Shown piece by piece: positions 1 to 64,000 of a stretch of DNA of 64,000 nucleotides. Numbering within the stretch: the stretch's first letter is position 1; the number at the start of each line of letters is the position of its first letter. The translations under genes were made by a program, and so were the position numbers. This DNA is from Selaginella moellendorffii (lineage: Eukaryota; Plantae; Lycopodiophyta): contig NW_003314356.1 in NCBI RefSeq assembly GCF_000143415.4, forward strand, positions 372,001 through 436,000, written 5' to 3'. The notes below the pieces were generated by a model. The model searched no databases. It was not told the DNA's origin and was given only the letters and a program-made list of their open reading frames with translations.

Positions 1-1362
1 AAGTAGGTTGTTATTAACAACCGTGATACCATGGAGAGTCTAAAATATAGAATTATCCATGTTAGATCATATGACAATTTGAAAGCTTGCAAAAAGAGAG
101 GCCTTCACAAGCTAAGGGACAGAGTTCTTTCAAGGATCATTGTTTATGACTTTGATATTGTCCATCTATTAATCTTTGAGTTTGGGTTAGTATAGCCAGA
201 CTGGCTTCAACACTTCATGTGCATGGTGAAATCTCTAGTCATGGGGTAGATATTGTCGACTAGTCACATAACCCGCCTCTTTGTCAATGTTCCTTATTCC
301 GTTAAAAGGGCGTGACCGTGTAAAAAACTCTAACTGCCTATTTACAATAGTCTATCTAAACCTTACTGATGGGTTTGGTTTCTTTGCTCAAGAGGGTTGG
401 GGCCTTTAGCTTCTCTCTCTATGTTCCTACGGGCAGAGACATATCACACTTTTATAAGCTAGGTGACACTCAGAGCAGCAAGAGTGGCTGACTCCGTTGG
501 TCATTTCCTTGTCGGCGACGGCCGGAAGGTGTCTAAGCTGATAGCGCATCCGCGTTAGACAAAGAGGTTACCCTAACTCATTTAAGTTGATACATTTTTC
601 ACATAGTGTGAATATCGTGAACTTTTTCTAGAGTTGTTTCCTTGGTGGTATTTTAGACTCGAGTATGCATTGACGAGGACATCGATCTTCCCTAGGTGGG
701 GAGAGTGTCGCGAATGTGATTTCAGGTATCGAAAGTTACCTGTCGGCCAGTCCTTACGGACACTCTTACCTTACTACCACAATGGTAGGAGGTCAATATT
801 GCTGGACCCTTTATCAGTCCCTTTTGTGCTAGTGGAGTTAACTAGGCATTTCAAGTTTACTTAGACTGAAAAAGCATAAGGACAGAATTCTTACATGTTA
901 TTAGCTAAGCATATTTAGTCTGGTAAGGAGTTCCCATCTTGTTTTGTCTTGCACTTGCTAGTGACAAGAACCCTCGCGTATTGAGATTGGTCCCTCAATA
1001 TCGCTATATGATAGCTTACCGTGTCTGCTAAACACCCTCGCTATCATGCCCTTTGTGTTAGTCTCAATTCAGTCCTAAATGTTATTTATAGAAAGTGTCT
1101 AGATTTGCTCATTTGGCATATCTACGGAATGTAGAGGTTCGGTTCCATTGCTCCTAGGCTCCATGCTTGGAAGTTTGGCACCGTTCCTTCGTTCAGTGGC
1201 CCAAGGCCCTGAACCTCGGATTCCACACCACTATCCTTTGGGCACATGGCATATGACACATGGCATTTGTCACGTGGCATAAAGAGGGTTTAGGTTCTGC
1301 TTCATGGTGTTATCCTATGGTAAATCACTATAGGATAAAGGGTCACAACCACATGCGCTACA
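1..1362 (+). mobile_element. 3' end of a family-F LTR element: degenerate internal region, PPT (~694-705) and internally deleted 3' LTR (706-1362)
   Basis: ~140-705 matches 50460-51033. Purine tract AGGTGGGGAGAG is followed by TGTCGCGAATGTG...GCGCTACA, homologous to the LTRs at 44846-45995 and 51034-52208. 1-130 matches the reverse complement of the degenerate integrase region at ~39600-39720. Confidence 0.8.
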
Positions 1363-1722
1363 GCATCCTAAGGATGCTAAGGAGTGGATCTGGGATGATC
1401 ACTCGTGGATGGATGACCCAATCTTTGAGAGACGGGATTGTAATGTAGGTGGTGTTAGACCATCGGTGTGAACAAGGTGAATGGGTATGACTTTAGCGTA
1501 ATAGGCTGATATGTCGGTGGTACCTTGGGGTGTCGGTTATGGGATCGGACACGTGGAGCACTTGGAGCAAGTGCAATGGTTGAGTGGCATAGATGCCATT
1601 CTTGGAGCTAGCAAGTCCCTAAGTCCAAAATAAGATTTACGGAGGTTGTGAATTAAACTCCTTTAAGTGGTCGACAATGTGGTTAAGTGATTAAAGTAGA
1701 ATGGAAAATTTAGTCGCTTACA
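1363..1722 (+). repeat. 3' part of a family-E LTR
   Basis: GCATCCTAAGGATGCTAAGG...GTCGCTTACA matches ~43692-44049 of the solo E LTR. Confidence 0.8.
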
Positions 1723-2510
1723 TAGTCCTCTTGTGTAATGACCAAGGATACAATCACGTGGCAAGGAAGTCCCAGAGGTCAATGGGACTTAGTGGTTAGC
1801 CCCTTGGGCCTGACCCAATGGCGTGTTGCAAGAATGGCTATGGATGAAAAAGGACTATGGAGACCAAAGAAGGGATATGGGGAAGGGTGTTCATAATGTC
1901 TTCAGCATTTCTAAGGATGCTAATGTGTGGTTATGGGATGACCACTCATGGATAGATGCTTAGTCTTGGGAGATGAGAGTATAGTATGGGTGGTCTTGGA
2001 CTATCTACGAGATAAAGGTGAATGGATATAACTTTAGCGTAACAAACTGATATATCAGTGGTACCTTTGGGTTGTCTATCGTGGGATTGGACACATGTAG
2101 GACTTAGATCAAATGCAAAGGCTATGTGGCATAAGTGCCATTCACAGGACTAGGATGTCCCCAAGTTCGAGAATAGGACTTATAAAGGTTGTAAGTGAGA
2201 CACCTCAAAATGGTTAAAAGTGTGGTTAAGTGACTAAAGTAGAATGGAAAATTTAATCGTTTACAACTTGGTATCAGAGCTATTTCTTAGTATGACTTTT
2301 ATTGGTGGTCAACTATATCACTACTTGATATTTGCATTAAAAGGTCCTAGGAATGGGTCTATTCTCAAAGAGTAGCATGTTAAGAGGGCATGATTCTCCA
2401 CTTAAGTTTATATGTGAATGTGAAGGTAATGTGGTGGACAAAAAGGGGACAATAAGGGAATGACTTTGGGATCTCAAAAAGTTTCCTTTAGAGAGTTGAG
2501 GATGTGATCC
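1723..2510 (+). mobile_element. E-subfamily LTR end (to 2265), tRNA-iMet PBS (2269-2280) and start of internal region
   Basis: ...ATCGTTTACA act TGGTATCAGAGC. The following ~230 bp matches the reverse complement of ~41100-41340. Confidence 0.8.
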
Positions 2511-2899
2511 ACATAAGCATTTAGGTTAATGTGGTTGTGGTGAACAATTATAGTCGGAATCATAGGGAAGATAGAGAAACTCCAAGACAATAAAGGAGTT
2601 TGCATCAGGCCATAATGCATAGCCAAGAAGACTACTTTAAAGATTATAAACAAAGAGGAAGCTAGCAAAATAACAAAGAAAAAAGAAGACTAAGAAGGAT
2701 GGAAGTATATATTTGGTTTGACCACTTTGCAACAATCTAGAGACTAATATGGGTAAATCAAGGTCATATTTTCTTTCACACTTTTATTAATTTCTTAGGA
2801 ACACATAAATAAGAAAATTTTATACCAATTACTTTAGTTTTCAATAACTAGCTTTCTTGAGTGCTAGTAGCAACCAAAAACAAGACTGTCAAACAATAA

Positions 2900-5800
2900 A
2901 TCTATCAACTCCTCGCTAGACAAAGAAATCTCAACACTCAAAAAAACATAACGATTCTACTTTGATTACTATAAGGACTAATCAGTGATACACTTCCATC
3001 AACAACACTTACATGAGTTCATGATTACACATATTGAAGCACAGCAATGCGCATAAGTGAAATCAAAGATTGTCAACTTTGCCATCATCCTACACCAACA
3101 ACACTTTCCTGGATCTTGAATCTCTAACTAGATCAAAAATATGTTTGTCAAATAGAAGAAAAACAACACCACAATCAACATGAAGTACAACAAATCAATG
3201 AAAAATTTGAAACCTTTTTACTACCACAAATCAAAGAAATCATTGGAAAACAATTCTTCAATAAATATGTTACACCCATTGGCACAACCATACACAAATT
3301 ACAAGATGAAAAAATATGAAGAGAAACTTGAGGAAAAGAACACTGCATACACCCCCAAACACTGCAACTATTAACTAAAGAAATCTACCTGAATCCATAT
3401 TTCGATGTATGGACTATGATCAAAGATAGAAGAATATAAGAATCAAGAATCTAGAAACCTGTTTCAACAATAATCTCGAGGACAACACTTAGAATACAAC
3501 TATTTAGAGGTAGGCCATAATTACTTTACAACAATTTAACATAATAACAACTTGTAAAAAGAGTAGCCATAGTATGCACTTCTGTTCAATCCCAAAGTTG
3601 GCAAAGTAGAGACTTTATTCATGATTAATCAACTTTACCGAGCTAAGTACGACATCGACCCACAAATACCAACACACAAGATCATGTTAGTTTACACCAC
3701 ACAATTCTATAACTACACAATATTTCTCCGAGAAGAACACAACAAACCAAAGGCAACAACAACAAATCCAACAAAACAAATTCAAGAAAAGAATAAATTA
3801 AGAAAACTCTAATACAACATCAAACTCGACCCACTCAAGATACAAGAGCGAGATCGATGATAAAAAAATTGAGAAAGTAGAAAACAGCTTCAGCAACCTT
3901 CAATATTAGACAAACAATAGAAACCTCAAGCTTAAGAAGAAATCCTTGAGACAATATTCAACACCTATGACAAAATAAATTAAGCAACACAAGTCGGCAA
4001 ATCAAGCTGCACAACTACAATAAAATTAGAAGACAATTCAACAATAGAAAATTTACAACTAGATGAAGATATACCACCATTAGAGACTCCAGAATATGAA
4101 AGCTACACCACCAAAAATTATCAATCATATCCACCATCAGCAAAAGAACAAGTCCCAAGCAACACCAAAGACATGGCACTCTTCAACCAAGCTACATTAT
4201 ATGGCAACATGATCATCTACCCGATTTTCACAAGAAGTAAAACCGAAGATGCAAAAAGACATCTTCAACAATTCAACCTCATTATCAATCAACATCAACA
4301 ATAACCTCAAACTCAAGAATTTCGACCTCAGTACCAGCAACAACAAAATCAAGAAAATCAACCTCCTTAACAAAATCAACAAAATTAAAGACCTCCTCTA
4401 ACAGCAAGAAATGTCAATATCAAACCAGTCCAAGATGAACACTATGAAAATGAACTTGAGATACGAGCTCTACCTTGAAGTCAAAAAGAACACTACAATA
4501 TTGAAGATGACCTCAATGAAGAAATTGAAGAAAAACATCTTTGAGATGAAGTACAGGAAATCTTAAAACACAAATGTCAACAAAGCAAAAAGCTAATCGA
4601 CACAATCCAACAAAACCTTCAACAACAACAACTTGAAACTAAAGTCAATCAGGAAATTGTGACACAGACTCTATCAAGAAAAGAGGAATAACTAAAGCTC
4701 ATCATCAACATTCTTCGACAAGGTATCACACTCACCCTCAAAAAGCTTTTATAGGTTGCTCCCTTCTTGAGAAAGCAACTTCTCAAGATATGTCAAGCAT
4801 CACCATCAGCAAATTCAGCTCAAATTAAGCAAACCACCAACACCTCTTTGTCCCACAAGATTGACATTCAACCTAGCAATTTCAACAAAGATGTACTATG
4901 CATCCCAATCACAATAGGAAAGAACAAAGTTGCACAAGCAATCATCGATGGTGGTGCAAGTGTCAACATTATTGAGTATTCAACCTGCAAAGCAATAGGA
5001 CTTGGGCTAGTCCACCTTGCACCTTTCAACATCAAGATGGCCAACGATAGAAGTGTATAACAATTAGGAATTGTGTGATACATTCCTATCAAGATCAAGG
5101 ATCAAGAATTTAAGGTAGCTTTCATCGTGCTCAAAATGGCGAAAGACCAAAGTTCCTACGAAGTACTCCTTGGACAAACTTGGCTCAAGACAGCTGACAT
5201 CGTCAAATACTGGCAAAAGAACACAATTACTTTTAGAGAGCATCAAGAAGCCCCTCAAATTTCCACAACTACAGCAAAGAAGATTGCAAAGAAATTTTGA
5301 CTAACCATTATCGGACAATGTGACTGGAATGAAGGTCTCAATGATTACAAAGAAGCACAAATCTTGAAGGCATATCCAGAGTTAAAGCCTCTCATGGAAG
5401 TTGATCTCAATAGAGTCATCCCAAAGAATAGTACACACTGCATAACAAATCTTGATACTTAAGAAAACAACCTTGAAGGTAAATTCCCAAGTCACAAAAA
5501 CTCAACACCCATTAATATACCAACTGAAATCAAGAAGCAATGAGATTGACTAGGAATCAAACATGAACAACTCCTACTGATTCATCTCTATAAATCCATT
5601 TTGAAGAAGACCAAACACTTTGACAAAAAGAAACTCGACTCACATCAACGCTTAACCTTGAAGAGCCAACTCAAGAAATCAACTTAGGAACTGAAGACAA
5701 ACCAAAGAAGCTCTACATTGCCAAAGACCTTGACCTTGACTTCAAGACACAAGCAATCAATCTTCTCAATAGGTATAAAGATGTTTTTGCTTAGTCATAT

Positions 5801-8800
5801 ACAGACTTGTAAGGAATTCCTCCCAAGATCTGCATACATCAAATCAAGCTTCTACCTCAAACTATACCAAGAAAGCAGAATGAACCCCAATATGCAAGCA
5901 AAAGTTAAAGAAGAACTTAACAAGCTCAAGAACACCAACTTCATTTACCCAATTCAAAACCCAGAATAGGTATCACCACTTGTCATCATCCCTAAGAAAA
6001 GTGGCAAACTCAGAGTCTGTGTAAACTACAAAAAGCTCAAAGATGCAACCCAAAAAGACAGTTTCTCAATTCCATTTTCCAATGAAATTCTTGATGCAGT
6101 AGTTAAACACGAAATGTACTCATTTTAAGATGGCTTTAGGAGCTACAATCAAGTTCACATCGCACTTGAAGATCAACACAAGAGAGCCTTTATCAGTCCT
6201 TGGGGCACTTATGCATATCTACAAATGCTCTGTTTACTTTCTAGAGAACCATCATTGACATATTTTGAGATTACCTCACCGACTTCATGTGAGTTTTTTT
6301 GGATGACTTCAGCATCTTCAGCAGCAAAGAACAACATCTCCAACATCTCGCTTCATCAGATGTCCAGAGAACAATATCACCTTAAACCCAAGAAATCTAA
6401 CTTCTTCATCAAATTCAGCATTTAACTTGGACATATTGTCTACAAAGAAGGCATCCTCATCAACAAAGCCAAAACACTTGCCATCATCAATATGCAACAT
6501 CCAACAAACATCATTGGAATACAATCCTTCCTTGGCAAAATGGGATACCATCAATGTTTCATCAAAGATTATGTGAAGATTGTAAAACCCCTTATAGAGC
6601 TTTTGAAGAAAAATCATGTCTACAACTACACTCAAAACTGTTAACAAGCATTTGGCATGCTCAAGAATTCCATAACAAGAGCTCCAATACTCGCCCAACC
6701 AAATTGGGACAAAGACTTCAACATACAAGTCAACACCTCCAACTATGCTATCGAAGCAATACTTTCTCAACAACAATAAAACCTCAAAGATTGACCAATC
6801 TACTATGTTAGCCAAAAAGTCAACTCAGCTAAGATGAACTACACCACCACCAAAAAAAAAACCTTAGAAATGGTCTACACACTATAAAAGTTTCAACACT
6901 ACCTACTTGGCACCAAAGTTAAGATCATGGTCAACCATAAAGCACTTTTACACATCCTCAACAAAACCATCCTCACCAATAGAATTGCCTGATAATTCTT
7001 ACTGCTTCAAGAATACAATTTTGAGATTATTCACAAACCTAGTAAATAACATAAACAAGTCAACCACCTCAATTGAATTACAACTGGTGAATAACCAAAA
7101 CACAACATGGATGACTTTCCTGACTCAACATACTTTGCATCCACACATCACCAACATGGATGGATGACATCTACTACTACTTCACAACAACAATAATACC
7201 AAGTCGATACTTCACCTTTGATCACTGTCAACAATTTGTCTTGAGCATAAGACTATATTCAATTGTGGGAGGAAGATTGTGCAAGAAAGAATGAGACAAA
7301 GTACTACGAAGATGTGTAATATGAAGAAATTCAAGATCTACTCAAAAAAGCCTACTGTGGACAAGCAAGAGGCCACTTTTTAGAAGAAATCACAACTTGC
7401 AAAATTTAGCAAGCAGCACTCTGGTGGCTAAAACTTTGGCATGAATCAGCAAAATTTTGTCGAAAATGTGACATTTTCAACGAACCAAATATACATCGAA
7501 GAAATAAACTCAAGAGCTTCATCCAACAACACCACTAGAACCATTTTAGTAATAAGGACTCAACTCTATTGGACCACTTATAACAAGCTCCAAGAAAAAC
7601 AAGTAGATCCTCATAGTGACTAACTACATCACAAAATGGGCTGAAACTCAACCAATGAAGATTGCAACAACAAATAACACAACAAAGTTCATCTATAAAA
7701 ATATCATCACAAGATATGGCCTACCTCAAGAACTTGTCACGGATCGAGAAACACACTTCATCAATGAAACCATCAAGATTCTGACTCAAGAATTCACAAT
7801 CAAGCACAAGGCTTCAGCACTATATTACCCTCAAAGAAACAGTCAACAAACAAGACACTCAAGAACATCCTTAAGAAAATCGTGAAGACAAATCAGAAAG
7901 ACTAAAACAAGTGCATCCACGACACCCTATGGGCATATCAAATTGCATATAAGGTTTTAATAAATTCAACACCATTCAAGCTCGCCTATAGCTTAAAAGC
8001 CTTGACACCACTTGAGTACATCGTTCCTTCATTATGAATGACAATACACTACGAGATCAACCAAGAAGAATCAATCAAGAGAAGACGAGAAACATTAGAA
8101 AAACTTGATGAAGAAAGACTACAAGAAATTCAGACACTCGAAGCTATGCAAGCTTGAAGAAAAGCCAACCATGACAAAAAGAGAAGACTAAAGAAAAATG
8201 AAAAATTGAAGATCAATGATCAAGTACTCTAGTTTTAAAGAAATATTGAGAAAATCAGCTCCAAAATGATGTTAACATGGGAAGGACCATTCCTCATCCA
8301 AAAATTCAAAGCTCTAGGAATGGTAGTAATTACAACACTCAATGGCGAGCATCTCCAAACCATCCACCTCAATAGGCTTAAGAAATATAAATTGTATGAC
8401 TCAAACATCATCAATAGTGAAGGTTTCATCTTTGAACATCAAAAAGAATTACAAGCATGAAGATCAAGACTATGAAGACTCAACCTCAAAACTTCAACAC
8501 ATTCACGGTTTACAGAGTTCAAGCTCAAGAACTCAACACAATCAAGAAACATGAAGCTCAAGTTCAAAAATCTAACATGAAAAAGACATTAAAGGATCAA
8601 GCTCAAGAAAGCAACATAAAGAAAAACAATGACTTGAAGAACCCCAACCAAAAACAAGATTTAGAGACCAAAAAATCTCTTAAGATTCCTTAACAAACAT
8701 GCTAAAGACCAACATGAAGCAAGCTTCTTTAACACTACCACACCAACAAAGAAAAATCTCAAGAAAGTTACTACAAAGACTCGATCTCAACACTCCAAAG

Positions 8801-10480
8801 CAAAGGGCAAAGCCCTAACCCTAGCAATTGCAGCTGTATCACCAAGCATCAAGATCAGAATCTACAATATTGTAGCATATGTGATCATGGGATGAAATTT
8901 AAATGGATTTTTCGAACCTTGAAAGATAAATGGCGATAAAATAACCACTAAGGGCTCTCTCATCAAGCAATTACCCCTTTTCCATTGGCTTAAGGGAGAG
9001 AAATAAGGTGCATTACATGTGGTATTGGAGCAAATGGCACGGGTTCGATTCCTATTAATTAATGACTACTTAAAAATATAATATACCCTCGAGTAAGGTA
9101 TATTCCTACCCCTAAATTTGAAATCGTACATATTGGGCATCCATGCATATGTCCTTCCTCTTGTGTGGAGTATCCAAGGACGAAGATATCCACCATGGGA
9201 CTGCAGTACAGGTGGATGACTAGTTGCCTTACATGGAATAACTGGTCTACACAATGGAAGGATTGGTAGATTTAATATAGAAATGGAGGTGTTAGTTCCC
9301 TTTTGCTTAGTAGGGGTTGTTAGTCAACAGTCAATGAGGACATTGACATCTCTGAAAAGGGGGTGAGTGTAACATATGTGATCATGGGATGAGATTTAGA
9401 TATATTGTCACTATAGATCCTTAGAACCTTAGGGGATAAATAGGGATAAAATAGCCTCTAAAGGCTTTCTTATCAAGCAATTGCCCTTTTTTTAGTTGGT
9501 TTAAGGGGAAAGAGATAGGGTGCGCTACAAACACCAGATTAAGTTATGGGGAAGCAACACAGCATGGCAACACACCCTCTCACAAAATAGCTCGTATTCG
9601 AGTGAACAACAATGAGTCCAGCAAGTGCAAATCTCCTCTTCACCTGTAATCTAGCATGAAAGAGGACAAGGGCACTAAACGACTAGCTACACGAGGTCAG
9701 CCTCTACGAGTTCTCCTGCATCATGGAGAAAGAATACAAGATCAACATCACGAAGAAAATGCTTCCAGCTTTTCGAGAAGAAATGGTGTGTGCCCAAGAA
9801 TATGAATATATCTTCACCATGGGCTACATCACATGGATATTCAAGCTTCCAATCGGCAGAAAGCAAGTCACATCCGTGTCGCGAACAAAAGGGATGCCGC
9901 CGGAAGAGTTGTAATTCTTGATGCATTAAGATGATCAAGAATTACAACTTTGGAAGCTCGCTTCAAATGAGCAACGTCACTAACGAGGAAAAGCCAAGGC
10001 TCAAGTTTCATCTCAACTCTCGAGATATGCAAGTCAAGTAGCTTTGCCAACAAAGCTATCGCAATCCTCTACAATGACTTGCAACACAAAATCAAAGTGG
10101 ATATTGCAAATAACCTCTACGAAAAACTCATCAAGGAAATCCACTCGACTGTGAAACTAATCCACAGCAGCCAGAAATTTGAAACACTCACACTCCCCTA
10201 TGTCACTGCACTTCTGCCAGCTCTCAACTTTGCATTTCCAATCAGCATGAAAGTACCTCTGACAACACTATAGACTAGAAAAAAGCAGGAATATGCATCA
10301 AAGAGAAGAGACAATTCATTCCACATATCCGATGAAGAAGATGAAGAGGAGGAAGAAGAAGACAACCAAAAGGAGCTTTTGCTACCAATAATGACTCCAC
10401 TAGCAAAAAGGACCAAGATAACAATTTTGCCCCTAAAGAATAGGATGACCACAAGCCAAATTGAAATCACTTAATTGCTC
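2900..10480 (+). pseudogene. Element B: heavily degraded non-chromovirus Ty3/gypsy gag-pol (PR ~4880-5230, RT ~5870-6530, RNase H ~6540-7060, integrase ~7240-8400) with an extra 3' ORF remnant (~9540-10370)
   Basis: PR motif AIIDGGASVNII; RT MNPNMQAKVKEEL...KKSGKLRVCVNYKKL; INT NYITKWAE...RYGLPQELVTDRETHF and TWEGPFLI. Many stops and frameshifts. The 5' boundary and LTRs were not located. Confidence 0.85.
8871..9529 (+). mobile_element. TRIM (terminal-repeat retrotransposon in miniature) inserted in element B
   Basis: LTRs at 8871-9017 and 9368-9529 (TGTA..CATATGTGATCATGGGATG...TACA). Degenerate iMet PBS TGGTATTGGAGC at 9020-9031, PPT GAAAAGGGGGTGAG at 9354-9367, non-coding interior. Flanks AATAT/AACAC look like a decayed 5-bp TSD. 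Confidence 0.85.
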
Positions 10481-12788
10481 TTAACACCATAACAAAGCTA
10501 ATAGAAAGTAAAAGTGAATCACTACTCAAAGCTCTTTAACAATCAATCTAACTAAATTTGAAGATATCTTACTAAGTATTTGAGACTAATCCTTCAACTA
10601 TACTTAGCTACAGATAACACATCATTAAGGAGTGATTCACCACATCCAAGACTCATTAAACTCTACCACCATAGATTAAATATAACCAATAACATTGAAA
10701 GAGATGGAATTAATATATTAACATAGAAAGACTATACAAGTTTAACAATACGATCCTTCGCAACACCATCTGGTAAAGCAAGTCTATCACTTTTATATCA
10801 TTATCAAGCAAAGCAAGTATCAACTATCCTTAATAAAATCTACAAGCAATCACTAATAATAAAACAATCAATAATTACTTTTCAACTTGCCTTCACAAGA
10901 CCCAAACACCAAACTCATACCATCAAGTCATATACTTGTCCAATAAAGTTAATACCCAAATACAAGATTTAGGAACATGGAGAAGCATAGACTAAATGAC
11001 CACTCGAATCTAATTAAATTGCAATAAACTCACTAATACGTTTAGCCAATAGCTTTGAGCATGCCTTAAAGAGGCTAGTTATGCATTATCAACACTTAGT
11101 CATAACTAAAGTGAAGACTATGAAATGGACTTATATAGTACACAACCTCCTCACAAATAAAGTTATAGTATGGGTACTAACACCTCAATTGTAAATAATT
11201 AGGTTGGACATCACCATCCTCAGCCAAGGCACAAGACACCAAGATCAAGTCAAAATTAATAAGAGATCACTACTCTCATAGAGTCTATGAAATACAAGAT
11301 GTATCTGCCACTAAGTATAACGCTACAAGAGAAACAGACAAAGGTCACTTTTCTAGAAAAGCACAATAACAATTTTTCTACACCAACTCTAGACCTTATT
11401 TAAGTCAATTGCTTTAGCCCCAAGAAGTTAGCATCTTTTTTGGCTGCATTACATAAACTACTTACTAAGGTTTAAGCAAAACAAAATTGTTCCAATCCCT
11501 TCACTAGTTTGTATTGATTTACAAAAATAGAATGGTTTTCAAGCAAAATGATCAATAGATTAGCCATTGGAAAAGCCTAAAAAAATTTGTAGAAAGTTTT
11601 TCATCCCATAGAAAGAATGACTCCTAATCTAGGAATATAAACTTTTAAGACTCAACCAACTTCCTCCTACTTACAACTTCACATAAGTTCACTTCAACAC
11701 AACAACAATATACTTAAGCATTAAATATCATGCCCATCTTTTTATATCTAACATAGACATCTGTAAAATGCAAATGAATACCCAAAACCCAATCATGAAG
11801 ACCATCTCTTTGGATATCCATATTGCACTAACACTCTTTTTCAATCACCTTCAAGATCTAATGTGAAGCCAAAACATTAAAAAGAAAAATGACATGAAAA
11901 ATTAAGCTTTAAGGAAAAACTCCTTATCATTCAATATAACAATGCCACCTTCACTAGCACAAATGTTAGCAAAGTTAATGCCTCAACTACACACATTCTC
12001 CATCCAACAATTTACTCGAAGTGCTAACAGATAAACCAACAAATCATAGCAAATGAATGTTATAACCTTTTCAACACCTTAATAAGAAAACTCTCAAAGA
12101 ACTAAGGTTCCAACTCAAGCTTAATATACCATTAAAAACTAAGTCAAAGCTACATCAATATTATTACTTGCAAGTAGATTAACTTCACTATCAACTACTT
12201 TAGGGTTGATCATTATTTGACCAAGCAACTTTGTAAACACATTGCTCATAATCACTAGGATATGATATAAGTATTGCAATGACTTGATTATCAATTGAGA
12301 AACACTATAAGCAATGCCCATATCACTATTACAAAGGTTTATGTGAGTATCAAGTGCTAATTCGATTTGATAAAATATAACATAAATGCCACACCCCACC
12401 GATAGATATTTACAACACCCAACACCACTAACAATTGTTTATAATACAAATAAACAAACTCATGTTACTCTTTATTCGACCAAACTCAAAACTACTCAAG
12501 GAGTAATAGCAAAATTCCTTAGAAAAGAATTAAGCATTATAACCCAAGTCTTCAATAGCAAGCTTAGACAAAATGGTTTAGAGCTTCACTACTATCTATC
12601 CCATGACTCACCACTTATAAGACCATCAAAACCAATATGCATCAAAGTAGAAAATCTTGATTGCATGATTTGAACATAAGCAATGAGTTCACATGCTGCA
12701 AATTATCTCTAAGAAAAAGGAAGATGATTTACATGTTTGATCTTTTGTCCCTGACAATTCTCTTTCCAGACTTCTACTTTGACTAAAC
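10480..12788. repeat. Unassigned strand-biased sequence 'X' downstream of B pol, with an inverted homolog inside element F
   Basis: Collinear with the reverse complement of ~46540-49130. It continues at 52750->~52400 beyond the inserted E LTR. Confidence 0.75.
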
Positions 12789-13044
12789 TGTGAGACACAA
12801 ATCCCTAAGCCCCAAAATGGAGCCAAAAGGGCACCACATGGTGCTGGCCAAAGCAAAAGCCAAACGAATATAACACATTTGAACTAAAAGCTTCGACTTG
12901 AAAGGTCGAGAGTGGGACTAGAACTCCCAACAAAGAGCTCGAGGAACAAGCATGAAGTGAGTAACAAGTGAGTCTCTAGAAAAGGGACACAAGAGGACCA
13001 ACACATGACACGTGGAAGTGTACGAGATGAGTCCGAGATGGACC
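12789..13044 (+). repeat. 5' part of an E-type solo LTR (continues at 23333-23667 on + and 54020->52751 on -)
   Basis: Starts TGTGAGACACAAATCCC. TSD TAAAC at 12784-12788 pairs with GTTTA at 52746-52750. The empty-site homolog is at ~46530-46560. Confidence 0.85.
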
Positions 13045-13815
13045 TGATAAAGGAAAAAGTCAGACGAAAGGAATATTCAGCAGCACAAGTTCAAACATCA
13101 AAATGCCGCTAAGTCCCAAATAGTTGGACTCAAGGTCCAACTGCCCAAGTTACAACCCAATGACTCCAACTTCAGTTTCTCAGTGATCTCGGTTCGACAC
13201 TCTACAGCAGCAACTCTACAACAGACTTGAACACCGCATGGGTACAAATGACCCGGAAGAGGTTACCAGGAGCAGTTGCCAGATGACAACATCCATACTG
13301 CAAACACAAACCCAAAAGGACCATGGCAACAAGCACAGACACAGTTGCCAAGGACTTAGTATAAATAGGCTAGCTGTGAGAGTGAGAATTTTATCCCATC
13401 TCTACTCTGCACAAAAGAAAGCTCTGTAAAACTTTTCTTTATCAACTGCTTGTGAGATTTGACTTCCTACTCTGTGTTCCGGGATCGACACCGAGATGCA
13501 TTTAGTTTTCACTTAGTTTTACTTTCTATTGTACCAATGCATTCACTTGTTCTGGGTTTTTGTTGATTCTGTGGCCTGTGCCATCCTTGCCCACCTTCAG
13601 TTCTGTTGACGGCCAAGTTCTTAGTGCAGATTGAGGAGTTGTATGACCAGCCAATCGTGTAGCCTCTCTTTCTATCCTCGTCGGACTTGTAATCCAACTG
13701 GCAACCAAATACTCAACTGAGCCAACCATTTTGCAATTTCACCATTCCAACCCCTTCTCCCTTTTCCCCTTTGTTTCCTTCTTTTCTCCGTAACACCCAT
13801 TTTTCCATGATAACA
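13045..13815 (+). repeat. Element A 5' LTR
   Basis: TGATAAAGG...GATAACA with a TATAAATA box at ~13360. Repeated at 22498-23260 with scattered substitutions. Confidence 0.9.
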
Positions 13816-13817
13816 CA

Positions 13818-13834
13818 TGGCAACCACAGTGGGA
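13818..13834 (+). promoter_or_regulatory. Primer binding site, tRNA-Arg(UCG) type
   Basis: TGGCAACCACAGTGGGA (TGGCGACCACAGTGGGA at 23263-23279) is complementary to the 3' end of plant tRNA-Arg(UCG) (...UCCCACUGUGGUCGCCA). The tRNA sequence is recalled, not searched. Confidence 0.75.
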
Positions 13835-14118
13835 TGGGTGTCACAGAATCTGCATTTTCTTTTTCTAGTTTTCTCTTTCATGCATGCTGAAAAATTCCAG
13901 AAAAGTCTCTTTTACTGATCAGTCATTTTGAGAAATTGGCAAGGAAAGCCGAAGACCTGCACAGAAGCCCAAGGAAGGAGCAGTGCAGAGAATTGGATCA
14001 GAGACATTTGCGATGGAGCATCACAAGCACCGTGATGAGCAGTTCCGATTGCGGAGTACCTGGCGGCAATGTGGAATGTTGTGTCTAGCAGTCCCCCTTA
14101 CACGAAGAATTATGAGGT

Positions 14119-17100
14119 ATGCGGGAAATACCTCCTGAGGTAAAAGCTCGACAGGAAGACGAGCAAAAAGTGCATTCGAAGAAGAGAGACGCGTTGAGAG
14201 AAGTTGAAGCTATCAAGCTCCGAGAGAGAAGGCAACTCGAGGAAGAGGAAGCCGAAGAGCAGGACAGGATAACTCAAGAACAAGCTCGGCTTGACCAAGA
14301 GCTAGCTCGGGGAAGAACTGAAACCGGAATTCTGGTGGGGCAAACCCTAAAGAATATTCAGGATTCCAGAGAGGACCGGTATACGAAAGGTACGAGCACA
14401 ATAGTGAAGAAAGGGAGCCCACCAGAAGGAGGAGCTTCGTAGATCGATTTAAAGATTCATCTCCGGGGAGGATACTCAGCTCAGTTAGAAGTATCTTCGG
14501 GAGGAAGGACAAAGAGGCTGTCATTGATGACGCCAAAGACGAAGGGGAGGATCGCGAAAAAAGAAGTGACGACACTGACAGAAGTCAGAAGAAACTTGAC
14601 TTCAATCAGTACTTCCACGCATTAGGGAATCAACAGGTAGTACAACCCATTTTGGTTTCAATGGCAGGAACGTCCAACCCCGTCATCATGAAGAAGGCTC
14701 TTCCTCCTACCTTTCATGGAATGGAGAATGAAGACTACGAGCAGCACTTGAAGCAGTTCAACGCGGCATGTGCACTCAACAATGAGATAACGGATGTCGA
14801 GAAGATTGCACTGTTTCCTTTCACTTTGAAGGGAGATGCAGCAGAATGGTTCTATGACCGGAACGCTACCTACGCCACCTTTGCTGCACTGTCTGACGAC
14901 TTCAAAGGATACTACAAGAAGAAGTACGAGTGCCATGATCCAGTGGTGAGATTGCAAGAGATCTACCAAGGGGATACGGAGTTGGCAGAAGACTACGCCA
15001 GAAGGTTTAACAAATTCTATGGCCGGTGTGATGCCACCACTGTTCCGAATGTTTTAGCTATGAACTGGTTTCTCAACGGACTTCGGTCTGAGATGCAGAC
15101 TCCAGCACGGCTAGAGGCACCCACCACATTGGACACTGCTCGTGCGGCTGCAGAGAAAGTCGACAAGATACTGCACAAAACAAGCAATGCACTCAGAAGG
15201 GAGCTTCATACGAAAGGTGGTGTCGATCGGTCAGCTGACTTGGTCAAGAAAATGGAGTGACAACTGAAAGATTTGGATATTTGACAGCCCAGAAGAAAGG
15301 ATATATTCTGCTCCATCTGTAAGAATGAAGGTCACAATGCAAATGAGTGCAAAATCCCCAGATGTCAGATATGCAATCAAACAGGACATGGAGCAAGGAG
15401 CTGTCGATACTACGTAAGACCCGAACCAGCAGCTGCACAAGTGGAACCGAGCGATTACTGGCCGCAACAAGGTCAGCGGCAACAACCGTTCCCAAAAGAT
15501 TACCCACGCATGGCGAACCATCTGAGGCAACGTCAATGGTTCGAGCGACAACAACAACATCAGTTCGAACAGTGCCCTCAGCAACCTCAGTGACAGCAGA
15601 ACCAAGATCATCAACAACTTTGACTTCCAGCCCCACATCAACCCAAGCTCCTACCAGGACCAGGTTCGACTGCCCACATCACGTGCTACCGGTGTGGACA
15701 GAAAGGACACTACACCACCACTTGCCCAAATGAGCAACAAAACAAAGGTAAAGCACCTCAACCTGCGGCGCGAGTGGTGGAAGTCCAGTCTGACATTGAG
15801 AGCAAGGATGGGATCGAGGTCGAGGCATATGTGGTCACGCATGCTCGAAAACGACAAGCCGTGGATGAGGATCGAGATTGGGAGAAAGAGAAGGCTACCG
15901 TTCGTAAGGTATCTCGTGAATTGAGGAATCTGCAGGAAAAGGTCGTACAGCGATTGTCCCCGAAGAAGTCGGACACACTGATTATGATCAAAGATGAACC
16001 AATGACCAGTGATTCACAATTGGAGGAATCGCGACAGCAAGGCGATCCTCCGAACGAAGAACTGGGCGAAAGACTGGTGGAACTCATCATGGAGAGACCC
16101 GTCACACTCACTGTTGGAGAATTGATCACAGTAGCACCCTACCTATGTGATCATCTGTACAACACGCCAGGTCGGCAAGTTAGACGATTGGCGGAGTTGG
16201 AAGTTCACAAGGTTGAGGTTGAACTGGATTGGGACAAGGAGTTACCCAGCATCACCCTCAACATCGGGAGGAACGAGATCCGCAATGTTCCAATTGACGG
16301 CGGATCAGGCGTAAACATTTTCACGGAAGAGGGCGTACTTGGGACTAGTAGATCCAGCACCCTTTTTGGTCCGAATGGCGGATCAAAGTAAGGTACATCC
16401 AACAGGGATTCTCCGAGGGGTACAACTGAAGGTTGGAGGTTTCCACTATTCAACCAACCTAATTGTGTTGAGGATGAATAGCATGAAACGCCCATACCAA
16501 ATACTCCTCGGACGACCTTGGTTACGTCAGGCACGAGTCCTACATGACTGGGAAGTGAATGCTTTAATTCAAAAGAATGATCAGCGGTTATTGATATCCT
16601 TGAATCTGAAAACGCGACTACCAAAATCAAGTACCCCGCGTGACATTGAGGATTACGACTGGCAGTCTGGATTGAGTGACGAGGATGAGGACGCTCTGTT
16701 AAAATGTAATCCCGATCTTGTGCAGATTGCAGAAGCGGATCTGTACCAGATGACGGTGGATTCCACGGATGCCATGAAGAACTTGGGTCTCACAGAGAAG
16801 TTCGTGAAACCAAGTGCGAAGAATGTGCGAGAAGAATCAGTGGAAAAACTGATTGAGCAACGGGACGAGACATTGGCGATGCATACAAACGAAGAGTTGG
16901 AGGAAATCGATTTGACCAATCCCTCGGAAGAGCCCAAGAAACTAAAGATCGCCAAAGTTCTACCAAGAGGATTTAAGGAGCAAGCGTACTGACTACTACG
17001 ATAGTACAAGGATGTTTTTGCATGGAACTATGGCGACCTCAAGGGAGTTCCACCAGAGCTCTGTACACATTGGATCAAACTTCTTCCAACCAGCACACCC

Positions 17101-19200
17101 AAACGTCAAGCACCATACCGAATGAATCCCAGTTTTATGACAAAGGTAAAAGAGGAGGTCGACAAGCTTCTTCAAGTTGGGTTCATCTACCCAATTGAAA
17201 ATGCACAATGGCTGTCACCCATTGTCGTCGTACCGAAAAAGAATGGCAAGCTGCGCATCTGCATCAACTACAAGAAGCTGAATGACAACACGGTGAAGGA
17301 CTTCCACCCAATCCCTTTTACAGAGGAGATTCTCGACTCTGTTGCTGGACATGAGATGTACAGCTTCTTGGATGGATTCTCCAGGTACAAACAGGTCTTG
17401 GTTGCACTAGAGGATCAACACAAGACAGCTTTCATTAGTCCATGGGGAGCATATGCCTACCGAGTTATGCCATTTGGTTTGTGCAACGCACCGTTCATAT
17501 TCCAACGTTTAGTCTCGGAAACCTTCCGCGAATATCTTAGTACATTCATGAAGGTCTTCCTAGACGACTTCAGCATATACGGTAAACAACAGGAACACCT
17601 GGAGCATCTTGGCAAGTGTTTTGAGAGATGCCAACAACATCACATCGCTCTCAACCCGGAGAAGTGCACTTTCTTTGTCAAGTCCGGAGTATTACTAGGA
17701 CATGTCATCTGCAAAGACAACATCCTCATCAACAACGACAAAGTTAAGGTAATCCAGACTTTGGAGCCTCTAACCAACATTGGAGAACTCTGACGGTTCC
17801 TTGGAAAGTTTGGTTATCATTGCAGGTTCATCAAAGGGTATGCTACGATAGCAAAACCGCTCACAGAACTACTCAAGAAGGATAACCCGTATGACTGGAC
17901 GGACAAGTGTCAGCAGAGTTTCCAGTTCCTGAAGACTGCCCTCACCAAAGCACCAATTCTCACGGTACCCAAGTGGAACCACGAGTTCAACGTTCTCATA
18001 GACGCATCTCACATTGCAATTGGATGCGTACTCACACAGGCTCAAGATGACAGCAAGGACTGACCAATCTACTATGCCAACAAGAGGTTGGCACTAGTGG
18101 AGTCCAACTACACGACCACCAAGAAGAAGTGTCTTGGAATGGTATATGCCGTCAAGAAGTTCTGCGACTATTTGTTGGCCAACCATGTTAAGTTCGTAGT
18201 CGATCACTAGGCACTACTCCATCTTCTCAACAAGCCGAATCCAACTGGAAGGTTGGCACGGTGGTTCTTACTCCTACAAGAATTCGACTTCGAGATCATC
18301 CATCGACCAGGACGATTGAATGAGCAAGCGGATCATCTCAGCAGGATTACTACGGGAGAACCACCAACAGGAATACCTGACAAGTTTCCGGATGCCTCAT
18401 TGTTTCAGGTTCAGGTATACAAGCTGGATCCTGAAGACTTGATCTTCGACGTCCACTACTATCTCAAGACTGAGCAGATGCCCAACCACATTCAAAGACG
18501 GGATGAGCGTGATTCCTTCCTACTTAAGTCTCGACCTTACTCTATTGTTGGAAGAGCGCTCTATCGCCAAGGAAACGACATGGTCCTACGCCTGTACGTT
18601 TCACCCGAGGAAACGCACTTCATCATCGAGGAAGCACACGAAGGATCACATGGAGGACACTTTGTTCAAACAACCAGACAAAATATTTTACAAGCCGGAC
18701 TATGGTGGCCATCTTTGTTCAAAGATGTCACCAAATATTGTCGTCAGTGCGACATTTGTACGAGATATGTTGCAGCGCCTGCACAACAGGCTCGACCTTT
18801 CCAACCCACGATGCCATTGGAGCCGTTTATGAAGTGGGGCATGGATTTCATGGGACCCATCAACTCTCCAAGCAGTCGCCGCAATTCTGGTCATCACCGA
18901 CTACGTTACCAAGTGGGCCGAAGCTGTTGCATTACCTGACTGTAAGGCACAACGAGTGAGAAGGCATGGCATGATCGTGCGATGCGCAGTCATCAACGTG
19001 ATCCTATCTGTGTTGGTGACTGGGTATATCATTACCAGGGTAAGATCAAACCTATTGGTCATAAGTTTGTGCCCAAGTGGAAAGGTCCGTATGTTGTGCG
19101 TGAGGTTAACCTCAATGGCAATGTACTACTTGAGGAACTGAACGATCCTGATGCTCAACATAGCACCAACATCAACAAGCTGACCAAGCTGCGACATAAC
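14119..19200 (+). pseudogene. Element A gag-pol: gag, 3 CCHC knuckles, PR (IDGGSGVN), RT (FLDDF), RNase H, integrase with core deletion at ~18950
   Basis: ORF fragments 14652-15260, 15774-16391, 16339-16992, 17122-17793, 18253-18939 and 18982+. Most stops are TGA, consistent with CGA>TGA mutation. GPY motif KWKGPYVV. Confidence 0.9.
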
Positions 19201-22200
19201 CCTCTGCTCTTACTGCCTAAGACGGACAGTCAGGTAAGTCTGGGAGAGCCTCTACCAGCGATAGATGAAGAGGAGTCCGAGTTGGAAAAGGAGCAAGAGG
19301 AGGAAGAAGCCGAAGTAGAACCCTGGCATACGGAAGTACACTGGGAGGAATCAAGCAATGAAGACACTGGCGAAATGGAAGTTAAGATGAAACTGCGGGA
19401 TACGTACGGAAAACCAGAAAAGGAGTTCGATTGGCATTGGATCATGAGGACACTGCTGCACAAGTATGCACAACATCAAGTCAACATCAATCAGGAGATC
19501 ATGGAGTATGTGATCAGAGGATTCAACGTGGAGCAAAGGATGTTGTGTTTTGAAGGAAGAGAAACACCGGTGACCGAAGCGAAAATTTGAAAGGCGTTCG
19601 GCATTCCTCAGGTAGGAGGAGAAGTTCATCCTACATGAGAAATTCCAACTGACACCAAGTGGTTGGAACCATATTTATGGACGAAGAATCTGGGGAATAC
19701 AACCTGTTTGTCCTACGGCAAGAAGGTGTTGGCACCTGGATTCTGAAGATGGATAGTCACACTAGCACACGTGTTGGATTATGAGGATGGACTACAAGGA
19801 GTTAGACTGGAAGTGATGTGGATCTTTCACCACTTCCACAACGAATATCCTATTGATTGGGCGAGCATACTTTTAAAGCAGATGGTTAATACAGTGCAGC
19901 GGGCGCAAGAAGCGAGAGATATCGGGGGACGCATCCCGATCCAATCACAGTGGGGACACCTACTCTACACTATTATTACAATGGAGCCCAAATTAAGATG
20001 ATTAATTTCGCTGCATGGTGGCCGAGATATTAAGTCCCAATTATTTTCCTGTGGGCAACCAAAGTGGGACCTCAACCGTTGGCATGTGGAAGCAATGGTC
20101 AGGATGAATCGTCGTTTACGGGAGGAAAAGCCAAAAGAAGTTCCGACGGAGGAAAACGCAATTAGGGTTTCTAAGTTGGAGCCGACAGTTGCATTTTTGA
20201 CAGTGTTCACCATCAAAGAAAACGCAACCAGGATGATGGCAATCACAAGTTCTTCTCTCCTACCTCTGAAGGCGAAGAAGGCAAGGTGCGAGGGGAAGAA
20301 CACTGACAGTGCCTGGTTCAACGACTGCAAACTGGGAGGTAACTTCAAATTGCTCAGAGAAGGGTTGATCGGACCATCTCCGGAGGAAGAGCGGTTTTAC
20401 TTGCAGATAATGATGGCGATGGATCCAAGCAGGGGAACCATCTGGCTCTACGGTAAAGAGATCCTGTTGAATAACAAGTTCTTCAGCAAGGTGTTCGAGT
20501 TCCCCAACAAGGTGTATGAGATGGAGGAGCCGCTGTCGAAGATCTACAACGAGTATAGGCCATACCTGAAGGAGGGGACGACCTGGGAGGAACATCTTGC
20601 AAGGAGAGCGAAGACCAGGGGGCTGCAGCTATCTGAGTTCTGCGCCGAGGTGGTAGCAGTACTTCGCCCTCTTAGCGTGATCATGGGGTGCAGGAACAAC
20701 CCGAAGAGCGTCCCCGTCAATGTGCTGTGGGTGTTCATCGCAGCGGATCGGAATTGGTTCATGAACTGGGCTATGATTTTTTGGGGGTCATTTTTCTGAG
20801 TAGTTGAGACGGCAAGGAAGTTGATGATGAAGAAAAATGGTGGCGACACCATCCTCTACCCATTTCTGGCTCACATGTCTACATTCCTTGATCTGAGGGT
20901 TGGGGACTACTACAAGTTTCGGCCCTACGGAATGCTGACTGACATCCCGGATCATCGGACAACTATGGCGTTCCTCAAGCATGTGGAGACGGAGGAGGAT
21001 GGCCTGTTCCAACTTTAAAGGCGGGGGAACCCACAGACCGAGTGGTCATGGGGATTGAAGAGGAAGAGACGGATGCAGGTGAAGAAGATGGACCAGCGGC
21101 AGGATCGGGATGGGGTGGACTGTACATCGACACCTCGTCCAAGGAGGGAGTTCAGCTCTACTTCGACGAGACATCCGGTTCTGCGACCGGATACCCCTCC
21201 GCCAGCTGTGCGTCCGATTCCACATCAGATCATCCAGATCATTATGACACGTAAGCAGCAGCAGGCCCTAAACGGTAACCCATCAACGCCAACTCCAAGA
21301 ACGGTGTTGATGGACTGGGATTGCCCACGTCAGCAAGTAAATCAAGAAAGGCAACTCCCTATAAGTGCCCAAGCAGTTCACAGGGTGAGGATGGGAAAAG
21401 CACCAGCGGAGCCGAGGGCCAAGAAAGCGGGTGGCCGAGGAGCAGGCGGTTCAGCAGCAGGTGACTGCCCGCTACACCCCGAGGAGCTCACATCAAGGTA
21501 ATACCAGTCCACCCCGCTTCTGCAAACTCCCCAACTCCCCTACAGAGTTCTGCACCACCTTTTGAGATACCGGTAGTCGGAGCCACAGAGGTGATGGATA
21601 TGGAGCAAGAGCACCACCAGGAAGGACGGGAGGAGGAAGTTCCAGCAGACCCGTGGGGTGGGTTTGCTCAAGAACCGGAACTGGAGCCTGCCCAAGTATT
21701 GCTCCATCCAACCGACCCAACCGACCCAAATGCCGAAGAGGAGATGGGACGACATCAGGTGTTGGAGTGTGTACCACTGGCACCACTGCCGGAGAACAGA
21801 CAGCAGGAGGCTGTACCCGACGTGCGACCCATGGAGGTGGAGCGCCCATCGAGTCGGCAGGATGAGACGCGCAAGCGAGCACATTCCCCACCCCACAACG
21901 GCAAGGGTGAACACCGCGAACACCACGGTGATGGCTGAGAGGAACCACACCAAGAAGCTCGACCTTCTCATTGCCAACAGTACAAGGACACAGCGCAGAT
22001 CTTACTGACGCTGGCCCACGAAGAGGAGATCGGCCAGAAGTTGGAAGGAAGACTCTGTACGATGGAGGAGAAAGTGTCCAGTTCGAGGGGCATCTGATTG
22101 GAGTACAGAAGTTCATCGAAGAACACCACAAACTGCTCCTCACAGCCATCACCAATCTGTTGGAGTGCCTTCCTACCACCACGGATCTGCCTGAAGACGA

Positions 22201-22360
22201 GTGCAAGGAAGTGCGCCAACTCTGAGAGACCAATGCACAGTATGAGCAGTTTTTCAGCAACATGCCACGCCCTCCTGTTTGCACCAAGGGACACTGAGAG
22301 GGGGAATTCACCTGGTACAAGCTCACTTCTATCAGGTTTATCAAGTTCCTTTCTGCTCAA
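19200..22360 (+). pseudogene. Element A extra 3' coding region: two similar putative 'plant transposon protein'-like domains, an acidic/Pro-rich linker and a probable coiled coil
   Basis: ORF pieces at 18982, 19771, 20086 and 20821 are all in one frame with the integrase tail, separated only by TGA stops. Parallel motifs (..F.G.E..VT...I..AFG.P / ..LYGKEI.L....FSKVFEFP and IDWASIL / MNWAMIF). The domain name is an inference. Confidence 0.6.
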
Positions 22361-22497
22361 ACCTAAGAGAAATAAAGAAAACTATTTACATGAGAAAATT
22401 GCTTCATATAAAAATGAACAAAAAGTACAAAAGGAAGGCACATCGATCAAGCAATCGACACACTTCGAGGACAAAGTGTCATTTAAGTCTGGGAGCG

Positions 22498-23260
22498 TGA
22501 TAAAGGAAAATGTTGGATGGAAGGAATATTCGGCAGCACAAATTCAAACATCAAAATGCCACAAGTCCCAACCAGTTGGACTCAAAGTCCAACTGCCCAA
22601 GTTCCAACCCAACGACTCCAACTTCAGTTTCTCAGCAATCTCGGTTTGACACTCTACAGCAGCAACTCTACAACAGACTCAAACACCGGACGGGTACAAA
22701 TGACCCGGAAGCAGTTACCAGGAGCGGTTGCCAGATGACGACATCTGTACTGCAGACACAAACCCGAAAGGACCATGGCAACAAGCACGGATACGGTTGC
22801 CAAGGACTTAGTATAAATAGGCTAGCTGTGAGAGTGAGAATTTTATCCCATCTCTACTCTGCACAAAGGAAAGCTCTGTAAAACTTTTCTTCATCAACTG
22901 CTTGTGAGATTTGACTTCCTACTCTGTGTTCTGGGATCGACACCATTTAGTTTTCACTCAGTTTTACTTTCTGTTGTACCAATGCATTCACTTGTTCTGG
23001 GTTTTTGTTGATTCTGTGGCCTGTGCCATCCTTGCCCACCTTCAGTTCTGTTGACGACCAAGTTCTTAGTGCGGATTGAGGAGTTGTATGACCGGCCAAC
23101 CGTATAGCCTCTCTTTCTATCCTCGTCGGACTTGTAATCCAACTGGCGACCAAATACTCAACTGAGCCAACCATTTCGCAATTTCACCATTCCAACCCCT
23201 TTTCCCTTTTCCCCTTTGTTTCCTTCTTTACTCCATAAAACCCGTTTTTCCATGATAACA
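22498..23260 (+). repeat. Element A second LTR, followed by a PBS and ~50 bp of leader
   Basis: Direct repeat of 13045-13815. Similarity continues through the PBS to CATGCATGC (13887/23332). Confidence 0.9.
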
Positions 23261-23332
23261 CATGGCGACCACAGTGGGATGGTTGTCACAGAATTTACAT
23301 TTTCTTTTTTTAGTTTTCTCTTTCATGCATGC

Positions 23333-23667
23333 AGGTGTTGGGTGATGAGCTAACCACTGGGAAGTCCAAAACTAGAGTGAACATGGACAGACAAGTGGGG
23401 TAACTTGGTGAAATGTTTAAGAGCCAACTCTAGTTCCCCTGGGAGATCAAATGGTCGATGCTCCCAGTCCAAGTGTGGGTGGCACTACCTACTTAGATAC
23501 CTGGCGTGGCTCAACAGAACCTCGCTCTAAGCCTATGGATAGAGCACCCAAAGGCACCAAAGCAATCCTTTGGTGTTGTGACCAAGGATATGGTTATATG
23601 GTGAGGAAATCCTAAAGGACCGTGGGACTTAGTGATCGGGCCTATGGGCCTTGATCCAGTGGCAGTG
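23333..23667 (+). repeat. Middle part of the split E-type LTR
   Basis: Matches ~43190-43607 of the solo E LTR. Confidence 0.85.
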
Positions 23668-24826
23668 TGTAAGGAACCAACTCGCCGAAGTGTCATAGGC
23701 TAAAGGAGCCTTGAAAGCTTGACCAAAATGATAAAGAGTTCATCGGATGAGACCAAGTCTAAGATTGAGTCCAAGACCGACTCTAAGACCAAGATCGAGA
23801 TAGAGTCCAGAATCGAGTCCGAGACCGACTCGGAGACCAAGTTCGAGTCCGAGTTCGAGACCGAGCTCGAGACGGAGTTCAAGATCCGAAATCGAGTCCG
23901 AGACCGAGTCCGAGGTCGAGTCCGAGGTCGGGTCCGAGATCGGGTCCGAGATCGAGTCCGAGATCGAGTCCGAGACCGAATCCGAAGTCGGATCTGAGAT
24001 CAAGTCCGAGATCGAGCCAGAGACTAAGTCTGAGTACTAATACGGGTCAAGGGGTGAAAGCCCAAAGCGTGCGTCTCTTAGGGGGGGGGGGCTGTAGGGG
24101 GTTCCAAAAGTATAGTAGGGATAGTGAGGTCCAGGAACCAGTCTTGAAGGAACTCTCCAGTGGGGCTTCCAAACCGACTTGAGGTTGAGACTGGGGCCGA
24201 GGGGCCTTGGGTGGGAGTGAGCATGGGCTTGAGTGGTGCCGGAGGGGCCACCCAGGGAAGTGCTCAAGAGCAGCTCCCACTCCTGAAAGGGAAACCGACT
24301 GCGGTGCTCCTGGCTCATGTGGAGTGGTGCCCCACTTGAGTACCTTGTGGCTCATTGGTCCTCGCCCTTCCTAGGGGCTTGGGCCTTCCCTTCGGGATTC
24401 AAGTGGGGGGGTAGAGGTACCCATACCGGGCCGTTAGGCCACGGTGTTTCGCCCCGACGTCCCGAAGCAAGTGCTGCACCCAAGGCTTGGGATTTAGAGG
24501 GTCCCATGATCAAGTCTTGTGGTACCAAGGGGTGTTAGGAATCTGGAGGCTTGGTGTGCTTGGCTGCTTGTGCCTGCAGGGAGTGTAGCCGAACCTTAAG
24601 TTCAGTCTAACCCGGGGAGGGGGATTGGGAGTGATTTGGGAATCCGTGGATGGATAGCTAACACTCCGTCGCTCATGCAGTGAGTAGCTGAAAGCAAGTA
24701 GGACCAAGTAGGAGCTGGTACCATAGGCGAGAACCTTGGCGAGGGAACTTAGCACAAGCCAAGGCAGTGTTGGTTGGATAGAAGAGGTAAGCTGGCAAAT
24801 TGGAAAGGAAAAATTTGTGGCTTACA
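23668..24826 (+). repeat. Family-C chromovirus 5' LTR (1159 bp) with GAGTCC/GAGATC hexamer array
   Basis: TGTAAGG...GCTTACA followed by the iMet PBS TGGTATCGGAGC (24830-24841). Preceded by TSD CAGTG. Confidence 0.92.
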
Positions 24827-27800
24827 ATTTGGTATCGGAGCGTTTTCCTCAGTTCTAGCGAAGGATAGAGGCGGATTGCTGGGAGATGGCAAAGGCAGGG
24901 CGTAAGCGAACCCAGGTGGAGACGGAACCTCCGCCAGAGCTGGAGTCTTCGGTCGAACAAGAGGCTATGGATGAGGAATCCTTGCATGAGGAGGACTCCA
25001 GTGAGGAAACTTCCAAACAGGAGTCCGGTGGCAAGGTTCGATTGTCCAAGGCTCGATTGGACATTCTAGAAGGACAATTGGCACAGACCAATGCCCTGCT
25101 AGAGACTCTTGTGCGTAAGCTAAAGCGTGACGAGAAGTGGAAGAAAAAGTGAAAGACTGCGGATGCTAGCAGCGCAGAAGGTGTGGACCCTTCGGCAGAG
25201 ACTGAGGCAAAACCAGACAAGGTTGAACAGACTGAAGTGGAATTAGTCCCTCAGGCAGTTCCCAAGTACAAACCAAAGCCCCCACCGGTCTTCAAGGGAG
25301 TGAATATAAAGTGGTGGAGGATTGGTTTTACGATATGGAGGACTACTTCCGAGCGTTGCGATTACCGAGCTCGGAAAAGGTCCCATGTGCAAAACCATAC
25401 TTGGCAGATAATGCCAAGTCTTGGTGGAGAACGACAGAGGCCAACGAAGGACCGGTGGCCACTTGGGACATGATGAAGGTGAGGATCCACGCAACTTACG
25501 TTCCTCCAAATGCTACTCTGCATCTAAGGAGGTTGAAGCAGACCGGAACCATTCAGGAGTATGTGAATGGGTTTATGGCAAAGAGGATACTTGTCACGGA
25601 CATGGGGGATATGGATGCGTTCCATGCCTTCATATCAGGTTTGCAAACCTGGGCTCGCGGTGAAGTGATGCGGTGGAACCCAACCAACTACAAGGAAGCG
25701 TTGGATGCGGCCATCAAGGTGCATTTCAACGATAACCTGCGAAAGGGGAACACGACGGGGTCGGGATCCACGTTTAGCAAAGGGGCCAAACCAAGGGGAA
25801 CGTTTAGCATAGGGAAATTCAAGAAGAGTTTCTCTAAGAATGAGTCCTCGGGGTTCTAGAAAGGCAAATCCGGTGGCCAGCGAGCGAGTACGTGGGGGAG
25901 TCAAGCGAAAAGAGACAAACCCACAGATAAGAAGGTCAAGTCGTATAGCAGCGTGGGAAACAATGTATGCTACAACTGCGGTGAAGCGGGACACTTTTCG
26001 AGGGAATGTCCCTACCCAAAGAAGGCCAAAGCCAATATGGCAATCAAGTCGGGTGAAGTCCAAACTGAGGTATATGATCCAGTCCTTAACTAAAAGTTAC
26101 TCATAACATGAGAAACTTTGGTAGAGAGTCATTCGCGACATCTACTAGCCCTCCGAGGGAAGCTCGAAGGTAGCTTTGTTAACATCCTTATTGACACGGG
26201 TGCTTCGGATAATTTTGTGGCTGCAGACATAGTCCGGCAAGCCGAACTAACGGTGGAGCGACTAGGCGAACCAAGGACAATAGAGTTTGTTCAAGGTAGC
26301 CAAAGCACCGATGAGGTACTTTGACAAGCGAGAGTCAAAGTAGGGACATGGAAAGTGGACATGGATTTCACCGTGTTAGACATGGCGGGATTTGACGTGA
26401 TCTTCAGAATGGATTGGTTCAATCGGTTCGTGGTAGCCCTGCATGGACAAGGTAGGAACTTTGTGGTACTGGCAAATGCCTAAGGAAGAAGATCTAGGGT
26501 GGAGGCCCAGGATCTAAAGGTAGGGCAAAGTAAGGCCAAAGAATCCTGCTTAAACCTGGTGTCCATGAGAGGACAACTCACTAAAGGAACTAAGGCAGCA
26601 TTTTTGTGCTTATTCTCGGTGAAGAGTGACAAAAAGACAGGAACGGAAGAAGTACCTTTGGTGATCTAACGGGTGTTGGACCAATTCCAGGATACCATGC
26701 CGGAGGAGTTATCGGCGGGGTTGCCCCCCGCACGACCGATAGAACATAAGATTGAGCTGGTCGAGGGGACTTGTTCAATAGGTTGGGAAAGGCAAAATAC
26801 TTCTCAAGGATTGACCTAAGGTCAGGATACTACCAGATCAGGGTAGCTGAGGAAGATGTCGAGAAGACAACCTGTCGAACGAGGTATGGGAGCTTTGAGT
26901 TTCTGGTGATGCCCTTTGGGCTGTGCAATGCGCCGGCAACATTTTCGGCGTTGATGAACCACATCTTTGTACCCTATCTGGATCACTTCATGGTCGTCTA
27001 TATCGACGACATCCTGATCTATAGCGAGACGCTAGAGGAGCATGCCGAACACTTGGCGAAGGTGTTTGAGAAACTAAGGGAACACAAACTGTATGCTAAA
27101 GAGAGCAAATGTGACTTTGCTCAACAAGAGGTAAAGTTTCTCGGGCATGTGGTGGGCCAGGATGGGCTCAAGGTGGACCCGGAGAAGGTCCAAGCGATCC
27201 AGGAATGGGAGCAACCATCGAATGTACATGAGTTGAGGGCGTTCTTGGGGCTATGCAACTACTACCGAAATTTTATCAGACACTATTCGAGAGTAGCCCT
27301 GCCCTTAACAGACCAAACAGGAAAAGGGAAGATGGTATGGACAGCGGAATGCGAGGCGGCATTCGTCCACCTCAAAGGGAAGTTGAGGAAGGCTCCTGTG
27401 TTGGTATTACCAGACTTTGGTAAGGACTTTGAGGTAGAAACAGATGCTTCAGACTTCGCGTTGGGCGCAGTTTTGAAGCAAGACAAATATCTAGTAGCAT
27501 TCTTCTCGAAGAAGTTGGACAAGGCTCAACGGAAGTGGCCTGCCCACGAGAAGGAATTGTTTGCGGTGGTCAAGGCGCTCAAGGAGTGGCGACACTACCT
27601 TGGGAGACACTTCAAGGTTTACACGGACAATGTGGCAACGAAACACTTCTTGTCACAGCCCGACCTGAGAGGGAAACAAGGTTGCTGGGCCAATGCCTTG
27701 GCCGAGTTTGATTGTGAAATTCTGTACAAGCCTGGGAAAAGCAACATCGTGGCGGATGCACTAAGTCGAAAAGCGAGCTTGAGGTTGGCGATATCCAGCA

Positions 27801-29483
27801 CAACAACAACCTTCGGGGACAATGTGCGGACAGCATATGAGAACGATGGTCTAGCACAAGAAGTGTTGCTGAGGAATCTGGAGGCACAGGAAGCTCACCA
27901 GAGAGGTGAGCTGCCAACGGAAGAGAAAACGAGCTATGCGGAACGCAACAAACTCATCTATTACAAGCAAACGAGGGTGTATGTTTCAGAAGGGGAACTA
28001 AGGAAGGCAGCCTTAGAAGAGTGTCATGACGGACCTCTTGCGGGACACGGCAGAGTGCCCAAGACGATGGGCTTACTCAAGAGGAAGTACCATTGGCCAG
28101 ATATGGCTAAGGACGTCCAAGACTATGTAAAGACATGCCAACATGTCAACAGGTCAAAGCCGTGACTAAGGCTAGTGGGGGCTTGTTGCAAAGCATCCCA
28201 ATTCCACATCGTCTGTGGAAATGTCTTACGATGGACTTCATCACGGGACTTCCCCCAAACGAGGGGTTTGATGCGATATTCGTGGTGGTGGACCAATTTT
28301 CAAAAATGGCACATTTCATACCCACCACAACGGAAGTGGATGCGGAAGGTGTGGCGAAGGAAGGCTCCAGTGTTGGCATTACCAGATTTTGGTAAGGACT
28401 TTGAGGTAGACACGGATGCTTCGGACTTTGCGTTGGGCGCAGTTTTGAAGCAAGACAACCATCCAGTAGCATTCTTCTCGAAGAAGTTGGACAAGGCTCA
28501 ACGAAAGTAGCCTGCCCACGAGAAGGAATTGTTTGCGGTGGTCAAGGCGCTCAAGGAGTGGCGACACTACCTTGGGAGAAACTTCAAGGTTTACACGGAC
28601 AATGTGGCAACGAAACACTTCTTGTCACAGCCCGACCTGAGAGGGAAACAAGGTCGATGGGCCAATGCCTTGGCCGAGTTTGATTGCGAGATTTTGTACA
28701 AGCCTGGGAAGAGCAACATCATGGCGGATGCGCTAAGTTGAAAAGCGAGCTTGAGGTTGGCGATATCCAGCACAACAACAACCTTCGGGGACGATGTGTG
28801 GACAGCATATGAGAACGATGGTCTAGCACAAGAAGTGTTGCTGAGGAATCTGGAGGCACGGGAAGCTCACCAGAGAGGTGAGCTGCCAACGGAAGAGAAA
28901 ACGGGCTATGCGGAACGCAACAAACTCATCTATTACAAGCAAACGAGGGTGTATGTTTCAGAAGGGGAACTAAGGAAGGCAGCCTTAGAAGAGTGTCATG
29001 ACGGACCTCTTGCGGGACACGGCAGAGTGCCCAAGACGATGGGCTTACTCAAGAGGAAGTACCATTGGCCAGATATGGCTAAGGACGTCCAAGACTATGT
29101 AAAGACATGTCCAACATGTCAACAGGTCAAAGCCGTGACTAAGGCTAGTGGGGGCTTGTTGCAAAGCATCCCAATTCCACATCGTCTGTGGAAATGTCTT
29201 ACGATGGACTTCATCACGGGACTTCCCCCAAACGAGGGGTTTGATGCGATATTCGTGGTGGTGGACCAATTTTCAAAAATGGCACATTTCATACCCACCA
29301 CAACGGAAGTGGATGCGGAAGGTGTGGCGAAGCTGTTCTTCGAACAAGTGGTTCGAGTACGGGGAAGGCCGGAAGAGATCATCTCAGATCGAGATAAGAT
29401 CTTCACTAGTAAGTTCTGGAGGACTCTCCTGGAACAGTATCGCACCAAGTTGAAATTTAGCACAGCCTATCACCCACAGACAG

Positions 29484-29530
29484 GTATGGGGTATTAAGTC
29501 AAGTTTGGTGGCACTAACACTTCTTGACAG
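29484..29530 (+). other. Putative spliceosomal intron 1 (47 nt) in integrase core
   Basis: CAG|GTATGG...CACTAAC ACTTCTTGACAG|AC. Removal gives HPQT-D-GQTERVN and exact D(35)E spacing. An identical copy is at 56440-56486 (-). Confidence 0.85.
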
Positions 29531-29948
29531 ACGGACAAACGGAAAGGGTGAATAGGCAGCTGGAGGATTATTTGTGATGCTATGTCTCGGGAGACCAGAC
29601 CAATTGGGTAAGTCATTTGGGCCTTGCGGAAATGTGTTATAACAACTCACCACATTTGAGTATTGGGGTGAGTCCATGGGAAGTCATCAATGGGCGAGCT
29701 ATTGAAGGTCCTGTGGAACTCGGCGTGGCCGAGTATCATGGAGAGTTACCGGCAGTGGAGGCATTCACGGCGGAAAGACTCAACATTTGGAATCTAGTGA
29801 GGGATTCCTTGGAACGAGCTCAACAAAGGCAAACCAAGTACGCAAACTTAAAGCACCGGGATGTAGAGTTCAAAGCTGGGGAGAAGGTGTGGCTGAACAC
29901 CAAGAACCTCAGGCTACCAAGTGGGATCAGCCGAAAGTTGACCCAAAG

Positions 29949-30000
29949 GTAAAAATGCATGTATTCCTATAAATGAATTGATCTTGAGTTCCTTAAGCAG
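29949..30000 (+). other. Putative spliceosomal intron 2 (52 nt) before the GPY/F motif
   Basis: AAG|GTAAAA...CCTTAAGCAG|GT, AT-rich. Removal gives KLTQRFAGPYKI. The copy at 55970-56021 (-) ends in TAG. Confidence 0.85.
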
Positions 30001-30209
30001 GTTCGCGGGGCCTTACAAGATTGAGGCACGAATCGGTAAAGTGGCTTACCGACTCCGACTTCCTCGAGAGATGGGAAAGATGCATCCCATGTTCCACGTG
30101 AACTTACTCAAGCCGTATTTTGAGGATCTGCTTTGCAAGGACCAAGTAAGACCTTTACCTGAGGTTATCCAAGGGGAAGAGGAATACGAAGTCAAGGCCA
30201 TCCTCAATG

Positions 30210-30949
30210 CGGGGGGGGGCTGCAGGGGGTTCCAAAAGTAGGGATAGTGAGGTCTAGGAACCAGTTTTGAAGGGACTCTCCAGTGGGGCTCCCAAACCGA
30301 CTTGAGGTTGGGATTGGGATCGAGGGGCCTTGGGTGGGAGTGAGCATGGACTTGGTTGGTGCCAGAGGGGCCATCCAAGGAAGTGCTCAAGAGCAGCTCC
30401 CACTCCCGAAAGGGAAACCGATTGCAGTGCTCCCGGCTCATGTGGAGTGGTGCCCCACTTGAGTACCATGCGGCTCATTGGTCCTCGCCCTTCCTAGGGG
30501 CTTGGGCCTTCCTTTGAGATGGAAGTGGGGGGGTAGAGGTACCCACACCGGGCCATTAGGCCACGGTGTTTCGCCCCGACATCCCGAAGCAAGTGCTGCA
30601 CCCAAGGCTTGGGATTTAGAGGGTCCCATGATCAAGTCTTGTTGTGCCAAGGGGTGTTAGAAACCTGGAGGCTTGGTGTGCTTGGCTGCTTGTGCCTGCG
30701 GGGAGTGTAGCTGAACCTTAAGTCCAGTCTAACCCGGGGAGGGGGATTGGGAGAGAATTGGGAATCCGTGGATGGATGGCCAACGCTCCGTTGCTTGTGC
30801 AGTGAGTAGCTGAAAGCAAGTAGGACCAAGTAGGAGTTGGTACCATAGGCGAGAACCTTGGCGAGGGAACTTCGCAAAAGCCAAGGCAATGTCGGACGGA
30901 TAAACGAGGTAAGCTAGCAAATTGGAAAGCAAAAAATTTATGGCTTACA
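30210..30949 (+). repeat. Family-C 3' LTR, 5'-truncated, belonging to the second C insertion
   Basis: Matches ~24081-24826 with noticeably more substitutions than 54026-55185 does. Ends GCTTACA. Confidence 0.88.
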
Positions 30950-33931
30950 TATTGAGCATACACCTCCAGCTCTTGAGAACTTTGCAAATGAGATGCGGCA
31001 GCTGAAGGAGATCATACTTTAGCAACAATCACAACATGATAAGCTGCTCTAGGAGCTGGTGGAGTCCAGGAAAGAGGCCATTGCAGCTCAGGAACGCAGA
31101 TTTAAGTCCCATTGGTGCACTCACTGCGAGATGAACACACACAACACACAGCACTGCTTCAAGCTTCACCTAGATCTTTGGCCTCCATCTTTTCAACGTG
31201 TCCAACAACGTCCCTTTGCGGACAACTCCACATCGTCTCGGGGTCCAAAGACATATCAGGAGCAGTTGGAGCAACAAGCAATTGAGGCAACCCCTTCGTC
31301 AAGCAAAGGCAAGGCACAAGCCTCATCGGTCAACACGATTTTGGTAGCCGAGGAACTCTATAGACAATAGTAGCAAACCGCAGCCACTTGAGCCCAAGCG
31401 AAGAAGAAAGCAGCAGCTCAGCCTGCCATAGATCCCCCAGTGTCGGTTAAGAGTGGATCTCTGTTGGCACCAGATCTAGTGACACAGAGGGTGGCTTGTA
31501 AACTCCTCTTCAAGTCACTACTGTCTTCTCTTTCTGAGATCTCACCAATAGCTATTCCTATTCTGGAGTTGGTTCTTCAACAGCTAGTTCACACTCTCGT
31601 CACCTTTTTGCTCCAAGACATGTTGTGTTTTGTCCCAGGATTCAGCCAGCGTTTAGAGGAGTTTGCACGGTTAGGAACACTAGAGAGCACTCTCAAGAGG
31701 ACTCCTCAAGAGATGCACATTGTCGACATGATAAGATATGGTGGAGATCCTAGCCCATTCTTCATCCTGGTGCAAATTGGTACTTCCTCTTCTAGGATGG
31801 ATGCTTTGGTTGACTCCGGTTCTGGAAACAACATTATCTCTCTTGAAGCTGCCCTTTTAACACAGCTACAAATCACTAAGAGCTCCTCCATTGTGCTCAA
31901 GACCTTTGCCAACCACACCATTCCTCCAGCGGGCATTTGCTGTGGTGTCAAGGTCTCAGTGCAGGGTGTTGTTTCTGAGGTAGATTTCCTCGTGGTTGAT
32001 TACCAACGTCTTGGAACATTCTTTTTCAAGGACTCTATCATCCTTGGCGATGCATCTTAGTGATGAGGACAAGCTTCATGCACATGACTTAGAGGTTCTT
32101 GCCTTGGAAGAACAGTGATAATCCACATGAGAACATCTCCTTCGAGGCAAGCTGAAGATTAAGTCAGTCATTGATCATCAACGGTCTGCCGAACCATTCA
32201 AAGATGGCAATCTTGTTGTACTCAAGGAGTTTACACCACCTTCGAAGTTCTCCCCTCGCTGGACCAGCCCCTACTTTGTCCAGCAATACGTCGGAGGTGG
32301 AGTATATGTGCTAGTTGATGTTGATGGATGTGAACTCCCACATGCTCACAACCACTCTCATCTCAAACGCTTCATTCGGTGAGACATTCCTCTTCTCTTC
32401 TTTTTCTTTTTCTTTTTCTTCCTTTCTTTCACTTTACTTTCTTGGCTACTTTTCTTACTTTCAGAGGGTGTTTCTCCATTGGACCATGGCCCATGCCTTG
32501 GATTTTGTGCTCAGGCTGCATTGCTATTTGTATGGAGGTCCCTTGCTTGGCTTAGTCTATATTCCAGGTTCTTTGGTCCTTCCCTTAACATTACTATACC
32601 CCACACATTTCCCACACTCATTCTATATCATCTACACTCACAGTTCCATCACCCATCACTTCTAGCAGCGTTGGCCGCACTTATCTCTAGATGCCCATTT
32701 TGCATCTTTCATTCTTTCACCATCATTCACATCTCTATTTGAGGTTACATTTACACCATACCATGGACACACATACATGCACCAACAACAAAAGATGCCA
32801 CCTAATTTGGACGTGCCATTTCCAAGATATCCTTCTGACCATTTGTCGACAACGCACTAGCTTTTCTAGAGCAACTTTATTCCAACCAAGTGAGCTTGTT
32901 CACTCAAGGCACCTAGGTGGATCTTTAAGCAAGGCCACAGAAGCCAAAAGCACTTTCTTCTGCTCCAACACTTAGTGGACACATGCCACCTTCCTTTACC
33001 GGCAACCTAACAACTACAACGTCCTTTTCAGCTGTTGTCTTCTTCAGTCCGACACATTAGACCATTGGCCTAACACTTTAAGAGATGGCCACCATTTTGG
33101 TGCTCCACCATATCACTCCACCATATCGGTACTGGAGCAAGCGCAGGAGTAGGAGCGAGAGCAGGTGGTTACTGGTTACAGGTCCCCAGTACGTCTCCTT
33201 CCATTTTCACCTTTATTATTCTTATTTAAGAGATGGCCTCCTTTTCAAAGTGCCACCACCATCTCGGCACTCCACCATCTCACTCCATCTTTCATCATTT
33301 CCACACTTACCACCCTTGGGCAACACATCCCCTCTTCTACCTCTTTTTCTTTTTCGATTTCAGCCAAACCTTGGAGCATACCAGAAGTCAACAAGAGGCT
33401 ACATTTGCATATTACACTTTCCTAAGCCAAAATCCAGGTACGGGTTAAGTTCTTTGGGTACTCACTCTTTTTCCTCTATTTTCCTCCTCTTTTCACAATT
33501 TTTCTGCACTTTTTCTTCAACTTCAAGATCCAATTTGACTACAGCGTTTCCCACCAGGTTTTCCTCCCTCTTTCCAAACTTCACACCTACCTCTTTGCTT
33601 TCTTTTTCCACTTTGCTTTCTAGAGTTTCTACTATTTCACGCAGCTACCAGCACATGGCTTCAGTAGCAGAGGTACTCTACACTCTTCAGAGGGTTCTCG
33701 TGCGTCTGGAGCTAGTGCAATCCACCATGGTCGCATGTTAGGGCATGGCCACCGAGAGAGTGAGAGAGAGAGAAAGAATATTCTGGTCCTTAGAATATTC
33801 CCCATCTTCCTTGTATAAAACCCTTGCCTCACAAGGGCAAGGGGGGGGGGGGGGGGGATTTTGTGGAGAGCATTGGAACATTTCTCATGTTTGAGTGAGC
33901 GTTGGGGGAAGTGCCCCTCCTTCCCCCAACA
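30950..33931 (+). mobile_element. Element D, 3' half: gag Zn-knuckle, protease, integrase C-terminal remnant (RT/RH absent) and short LTR 33736-33931
   Basis: CTHCEMNTHNTQHC; ALVDSGSGNNII; KFSPRWTSPYFV at ~32245-32280. LTR TGTTAGGG...CCCCCAACA is followed by CATG. Confidence 0.75.
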
Positions 33932-35190
33932 CATGACTGTGCTTGCCAACACTGCCACTTGGTCAGGGCTAGAAGGCCTACCCACTAAGTCCCATTGACA
34001 TTTGGGACTTCCTTGCCACGTGAATATATCCTTAGTCACTACACAAAAGGATTTCTGCTCTTCTTTTTCTCAAAGCAAGACTCCAATAAGCCACACTAGG
34101 CAAGTAGTTAATGCCACCCACTTTTGGATTGGGAGCATCAACCATTTGATCTCGTAAGGTAGTTAAAGCTGCCTCTTGAACACTTCACCTAAGTACTCTA
34201 TTTGTCCGTCTGTGCTCACTTTAGCTTTGGGCTCCTCAGTTCTTATATTATCACCCACTAAGTGGGTATAGCCTTCCTTGGTCACACAAGCCTTTGTTAG
34301 CTAAAATGATTCCATTGGAATCCTCCCCTTACTATACTTTTGGAGTTTATCAAACCTACCAAGGTCTGGGAAATGATCACTATAGGCTTTCATCCTCGGC
34401 CTTGGAATTGGACTCAGACTTGGACTCAGACTCAGACTTGGTCTCAATCTCAATTTCAGTCCCAGACTTAGTCTCGGTCCGAGTGTCTGTCTTGGTCCCA
34501 ATCTCGGTCTTGGTCCCAGTCCAGTCTTGGTCCCCATCTCATACTCCTTCTTGGACTTCATCTTGGACTCCACCTCAAACTCCATCTCAGACTCCATCTC
34601 AGACTCCATCTTAGACTCCATCTCAGATTCAATCTCAGTCTCAGTCTCAGTCTTGGCCTTACTCTCAATATCGGTCTTCATCTCAGTCTCAGTCCCAGTC
34701 CCAGTCTTGGTCCCCACCTTGAAGTCCTTCTCAGACTCCTTCTCAGACTCCATCTTAGATTCCATCTTAGACTCCTTCTTAGACTCCATCTCAAACTCCT
34801 TCTCAAACTCCTTAGACTCCATCTCGAACTCCTTCTTAGACTCCTTCTTAGACTCCATCTCGAACTCCATCTTAGATTCCTTCTTGACTCCTTCTCGAAC
34901 TCTTTCTCAGACTCAGATTCAACACTTCCATGTGTCACAACAGTTGCCATATGTCAGTGCTTCTCGTGTCCCTTTTCTAGAGGCTTGCTTATTGATCTCT
35001 TCATGCTTGTTCCTTGAGCCTTCATTAGGAGTTCCACTCCCACTCTCGACTTTTTGAGTTAGAGATTTTAGTCCAAATGTGTTATGCTCATTTGGCTTTT
35101 CAGCCACTACCACGTGACACCCCCTTAGCTCCACTTTGGGCTTAGAGATTTGTGTCTTAGACTTCCCTTGGAGGGGTAGTAGATGTTACA
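33932..35190 (-). repeat. E-subfamily LTR, 5' part (host of element D, continues at 61908-62300 on +), with degenerate hexamer array
   Basis: Homologous to E LTR blocks. Starts TGTAACATC on the minus strand. (GACTCCATCTCA)n-type array at ~34410-34915. Confidence 0.75.
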
Positions 35191-36234
35191 AATGATTTTC
35201 TACCAAAGTTGCTCGTGTAATAAGTAACTTTGATTTAGGAATTGGATCATGTACCTCAGTTTAAACTTTACCCAACTTAATAGCTATATTGACTCTGACC
35301 TTCTTAAAGTAAGGACATTTTTTAAAAAAGTGTCTCGCTTCACTGTAGTTGTAGTATATATTATTTCCCACGCCATTAGTAAAGTTGGCCTTTTTATCAG
35401 TGGGTATGTCCCTTTTTGCCTGATTCCCCATGTACTTGCTCACTAGCCACTAGATCTGCCTTTCCAAAACTTTGAGGACTCATTCTTAGAGAAACTCTTC
35501 TGAAATTTCTTTTTGCCATATGTCCCTCTTGGTTTGGTTCCTTTGCTAAATGTGGACCCCAACCCTGTCGTGTTCCCCTTTTGCAAATTATTATTAAAAT
35601 ACACTTTAATAGCTATAACCAATACTTCCTTATAGTTGGTCGGGTTTCAACCCATCACATCACCTCAAGCCCTAGTTTGTAAGACTAATATGAAGGCATG
35701 GATTGGTATGAATGCATTCATATCACCCATATCTGTGAAAAGGATCCTCTTGGCTATAAACCCATTCACATACTTTTTAATAGTTCCTGTTTTCTTCAAC
35801 CTACTCAACTCATCCCTTAGGCGTAGAGTAGCATTTAGAGAAACATAAGTTGTGTGCATTCTCACCTTCATCACTTCCCAAGTGGCCACCATTCCTTTAT
35901 TGGCCTCTATTGTTCTCCACCAAAACTTAGTGTTATCTGCTAAGTATGGTTTTAGATATGGGACCTTTTCCAAATTTGGTAACTGCAATGCTTGAAAATA
36001 ATGGACTAATTCTACTTCTTTTTTTTCAACCTTGTTCAGTTTTACCTCGGTCTCTTCAAAATGGTCCATGCCATCTATATTGCCAACATTTGCAGTTTTT
36101 TTGCCTTTTCTCCTACTTCTCATCACACTTTGACTTGTGTACAACGTTCTCTAGTAGGGCATTGGTCTGTGCCAATTATCCTTCTACAACGTCCAATCAA
36201 ACTTTAAACAACTAAACCTCCCTATTGAACTTCT
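35191..36234 (-). pseudogene. Older degraded family-C gag fragment (its 5' end, PBS and LTR end lie at 44529-44845)
   Basis: ORF 35665-36144 is homologous to C gag (KPYLADNTKFWWRT). PBS remnant at ~44705-44716. Confidence 0.8.
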
Positions 36235-39200
36235 TGTAAGCAACTAATTTTTCCATTCTACTTTAGTCACTTAACCACACCTCCGACCACTTGGAGGAGT
36301 CTCATTCACAACCTCCATAGAACTTGGGGCTTGCTAGCCTCGAGAATGGCAACCATGCCACTAAAGCTTTACACTTAGTCCAAGTGTTCCACGTGTCCAA
36401 TCCTATGACCGACACCCCAAGGTACCACCAATATATCAACCCGTTATGCTAAGGCCATGCCCCTTCACCTTGGTCACACTAGTGGTCTAACACCATCTAC
36501 ATCACAGTCCCATCTCTCCAAAACTTGGCCATCCATTTATGAGTGATCATTCTAAATCCACTCCTTAGCATCCTTAGGATGCCTACAAACATGGGGAATA
36601 GCTTTCCCCAATATCCCTTTTTTAGTCCCCACCAAATCCCTTTCTGTCCATAGCCGTGTTCGCCAACACTGCCACTTGATCAGGGTGTATAGGTTCGATC
36701 ACCAAGTCCCACAGTCCTTTGGGACTTCCTCACCACATAACCATATCTTTGGTCACTACACCAAAGGATTGCTCCTTTTCTTTTCCACAATCTAGGACTT
36801 TGGGACAATGATTCGAAACACCATGGCCCTACGCGAGCCTCGTGGGTACTCTCCCCGCCTTCCGTTTTTCGGTGCTTTAGCCATGGGCTTAGAGCAAGGT
36901 TCCATTGAGCCACGCTAGGTATCCAAATAGGTAGTGCCACCCACGCTTGGACTGGGAGCATCAACCATTCGATCTCCTGGGGGAACTAGAGCCGGCTCTT
37001 GAACACTTCACCAAGCTACTTTCTTGTCGGTTCGTATTTACTCTAATCTTGGACTTCCCAGTGGTTAGCTCATCACCCAAAACTTGAGTCCAGCCTTCCT
37101 AGGCCAAATTAGCCTTTCCTGGCCAAATTAGCTCCACTGGGCTCCAACCCCCACACTCTCCCTACTATACTTTTGGAACCCCTGCAACTGCAACACCCCC
37201 CCGGGGGATGATTGCTTTGGGCTTTCACCCAACAGCTTGTATTAGTATCCGGACTCAGACTTGGACTTGGTCTTAGTCTCGACCTCGGCCTCAGACTCGA
37301 TCTCGGTCTCAGACTCAATCTCGGTCTCGGGCTTGGTCTCGGTCTCGGTTCCATCTTGGGCTCTTCCACGTGTCATGTGTTGGTCCTCTTGTGTCCCTTT
37401 TCAAGAGACTCACTTATTGCTTGCTTCGTAGCACTTCATTGGGAATTGCACTCCTGTTTTCGACCTTTCAAGTCGGAGCTTTTAGTCCAAACATGTTATG
37501 CTCGTTTAGCTTTCGCTTCGGCCACCACCACGTGGTGCCCTTTTGGCTCTGCTTTGGGGCTTAGGGATTTGTGTCTCACAACTCCACCACCTATAAACGA
37601 AGTTTGATGTTTTCATCGAATGATAAACTATTTTATAAAGTAATACTAGCATTTATTACCCTTTTCATCCTTGGCATCTAACCAATATTCGTCGATGGTT
37701 TGATACCGATCACCATGTCTTATCCATCCTCTAAGGAGCATAGGCTCTTCAACTTAGAGACTTATTCGACCATTTGTGATGGTTCTTTCCTCTTATTCGT
37801 TTAGTTCTCACTAAACCTGTTAGAGACACCTTCTTTATCTCAATTCCACTACTCATTCTCGAATAATCTCAGTTCCTATTGATATAACCTTTACACTTTG
37901 AAACTTTTAATTTTGACTTCTTGGAGTCAATTTCCTAGGTGTCTCCAACACCTTGCATTGCACATATTGTGCAACTCCACTTCCCCATCCTAGGAAGTTC
38001 TCTACTTAAGGGCACTATCATCCTCTCTTTTATTTCGTGCCATCTTTGGCATTAAATTCTAGTTATCATAATTTGTGTTAGGGCTGTCCATAACCCTATC
38101 ATTTGGTTATCTTACCGCTCCCTCTCTTAGAGCTTTCAATTTTGCCAAATCGGAGCAATTAGGAATCCATCCTTAGAAACACATTGCCTTTCCTATAATT
38201 CGTTAGCACCCAACACATTAGTGTTCTTGGTCTAACTTTGCCATTTGGATTGTTTCCCATGATTCTTATGGCTCTTTTTTTAGCCATTAGTCTTTTGCTC
38301 CTATCCTTAATTGTTACACCCAGCAACATAGGATCGCTACCTCCATTATCGAGATATCCTTTTGGTTCCATAACAAAAACTTTGCTTTGCCAAGTCCAAA
38401 GGGTGTTCACCCCTAGTACGTCTTTTTAACATTTTCTATTGTGGGATTTATCTACGGCCCAACTTTATGACCCTCCCATGGGTCTCTCATAGAGACTACT
38501 TTCTTCGGACTCATTATGCCATCACATTTTTAGAGCTTATTTCCCTTAGGTGTTCTTCCCACTTGGTCACCTTGACCAAGCCACACCGTCATTAATAGTT
38601 CAAATTAACACTTTGAACTAAGAACCTTATTTCTAAACCTCACAAAGACTATGTCCTTGTTTTAGCCATAAGATCACCTAATGATCTAACTTTGGCACCT
38701 TAACAGGTTTGCCAATAGGTACTAGGTCTTTGAAACTTTTAAGTTGTTCACCATGACCCCAGGGGCATCCCCCACACTTGGCGGTGCACCCAAGCCAACC
38801 CTTCCGGCCAAGGGTCTATAACAACTAAGACTGGGTGTCCCCATCTCATTCACCATGTCCTTGGTGCCACTTGCACCAAAGTGTTTAAGTTAGATATGCC
38901 GAGCTTTCACACTAAACAATCTAACTGTGCATCATGACTCTAGGGCATCCCCCACTTGGCAATGTGCCCAAGCTAGTTTCCTTATTAAGAGTTCATAACC
39001 ACCAAAAAATGTGTGTCCTCATATTCCAAACCATCACCATGCACTAGTGAGTCGGGACTCGAACCCAAGCATTAGAGGTTTGGGACTTGAACCCAACCTC
39101 CGTATATGCATCTACGGACGGCATCATCCAAGATGCTTAGCGTGACTCCCCACGCCAGTGCACCAACTTATACTTAAAGTGTATTACAAATCACAGCTTA

Positions 39201-42200
39201 GGAACCTAGTTCCTTCGCATTGCCAAGTCCTCTCACTTAACAAGTCTGTGATTATGCATGGACTCCTCTATGCTTAGCCCCATGGACCACCTCTTTTAAA
39301 GTTAGCACCTTCAATTAGGGGATTTGTTCCCCTAACTTGCCAATCTCATTTAGTAAGTCATCCGACTAACGTAATATGGTTTCATGCATAAATGTGAAAG
39401 TCCTTGACTATCGACTTTTGTTCAAAGCTATCCTTTTGAACACTCGGGAACTGCTTCTTCAACCTTGATAGCATTTCCTTATGGCAAACTTCAAGGCTAC
39501 GCTTCTATTGTGCCACTCTGATTTTGCGCGTTTTATGAACCATTTACACTTGGCTTTCTAGGTACTAAGTTACCTAGAATTGTCTTTGGGAACTTTGCAG
39601 GAACTCTGTCCATTAGCTTGCTAAGGCCTCTCCTTTCACAAGCTTTCTAATTGCCATCTGGTCCAACATAGACAATTCCATGCTTTAGATTTTCCACGGT
39701 ATCACGGTTGTTAGTAACAACATACTCGAGCACCCACTTGATTCTCCATTCCCAACTGACATAACCACCCTTGGTTATGCTCTTTTATTTGTATAGTTTT
39801 GTTTTATCCCCTTACTACTTGCTTCTGGCCTCACACATTTCCTTCGGTTATTTGTTTCCAACTAGAATGATAGCTTTAGACTTTCTACCATGCCTTAGCA
39901 AATATTTTTAAGGATGAACCTACCCGATAGCCTAGGGAGTGGTTCCTCAATCTGGGTATACTTGCTTTATAATCCCACACACTAGGATTAATGTTGCTAC
40001 TTATGGGCCTTTATATGCCCATCACTAACTTTGCTAAAATTCCATTTTTGGCTTTATCCAATTCGGGTAGATGGTCTTTTCCTGTTTTGATAACACCTTC
40101 TATCCATCATTCAAGGGACTTAGTCCCTTGGGCTTTATCTATTGCCCTCGCGACACCAAACACAACCTCCTGGTGTTCTAGAGTGTTTAGGTGTCCCAAT
40201 GATAACCTCTTTGACAATGAAGATTCCCTTTATAACATTGACTTACTATATCGCAATATAAACAATTTATCCCTATTGGGGTATATCTAACTTCCTTATG
40301 TCATTAAGAAGTTTTGGGTAGCTACCTTCAACCCATTTAACCAATTATTTTGCACCTTTTGCTTAGTTGCCTCATAATTGTCAAATCCTACAACTCATTG
40401 CTGGTGTTTCCACACCTCTATCATTATTTGGGTAACCACACTCCAACCACATGTCTTCCAGCTTAGGCTATGCCATTCCTATTTCCATTTGGATTCCTTT
40501 GGGAAGGGGTTTTCATGAACACACCAACTTGATCTCAAGGCATCATGCCTTGGCACATTTGATGTCTCCACACCATGAGCTCCACAAACTTACCTTCATG
40601 ACACTTCTTACTTGTGTCTAGATCTTTGTCAAGACCAATACAGTCGTTTCTAATGCCAACTATCCGTTCACACTACACTATATAGTTTACACACAACTTT
40701 GTGTCAAAGTTGCTTTCCTCTGGGAACCTCTTTCCCACAACTTTACTATGGCACATTCTGCCATCAATGAGATACCCACTGGTCTCATACTTGGATCTTA
40801 TGATCCTCTCCATCCTTGGGGTACAATAAACTTCAGTCCAAATGCTTTTACCAATCCCTTAGGACCATTCCTTGACTCTACTTGAGTCATCAAGCATTTT
40901 TGGACTTTGCTAATCCATTGACCCATAAAGTTTTATTTTGAGGTGCCAGCTCACTAGAATACAACTTTGTGTATTCATGTCCTACTCTTAAGGACCATCT
41001 TGGCAAGTGTTACTTTAACACTTTGTTATTTTCCCTTCTCTATGGGCTAGCTTTGCCCCTTACAACTATCTGTCCATATGATGAGAATACCAACTCATCC
41101 TTTGAGCACATCCTCAACTCTTTGAGAAAAACCTTATACTATTACCAAGATCCCGAAGTCGTTTCATTATTGGCACTTTTCTATCCACAACCTCACTTAT
41201 AAGTTCACACATGAACTGTAGTGGAGAGCTATGTCTTCCTGACCTACTACTCCTCAAGGATAGGCCCACTTCTAGGACCTTTCAATGCCAACACTAGTAG
41301 TGATATATTTGAGCACCAATAAAAGTCAGACTAAGGAATAGTTCTGATACCAAATTGTAAGTGATTAATTTTGTCTATTCTACTTTAGTCATTTAACCAC
41401 ACCTCTGACCACATGGAGGAGTCTCATTCACAACATCCATAAGTCCAATTCAGGACTTGGGGCTTGCTAGCCCTAAGAATGGCATCCATGCCACTCAACC
41501 TTTACACTTAGTTCAAGTGCTCCACGTGTTCGATCCTATAACCAACACCCCAAGGTACCACTGATATATCAGCCTGTTACACTAAGGCCATGCCCCTTCA
41601 CCTTGGTCATACTAGTGATCTAACACCACCTGCACCACAGTCCCGTCTTTCAAAAACTAGGCCATCTATCCATGAGTGATCATTCCAGATCCACTCCTTA
41701 GCATCCTTAGCATGCCTGCAGATATGGGGAATAGCCTTCCCCAATATCCCTTTTCCGGTCTCTACCAAGTCCCTTTCTATCCATGGCCATGTTCGCCAAC
41801 ACTGCCATTGAATCAAGGCCCATAGGCCCAATCACTAAGTCCCACACTCCTCTGGGACTTCCTCACCACATAACCATATCCTTGGTCACTACACCAGAGG
41901 ATTGCTCCTTTTTTTTTTCCATAGTCTAGGACTTTGGGATAACAATTCAGAACACCGTGGCTCTACGCGAGTCTCATGGGTACTCTTCCCGCCTTCCGCC
42001 TTTGAATGCTCTAGCCATGGGCTTAGACCGAGGTTCTGTTGAGCCACACTAGGTATCCAAGTAGGTGGTGCCACCCACACTTAGATTAGGAGCATCGACC
42101 ATTTGATCTCTCGGGGGAACTACAGCCAGCTCTTGAACTCTTCACCAAGCTACCCCACTTGTCTGTCTAACCTCCACACTGTGAGACACAAAATCCCTAG

Positions 42201-44528
42201 GCCCCAAAGTAGAGCCGGAGGGGTGCCACGTGGTAGTGGCCAAAGCGAAAGCCAAACAAGCGTAACACGTTTGGACTAAAAGCTCTGCTTTCAAAGGTCG
42301 AGAGCGGGAGTGGAACACCTAACAAAGTGCTTGAGGAATGAGCACGAAGCGAGCCATAAGCGAGGCTCCAAAAAGGGACCCAAAAAGGATTAACACATGA
42401 CACATGGAAGTGTCTAAGATGGACCCGAGTTGGAGTCCGAAGTGGAGTCTGAGAAGGACCCCGAGTTGGAGTCCGAAGTGGAGTCTGAGAAGGACCCCGA
42501 GATGGAGTCCGAGGTGGAGTCCGAGGTGGACCCGAGATGGATCCGAGATTGAGTCCAAGACAAACCCGAGATGAAGTCCGAGATGGACCCGAAATGGACC
42601 CGAGATGGAGTCCGAGATGGACCCAAGATGGACCCGAGATGGAGTCCGAGATGGACCCGAGATGGAGTCCGAGATGGAGTCCGAGATGGACCCGAGATGG
42701 AGTCCGAGATGGACCCGAGATGGACCCGAGATGGACTCCGAGATGGACCCGAGATGGACCCGAGATGGACTCCGAGATGGACCTGAGATGGACCCGAGAT
42801 GGAGTCCGAGATGGAGTCCGAGATGGACCCGAGATGGAGTCCGAGATGGAGTCCAAAGTCGAGACCGAGACCGGGACCAAGACCGGGACTGAGACCAAGA
42901 CCGAGATCGGGACTGAGACAAAGACCGAGGCCGAGGCCGAGGCCGAGACCGAGCCCGAGCCCGAGGCCGAGGCCGAGACCGAGCCCGAGTCCGAGTCTGA
43001 GTCCGAGTCCGAGTCCGAGTCCGAGTCCGAGTCCAAGTCCGAGTTCGAGTCTAAGAGGGTGAAAGCCCAAAGCGTTCGTCTCCCAGACCCTGGGGGGTTT
43101 GGTGAGCTCCAAAAGTATAGTAGGGGGAGGACTGCAGTGGAGCCAGTTTGGCCAGGAAAGGCCAGTTTGGCCCAGAAAGGCCGGACCCAGTGTTGGGTGA
43201 TGAGCTGCCCACTGGGAAGTCCAAGACTAGAGTGGACACAGACCGACAAGTGGGGTAGCTTGGTGAAGTGTTTAAGAGCCGGCTCTAGTTCCCCCGGGAG
43301 ATCGACTGGCCGATGCTCCCAGTCCAAGTGTGGGTGGCACTACCTACTTGGATACCTATCGTGGCTCAACGGAACCTCGCTCTAAGCCCATGACTAGAGC
43401 ACCTAAAGGCGAAAGGCAGGGAGAGTACCCATGAGGCTTGCGTAAGGCCACGGTGTTCCGAAATGTTGTCCCAAAGTCCCAAACGGTGAAAGGGAAGAGG
43501 AGTAGGCCTCTAATGCAGTGACCAAGGATACGGTCACATGGTGAGGAAGTCCCAAAGGATAGTGGGATTTAGCAGTCAGGCCTGCGGGCCTTGATCCAGT
43601 GGCAGTGTTGGCGAACACGGCCATAGGCTAAAAGGGACTTGGTGGGGACTGGAAAAGAGTTGTCGGGGAAGGCTATTCCCCATGTCTGTAGGCATCCTAA
43701 GGATGCTAAGGAGTAGATCTGGGATGATCGCTCATGGACGGACGGCCCAGTCTTTGAGAGACGGGATTATGATGCATGTGGCGTTAGACCACCGGTGTGA
43801 CCAAGGTGAATGGGCATGGCCTAGCGTAACGGGCTGGTATGTCGGTGGTACCTTGGGGTGTCGGTCATAGGATCGGACATATAGAGCACTTGGACCAAGT
43901 GCAAAGGTTGAGTGGCATGGATGCCATTCTCAGGGCTGGCAAGCCCCAAGTCCTAACTGGGACTTATGGAGGTTGTGAATGAGACTCTTCCAAGTGGTTG
44001 GAGGTGCAGTTAAGTGACTAAAGTAAAATGGAAAAATTAGTCGCTTACACACACTCTCCCTACTATACTTTTGGAACCCCTGCAACCCCCCCGCGGGGAC
44101 GATTGCTTTGGGCTTTCACCCAACAACCTGTATTAGTATTTGGACTCAGACTTTGACTCGGTCTTGGTCTCGATTCCATCTCGGACTCCATCTCAGGTCC
44201 ATCTCAGACTTCATCTCGGGTCCATCTCGGACTCCATCTCCATCTCAAACTCTGTCTTGGACTCCATCTTGGGTCCATCTCAAACTCCATCTCAGACTCT
44301 TCCATGTGTTATGTGTTGGTCCTCTTGTGTCCCTTTTCTAGAGACTCACTTATTGCTTGCTTCGTGCTTGTTCCTTGAGCACTTCATTGGGAATTGCACT
44401 CCCCCTCTCTACCTTTCAAATCGGAGCTTTTAGTCCAAACATGTTAAGGTTGTTTGGCTTTCACTTCGGCCACCACCATGTGGTGCCCTTTGGGCTCCAA
44501 TTTATGGCTTAGGGATTTGTGTCTCATA
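36235..44528 (-). mobile_element. Full-length family-E element: 3' LTR 36235-37580, PPT 37581-37595, degenerate pol-derived interior, iMet PBS 41341-41352, 5' LTR 41356-44528 (interrupted)
   Basis: TG...CA LTRs with PBS and PPT in the correct order. The interior has only faint RT/INT remnants. The host C gag is contiguous on both sides, but no clear TSD is visible. Confidence 0.8.
42180..44049 (+). repeat. Solo E LTR (1870 bp) with expanded GAGATG/GAGTCC/GACCC array
   Basis: TGTGAGAC...GTCGCTTACA flanked by a perfect TSD CACAC (42175-42179 and 44050-44054). Array at ~42415-43050. Confidence 0.92.
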
Positions 44529-44845
44529 TGTAGAAGTTTTCTCACTAAAGTCCTCCTTATACAAGGATTTCTCATCTATAGCTTCTTGTTTAACTAGAGG
44601 CTCCAATTCTGAAGGAGGTTCCATCTCTGTCCTGGTTCTCTTATTCTCTACTTTAGCCATCTCCTAGCACTTCGCCTTTATCCTTCACTAAAACTGAGAA
44701 AAAGGCTTTGATACTAAATTATAAGCCATAATTTTTTTTTTACAATTTGCCAACTTACTTCATTTATCCGACCACCGCTAGCTTGGCCTTTGTTAAGGTC
44801 CCTTACCAAAATTCCAACCTATTGTACTAGCTTCTACTTGGTCTT

Positions 44846-47800
44846 TGTCGTGAATGTGACTATGGGTATCGAAAGTTACCTATCGGCCATTCCTTACAGA
44901 CACTCTTTTTTTACTACCACGAAGGCAAGAGGTTGGTATTGTTAAGCCCGTTATCAGTCTCTGCCTAAGCTAGTTGAGAAACTAGTCTTCACATGTGCAC
45001 TTGACCAAATGAGTATAAGGAAGGAATTCCTAAGTGTTTATTTAGTTAAGCATACTTGACCTGGTTAGAGAAACTCATTTGTTGATTTGCACTTGTTAGT
45101 GTTGGGAACCCCTGCGATATTGAGATTAGTCCCTCAATATTCACTAGATGATAGCTTACCATGTTTGCCAAACACCCTCGCTATCATGCCCTTTGTGTTA
45201 ATCTCATTTTCGGTCCCAAATGCTATTTATGGAAAGTGTCCAGATTTGCTCATTTGGAATATCTACAGAATGTAGAGATTGTCCTGAACACAACGGTGTT
45301 CGTCCTGTGTCCAAATTCACAATCTAGGGACATCCCATATTTAGTAAGTTTCGAGCTTGTCCTAGAGACTAACTTCTGATACTAAAGGAGGCTTGGGGTG
45401 AAAGCCCAAAGCGTGTGTTCCTGAAGGGGGGGGGGGCCACTATGGGGGGTTCCAAATGTATAGTAGGGATAGTGGGTAAGTCGGGCATGGCTGACCAATC
45501 TGAGGTATAGTCTAGCTCCCGCTTGCATGCCTGTCCTTGTTCTGCGTCTAGCTTGGGTCTAAGCCCAAGTTCTATTCCATGCTAGCTGATGGAGTACCCA
45601 TGTCCTTGTGTTAGGCCACCAGTATGCCAAAATAGCACTAAACTCCATTTGGCTCCGTTTTGTGTGCTCATTCTGGCATTGGAATGCTAGTTGCTCTAAG
45701 ACTATTCCAAGTCGCTCCAGGCTTTTGTCCCTTCACTCCTTGGGCTGTATGCTTGGGAGTTGCTCCATGGTTCAGTTTCGTCACTCCTTGGCTTCATGCT
45801 TGGGAGTTTGGCACCGTTCCTTTGTTCAGTGGCCCAAGGCCCTGAACCTTGGGTTCCACACCACTGTCCTTTGGATATGTGGCATGTGACACATGGCATC
45901 TGTCATGTGGCACAAAGAGGGTTTAGGTTTTGCTTCGTGGTGTTATCCTATAGTAAATCATCATAAGATAAAGGGTAAAAACCATGTGCACTACATTTGG
46001 TATTAGAAGATGAGTCTCAATGAGTGCTATTCAATGAGATTGGGCAACTAGTCTCATTACATATGTAGAGATGAAAACAATGATCCGAGTGGGTACATGT
46101 TTGGGTGCAAAGACTTCGCAATTGTTCCTTGGGTATGGATTTGGTTACCTTGTTTTACCATATTCTCTGAGCTTGTGCTTGGGCTCACAAGAGGGATTGA
46201 GTTGTTCCGTTCACACGAATTTGAGCTTGGGCTCGTGGGTGAAGCACATTAGCAACTCGAGGTTACACTTTGAGTTGGCAGGATTAATGATAACCTATCA
46301 GTGGTTCCATGAGTTGTTCCATGTACCGTAGGTGAAAGTAAACCTTCCCTGGGTTTGCTATGAGTGGCAAATAGGCTGGTTCGTAGCTGTTTAGCATGGC
46401 ACTAGTGGATCCTTCCTAGGCATGATTTACAAGTGAATCGACCAAGACTGTAGGGTTTAGTCTATTGGTTCAGGTAGTCATTGCCATACTCTCTCATAAA
46501 CATTTCTTGGATTGGACTGAAGGCAGTGCAAAAGCAAACTTAGGGTTTAATCAAAGATGAGACCGAAAAGAGAGTCATCAGGGACGAAGGATCAAATACG
46601 TAAATCATTTTCTCTTGAAGAGATGATTTGCAACGAGGTGTGACTCATTACTCGTGTTCACATCATGCAATCAAAAGTCCCTACCTTGATACATGTTGAA
46701 AATGATGGTCTTGCAAATGGTGAGTGATGGGATGGATAGTGGTGAAGCGCTAAACCTTTTGATCCAGGCTTGCTATTGGAAGACTTGGGTTGCAATGCTC
46801 AATTCTTTTGCAAGGAACTTTGCTATTGCTCCTTGAGTAGCTTGGTGTTGGATTAGTTTTGAGTTTAGTCGGATAGAGAGTGGCATGAGCTTGTCCATGT
46901 TGTGAACAAAAGTTAGTGGTGTTTAGTTTTATAAATTGCTATCGATGGAGTGTGGCATTTATGTTACATTTTCATCGAATCAAGTTGACACTTGATATTC
47001 ACATAAACCTTTGAAATAGTGACATAGGCATTGCTCATTTTGTTGCTTAATTGATGATCAAGTCATTGTGATTTCTATATTATATCCATGTGATTATGAG
47101 CAATGTGTTTACGAAGTTCCTTGGTTAAACGATGATCAATCCCAAAGTGGTTAGTGGAGAAGCTAGTCTACTTGCACATAATAACATTGTAGTAGCTTTG
47201 ACTGGTTCTCAATAATGATCTATGATATGCTAAGCTTAAGTTGGTTCCTTGTTCTTGGGGTTGCACATAATAGCCCAGGGGTTGGAAAAGGGTTGTAGCA
47301 TTCATTTGCTATAGCTCATCGGTTGATTCGTTAACACTTGGAGTAGATTATTGGATGGAGAAGGTGTGTAGTTGAGGCATTAACATCACTAGCATTTGTG
47401 TTAGTGGAAGTGACATTATTGATTCGAGTGATAAGGAATTTTCCTTAGAATTTGATTTTCCATGTCATTTTTCTTGTTAGTGTTTTAGCTTCACATTGAT
47501 GCTTTATTTTGTTAAAGTGGAACTTATTCAGTAAAGTGGGACATTAATTAGCATGTGTCCACATGCCATTTCCTAGTACTTAATTAATATTTATTAATAT
47601 TTCTATCAGTTTTTTAATTTATTTTTTTATATTTCACAATATTATAACACAAAATCATATGAAAAGTTTTTAATTTATAAATTATAAAGCTAAAACTTTA
47701 ATTTTTTATTGTTGTTATAAAAATGGCATGTGGCCACACACCATAAGTGGGATAATGAAAAGTTCCACTTTAACAAAATAAAGCATATTGGATCTTGAAG

Positions 47801-50800
47801 ATAGTTGAAGAAGAGTGTTAGTGCAATGTGGATATCTGGAGATGTGGTCTTCGTGATCAAGCCTTGGATGTTCACTTTGCATTTTGCGGATGTTGGTGTT
47901 GGATATCGGAAAAATGGGCATAATGTTCGATGCTTAAGCATACTATAAGTCATGAGAATTTGTGTTGAGGTGAACTTATGTGAAGTTGTTAGTAGGAAGA
48001 AGTTGGTTGAGTCTTGAAAGTTTGCATTTCTAGACTGAGAGTCATTCTTTCTCTAGGATGGAAATTTTCCACAAATTTTCTTAAGCCAAACAAACTAGTG
48101 AAGAGGTTAGAGTTGACTCTGGTTGGCTTAGACCTTAGTAGGTAGTTTGTATGATGCGGCCCGAAAGGGATGCTGACTTTTGGGGCTAAAACAATTGAGT
48201 TTGATAAAGTCTGGAGTTGGTGTAAAAAAGTGGTTGTTGCACTTTTCTAAGAAGGGTGATATTTGTGCCTTTCTTTTGTAGTATTATGCTTGGTGGCAGG
48301 TTGCACTTTGCATTTTGTTAAACTCTATGAGAGTAATAGGCTCTCATTGATCTTGACTTGGTCTTGGTGGCCCTGTACCTTGGCTGAGGATGGTGATGTC
48401 CAACTTAGTTGTTTGAGGTTGAGATGTTGGTACCCGTACTATAGCTTTGTCTATGAGGAGGTTGTGTACCAATATGAGTCCATCTCATGGTCTTCACTTT
48501 AGTTTCGACTAAATGTTGATCATGCATAGCTAGCCTCTTCAAGGCATGCTCAGAGTTATGGACTAAATGCATTAGTGAGCTTATTGTGGTTACGTTGGAT
48601 TCAAGTGGTTATTTAGTTTATGCTTGTCCATGAACCTTTATCTCATGCCTGAGATATTATGCTCATGTTGGACAAGTATATGACTAAATGGCATGAGTTT
48701 AGTGTTTGGGTCTTGTGAAAGCAAGTTGAAAAGTGATTGTTGGTTGCTTTGTGACTAATGATTGCTTATAGACTTTATCAAAGACTGTTGACACTTGCTT
48801 CACTCAATGATGATTTAACTGTGATGAGTTTACTTTACCAGATGGTGTTGCGGAGGATCGTGTCGTTTGACTTACATGGTTTTTCCATGTTAGTATATCG
48901 ATTCTACCTTTGTCGATGTCATATGGTTGCATTTAGTCTATGGTGTTGGATTTCATTAAGTCTTGGATATGGTGAATCACTCCTTGATGATGTGTTATCT
49001 GTACCTGAGTAATGTTGAAGGATTGGTCTCGGATACTAAATATAGTATCTTTGATTTTGGTTAGCTTGGTTGCTAAAGAGCTTTGAGTGGTGATTCACTC
49101 TTGCTTTCTTTTAGCTTTGTTATGGTGTTAATGGCATTGAAGTATTGCGTTGTCGTTGACATTATTGATGTTGAGATTCAAGTGAGATAAGATGTTTTTC
49201 CTTAAGATTGACTTTGAGTTTCATTAGTTTCAATAGAGATATTGTTGATGATTTGGTTGTAGCTTTGTGTTATTGGCATTCATGCATTTGCTAGTTAGCA
49301 ACTGTGTTGACATTCAAACAAACTGAGTGGCAATTTTGAGTTAGTTGTGTTTTAGACAAGATTATTTAGTAGAGGGTTGAGTTTTGGCTTTTCCTTGAAA
49401 AGTGATTTAATCGTGGACTATGCTAACTTTACTAGAGGAAGAGTTAGTGATTGATATTGAAATATTTGAATCCTTGTTGGATTTAAGTTGGAATATATCG
49501 ATCATTGATGATTCTTCTTGTGCTTGTTATGAAGTGAGTTAAGTCTTGTTATAGATGGATTCATGGAGGATCGGTTTAGTGATCACTTATTGAGCATAGC
49601 TTCATTATGTTTGGCTTTTGGATTAATGTAGATGTGCTCTTCATTAGCTTTGCATTATGAAGTTTAGCTTATGGATGTGTTGAGGCATTTTAGCTCATTA
49701 CCTTCGATGTTGTAGTTGGCTCTTGCATCTAGCAATCATTGGTGATGATTGACTATCATCTAAGATAGTTGGTTATCCTTGTTAAAAGGCTTTGCTTGAT
49801 TATTGTTGATAAAGAAATATTTGTTATTCTTTGGGATGGTAAATTCTTTCTTCAATGATGATTTTGCATCTTTTCATTGATGGGATGATTGATGATCTTT
49901 CATAATAGTTGTTTTCTTCGATGGCTTATGGCTTTTCACACTACCACATGTTCTTTGTGGTTTGTTCTAGATTGGTCTGTTAGTTTGAGTCATCAGTAGA
50001 ATGTGGCTGACACTTGCTTAAGCAACTTGAGTTCCTTGGTGTTGTTGGTTTAGCTAGTGTGATAGTTGGCATGAATGAGTGTTTGTTGGTTTTGCCACAT
50101 TCATTCTATTCTGTTGATTGTTGCTCAAGTTCATTTTGATAGATTGGGATGTTATTTCCTTCAAGTGATACATTCACGAACATTTTGCTTGCCAGTCGAT
50201 GATACTTTGTGTTCCTTAAATTATCTTTAGTAAGTTGTTTGGCATTCTATCTACAATCTTCAGTAGTTAGGTTTCATTATTGAGTTTCCCTGATGATACA
50301 CTAGTTATTGAATTTTGTTGAATGGTGAATCCTATGTTTACCAATAATAATGATCTTAGTGGTTCCTATACTCTAATCCTGATTTATCGGATGATAACTT
50401 ACTTGGAATACTTTTGTGTTCTAATCTAAGATATATTCACTGATTATTAAGTATCTAATATATCATTGTCTATGACTTTGATATTGTCCATCCATTGATC
50501 TTTGAGTTTGGGCTAGTATAGGCAAACTGGCTTCGGCACTTCGTGTGCATGATGAAATCTTTAGTCATGAGGTAGCTACTGTCGACTGGTAAGATAACCC
50601 ACCTCTTTGTCGATGTTCCTTATTCCGTTAAAAGGGTGTGACTATGTAAACAACTCTAACTGCTTGTTTACAGTAGTCTATCTAAACCTTACCGATGGGT
50701 TTAGTTTCTTTGCTCAGGAGGGTTGGAGCCTTTATCTTCTCTCTTTATGTCCCTGCGGACAGGGACATATCACACTTTTGTAAGTTGGGTGACTCCCAGA

Positions 50801-52208
50801 GCAGCAAGGGTGGCTGACTCCGTTGGTCATTTCCTTGTCGACGACGGCCGGAAGGTGTCTGAGCTGGTAGCGCATCCATATTAAACAAAGAGGTTGCATC
50901 CTAACTCATTTAAGCTGGTGCATTTCTCACATAGTGTGAGTACCGTGAACTTTTTCTGGAGTTGTTTCCTTGGAAGTATTCTAGACTTGAGTATGCATCG
51001 ACGAGGTCATCAATCTTCCCTAGGGGGGGAGAGTGTTGCAAATGTTACTTCAGGTATCGAAAGTTACCTATCGGATAGTCCTTATGGACACTCTTTCCTT
51101 ACTGCCATGATGGCAGGAGGTCGGTATTGCTAGGCCCATTATCAGTCTCCGCCTAAGCTAGTTGAGAAACTGGTCTTCATGTGTGCATTTGACCAGATGA
51201 GCATAAGGAAGGAATTCCTAAGAGTCTATTTAGTCAAGCATACTTGACCTGGTTAGAGAAACTCATTCGTTAACTTGCACTTGTTAGTGTTGGGAACCCC
51301 CACGATATTGAGATTCGGAACCCCTACGATATTGAGATTGGTCCCTCAATATTCACTATATGATATCTTACCGTGTCTGCCAAACACCCTCGCTATCATG
51401 CCCTTTGTATTAGTCTCATTTCGGTCCCAAATGCTATTTATGGAAAGTGTCCAGATTTGCTCATTTGGCATATCTACAGAATGTAGAGATTGTCCTGAAC
51501 ACAACGGTGTTCATCCCGTGTCCAAATTCACAATCTAGGGACATTCCATATTTAGTAAGTTTCGAGCTTGTCCCAGAGACTAACTCCTGATACTAAGGGA
51601 GGCTTGGGGTGAAAGCCCAAAGCATGTGTTCCTCAAGCGAGCGGGGGGGGCACTATGGGGGGTTCCAAATGTATAATAGGGATAGTGGGTAGGTCGGGCA
51701 TGGCTGACCAATCTGAGGCATAGTCTAGCTCCCACTTGCGTGTCTGTCCTTGTTCTGCGTCCAGCTTGGGTCTAAGCCCAAGTTCTATTCCATGCTAGCT
51801 AGTGGAGTACCCATGTCCTTGTGTTAGGCCACCAGTATGCCAAAATAGCACTAAACTCCGTTTGGCTCCGTTTTGTATGCTCATTCTGGCATTGGGATGC
51901 TAGTTGCTCTAGAACTGTTCCAAGTCGCTCCGGGCTCCTGTCCCTTCACTCCTTAGGCTGTATGCTTGGGAGTTGCTCCGTGGTTCAATTTCGTCACTCC
52001 TTGGCTTCATGCTTGGGAGTTTGGCACCGTTCCTTTGTTCAGTGGCCCAAGGCCCTGAACCTCGGGTTCCACACCACTGTCCTTTGGACACATGGCATAT
52101 GACGTATGGCATCTTTCACATGGCACAAAGAGGGTTTAGGTTCTCCTTCGTGGTGTTATCCTATGGTAAATCACCAGAGGATAAAGGGTAAAAACCACAT
52201 GCGCTACA
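44846..52208 (+). mobile_element. Family-F LTR element lacking gag-pol (LARD-like) and carrying sequence X
   Basis: LTRs at 44846-45995 and 51034-52208. Degenerate iMet PBS at 45998-46009, PPT AGGGGGGGAGAG at 51022-51033. Flanks GTCTT/GTCTC. Confidence 0.85.
47499..47786. mobile_element. MITE (288 bp) with 26-bp perfect TIRs and a 4-bp TSD ATTG
   Basis: ATGCTTTATTTTGTTAAAGTGGAACT ... AGTTCCACTTTAACAAAATAAAGCAT around an AT-rich core. Absent from the homologous site at ~11850-11870. Confidence 0.9.
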
Positions 52209-52750
52209 GTCTCGATCATAAGAAAGGTCATGAATAAGGATAGGCTTGATATCACTACAATACTCCAAGTCTTGAGCAAGTGGATGTACATTGATAATAG
52301 ACCAAAATACAATAGAGATAGGGATAGGGATCAAGTGTTAACTCTCTCCCTTAACTATTCTTATTTGGTGGCAACCGCCACTTCTTCCTGAGTCTTGATT
52401 GTCATGATTATAGCTTTGATGTTAAGAGAGTGGCACCTATGAATTCATTCTTAGCATAATCCTAACTCTTAAAAAAAGTCCCAAATGCATGGTTAATCAG
52501 TTGTGCTTCAACCATATTATATGAGCTTGTGCTTGAGCTCATAAGATAGATTAAAATGTTCTATTTAAATGAGTTTGTGCTTGGGCTCCTATATAAGGTA
52601 TACTAGCAACTTAAAGTTACATTTTGAGGTAGCAAGATTAATTTTAGCCTATAGGGATTAGTCTATTATATTAAATAGTTATAGCCGCACTCTCTCATAC
52701 ACTTTTTTTGGATTGAATCAAAAGCAATGCAAAAGCAAGCTTGAGGTTTA

Positions 52751-54020
52751 TGTAAGCGACTAATTTTTCCATTCTACTTTAGTCACTTAGCCACACCTTC
52801 GACCACTTGGAGGAGTCTCACTTGCAACCTCCATAAGTCCTATTCCAGACTTGGGCTTGCTAGCCTTGAGAATAGCATCCCCGTCACTCAACTTTTGCAC
52901 TTGGTCCAAGTGCTCCACATGTCCAATCCCATAACCAACACCCCAAAGTACCACCGACATATCAGATTGTTACGCTAAGGCCATGCCCCTTCACCTTGGT
53001 CACACCGGTGGTCTAACACCACCTGCACCACAGTCTCGTCTTTCAAAAACTGGGCTATCCATCCATGTAGCGCATGTGGTTTTTACCCTTTATCCTATGG
53101 TGATTTACCATAGGACAACACCATGAAGCGGAACCTAAACCCTCTTTATGCCATGTGTCACATGCCACGTGTCTAAAGGATAGTGGTGCGCAACCTGAGG
53201 TTCAGGGTCTTGGGCCACTGAACAAAGGAACAGTGCTAAACTCCCGAGCATGGAGCCAAGGAGTGACAGAACCTGACCACAAAGCAACTCCCGAGTGTAC
53301 AGCCCAAGGAGCGAAGGGACAAGAGCCCGAAGCAACTTGGAACAGTCCTAGAGGAACTAGCATCCCAATGCCAGGACCAGCATGCAAAACAGAGCCAAAC
53401 GGAGTCTGGCACTATTTGGACACGGGACAAACATCATTGTGTTCAGGCCAATCTCTACATTCCGTAGATATGCCAAATGAGCAAATCTAGACACTTTCCA
53501 TAAATAGTATTTGGGACCAAAGTGAGACTCACACAAAGGGCATGATAGCAAGGGTGTTTGGCAAACAAGGAAAGCTATCATCTAGTGAATATTGAGGGAC
53601 CAATCTCAATCTTAATATTGCAGGGGTTCTTGATACTAGCAAGTGCAAGCCAATGACAGGAGTTTCTTAAACCAGGCTGAGTATGCTCAATAAGAAACAC
53701 ATAGGGTTCCTACCTTATGTTTATCCGATTTAAGTACACGGTCATTGACCAGTTTCTCAACTAGCCCAAGTGGGAACTGATAATAGGCCCAACAATACTG
53801 ACCTCCTACCATCATGGCAGTAAGGAAAGAATATTCGAAAGGATTAGCCAACAAGTAACTTTTGATACCCTAAGTCATATTCACAATAATCCATGAGTGA
53901 TCATCCCAGATCCACTCCTTAGCATCCTTAGGATGCCTGTAGATATGGGGAATAGCCTTCCCCAATATCCCTTTTCCGGTCCCCACCAGGTCCCTTTCTG
54001 TCCATGGCCGTGTTCACCAA
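52751..54020 (-). repeat. 3' part of the split E LTR (interrupted by a solo F LTR)
   Basis: Reverse complement of ~43608-44049. Ends GTCGCTTACA followed by TAAAC on the minus strand. Confidence 0.85.
53066..53888 (-). repeat. Solo F LTR (internally deleted)
   Basis: Reverse complement of the F LTR. TSD ATCCA at 53061-53065 and 53889-53893. Confidence 0.88.
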
Positions 54021-54025
54021 CACTG

Positions 54026-55185
54026 TGTAAGCCACAAATTTTTCCTTTCCAATTTGCCAGCTTACCTCGTCTATCCGACCAACACTGCCTTGGCTTGTGC
54101 TAAGTTCCCTCGCCAAGGTTCTCGCTTATGGTACCAGCTCCTACTTGGTCCTACTTGCTTTCAGCTACTCACTGCATGAGCAACAGAGTGTTAGCTATCC
54201 ATCCACGGATTCCCAAATCACTCCCAATCCCCCTCCCCGGGTTAGACTGAACTTAAGGTTCGGCTACACTCCCCGCAGGCACAAGCAGCCAAGCACACCA
54301 AGCCTCCAGATTCCTAACACCCCTTGGTACCACAAGACTTGATCATGGGACCCTCTAAATCCCAAGCCTTGGGTGCAGCACTTGCTTCGGGACGTCGGGG
54401 CGAAACACCGTGGCCTAACGGCCCGGTATGGGTACCTCTACCCCCCCACTTGAATCCCGAAGGGAAGGCCCAAGCCCCTAGGAAGGGCGAGGACCAATGA
54501 GCCACAAGGTACTCAAGTGGGGCACCACTCCACATGAGCCAGGAGCACCGCAGTCGGTTTCCCTTTCGGGAGTGGGAGCTGCTCTTGAACACTTCCCTGG
54601 GTGGCCCCTCCGGCACGACTCAAGCCTATGCTCACTCCCACCCAAGGCCCCTCAGCCCCAGTCTCAACCTCAAGTCGGTTTGGAAGCCCCACTGGAGAGT
54701 TCCTTCAAGACTGGTTCCTGGACCTCACTATCCCTACTATACTTTTGGAACCCCCTGCAGCCCCCCCCCCCCTGAGAGACGCACGCTTTGGGCTTTCACC
54801 CCTTGACCCGTATTAGTACTCGGACTTAGTCTCTGGCTCGATCTCGGACTCGATCTCGGATCTGACTTCGGATTCGGTCTCGGACTTGATCTCGGACTCG
54901 ATCTCGGACTTGATCTCGGACCCGACCTCGGACTCGACCTCGGACTTGGTCTCGGACCCGATTTCGGATCTCGGACTCCGTCTCAAGCTCGGTCTCGAAT
55001 TCGGACTCGAACTCGGTCTCCGAGTCGGTCTCAAACTCGATTCCGGACTCTATCTCGAACTCGGTCTTAGAGTCGGTCTTGGACTCGATCTTAGACTTGG
55101 TCTCATCCGATGAACTCTTTATCATTTTGGTCAAGCTTTCGGGGTTCCTTTAGCCTACGACACTTAGGCAAGTTGGTTCCTTACA
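54026..55185 (-). repeat. Family-C 3' LTR, the true partner of 23668-24826
   Basis: Near-identical to 23668-24826. PPT TATGGGTGGTGGAGT at 55186-55200. Followed on the minus strand by TSD CAGTG. Confidence 0.92.
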
Positions 55186-55969
55186 ACTCCACCACCCATA
55201 GAAGAAGTTCGATGCCCACATCGAACGTCTCTTTTTTATCCTATGACTTGTTGACCATGTCTCCGGGGGCATCCCCCCACTTAGCGGTATGCCTAAGTTA
55301 GCTTCCCCGGCCAAGAGCCCATGACAACGGAATATAGGTGTCCTTATAATCCTCACCTCACCACGCCCTAGTATGGGGTCGGGACTTGAACCCAGCCTTG
55401 CTTTACTAGGGGGTTGGGACTCGAACCCAACCTCCTTAGAATACGTCTACAGATTCGACATCCCCGCAGGGAGTTGGGGGTAGCTCCCTACGCCTGGTCG
55501 ACCTAGCTAACCCATGCTAATTAGTTTACCTTCGGCGCGCCTTCGGGTCCCAACATATGCCATTGCTCAACTTCACAAATTAATACTTTGATTGAACTTT
55601 GCATAAGTACATAGAGTTCTGCCTTGCAGAAATTCCTCCACTAGATCTTGCGCATTCGCTAGATTCTCCTCCGGTTCCCATGTTGCTTCGCAGTGTGGAA
55701 ATCCTTTCCACTTCATATGGAACTCTCTCACCTCGCGTCCTTGTCGCTTGCTCTTGCGCGCATTGAGGATGGCCTCGACTTCGTATTCCTCTTCCTCTTG
55801 GATAACCTCAGGTAAAGGTCTTACTTGGTCCTTGCAAAGCAGATCCTCAAAATACGGCTTGAGTAAGTTCACGTGGAACACGGGATGCATCTTTCCCATC
55901 TCTTGAGGAAGTCAGAGTCAGTAAGCCACTTTACCGATTCGAGCCTCAATTTCGTAAGGCCCCGCGAAC

Positions 55970-56021
55970 CTACTTAAGGAACTCAAGATCAATTCATTTA
56001 CAGGAATACATGCATTTTTAC
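55970..56021 (-). other. Intron 2 in the second C copy
   Basis: 52 nt, GTAAAA...CCTTAAGTAG. Confidence 0.85.
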
Positions 56022-56439
56022 CTTTGGGTCAACTTTCGGCTGATCCCACTCAGTAGCCTAAGGTTCTTGGTGTTCAGCCACACCTTCTTCCCAGCTTGGA
56101 ACTCTACATCCCGGCGCTTTTGGTTCGTGTACTTAGTTTGCCTTTGTTGAGCTCGTTCCAAGGAATCCCTCACTAGATTCCAAATGTTGAGTCTTTCCGC
56201 TGTGAATGCCTCCACTACGGGTAACTCTCCATGATACTCGGCCACGCCGAGTTCCACAGGACCTTCAATAGCTCGCCCATTGATGACTTCCCATGGACTC
56301 ACCCCAATACTCGAATGTGGTGAGTTGTTATAACACATTTCCGCAAGGCCCAAATGACTTACCCAATTGGTCTGGTCTCCCGAGACATAGCATCACAAAT
56401 AATCCTCCAGCTGCCTATTCACCCTTTCCGTTTGTCCGT

Positions 56440-56486
56440 CTGTCAAGAAGTGTTAGTGCCACCAAACTTGACTTAATACCCCATAC
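56440..56486 (-). other. Intron 1 in the second C copy
   Basis: Same 47-nt GTATGG...CTAAC...GACAG sequence. Confidence 0.85.
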
Positions 56487-59400
56487 CTGTCTGTGGGTGG
56501 TAGGCTGTGCTAAATTTCAACTTGGTGCGATACTGTTCCAGGAGAGTCCTCCAGAACTTACTAGTGAAGATCTTATCTCGATCTGAGATGATCTCTTCCG
56601 GCCTTCCCCGTACTCGAACCACTTGTTCGAAGAACAGCTTCGCCACACCTTCCGCATCCACTTCCGTTGTGGTGGGTATGAAATGTGCCATTTTTGAAAA
56701 TTGGTCCACCACCACGAATATCGCATCAAACCCCTCGTTTGGGGGAAGTCCCGTGATGAAGTCCATCGTAAGACATTTCCACAGACGATGTGGAATTGGG
56801 ATGCTTTGCAACAAGCCCCCACTAGCCTTAGTCACGGCTTTGACCTGTTGACATGTTGGACATGTCTTTACATAGTCTTGGACGTCCTTAGCCATATCTG
56901 GCCAATGGTACTTCCTCTTGAGTAAGCCCATCGTCTTGGGCACTCCGCCGTGTCCCGCAAGAGGTCCGTCATGACACTCTTCTAAGGCTGCCTTCCTTAG
57001 TTCCCCTTCTGAAACATACACCCTCGTTTGCTTGTAATAGATGAGTTTGTTGCGTTCCGCATAGCCCGTTTTCTCTTCCGTTGGCAGCTCACCTCTCTGG
57101 TGAGCTTCCCGTGCCTCCAGATTCCTCAGCAACACTTCTTGTGCTAGACCATCGTTCTCATATGCTGTCCACACATCGTCCCCGAAGGTTGTTGTTGTGC
57201 TGGATATCGCCAACCTCAAGCTCGCTTTTCAACTTAGCGCATCCGCCACGATGTTGCTCTTCCCAGGCTTGTACAAAATCTCGCAATCAAACTCGGCCAA
57301 GGCATTGGCCCATCGACCTTGTTTCCCTCTCAGGTCGGGCTGTGACAAGAAGTGTTTCGTTGCCACATTGTCCGTGTAAACCTTGAAGTTTCTCCCAAGG
57401 TAGTGTCGCCACTCCTTGAGCGCCTTGACCACCGCAAACAATTCCTTCTCGTGGGCAGGCCACTTTCGTTGAGCCTTGTCCAACTTCTTCGAGAAGAATG
57501 CTACTAGATATTTGTCTTGCTTCAAAACTGCGCCCAACGCAAAGTCCGAAGCATCCGTGTCTACCTCAAAGTCCTTACCAAAATCTGGTAATGCCAACAC
57601 TGGAGCCTTCCTCAACTTCCCTTTGAGGTGGACGAATGCCGCCTCGCATTCTGCTGTCCATACCATCTTCCCTTTTCCTGTTTGGTCCGTGAAGGGTAGT
57701 GCTACTCTCGAATAGTGTCTGATAAACTTTCGATAGTAGTTGCATAGCCCCAAGAACGCCCTCAACTCATGTACATTCGATGGTCGCTCCCATTCCTGGA
57801 TCGCTTGGACCTTTTCCGGGTCCACCTTGAGCCCGTCCTAGCCCACCACATGCCCGAGAAACTTTACCTCTTGTTGAGCAAAGTCACATTTGCTCTCTTT
57901 AGCATACAGTTTGTGTTCCCTTAGTTTCTCAAACACCTTCGCCAAGTGTTCGGCATGCTCCTCTAGCGTCTCGCTATAGATCAGGATGTCGTCGATATAG
58001 ACGACCACGAAGTGATCCAGATAGGGTACAAAGATGTGGTTCATTAGCACCAAAAACGTGGCCGGCGCATTGCATAGCCCAAAGGGCATCACCAGAAACT
58101 CAAAGCTCCCATACCTCGTTCGACAGGTTGTCTTCTCGACATCTTCCTCGGCTACCCTGATCTGGTAGTATCCTGACTTTAAGTCAATCCTCGAGAAGTA
58201 TTTTGCCTTTCCCAACCTATCGAACAGGTCCTCAATTCTTGGCAAAGGGTACTTGTTTTTCTTTGTATACTTGTTGAGCAACCGGTAGTCTATGCACATG
58301 CGCATAGAATCATCTTTGTTTTTCACAAATAACACCGGCGCCCCATACGGCGACTTGCTCAACCTAACATACCCTTTGTCCACCAACTCCTCTAGTTGGC
58401 ACTTGAGCTCCTTGAGTTCTTTTTCGTTCAAACGATAGGGTGGACGAACCACCGCCTCAGCACCCTCGACCAGCTCAATCTTATGTTCTATCGGTCGTGT
58501 GGGGGGCAACCCCGCCGGTAGCTCCTCCGGCATGGTATCCTGGAATTGGTCCAACACCCGCTGGATCACCAAAGGTACTTCTTCCTTTCCTATCTTTTTG
58601 TCACTCTTCACCGAGAGTAAGCAGAAAAAGGCTGCCTTAGTTCCTTTGGTGAGTTGTCCTCTCGTGGACACCAGGTTTAAGCAGGAATCTTTGGCCTTGC
58701 TTTGCCCTACTTTTAGATCCTGGGCCTCCACCCTAGATCTTCTTCCTTGGGCATTCGCCAGTACCACAAGGTTCCTACCTTGTCCATGCATGGCTACCAC
58801 GAACCGATTAAATCAATCCATCCCAAAGATCATGTCAAATCCCGCCATGTCCAACACGGTGAAATCCATGTCTACTTTCCATGTCCCTACTTCGACTCTC
58901 GCTTGTCGAAGTACCTCATCGGTGCTTTGGCTACCTTGAACAAACTCTATTGTCCTTGGTTCGCCTAGTCGCTCCACCGTTAGTTCGGCTTGCCGGACTA
59001 TGTCTGCAGCCACAAAATTATCCGAAGCACCCGTGTCAATAAGGATGTTAACAAAGCTACCTTCGAGCTTCCCTCGGAGGGCTAGTAGATGTCGCGAATG
59101 ACTCTCTACCAAAGTTTCTCATGTTATGAGTAACTTTGAATTAGGGACTGGATCACATACCTCAGTTTGGACTTCACCCGACTTGATTGCCATATTGGCT
59201 TTGGCCTTCTTCGGGTAGGGACATTCCCTCGAAAAGTGTCCCGCTTCACCGCAGTTGTAACATACGTTGTTTCCCACGCTGCTATACGACTTGACCTTCT
59301 TATCCGTGAGTTTGTCTTTTTTCGCTTGACTCCCCCACGTAGTCGCTCACTGGCCACCGGATTTGCCTTTCCGGAACCCCGAGGACTCATTCTTAGAGAA

Positions 59401-60242
59401 ACTCTTCTTGAATTTCCCCCTGCTATACGTTTCCCTTGGTTTGGCCCCTTTGCTAAACGTGATCCCGACCCCGTCGTGTTCCCCTTTTGCAGGTTATCGT
59501 TGAAATGCACCTTGATGGCCGCATCCAACGCTTCCTTGTAGTTGGTCGGGTTCCACCGCATCACCTCGCCGCGAGCCCAGGTTTGCAAACCTGATATGAA
59601 GGCATGGAACGCATCCATATCCCCCATGTCCGTGACCAGTATCCTCTTTGCCATGAACCCATTCACATATTCTTGGATGGTTCCAGTCTGCTTCAGCCTA
59701 CTCAACTCATCTCTCAGATGCAGAGTGGCATTCGGAGGAACGTATGTTGTGCGGATCCTCGCCTTCATCATGTCCCAAGTGGCCACCGGTCCTTCATTGG
59801 CCTCTGTCGTTCTCCACCAAGACTTGGCATTATCTGCTAAGTATGGTTTTGCACATGGGACCTTCTTCGAGCTCGGTAATCGCAACGCTCGGAAGTAGTC
59901 CTCCATATCGTAAAACCAATCCTCCACCACCTTATAGTAATTCACTCCCTTGAAGACCGGTGGGGGCTTTGGTTTGTACTTGGGAACTGCTTGAGGGACT
60001 GATTCTACTTCGGTCTATTCGACCTTGTCTGGTTTTGCCTCAGTCCCTGCCGAAGGGTCCGCACCTTCTGCGCTGCCAGCATCCGCAGTCTTTCTCTTTT
60101 TCTTCCGCTTCTCGTCACGGTTTAGCTTGCGTACGAGAGTCTCCAGCAGGGCATTGGTCTATGCCAACTGTCCTTCTAGCACGTCCAATCGAGGCTTGGA
60201 CGACCGAACCTCGCCACCGGACTCCTGTTTGGAAGTTTCCTC

Positions 60243-61907
60243 CAGAAAGAGAAGACAGTAGTGACTTGAAGAGGAGTTTACAAGCCACCATTTGTGTCAC
60301 TAGATCTGGTGCCAACAGAGATCCACTCTTAACCGACACTGGGGGATCTATGGCAGGCTAAGCTGCTGCTTTCTTCTTCGCTTGGGCTCAAGTGGCTGCG
60401 GTTTGCTGCTATTGTCCAACACCTAAGAAGGTCAGCAGATCACTCCCCTTCTATAGAACATGGAGCTGAGGTCAACCTAAAGGTGGCTGCACCATAGCTC
60501 GTAGATCTAAGTCATTATAATCTACCGAGGATGGAGAAGACTCGGCCCGAGAAGGTGCTTTATCGTACCTAAGTTGCTTTTGGATATTAGAAAGTTTACT
60601 CTGTACCTTAGGGCTTTGAGGTATGGTAAGAGGGTGCCAATTTGTCACATGTCTAGTTTGTATCAGCATCAAATACCCCGAACACTGCAAATGCCCAGCC
60701 AAGGCAACTAGGTTGACAGGAGCAAGAAGACTGTAAGCTAGTGCTCAAGTCACTCAAAGTTGCCCATTATGCTTGTGACGAAGAGAAATAAGGGTGAAAA
60801 TGGAAGGAGACATAGGCCTCAAGCACACGTAACTGTTGACCCATAGGGCAATTGCCAAAGTAGCTGTTGGAGTAGCCGCTGGAGTAGCCGGTAACCAGTA
60901 ACTGGTAACCGGTAACTAGGGACCTGTAACCTGTAACCAGTAACCCCCGCTCTCGCTCCTACTCCTGCGTCTGCTCCAACACCAACTCCTATCCCTATTC
61001 CTATGCCTACCTATTCCTTGAAGATTGCTTCATTCCCAAAGAACTCCCAACTTGTTCCTTCCCCATTTTGACTATTAGGCTTGTTGGAAAGGGCTCAGCC
61101 CTGTCTACCCTCTATCACAGGAATTCAGGAAGAAGCTGCCTCAATATTCCCCAAAATCCAAGAAAAGGTAGCCTAGAATGCCAATATTGTGGAAAAACAT
61201 GTGTATGTCACTGATGTAGATCAATATTAAGGCGCCGTTGGTATTTTCGAAAAGCCTAGGAGCAGGAGCACCTCTAGAAACAAACGGCATACAAAACAAC
61301 GCCTAGAGGAGCACGAATTCCTGCTACAAAGATGACCCAATTTAGCCAGAGAAGAAAATCCTTTTGCATGCCACTGAATTAGCCAAGTCTAGAATCACCA
61401 CTACTCATAGATCTAGGCCAGATCTACTAGCCCAAATACACTACCTTGAGAAATTGGGCTGAGGATCCAGGTGAGAAAGGGAAAACCACAAAATGTTCAT
61501 CTAACCGAGCCAAGAAACATTGTATCTCTTCAAATACTACACGGCTTGATGAGTGCCATACCTTGCTAGAAAGAGGAGCTCCAGACCTATCCAACATGTC
61601 CAAGATCAAATAAAACTACCACAAGATGAACAAAGAATTCCTTCCCAAAGTCTGAGGCCAAAGGAAAGAGAGAGAAATGACACCTCAGAAAGTGTTGTGC
61701 GTCACGCCAGGTTCACCATTTGTTCGGGGAAGGAGGGGTGCCTCCCCCAACGCTCGCTCAAACACAAAAAATTCTTCAATGCTCTCTACAAAATGCCCCC
61801 CCTTGCCCTTGTGAGGCAAGGGTTTTATACAAGGAAGATGGGGAATATTCTAAAGACTAGAATAATCCCTCTCTCTCTCTCACTCTCTTGGTGGCCACAC
61901 CCTAACA
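60243..61907 (-). mobile_element. Element D, 5' half: LTR 61721-61907, tRNA-Trp-type PBS 61702-61718, leader
   Basis: The LTR is the reverse complement of 33736-33931. PBS TGGTGAACCTGGCGTGA resembles the complement of the plant tRNA-Trp 3' end (TGGTGAACCCGACGTGA, recalled). CATG at 61908-61911. Confidence 0.8.
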
Positions 61908-62300
61908 CATGGACAGAAAAAGACTTAGTAGGGACCAAAGAAGAGATATTAAGGAAGGGTGTTCTTCATGTATCTGGGCATCCTAAGGATGCTAAGGTGT
62001 GGTCATGGGATGACCACTCATGGATGGATAGCCCAGGCTTTGGGAGACAAAACTATATTACAAGTGGTCTTGGAATACCCACGAGACAAAAGTGAAGGGA
62101 CATAACTTTAGTGTAATGGGCTAATATATTAGTGGTACCTTTGAGTGTATGTCATGGGGTTAGATATGTGGAACTTTTGGACCAAGTGCAAAGGCTGAGT
62201 GGCATAGATGCCATTCATGAGGCTAGCATGTCCCCAAGTTAGGAATAAGACTTACGCTGGTTGTGAGTGAGACTCTTCCAAGTGGCCAAAGGTATGGCTA
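61908..62300 (+). repeat. E-subfamily LTR, 3' part
   Basis: Matches ~1840-2228 and continues 33932-35190 across element D. Confidence 0.75.
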
Positions 62301-64000
62301 TGTAGCGCACTTGAATTTGGAGCTGAACTCCAAGCCTATTGCGTTATAAAATGAGGGTCTAGCACAATCCTACAAGCACCAACTCCCCATATCCAGCATC
62401 TACACACAAAATGGTGTTAGATGGTGTCTGGCACAATTTTGGCATACTGGTGGCCTAATGTGAGGAGGAGGGTACCCCACCAACTAAAACAGTGTGGAGC
62501 TTGGGCTTAGACCCAAGTCAGATGTAGAATAAGGAGCGACATAGCCTAGCGGGAGCCAAACTAATGTCTTAGGTGATTAGATATGCATTCCAACCACTAT
62601 CCCTACTATACATTAAGAACCCCCTATATCCCCCCCCCCCCACAAACACCCTTGTTATCATGCCCTTTGTCTCATTTCAGTCCCAAATGCTATTTATGGA
62701 AAGTGTCTAGGTTTGCTCATTTGGCATATCTATGGAATGCAGAGATTGTCCTAAACATAATGGTGTTTGTCCCATGTCTAAATTTGCAATCTAGGGACAT
62801 TCCATATTTAATAAGTTTTGAGCTTATCGTAGAGAGTAACTCCTGGTACTATAGAATGGTGCCCTCTAGTAAAGAACTTCCTAGGATGGGGAAGTGGAGT
62901 TTGCACAACACATGCAATGCAAGGTGTTAGAGACACTTAGAAAATTGACTTTAAAAAGTCAAAATTAAAAGTTCCAAAGTGCAATACTTATGCTAGTCGA
63001 GGCTAAGGTTACTCTTGAATGAGTAGTCAAATTAAAAGAGAGACGATGTCTTTAACATATTTAGCATGAAATAAACGAATACAAAAGGGAAGGACCACCA
63101 TAAATAGTCTAATGAGTTTCTAAATTGAAGAAACTATGCTCCTTAGAGGATGGACAAACCATGGTGAGCTTTCGATGTCAAACCATTAACAAATATTAGT
63201 TAAGTACCAAGGATGAAAAGGGTAATACATGCTAGTGTTACTTTATAAAATGGTTTATCATTCGATAAAAACATCAAACTTTGTATATGGGTGGTGGAGT
63301 TGTGAAACACAAATCCTAGAGCCCCAAAAGTGGAGCTCAAAGGGTGCCACATGATAGTGGCCAACGTGGAAGACAAACGGGAGTAACACGTTTGGACTAA
63401 AAGCTTTGACTTGAATAGTCGAGAGTGGGAATGGAACTCCTAAAGAAGTGCTTGAGGAATGAGCACGAAGCAACCCAGTGGAGCCAATTTGGCCAGGAAT
63501 GATTAGTTTGACCCAAGAAAGTTATGCCCGAATAGTCAATGCTCTCAGTCCAAGTGTGGGTGGCACTACCTAATTAAATACCTGACATGGCTCAATGGAA
63601 CCTCACTCTAGCCCCATGGCTAGAGCACCCAAAGGCTCACCTCACTCTAGCCCCATGGCTAGAGCAGCCAAAGTCCCAAATTATGGAAAGGAAGAAGAGA
63701 AGAAGAGTAGTCCTTTGGTGCAGTGATCAAGGATACGGTCATGTGGTGAGGAAGTCCTAAAGTATAGTGGGACTTAGTGGTCAGGCTTGTGGGCCTTGAT
63801 CCAGTGGCAATGTTGGTGAACACGACCATAGAAAGAAAAAGGAATTAGTGGGGATTGTAAAAGGGATATTGGGGAAGGCTATTCCCCATGTTTGCGGGCA
63901 TCATAAGGATGCTAAGGAGTGGATCTAGGATGATCACTCATGGATGGATAGCTCACTCTTTGACAAACTACAGGTGGTGTTAAACCACTAGTGTGACAAA
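62301..64000 (+). mobile_element. Mosaic: F-like LTR fragments in both orientations (62301-62850), E internal 3' end with PPT (63286-63300), E LTR from 63301 running off the window
   Basis: ~62440-62640 is the reverse complement of the F LTR and ~62645-62850 is forward F LTR. ~62860-63300 is the reverse complement of ~37580-38010. The LTR starts TGTGAAACAC. Confidence 0.7.

Follow-up and report, generated by a model that had tools for sequence, protein, structure and literature searches.

A high-copy chromovirus family of Selaginella moellendorffii may keep two tiny spliceosomal introns, of 47 and 52 nt, in its integrase gene through reverse transcription, a reading to which we give a probability of roughly 0.7. 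Active integrase would then come from spliced RNA only while unspliced RNA is copied, which would amount to a splicing gate on integration, unlike those of Ogre or Copia elements in position and lineage. Two copies of this family, here called element C, face each other within a 64 kb window (the whole stretch of DNA that was analysed) and border a probable inversion. The novelty rests on the integrase inserts and not on the inversion, which is an ordinary, new case of a well-known process. The inserts matter more and are the part worth follow-up; both were missed by the first-pass annotation of this sequence.

The window is N-free with a GC content of 44.6%, and is made up of nested LTR retrotransposons throughout. 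Pfam matches in the 85 scanned frames are retroelement domains, with the exception of one weak sub-threshold match, and no tRNA genes were found in the window. The 5′ LTR of C copy a (23668..24826, +) has TG..CA ends and is followed by a primer-binding site of Met type, which resembles the plant initiator tRNA-Met. The left C interior (24827..30210, +) contains gag, RT, RNase H, integrase, and SH3, with a 232-bp deletion at 26767 and a deleted 3′ end, and is followed by the truncated 3′ LTR of copy b with the flank TATTG (30211..30954, +). On the other strand, the right C interior (55186..60242, −) contains gag, PR, RT, RNase H, integrase, and a chromodomain, and the 3′ LTR of copy a (54026..55185, −) has a polypurine tract upstream.

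Element C is a chromovirus-type Ty3/Gypsy retrotransposon, as defined by the gag-PR-RT-RNase H-integrase order with a C-terminal chromodomain (Pfam; Chromo E=8e-16 at 55576-55911) and by TG..CA LTRs, a primer-binding site, a polypurine tract, and a target site duplication (TSD) of 4-5 bp. The chromodomain keeps three aromatic residues at the positions read as the cage; in PMC6317226, the aromatic-cage motif is reported from non-seed plants only. Together with the primer-binding site, this makes it likely that the host is a non-seed plant. No close relative of C was found that could serve as an outgroup, the nearest matches reaching at most 68% in RT and at most 49% in integrase among longer proteins, and 37-53% identity among related loci.

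In alignments to uninterrupted relatives, both C copies change integrase frame twice, at the same places, and against the relative P0127 both copies carry exactly 47 and 52 nt of extra DNA. Insert 1 is a 47-nt GT..AG, intron-shaped sequence in the integrase core (29484..29530, + in the left copy; 56486-56440, − in the right copy). It starts with GTATGG, contains CACTAAC, which we take to be branch-point-like, and ends in ACAG; it lies inside the HPQT-DGQTER motif, presumably just before the third catalytic acid of the integrase. Insert 2, of 52 nt and likewise intron-shaped with a GT start and an AG end, is located just before the GPY motif of the GPY/SH3 part (29949..30000, +; 56021-55970, −). 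The codons flanking both inserts line up with those of the relatives with no gain or loss. Random placements of these lengths have GT..AG ends in 16/3434 and 33/3429 cases, jointly about 5e-5, and the GC content of the inserts is 43% and 31% versus 49-50% around them. Introns gained by insertion at proto-splice sites are expected to have short flanking direct repeats, and the inserts are flanked by such repeats, GACAG and AGGT.

The distribution of the inserts was surveyed by tblastn in 80 related loci (37-53% identical); an earlier motif screen had found the motif in 23 only. Neither insert is present in any of the 80 loci, with coverage of 63-77 of them. Site 1 is uninterrupted in 74 loci, not covered in three, and shifted without a long insert in three; at site 2, 63 loci read straight through and the other 17 lack coverage. 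One apparent insert, at locus L045, was rejected as a frameshift. Reading the integrase frames of elements B and E0 in the window likewise revealed no such inserts. Within the C family, reads cover the inserts about as deeply as the coding sites next to them, and insert 1 is crossed gaplessly by one contig of a second organism; most of the family apparently carries both inserts. No exon-to-exon joint was seen among the joints listed, 15 of 152 and 15 of 125.

Downstream of insert 1, variation within the family or in the second organism affects five sites, and when read in the shifted frame all five are third positions with synonymous changes (p=0.004); upstream all four varying sites are third positions, three of them synonymous. 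These counts come from 28 of the 35 differences of the second-organism contig, with four rows without family depth (two and two) left out. Sites specific to the window in the same exon (n=6) are divided evenly, three synonymous and three not. The frame downstream of insert 1 thus appears to be under purifying selection even though a stop codon lies in the insert, a combination that splicing would explain best.

Both inserts would likely have to be spliced out for integrase to be made. The proposed division of labour is one in which unspliced RNA would yield Gag and an RT-bearing, integrase-dead Pol and would also serve as template, and spliced RNA would supply integrase. The closest parallel is Ogre, of the Tat lineage, in which genomic copies keep an intron that must be removed from some of the transcripts before the full polyprotein can be translated (PMC6317226 and PMC12786077). 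Element C has the same kind of GT..AG, intron-shaped insert, retained in genomic copies and breaking the polyprotein frame, and the inserts would work alike. They differ in number, two instead of one, in their small size, in the predicted status of their splicing, and in position and lineage, as the Ogre intron separates protease from RT in an element of the Tat lineage (same two sources) and the C inserts interrupt the integrase of an element with a chromodomain.

The Ty1/Copia elements EVADE and BARE1 are alike in that splicing separates the RNA pools of a plant LTR element; there, spliced RNA gives a short Gag and unspliced RNA gives Pol, whereas in C spliced RNA would make full integrase (PMC12786077). 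That 2025 review describes plant LTR elements as generally without introns and names Ogre and EVADE as exceptions. Our search of the literature on introns in an Ogre-related context found no such case of an intron-split integrase, a narrow search that could miss fungal or algal elements. Introns within pol are expected to be lost through the element's own copying, and in a large family that retains two of them, the separation of RNA used as messenger from RNA used as template could be tested directly. Intron-split families of this kind would be annotated as integrase-dead.

The inversion is present in the sequence as given and is probably real in the genome. Ectopic homologous recombination between the two opposite-facing C interiors quite probably inverted the 26-29 kb between them, as judged from the arrangement of repeats described below. 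The first-pass annotation had proposed a 25-35 kb inversion between inverted C elements on the strength of three split TSD pairs; the size is bounded here by a minimum of 25.5 kb and a maximum of 35.2 kb, and all three pairs were recovered. The 5-bp sequence CAGTG precedes the C LTR at 23668-24826 (+) and follows the LTR at 55185->54026 (−) on its own strand, and these two LTRs differ at 39/1159 sites. Joining the flanks of C restores an intact site, to which four of four E-LTR paralogue queries (43480-43760, 41660-41930, 36530-36800, and 63690-63960) align on both sides, meeting with an overlap of 5-6 bp.

The hosts of the C copies are split in the same way. Copy a lies in a solo LTR, E1, whose pieces are a TAAAC duplication with the 5′ piece (12784..13044, +), interrupted by element B (13045-23332), a middle piece (23333..23667, +) ending in the CAGTG of C at 23663-23667, and a 3′ piece on the far side (52746..54025, −) that has the solo LTR F4 inside and the two duplications at 54025-54021 (CAGTG) and 52750-52746 (TAAAC). 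TAAAC is common to the E1 start at 12789 (+) and its end at 52751 (−), and the single paralogue tested meets both E1 flanks with a 5-bp overlap at 46545-46549. The third pair, CATG, is common to the LTRs of element D at 33736-33931 (+) and 61907->61721 (−). The D flanks rejoin as an E-type LTR, as had been suggested: of four E paralogues, two extend to within 12 bp of the junction on both halves, one of them with an exact 4-bp overlap at 41782-41785, and the other two come that close on one half only.

Together the three pairs comprise 14 bases matching at fixed places, with a joint chance of 4e-9, in which the CAGTG and TAAAC pairs are nested in the same join and are not fully independent. 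Elements wholly inside the segment serve as controls and keep direct duplications (E4, CACAC/CACAC; F4, TGGAT/TGGAT; F2-F3, GTCTT/GTCTC with one mismatch); the flanks of element B mismatch (GGACC/AGGTG). The remainder of the inverted segment (33932..52750) is a passive interior in which pieces of E, F, and H retroelements are nested.

Element D is the host of copy b. The 3′ half of D (30955..33935, +) includes the 3′ LTR and its CATG, and has a zinc-knuckle-like motif and a weak protease match without RT or integrase core matches; the 5′ half (60422..61911, −) includes the 5′ LTR and the other CATG. Where the 5′ LTR of copy b would be expected there is a 174-bp filler, preceded by TGTTG (60243..60421, −), which differs at 4/174 sites from its source in D at 31363-31536. 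TATTG follows the 3′ LTR of copy b and TGTTG ends the 5′ half of D; the pair is a probable fourth split TSD, that of copy b, with one mismatch. The exchange is exact for copy a and for the hosts E1 and D; the two LTRs of copy a with their duplication lie on opposite strands 30 kb apart.

The LTRs are paired across the inversion in the same sense. In the same LTR part, comparison of the left 5′ LTR with the far-right 3′ LTR gives 12/744 differing sites and comparison with the neighbouring 3′ LTR gives 55/738, and the latter LTR, the copy b LTR at 30211-30954, differs at 55/738 sites from each copy-a LTR. Five family-rare alleles in the right LTR, one of them at low depth, are matched four times by the left 5′ LTR and once by the neighbouring 3′ LTR. 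Both copies are therefore chimeric, the left one having the 5′ LTR of copy a and the 3′ LTR of copy b, and the right one joining D and filler to the copy-a 3′ LTR. The signature published for ectopic recombination (PMC2775673) consists of copies in opposite orientation with split TSDs and cross-paired LTRs, and the mechanism suggested by the first-pass annotation is supported on these grounds.

The two interiors are uneven in their divergence. Left versus right differences amount to 95/1764 and 46/1165 in the 5′ part, fall to 1/426 and 8/1392 in a homogenised tract, and rise again to 25/460 after it, so that the interiors differ by 4-5% outside the tract. The tract (27933..29750, +) differs by 0.2-0.6% from the right copy (57611->56220) and is the likely crossover and conversion site, with the right zone likely at 57065-56220 (−). 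It overlaps a 973-bp tandem duplication (27386..29332, +; 27386-28358 and 28359-29332) with 2-bp microhomology, in which duplicate 1 changes from the divergent type to the right-copy type at about 27933. Over the same gene stretch, duplicate 1 differs from the right copy at 21/546 sites and duplicate 2 at 5/546 (p=0.002), and the low divergence of the tract is therefore not simple gene conservation. The tract core has three differences against about 18 expected from the LTR rate of copy a (p=1e-5); the tract is younger than the insertion of copy a.

Rare alleles of the left copy, taken as 19 rows with at least 85% other letters among the 40 of 129 rows listed, are common to the right copy in 9/11 cases in the tract, 0/3 in the 5′ part, 1/3 just after the tract, and 0/2 in the LTR. 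The 13 rare interior rows listed for the right copy are common to the left in 0/7 cases in the 5′ part, 2/2 in the tract, and 2/2 in the 3′ part, and two are without counterpart; the underlying list of 18 sites is an incomplete sample, in which one of nine known tract sites reappeared, and its densities cannot assign sequence to copy a or b. Outside the tract, both copies have rare alleles in common at 29817, 30129, and 30134, with one more in all three LTRs, and a further identical run of 229 bp lies at 26093-26321. Two premature stops are common to both copies, at 28739/57231 (absent from duplicate 1) and 29575/56395, and point to transfer after insertion.

The first-pass annotation had proposed SNP switching along the interiors as a way to locate the crossover. 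The near-identical tract is the best candidate for its site, with polarity tests at p=0.04-0.09. The switch in decay polarity along the interiors is weak (p=0.05-0.09). In the right copy CpG loss is 13/158 in the 5′ part versus 5/21 in the 3′ part and 23/142 in the copy-a LTRs (p about 0.04-0.05, unadjusted), and the lower loss in the 5′ part is predicted by a chimeric right copy. A related gag at 36233-35162 was tried as an outgroup, by which 19 of 64 sites would be derived in the left copy and 37 in the right; it was dropped, as this A/T-decayed copy biases the call.

The order of events under the preferred reading would begin with the insertion of copy b into D, with loss of its 5′ LTR, for which filler was copied from D, and of part of its 3′ end, followed by the insertion of copy a into E1. 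One copy would then have broken in its integrase region and been repaired on the other with a crossover, with about 0.85-1.4 kb converted, and the 973-bp duplication would likely reflect template slippage during or soon after this repair. Relative divergences of 11% for the D LTRs, 6.4% for B, 3.4% for C copy a, 2.3% for the filler, and 0.6% for the tract agree with the nesting.

A conversion tract looks alike with or without a crossover, and the first alternative is that the genome has no inversion: non-crossover gene conversion homogenised the tract, and an assembler or a haplotype switch misjoined the copies inside it. In the tract the two copies stand apart from the rest of the family and form an inverted repeat of about 1.4 kb with 99.4% identity, a situation in which segments are classically assembled in the wrong orientation. 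However, the longest exact run common to the copies in the N-free 64 kb is 445 bp, and reads of about 1.5 kb or more should not be misled by it. Eight differences persist in the tract, three of them CpG-type. In one organism, public contigs of the C family break into pieces of about 70-120 bp, so the N-free window probably derives from long reads or a clone, which would span 1.4 kb. We consider a misjoin, the alternative raised by the first-pass annotation, unlikely on this indirect evidence. Thirteen public runs were listed as matching the window, all as contigs with a best word share of 0.47, and of ten carrying the sequence none is RNA; among the pieces listed (four runs on 22500-34500, one on 54000-60450) none bridges a C element or breakpoint, which says nothing on real versus misjoined.

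In a second alternative, which we rate as slightly less likely still, the inversion is real but the interiors broke at their 5′ end, near 25003/60242, with homology repair at one end, end-joining with the 174-bp filler at the other removing the 5′ LTR of copy b, and the tract arising by later conversion. The right interior does start abruptly at the filler, the left interior has small and large deletions in both halves, and the 2.3% divergence of the filler is near that of the LTRs of copy a (1.6-3.4%). CpG loss is also higher in the left 5′ part than in the right, 35 versus 13 of 158 sites. Yet the loss in the left 5′ part (0.22) is nearer that of the copy-a LTRs (0.16; p=0.24) than is the loss in the right 5′ part (0.08; p=0.049), and this account invokes two events, although a single crossover is enough to produce the inversion together with the tract. 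It is very improbable that the flip took place outside the plant, for instance during propagation as a large-insert clone, where inverted repeats can recombine but of which there is no indication, or through an integrase-driven hybrid insertion, which mimics exchanged TSDs for DNA transposons but predicts identical flanking copies (PMC2775673), in contrast with the 4-5% difference of the C copies outside the tract.

Ectopic recombination between the C copies finds its closest known counterpart in the Galileo inversion 2z3 of Drosophila buzzatii, where the breakpoints likewise carry a pair of homologous, oppositely oriented copies that are chimeric and have exchanged TSDs (PMC2775673). The present case differs in that nested LTR retrotransposons about 27 kb apart are involved, one copy is without a 5′ LTR, a conversion tract and duplication are visible, and an un-inverted allele was not seen. 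Published work reports that Ty3/Gypsy elements are enriched at inversion breakpoints in the rice pan-genome (PMC10030860), that about 47% of deer-mouse inversions <1 Mb have homologous transposable elements at both ends (bioRxiv 10.1101/2024.05.29.596518), and that NAHR is a standard source of plant inversions (review PMC13516404). The rice and deer-mouse inversions were identified by genome comparison, in rice with long-read checks, and the present one from the nested TSDs of a single haplotype. Among the papers listed on inversions and conversion, none described split TSDs in a nested arrangement in a plant.

The inversion alone matters little, and no effect on the host is expected, as the inverted DNA consists of retroelement debris only in the scans made; with its conversion tract and duplication in plain view, it would serve well for teaching. 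Dating by LTR pairs and callers of intact elements would mis-pair the C copies, giving 7.5% instead of 1.6% divergence in the shared part.

The integrase of C, a chromovirus-type Ty3/Gypsy family, contains two intron-shaped inserts of 47 and 52 nt that are bounded by GT and AG and represent putative introns. The inserts lie at 29484-29530 and 29949-30000 on the forward strand in the left copy and at 56486-56440 and 56021-55970 on the reverse strand in the right copy, and both are apparently present throughout the family. Variation in the family sequence 3' of the inserts is synonymous. The LTR pair of C copy a diverges by 6.5% over the CpG-rich first 415 bp (23668-24082) versus 1.6% over the remainder (24083-24826); dates derived from whole LTRs are therefore strongly swayed by CpG content.

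Element D, the host of the second C copy, is divided into two halves (30955-33931 and 60422-61907) that share a 51-bp stretch. Its LTRs are short, at only 187-196 bp, with a TSD of 4 bp and a Trp-like primer site. The coding traces of D consist of a motif resembling a zinc knuckle, together with a weak match to a protease; no match to an RT or integrase core was found. Element B, for which no matching TSD was found at the flanks, shows in the region 19590-22400 a partly deleted integrase followed by long additional frames, 20002-20799 (+) and 21493-22356 (-), that have no Pfam match.

The C-related element H (44845-44527 and 36219-35162, reverse strand) matches C at ~77% in gag. The E3-E2a element interrupts the 5' leader of H, and no clear TSD was found there. 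The LTR of E3 in turn harbors E4 (42180-44049), a solo LTR with an expanded internal repeat and the TSD CACAC.

At 62304-62854, a reverse-strand piece of an F-type LTR adjoins a 212-bp forward-strand piece of the same LTR at a C run (~62630-62642), an arrangement that reads as a micro-inversion or fold-back. These pieces then run into E 3' interior. Two separate rearrangement junctions, 30210/30211 and ~62642, each end in an LTR's long stretch of G, a hint that such runs are fragile sites.

Follow-up and report, generated by a model that had tools for sequence, protein, structure and literature searches.

Elements that lose an intron when they transpose supply the classic evidence for movement through RNA, and an LTR retrotransposon with apparent introns in its integrase gene poses the question of which of its RNAs is translated and which is copied. 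This question is raised by a locus of Selaginella moellendorffii, analyzed as a 64,000-nt stretch of contig NW_003314356.1 (positions 372,001 to 436,000 of the forward strand; hereafter, the window). The locus harbors a Ty3/gypsy chromovirus with two likely introns interrupting its integrase gene, and on the evidence assembled here it is probable that the integrase is made from spliced RNA and that the unspliced RNA is the form that is copied.

Two copies of the element were found, copy 1 at 23668-30949 (plus strand) and copy 2 at 54026-60242 (minus strand), with a mutual identity of 94-98%. Their features are given below, with the candidate introns numbered.

23668..24826, plus strand: 5′ LTR of copy 1, 1159 bp, TG..CA ends, with a tandem array of 12-mers and a run of 11 G at 24081
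24830..24841, plus strand: primer binding site of the plant initiator tRNA-Met type, assigned by sequence
24886..26069, plus strand: gag with a CCHC zinc knuckle, counted from its first ATG up to the donor of intron 3
26070..26226, plus strand: candidate intron 3 (157 nt, GT..AG), coding when retained, with the protease DTG motif inside
26227..29483, plus strand: remaining protease, reverse transcriptase (RT), RNase H, and integrase H2C2 and core as far as ..STAYHPQT
29484..29530, plus strand: likely intron 1 (47 nt, phase 1), separating the second catalytic D from the catalytic E
29531..29948, plus strand: exon B, encoding the catalytic E and the helices of the integrase C-terminus
29949..30000, plus strand: likely intron 2 (52 nt, phase 2), directly 5′ of the GPY/F motif
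30001..30211, plus strand: exon C, encoding the GPY/F (SH3_Tf2-1) module and the first part of the chromodomain
30211..30949, plus strand: 3′ LTR remnant of copy 1, 92.5% identical to its own 5′ LTR
54026..55185, minus strand: 3′ LTR of copy 2, 1160 bp
55186..60242, minus strand: internal region of copy 2, with its 5′ end and the 5′ LTR missing
55573..55969, minus strand: exon C of copy 2, in which the chromodomain is complete
55970..56021, minus strand: likely intron 2 of copy 2, skipped exactly by a contig of public run X1
56440..56486, minus strand: likely intron 1 of copy 2, skipped exactly by an X1 contig and by one read of public run X15
59004..59160, minus strand: candidate intron 3 of copy 2, skipped exactly by an X1 contig

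Pfam searches identified gag, protease, RT, RNase H, integrase H2C2 and core, and SH3_Tf2-1 (E 5e-15) domains, as well as a chromodomain that is complete in copy 2 only (Chromo, E 8e-16; Chromo box FHMKWKG). The domain order gag-PR-RT-RH-IN is of the Ty3/gypsy type, and the nearest solved relative is the Ty3 Gag-Pol structure (7q5b, E 1.5e-32). Other hallmarks of this group are also present, namely, TG..CA LTRs, a primer binding site, a purine-rich tract (at about 55187-55199, before the 3′ LTR of copy 2), and a 5-bp target duplication. The primer binding site was assigned by its apparent match to the end of the initiator tRNA-Met. A scan of the LTR for a canonical TATA pair or TATA[AT]A found neither. 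Both copies are decayed. In copy 1, gag is disrupted by stops and small deletions, the RT carries a 232-nt deletion, a 972-nt tandem duplication (27386-28359 and 28358-29332) repeats the RNase H-integrase N-terminus, and the chromodomain is truncated at 30211 by a deletion reaching into the 3′ LTR. Copy 2 contains several premature stops and a 1-nt deletion in gag, and the middle exon (exon B) has one premature stop in both copies.

The five bases to the left of the 5′ LTR of copy 1 (23663-23667) are identical to those to the right of the 3′ LTR of copy 2 (54021-54025), and the two flanks fuse, with a five-base overlap, into a sequence matching four uninterrupted copies of another LTR. Since the flanks share the 5-bp duplication and join, they point to a single insertion site whose two halves were separated by an inversion or a mis-join; judging by the sequence, the roughly 23 kb between the inverted copies (30950-54025) look to have been inverted by ectopic recombination, or else mis-joined in the assembly. 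The 972-nt duplication and a near-identical tract at 28510-29656 may belong to the same event. This 1147-nt tract, which contains intron 1, has 3 differing sites between the copies, and the two copies therefore count as one witness for intron 1. The part containing intron 2 differs by 4.7%. A 174-nt repeat (98%) is shared by the right flank of copy 1 (31363-31536) and the broken 5′ end of copy 2 (60243-60416), and a weak aspartyl-protease match lies at 31392-32060.

Another, only distantly related Ty3/gypsy element occupies about 13100-23330 of the window. It has long LTRs, gag, RT, and an integrase zinc finger; a deletion near 18940 seems to have taken most of its integrase core, and pol is separated from the 3′ LTR by about 3 kb of additional ORFs with no Pfam match. 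An A-rich, strongly decayed relative of it (60% in RT-RNase H) lies at about 2270-8500, behind an LTR with a canonical Met primer binding site at about 2270. Degenerate 6/12/23-mer arrays of the GAGTCC-GAGATC type, often with a G-rich tract behind them, occur in several LTR families. No tRNA genes were found in the window, and no host genes among the 37 window ORFs scanned against Pfam.

23749-24034, 34401-34914, 37250-37349, 42417-43043, 44157-44299, and 54819-55097: tandem arrays in LTRs

The original prediction held that the integrase frame is interrupted by GT..AG inserts of 47 nt (29484-29530) and 52 nt (29949-30000), each shifting the frame and containing a stop. The coordinates were confirmed in the sequence, as were the frame shifts and stops upon reading on in the upstream frame, with the first in-frame stop four codons into intron 1. 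Intron 1 runs from GTATGG to TTGACAG, and intron 2 from GTAAAA to AAGCAG. With intron 1 removed, a count across the exons (31+1+3) gave the predicted spacing of 35 residues from the second catalytic D, in ISDRD, to the E of ERVN. Removal of intron 2 places the GPY/F module in frame with the chromodomain, as had been proposed, although the chromodomain of copy 1 is cut and only that of copy 2 is whole; these two hallmarks of chromoviruses are in frame only with both integrase introns removed. The splice signals claimed for intron 1 were borne out for the GTATG donor and the CTAAC branch motif, which ends 12 nt short of the intron end; its pyrimidine tract is short. Intron 2 has a weak branch-like word, TTGAT, 18 nt from its end. 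Both inserts are T-rich (T 0.32/0.35, compared with 0.21-0.23 in the exons) and lower in GC than the exons, and the probability that both would have GT and AG ends by chance is about 0.0007, an estimate that allows all registers permitted by the shared flanking bases. Copy 2 contains both inserts as well (56440-56486 and 55970-56021, minus strand), with 0/47 differences from copy 1 in intron 1 and 2/52 in intron 2, as counted in two partly non-independent copies. With their GT..AG ends, T-rich composition, and a branch motif that is clear in intron 1 and weak in intron 2, the inserts have features of U2 introns, and they are likely to be spliceosomal introns. Short introns are in keeping with S. 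moellendorffii as host, according to a passage of PMC3680112.

Four public runs were compared with copy 2, one consisting of contigs (X1) and three of raw RNA-Seq reads (X15, X16, and X17; about 12% of each raw run was read). The RNA nature of X1 (25.8 million letters in 70,015 records) is a guess; it was taken as RNA because of its size, its three canonical joints, and a skip that destroys the protease. Three X1 contigs cover 28 of 30 bins of copy 2 and skip exactly 52, 47, and 157 nt, with long sides at the joints; the skipped segments are bounded by CT..AC on the plus strand, which is GT..AG on the strand of the element. None of the three contigs keeps any insert. Their 4-5% divergence from copy 2 shows that they derive from another family member, and they are free of the premature stops that the window copies have in exons B and C. 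Twelve raw reads fell on copy 2 (10 from X15, 2 from X16, and 0 from X17, which provides no test). One of them, from X15, the RNA-Seq of another study, carries the 47-nt joint with a shorter side of 46 nt. Both junctions foreseen for the integrase were accordingly seen in X1 contigs, and the first also in a raw RNA-Seq read; among the 12 raw reads listed, none carries the joint of intron 2 or 3, for which the X1 contigs are the source. In copy 2, the chromodomain stop is followed by roughly 380 nt before the 3′ LTR begins (55200-55570, minus strand), and this segment is matched by X15 reads and by no X1 contig.

The 157-nt skip, which did not figure in the original prediction, defines a third GT..AG segment at the gag/protease border, beginning directly after the gag zinc knuckle. 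When kept, it is in frame with both gag and pol. Its removal brings a stop one codon past the joint, producing a Gag of about 401 aa and losing the protease active site. By analogy with the elements discussed below, intron 3 would be an alternative intron that yields a Gag-only RNA. Its joint and those of the integrase introns lie on separate X1 contigs, and none of the three contigs retains it. Both window copies have a stop within intron 3, which is likely a product of decay, because a diverged relative lacks it:

35162..36219, minus strand: diverged relative (75-78%) comprising gag, the intron 3 donor, and the first part of intron 3

This relative has no stop where copies 1 and 2 have theirs, in agreement with the single ORF published for SM1-Galahad (see below), and is itself interrupted within intron 3 by another sequence. 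A fusion of gag and pol through a 55-57-nt intron at the end of gag was also considered and rejected: gag and protease share a frame, the observed splice is 157 nt, and the relative is free of stops there while the published ORF is continuous.

Purifying selection on the exons, another expectation of the original prediction, was examined at sites where both window copies agree with each other and differ from X1, among the 40 of 188 differences listed. In exons B and C, 15 of 20 such differences are synonymous in the spliced frames, compared with an expected fraction of 0.34 for random transitions (P=2e-4); the wrong frames give 2/20 and 5/20. Differences private to copy 2, within the same 40 of 188, are mostly nonsynonymous (3 of 11 synonymous). 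The synonymous excess indicates that the sequence behind intron 1 was kept coding in frames that are joined only by splicing.

The element is likely SM1-Galahad of S. moellendorffii, a name arrived at by matching numbers rather than by sequence alignment. Passages of the paper of Novikov et al. (2012, PMC3350952) describe SM1-Galahad as a chromovirus related to the Galadriel clade, about 7.5 kb long, with LTRs of 1076/1146 containing poly-G and a Met primer binding site. Its ORF of 3885 bp (1295 aa) ends in the integrase core and lacks a chromodomain, and behind it follow two short ORFs of 316 and 309 bp (the figures for the short ORFs are inconsistent, with 309 bp and 113 aa), the chromodomain sitting in a detached short ORF. 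The consensus was drawn from several of hundreds of copies that are 95% alike, with “no intact copy”, and the LTRs of the exemplar are only 90.2% alike. A sister family, SM2-Galahad, has a single ORF of 1577 aa and hundreds of copies (PMC3350952, in the same passages). The window element measures 7552 bp by added coordinates, with LTRs of 1159/1160 bp and a run of 11 G. The frame that opens with the ATG at 24886 runs for exactly 1295 codons before it meets the intron 1 stop, which implies that introns 1 and 3 are both present in the published consensus. The short downstream ORFs, counted from ATG to stop, are 321 nt and 318/327 nt, a rough match to 316/309, and the detached chromodomain ORF fits intron 2, as far as the sequence tells. 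The computed spliced frame is 1562 aa, near the 1577 aa of SM2-Galahad. The two elements thus agree in length, LTR size, poly-G, Met primer binding site, domain order, the 1295 aa ORF, and the detached chromodomain; they differ in that PMC3350952 treats the breaks as separate ORFs, while the three splice joints are new here. Neither “intron” nor “splic” occurs in the main text of PMC3350952, which was the only paper found by a full-text literature search for the name SM1-Galahad. This is likely a known family whose unusual gene structure went unrecognised.

The published consensus also bears on the original proposal that unspliced RNA is the copied form, and lends it support, since a multi-copy consensus ORF ends exactly at the intron 1 stop. 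Because that consensus keeps the introns, the intron-bearing RNA is likely the main template for copying. The companion proposal, that active integrase comes from a spliced mRNA, finds support in the X1 joints, the single raw read, and the constraint on the downstream exons.

The same observations could be read differently if an intronless master subfamily, or SM2-Galahad, supplied the integrase, with the intron-bearing branch being non-autonomous and X1 representing intronless DNA. The 4-5% distance of X1 from the window copies and its freedom from their premature stops would suit such a master, the unbroken SM2-Galahad ORF with its hundreds of copies (PMC3350952, in part) offers a source, and selection may have acted on the X1 lineage alone. 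However, X1 also skips the 157-nt segment with the protease active site, which would be indispensable in the DNA of a master. No copy seen by the 2012 authors was intact, and the consensus they published terminates within intron 1 (PMC3350952, passages cited above); moreover, inserts in a dead branch would hardly be two precise, frame-restoring GT..AG units, given the chance estimate above. We consider this explanation unlikely.

Alternatively, the introns may be spliced but sorting may be loose, such that some spliced RNA is copied, intronless and partly spliced copies occur, and the intron-bearing majority reflects a past burst or weak splicing. An intron placed in a yeast Ty element was lost on transposition (PMC12786077, in part), which means that exclusion of spliced RNA is not a default property of LTR elements, and a sample of two copies examined here leaves room for intronless ones. 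Against this, the spliced form alone was assembled in X1, and splicing is thus not weak; furthermore, intron 2 was kept in lineages 4.7% apart, and the multi-copy consensus keeps intron 1, which makes loose sorting a distinctly doubtful account. It is highly improbable that the inserts are ordinary indels of dead copies with chance GT..AG ends and that X1 is DNA lacking them, since the guessed RNA nature of X1 and the many other lesions of the window copies are outweighed by three independent GT..AG-bounded skips, intron-like composition, a branch motif, a joint in a genuine RNA-Seq read, and a published consensus interrupted at the same point (PMC3350952, in part).

In the preferred reading, with integrase from spliced RNA and the unspliced RNA copied, one transcription unit would give rise to three RNAs. 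In the first, intron 3 would be spliced, by the joint seen in X1, to encode the Gag of about 401 aa. The second would have introns 1 and 2 spliced, by joints that were both seen, and would presumably combine this with retention of intron 3; the Gag-Pol encoded by it would measure about 1562 aa and include D,D(35)E, GPY/F, and the chromodomain, and this RNA may be the sole source of integrase. The third, unspliced, would be the copied genome and, judging by the genomic copies, would yield 1295 aa without the catalytic E if it were translated. Integrase would then act in trans, on cDNA made from a different RNA molecule. By analogy with BARE1 and its two start sites, the second RNA would most likely be kept from particles by a division into a pool of capped, spliced RNA that is translated and a pool of uncapped, unspliced RNA that is packaged. 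Such a split of pools would permit the gain of introns in pol, but never their loss. With somewhat less assurance than for the basic reading, we favor an autonomous element that gained true introns in its integrase core and kept them through hundreds of retrotranspositions, running on a three-state splicing code with the Pol messenger strictly barred from reverse transcription.

Relatives of the element were examined at both intron sites. Among 81 metagenomic gypsy loci that were fetched, 42 span site 1 and 38 span site 2. At site 1, 39 of the 42 have no extra base, and the other three differ by -1, -26, and -4997; at site 2, the differences range from -9 to +15 nt, with none near 52. Metagenome relatives reach up to 65% in RT, and none contains the inserts. 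Homologous proteins continue directly from site 1 to the catalytic E in 187 of 240 cases; the others stop short of the site (24), end near it (14), or differ (15). None of the 14 that end within 12 residues of site 1 has a tail resembling that encoded by intron 1, and these lineages thus give no sign of the intron. The nearest named proteins in these searches are 36-54% identical, with none above 54%, viral contigs contain one relative (45%), and atlas matches are to streptophyte RT clusters only. Short repeated bases border the integrase introns, 5 nt at intron 1, where the same 5 bases precede the insert and end it, and 4 nt at intron 2, as would be expected from the sequence for intron gain at AG/G-like sites. 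No match longer than 11-12 nt that could indicate the source of the inserts was found elsewhere in the window or in the fetched loci.

Several uses follow from this gene structure. A high-copy family with obligatory integrase introns would be a built-in reporter for the separation of translated and copied RNA, and the count of intron-bearing versus intronless copies would gauge RNA sorting across evolutionary time. Where ORF-based annotation has recorded a family as having no intact copy, the genes may in fact be whole once spliced. The element also offers two recent intron gains for study, neither of which is shared by the sister family or by any of the relatives examined that cover the sites.

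The original prediction knew of no obligatory intron inside a gypsy integrase core, and a full-text search, with Repbase and subscription journals outside its scope, found no precedent in any LTR-retrotransposon integrase, nor do the passages of PMC13148404 and PMC5014426 contain one. In the portion of the REXdb paper covered, the Ogre intron is the only one named (PMC6317226), and passages of a 2025 review describe plant LTR retrotransposons as generally intronless, with Ogre and Evd as exceptions (PMC12786077). Arabidopsis gypsy elements show no conserved splicing, according to passages of the Evd paper (PMC5580714).

Intron 3 has close counterparts. Evd (ATCOPIA93), BARE1, and Drosophila copia produce a Gag-only RNA through an intron at the gag/protease border, with a frameshift, a stop just past the joint, and loss of the protease, and BARE1 separates its translated and packaged RNA pools (PMC5580714, PMC3735527, both in part). 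These are Ty1/copia elements, however, in which the whole Gag-Pol can be read from the unspliced RNA (same passages), whereas the unspliced RNA of the window element lacks the coding capacity for active integrase. Penelope-like elements also have introns that survive retrotransposition, but they use a non-LTR mechanism without an integrase, and their ORFs are mostly uninterrupted (PMC8557442, in part). In foamy viruses, Pol functions are likewise provided by a spliced RNA distinct from the genomic one (PMC5014426, in part); the splice takes gag off the pol RNA, however, and pol itself is not known to contain introns. A further parallel is Ogre, a Ty3/gypsy element of the Tat lineage, in which the full polyprotein needs splicing and the genome keeps the intron, a single one located between the gag-protease and RT domains (PMC6317226, PMC3735527, PMC12786077, all in part). 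The window element, in contrast, has two short, frame-shifting likely introns within the integrase, one of them in the catalytic core, and a third that would have to be kept on the same RNA.
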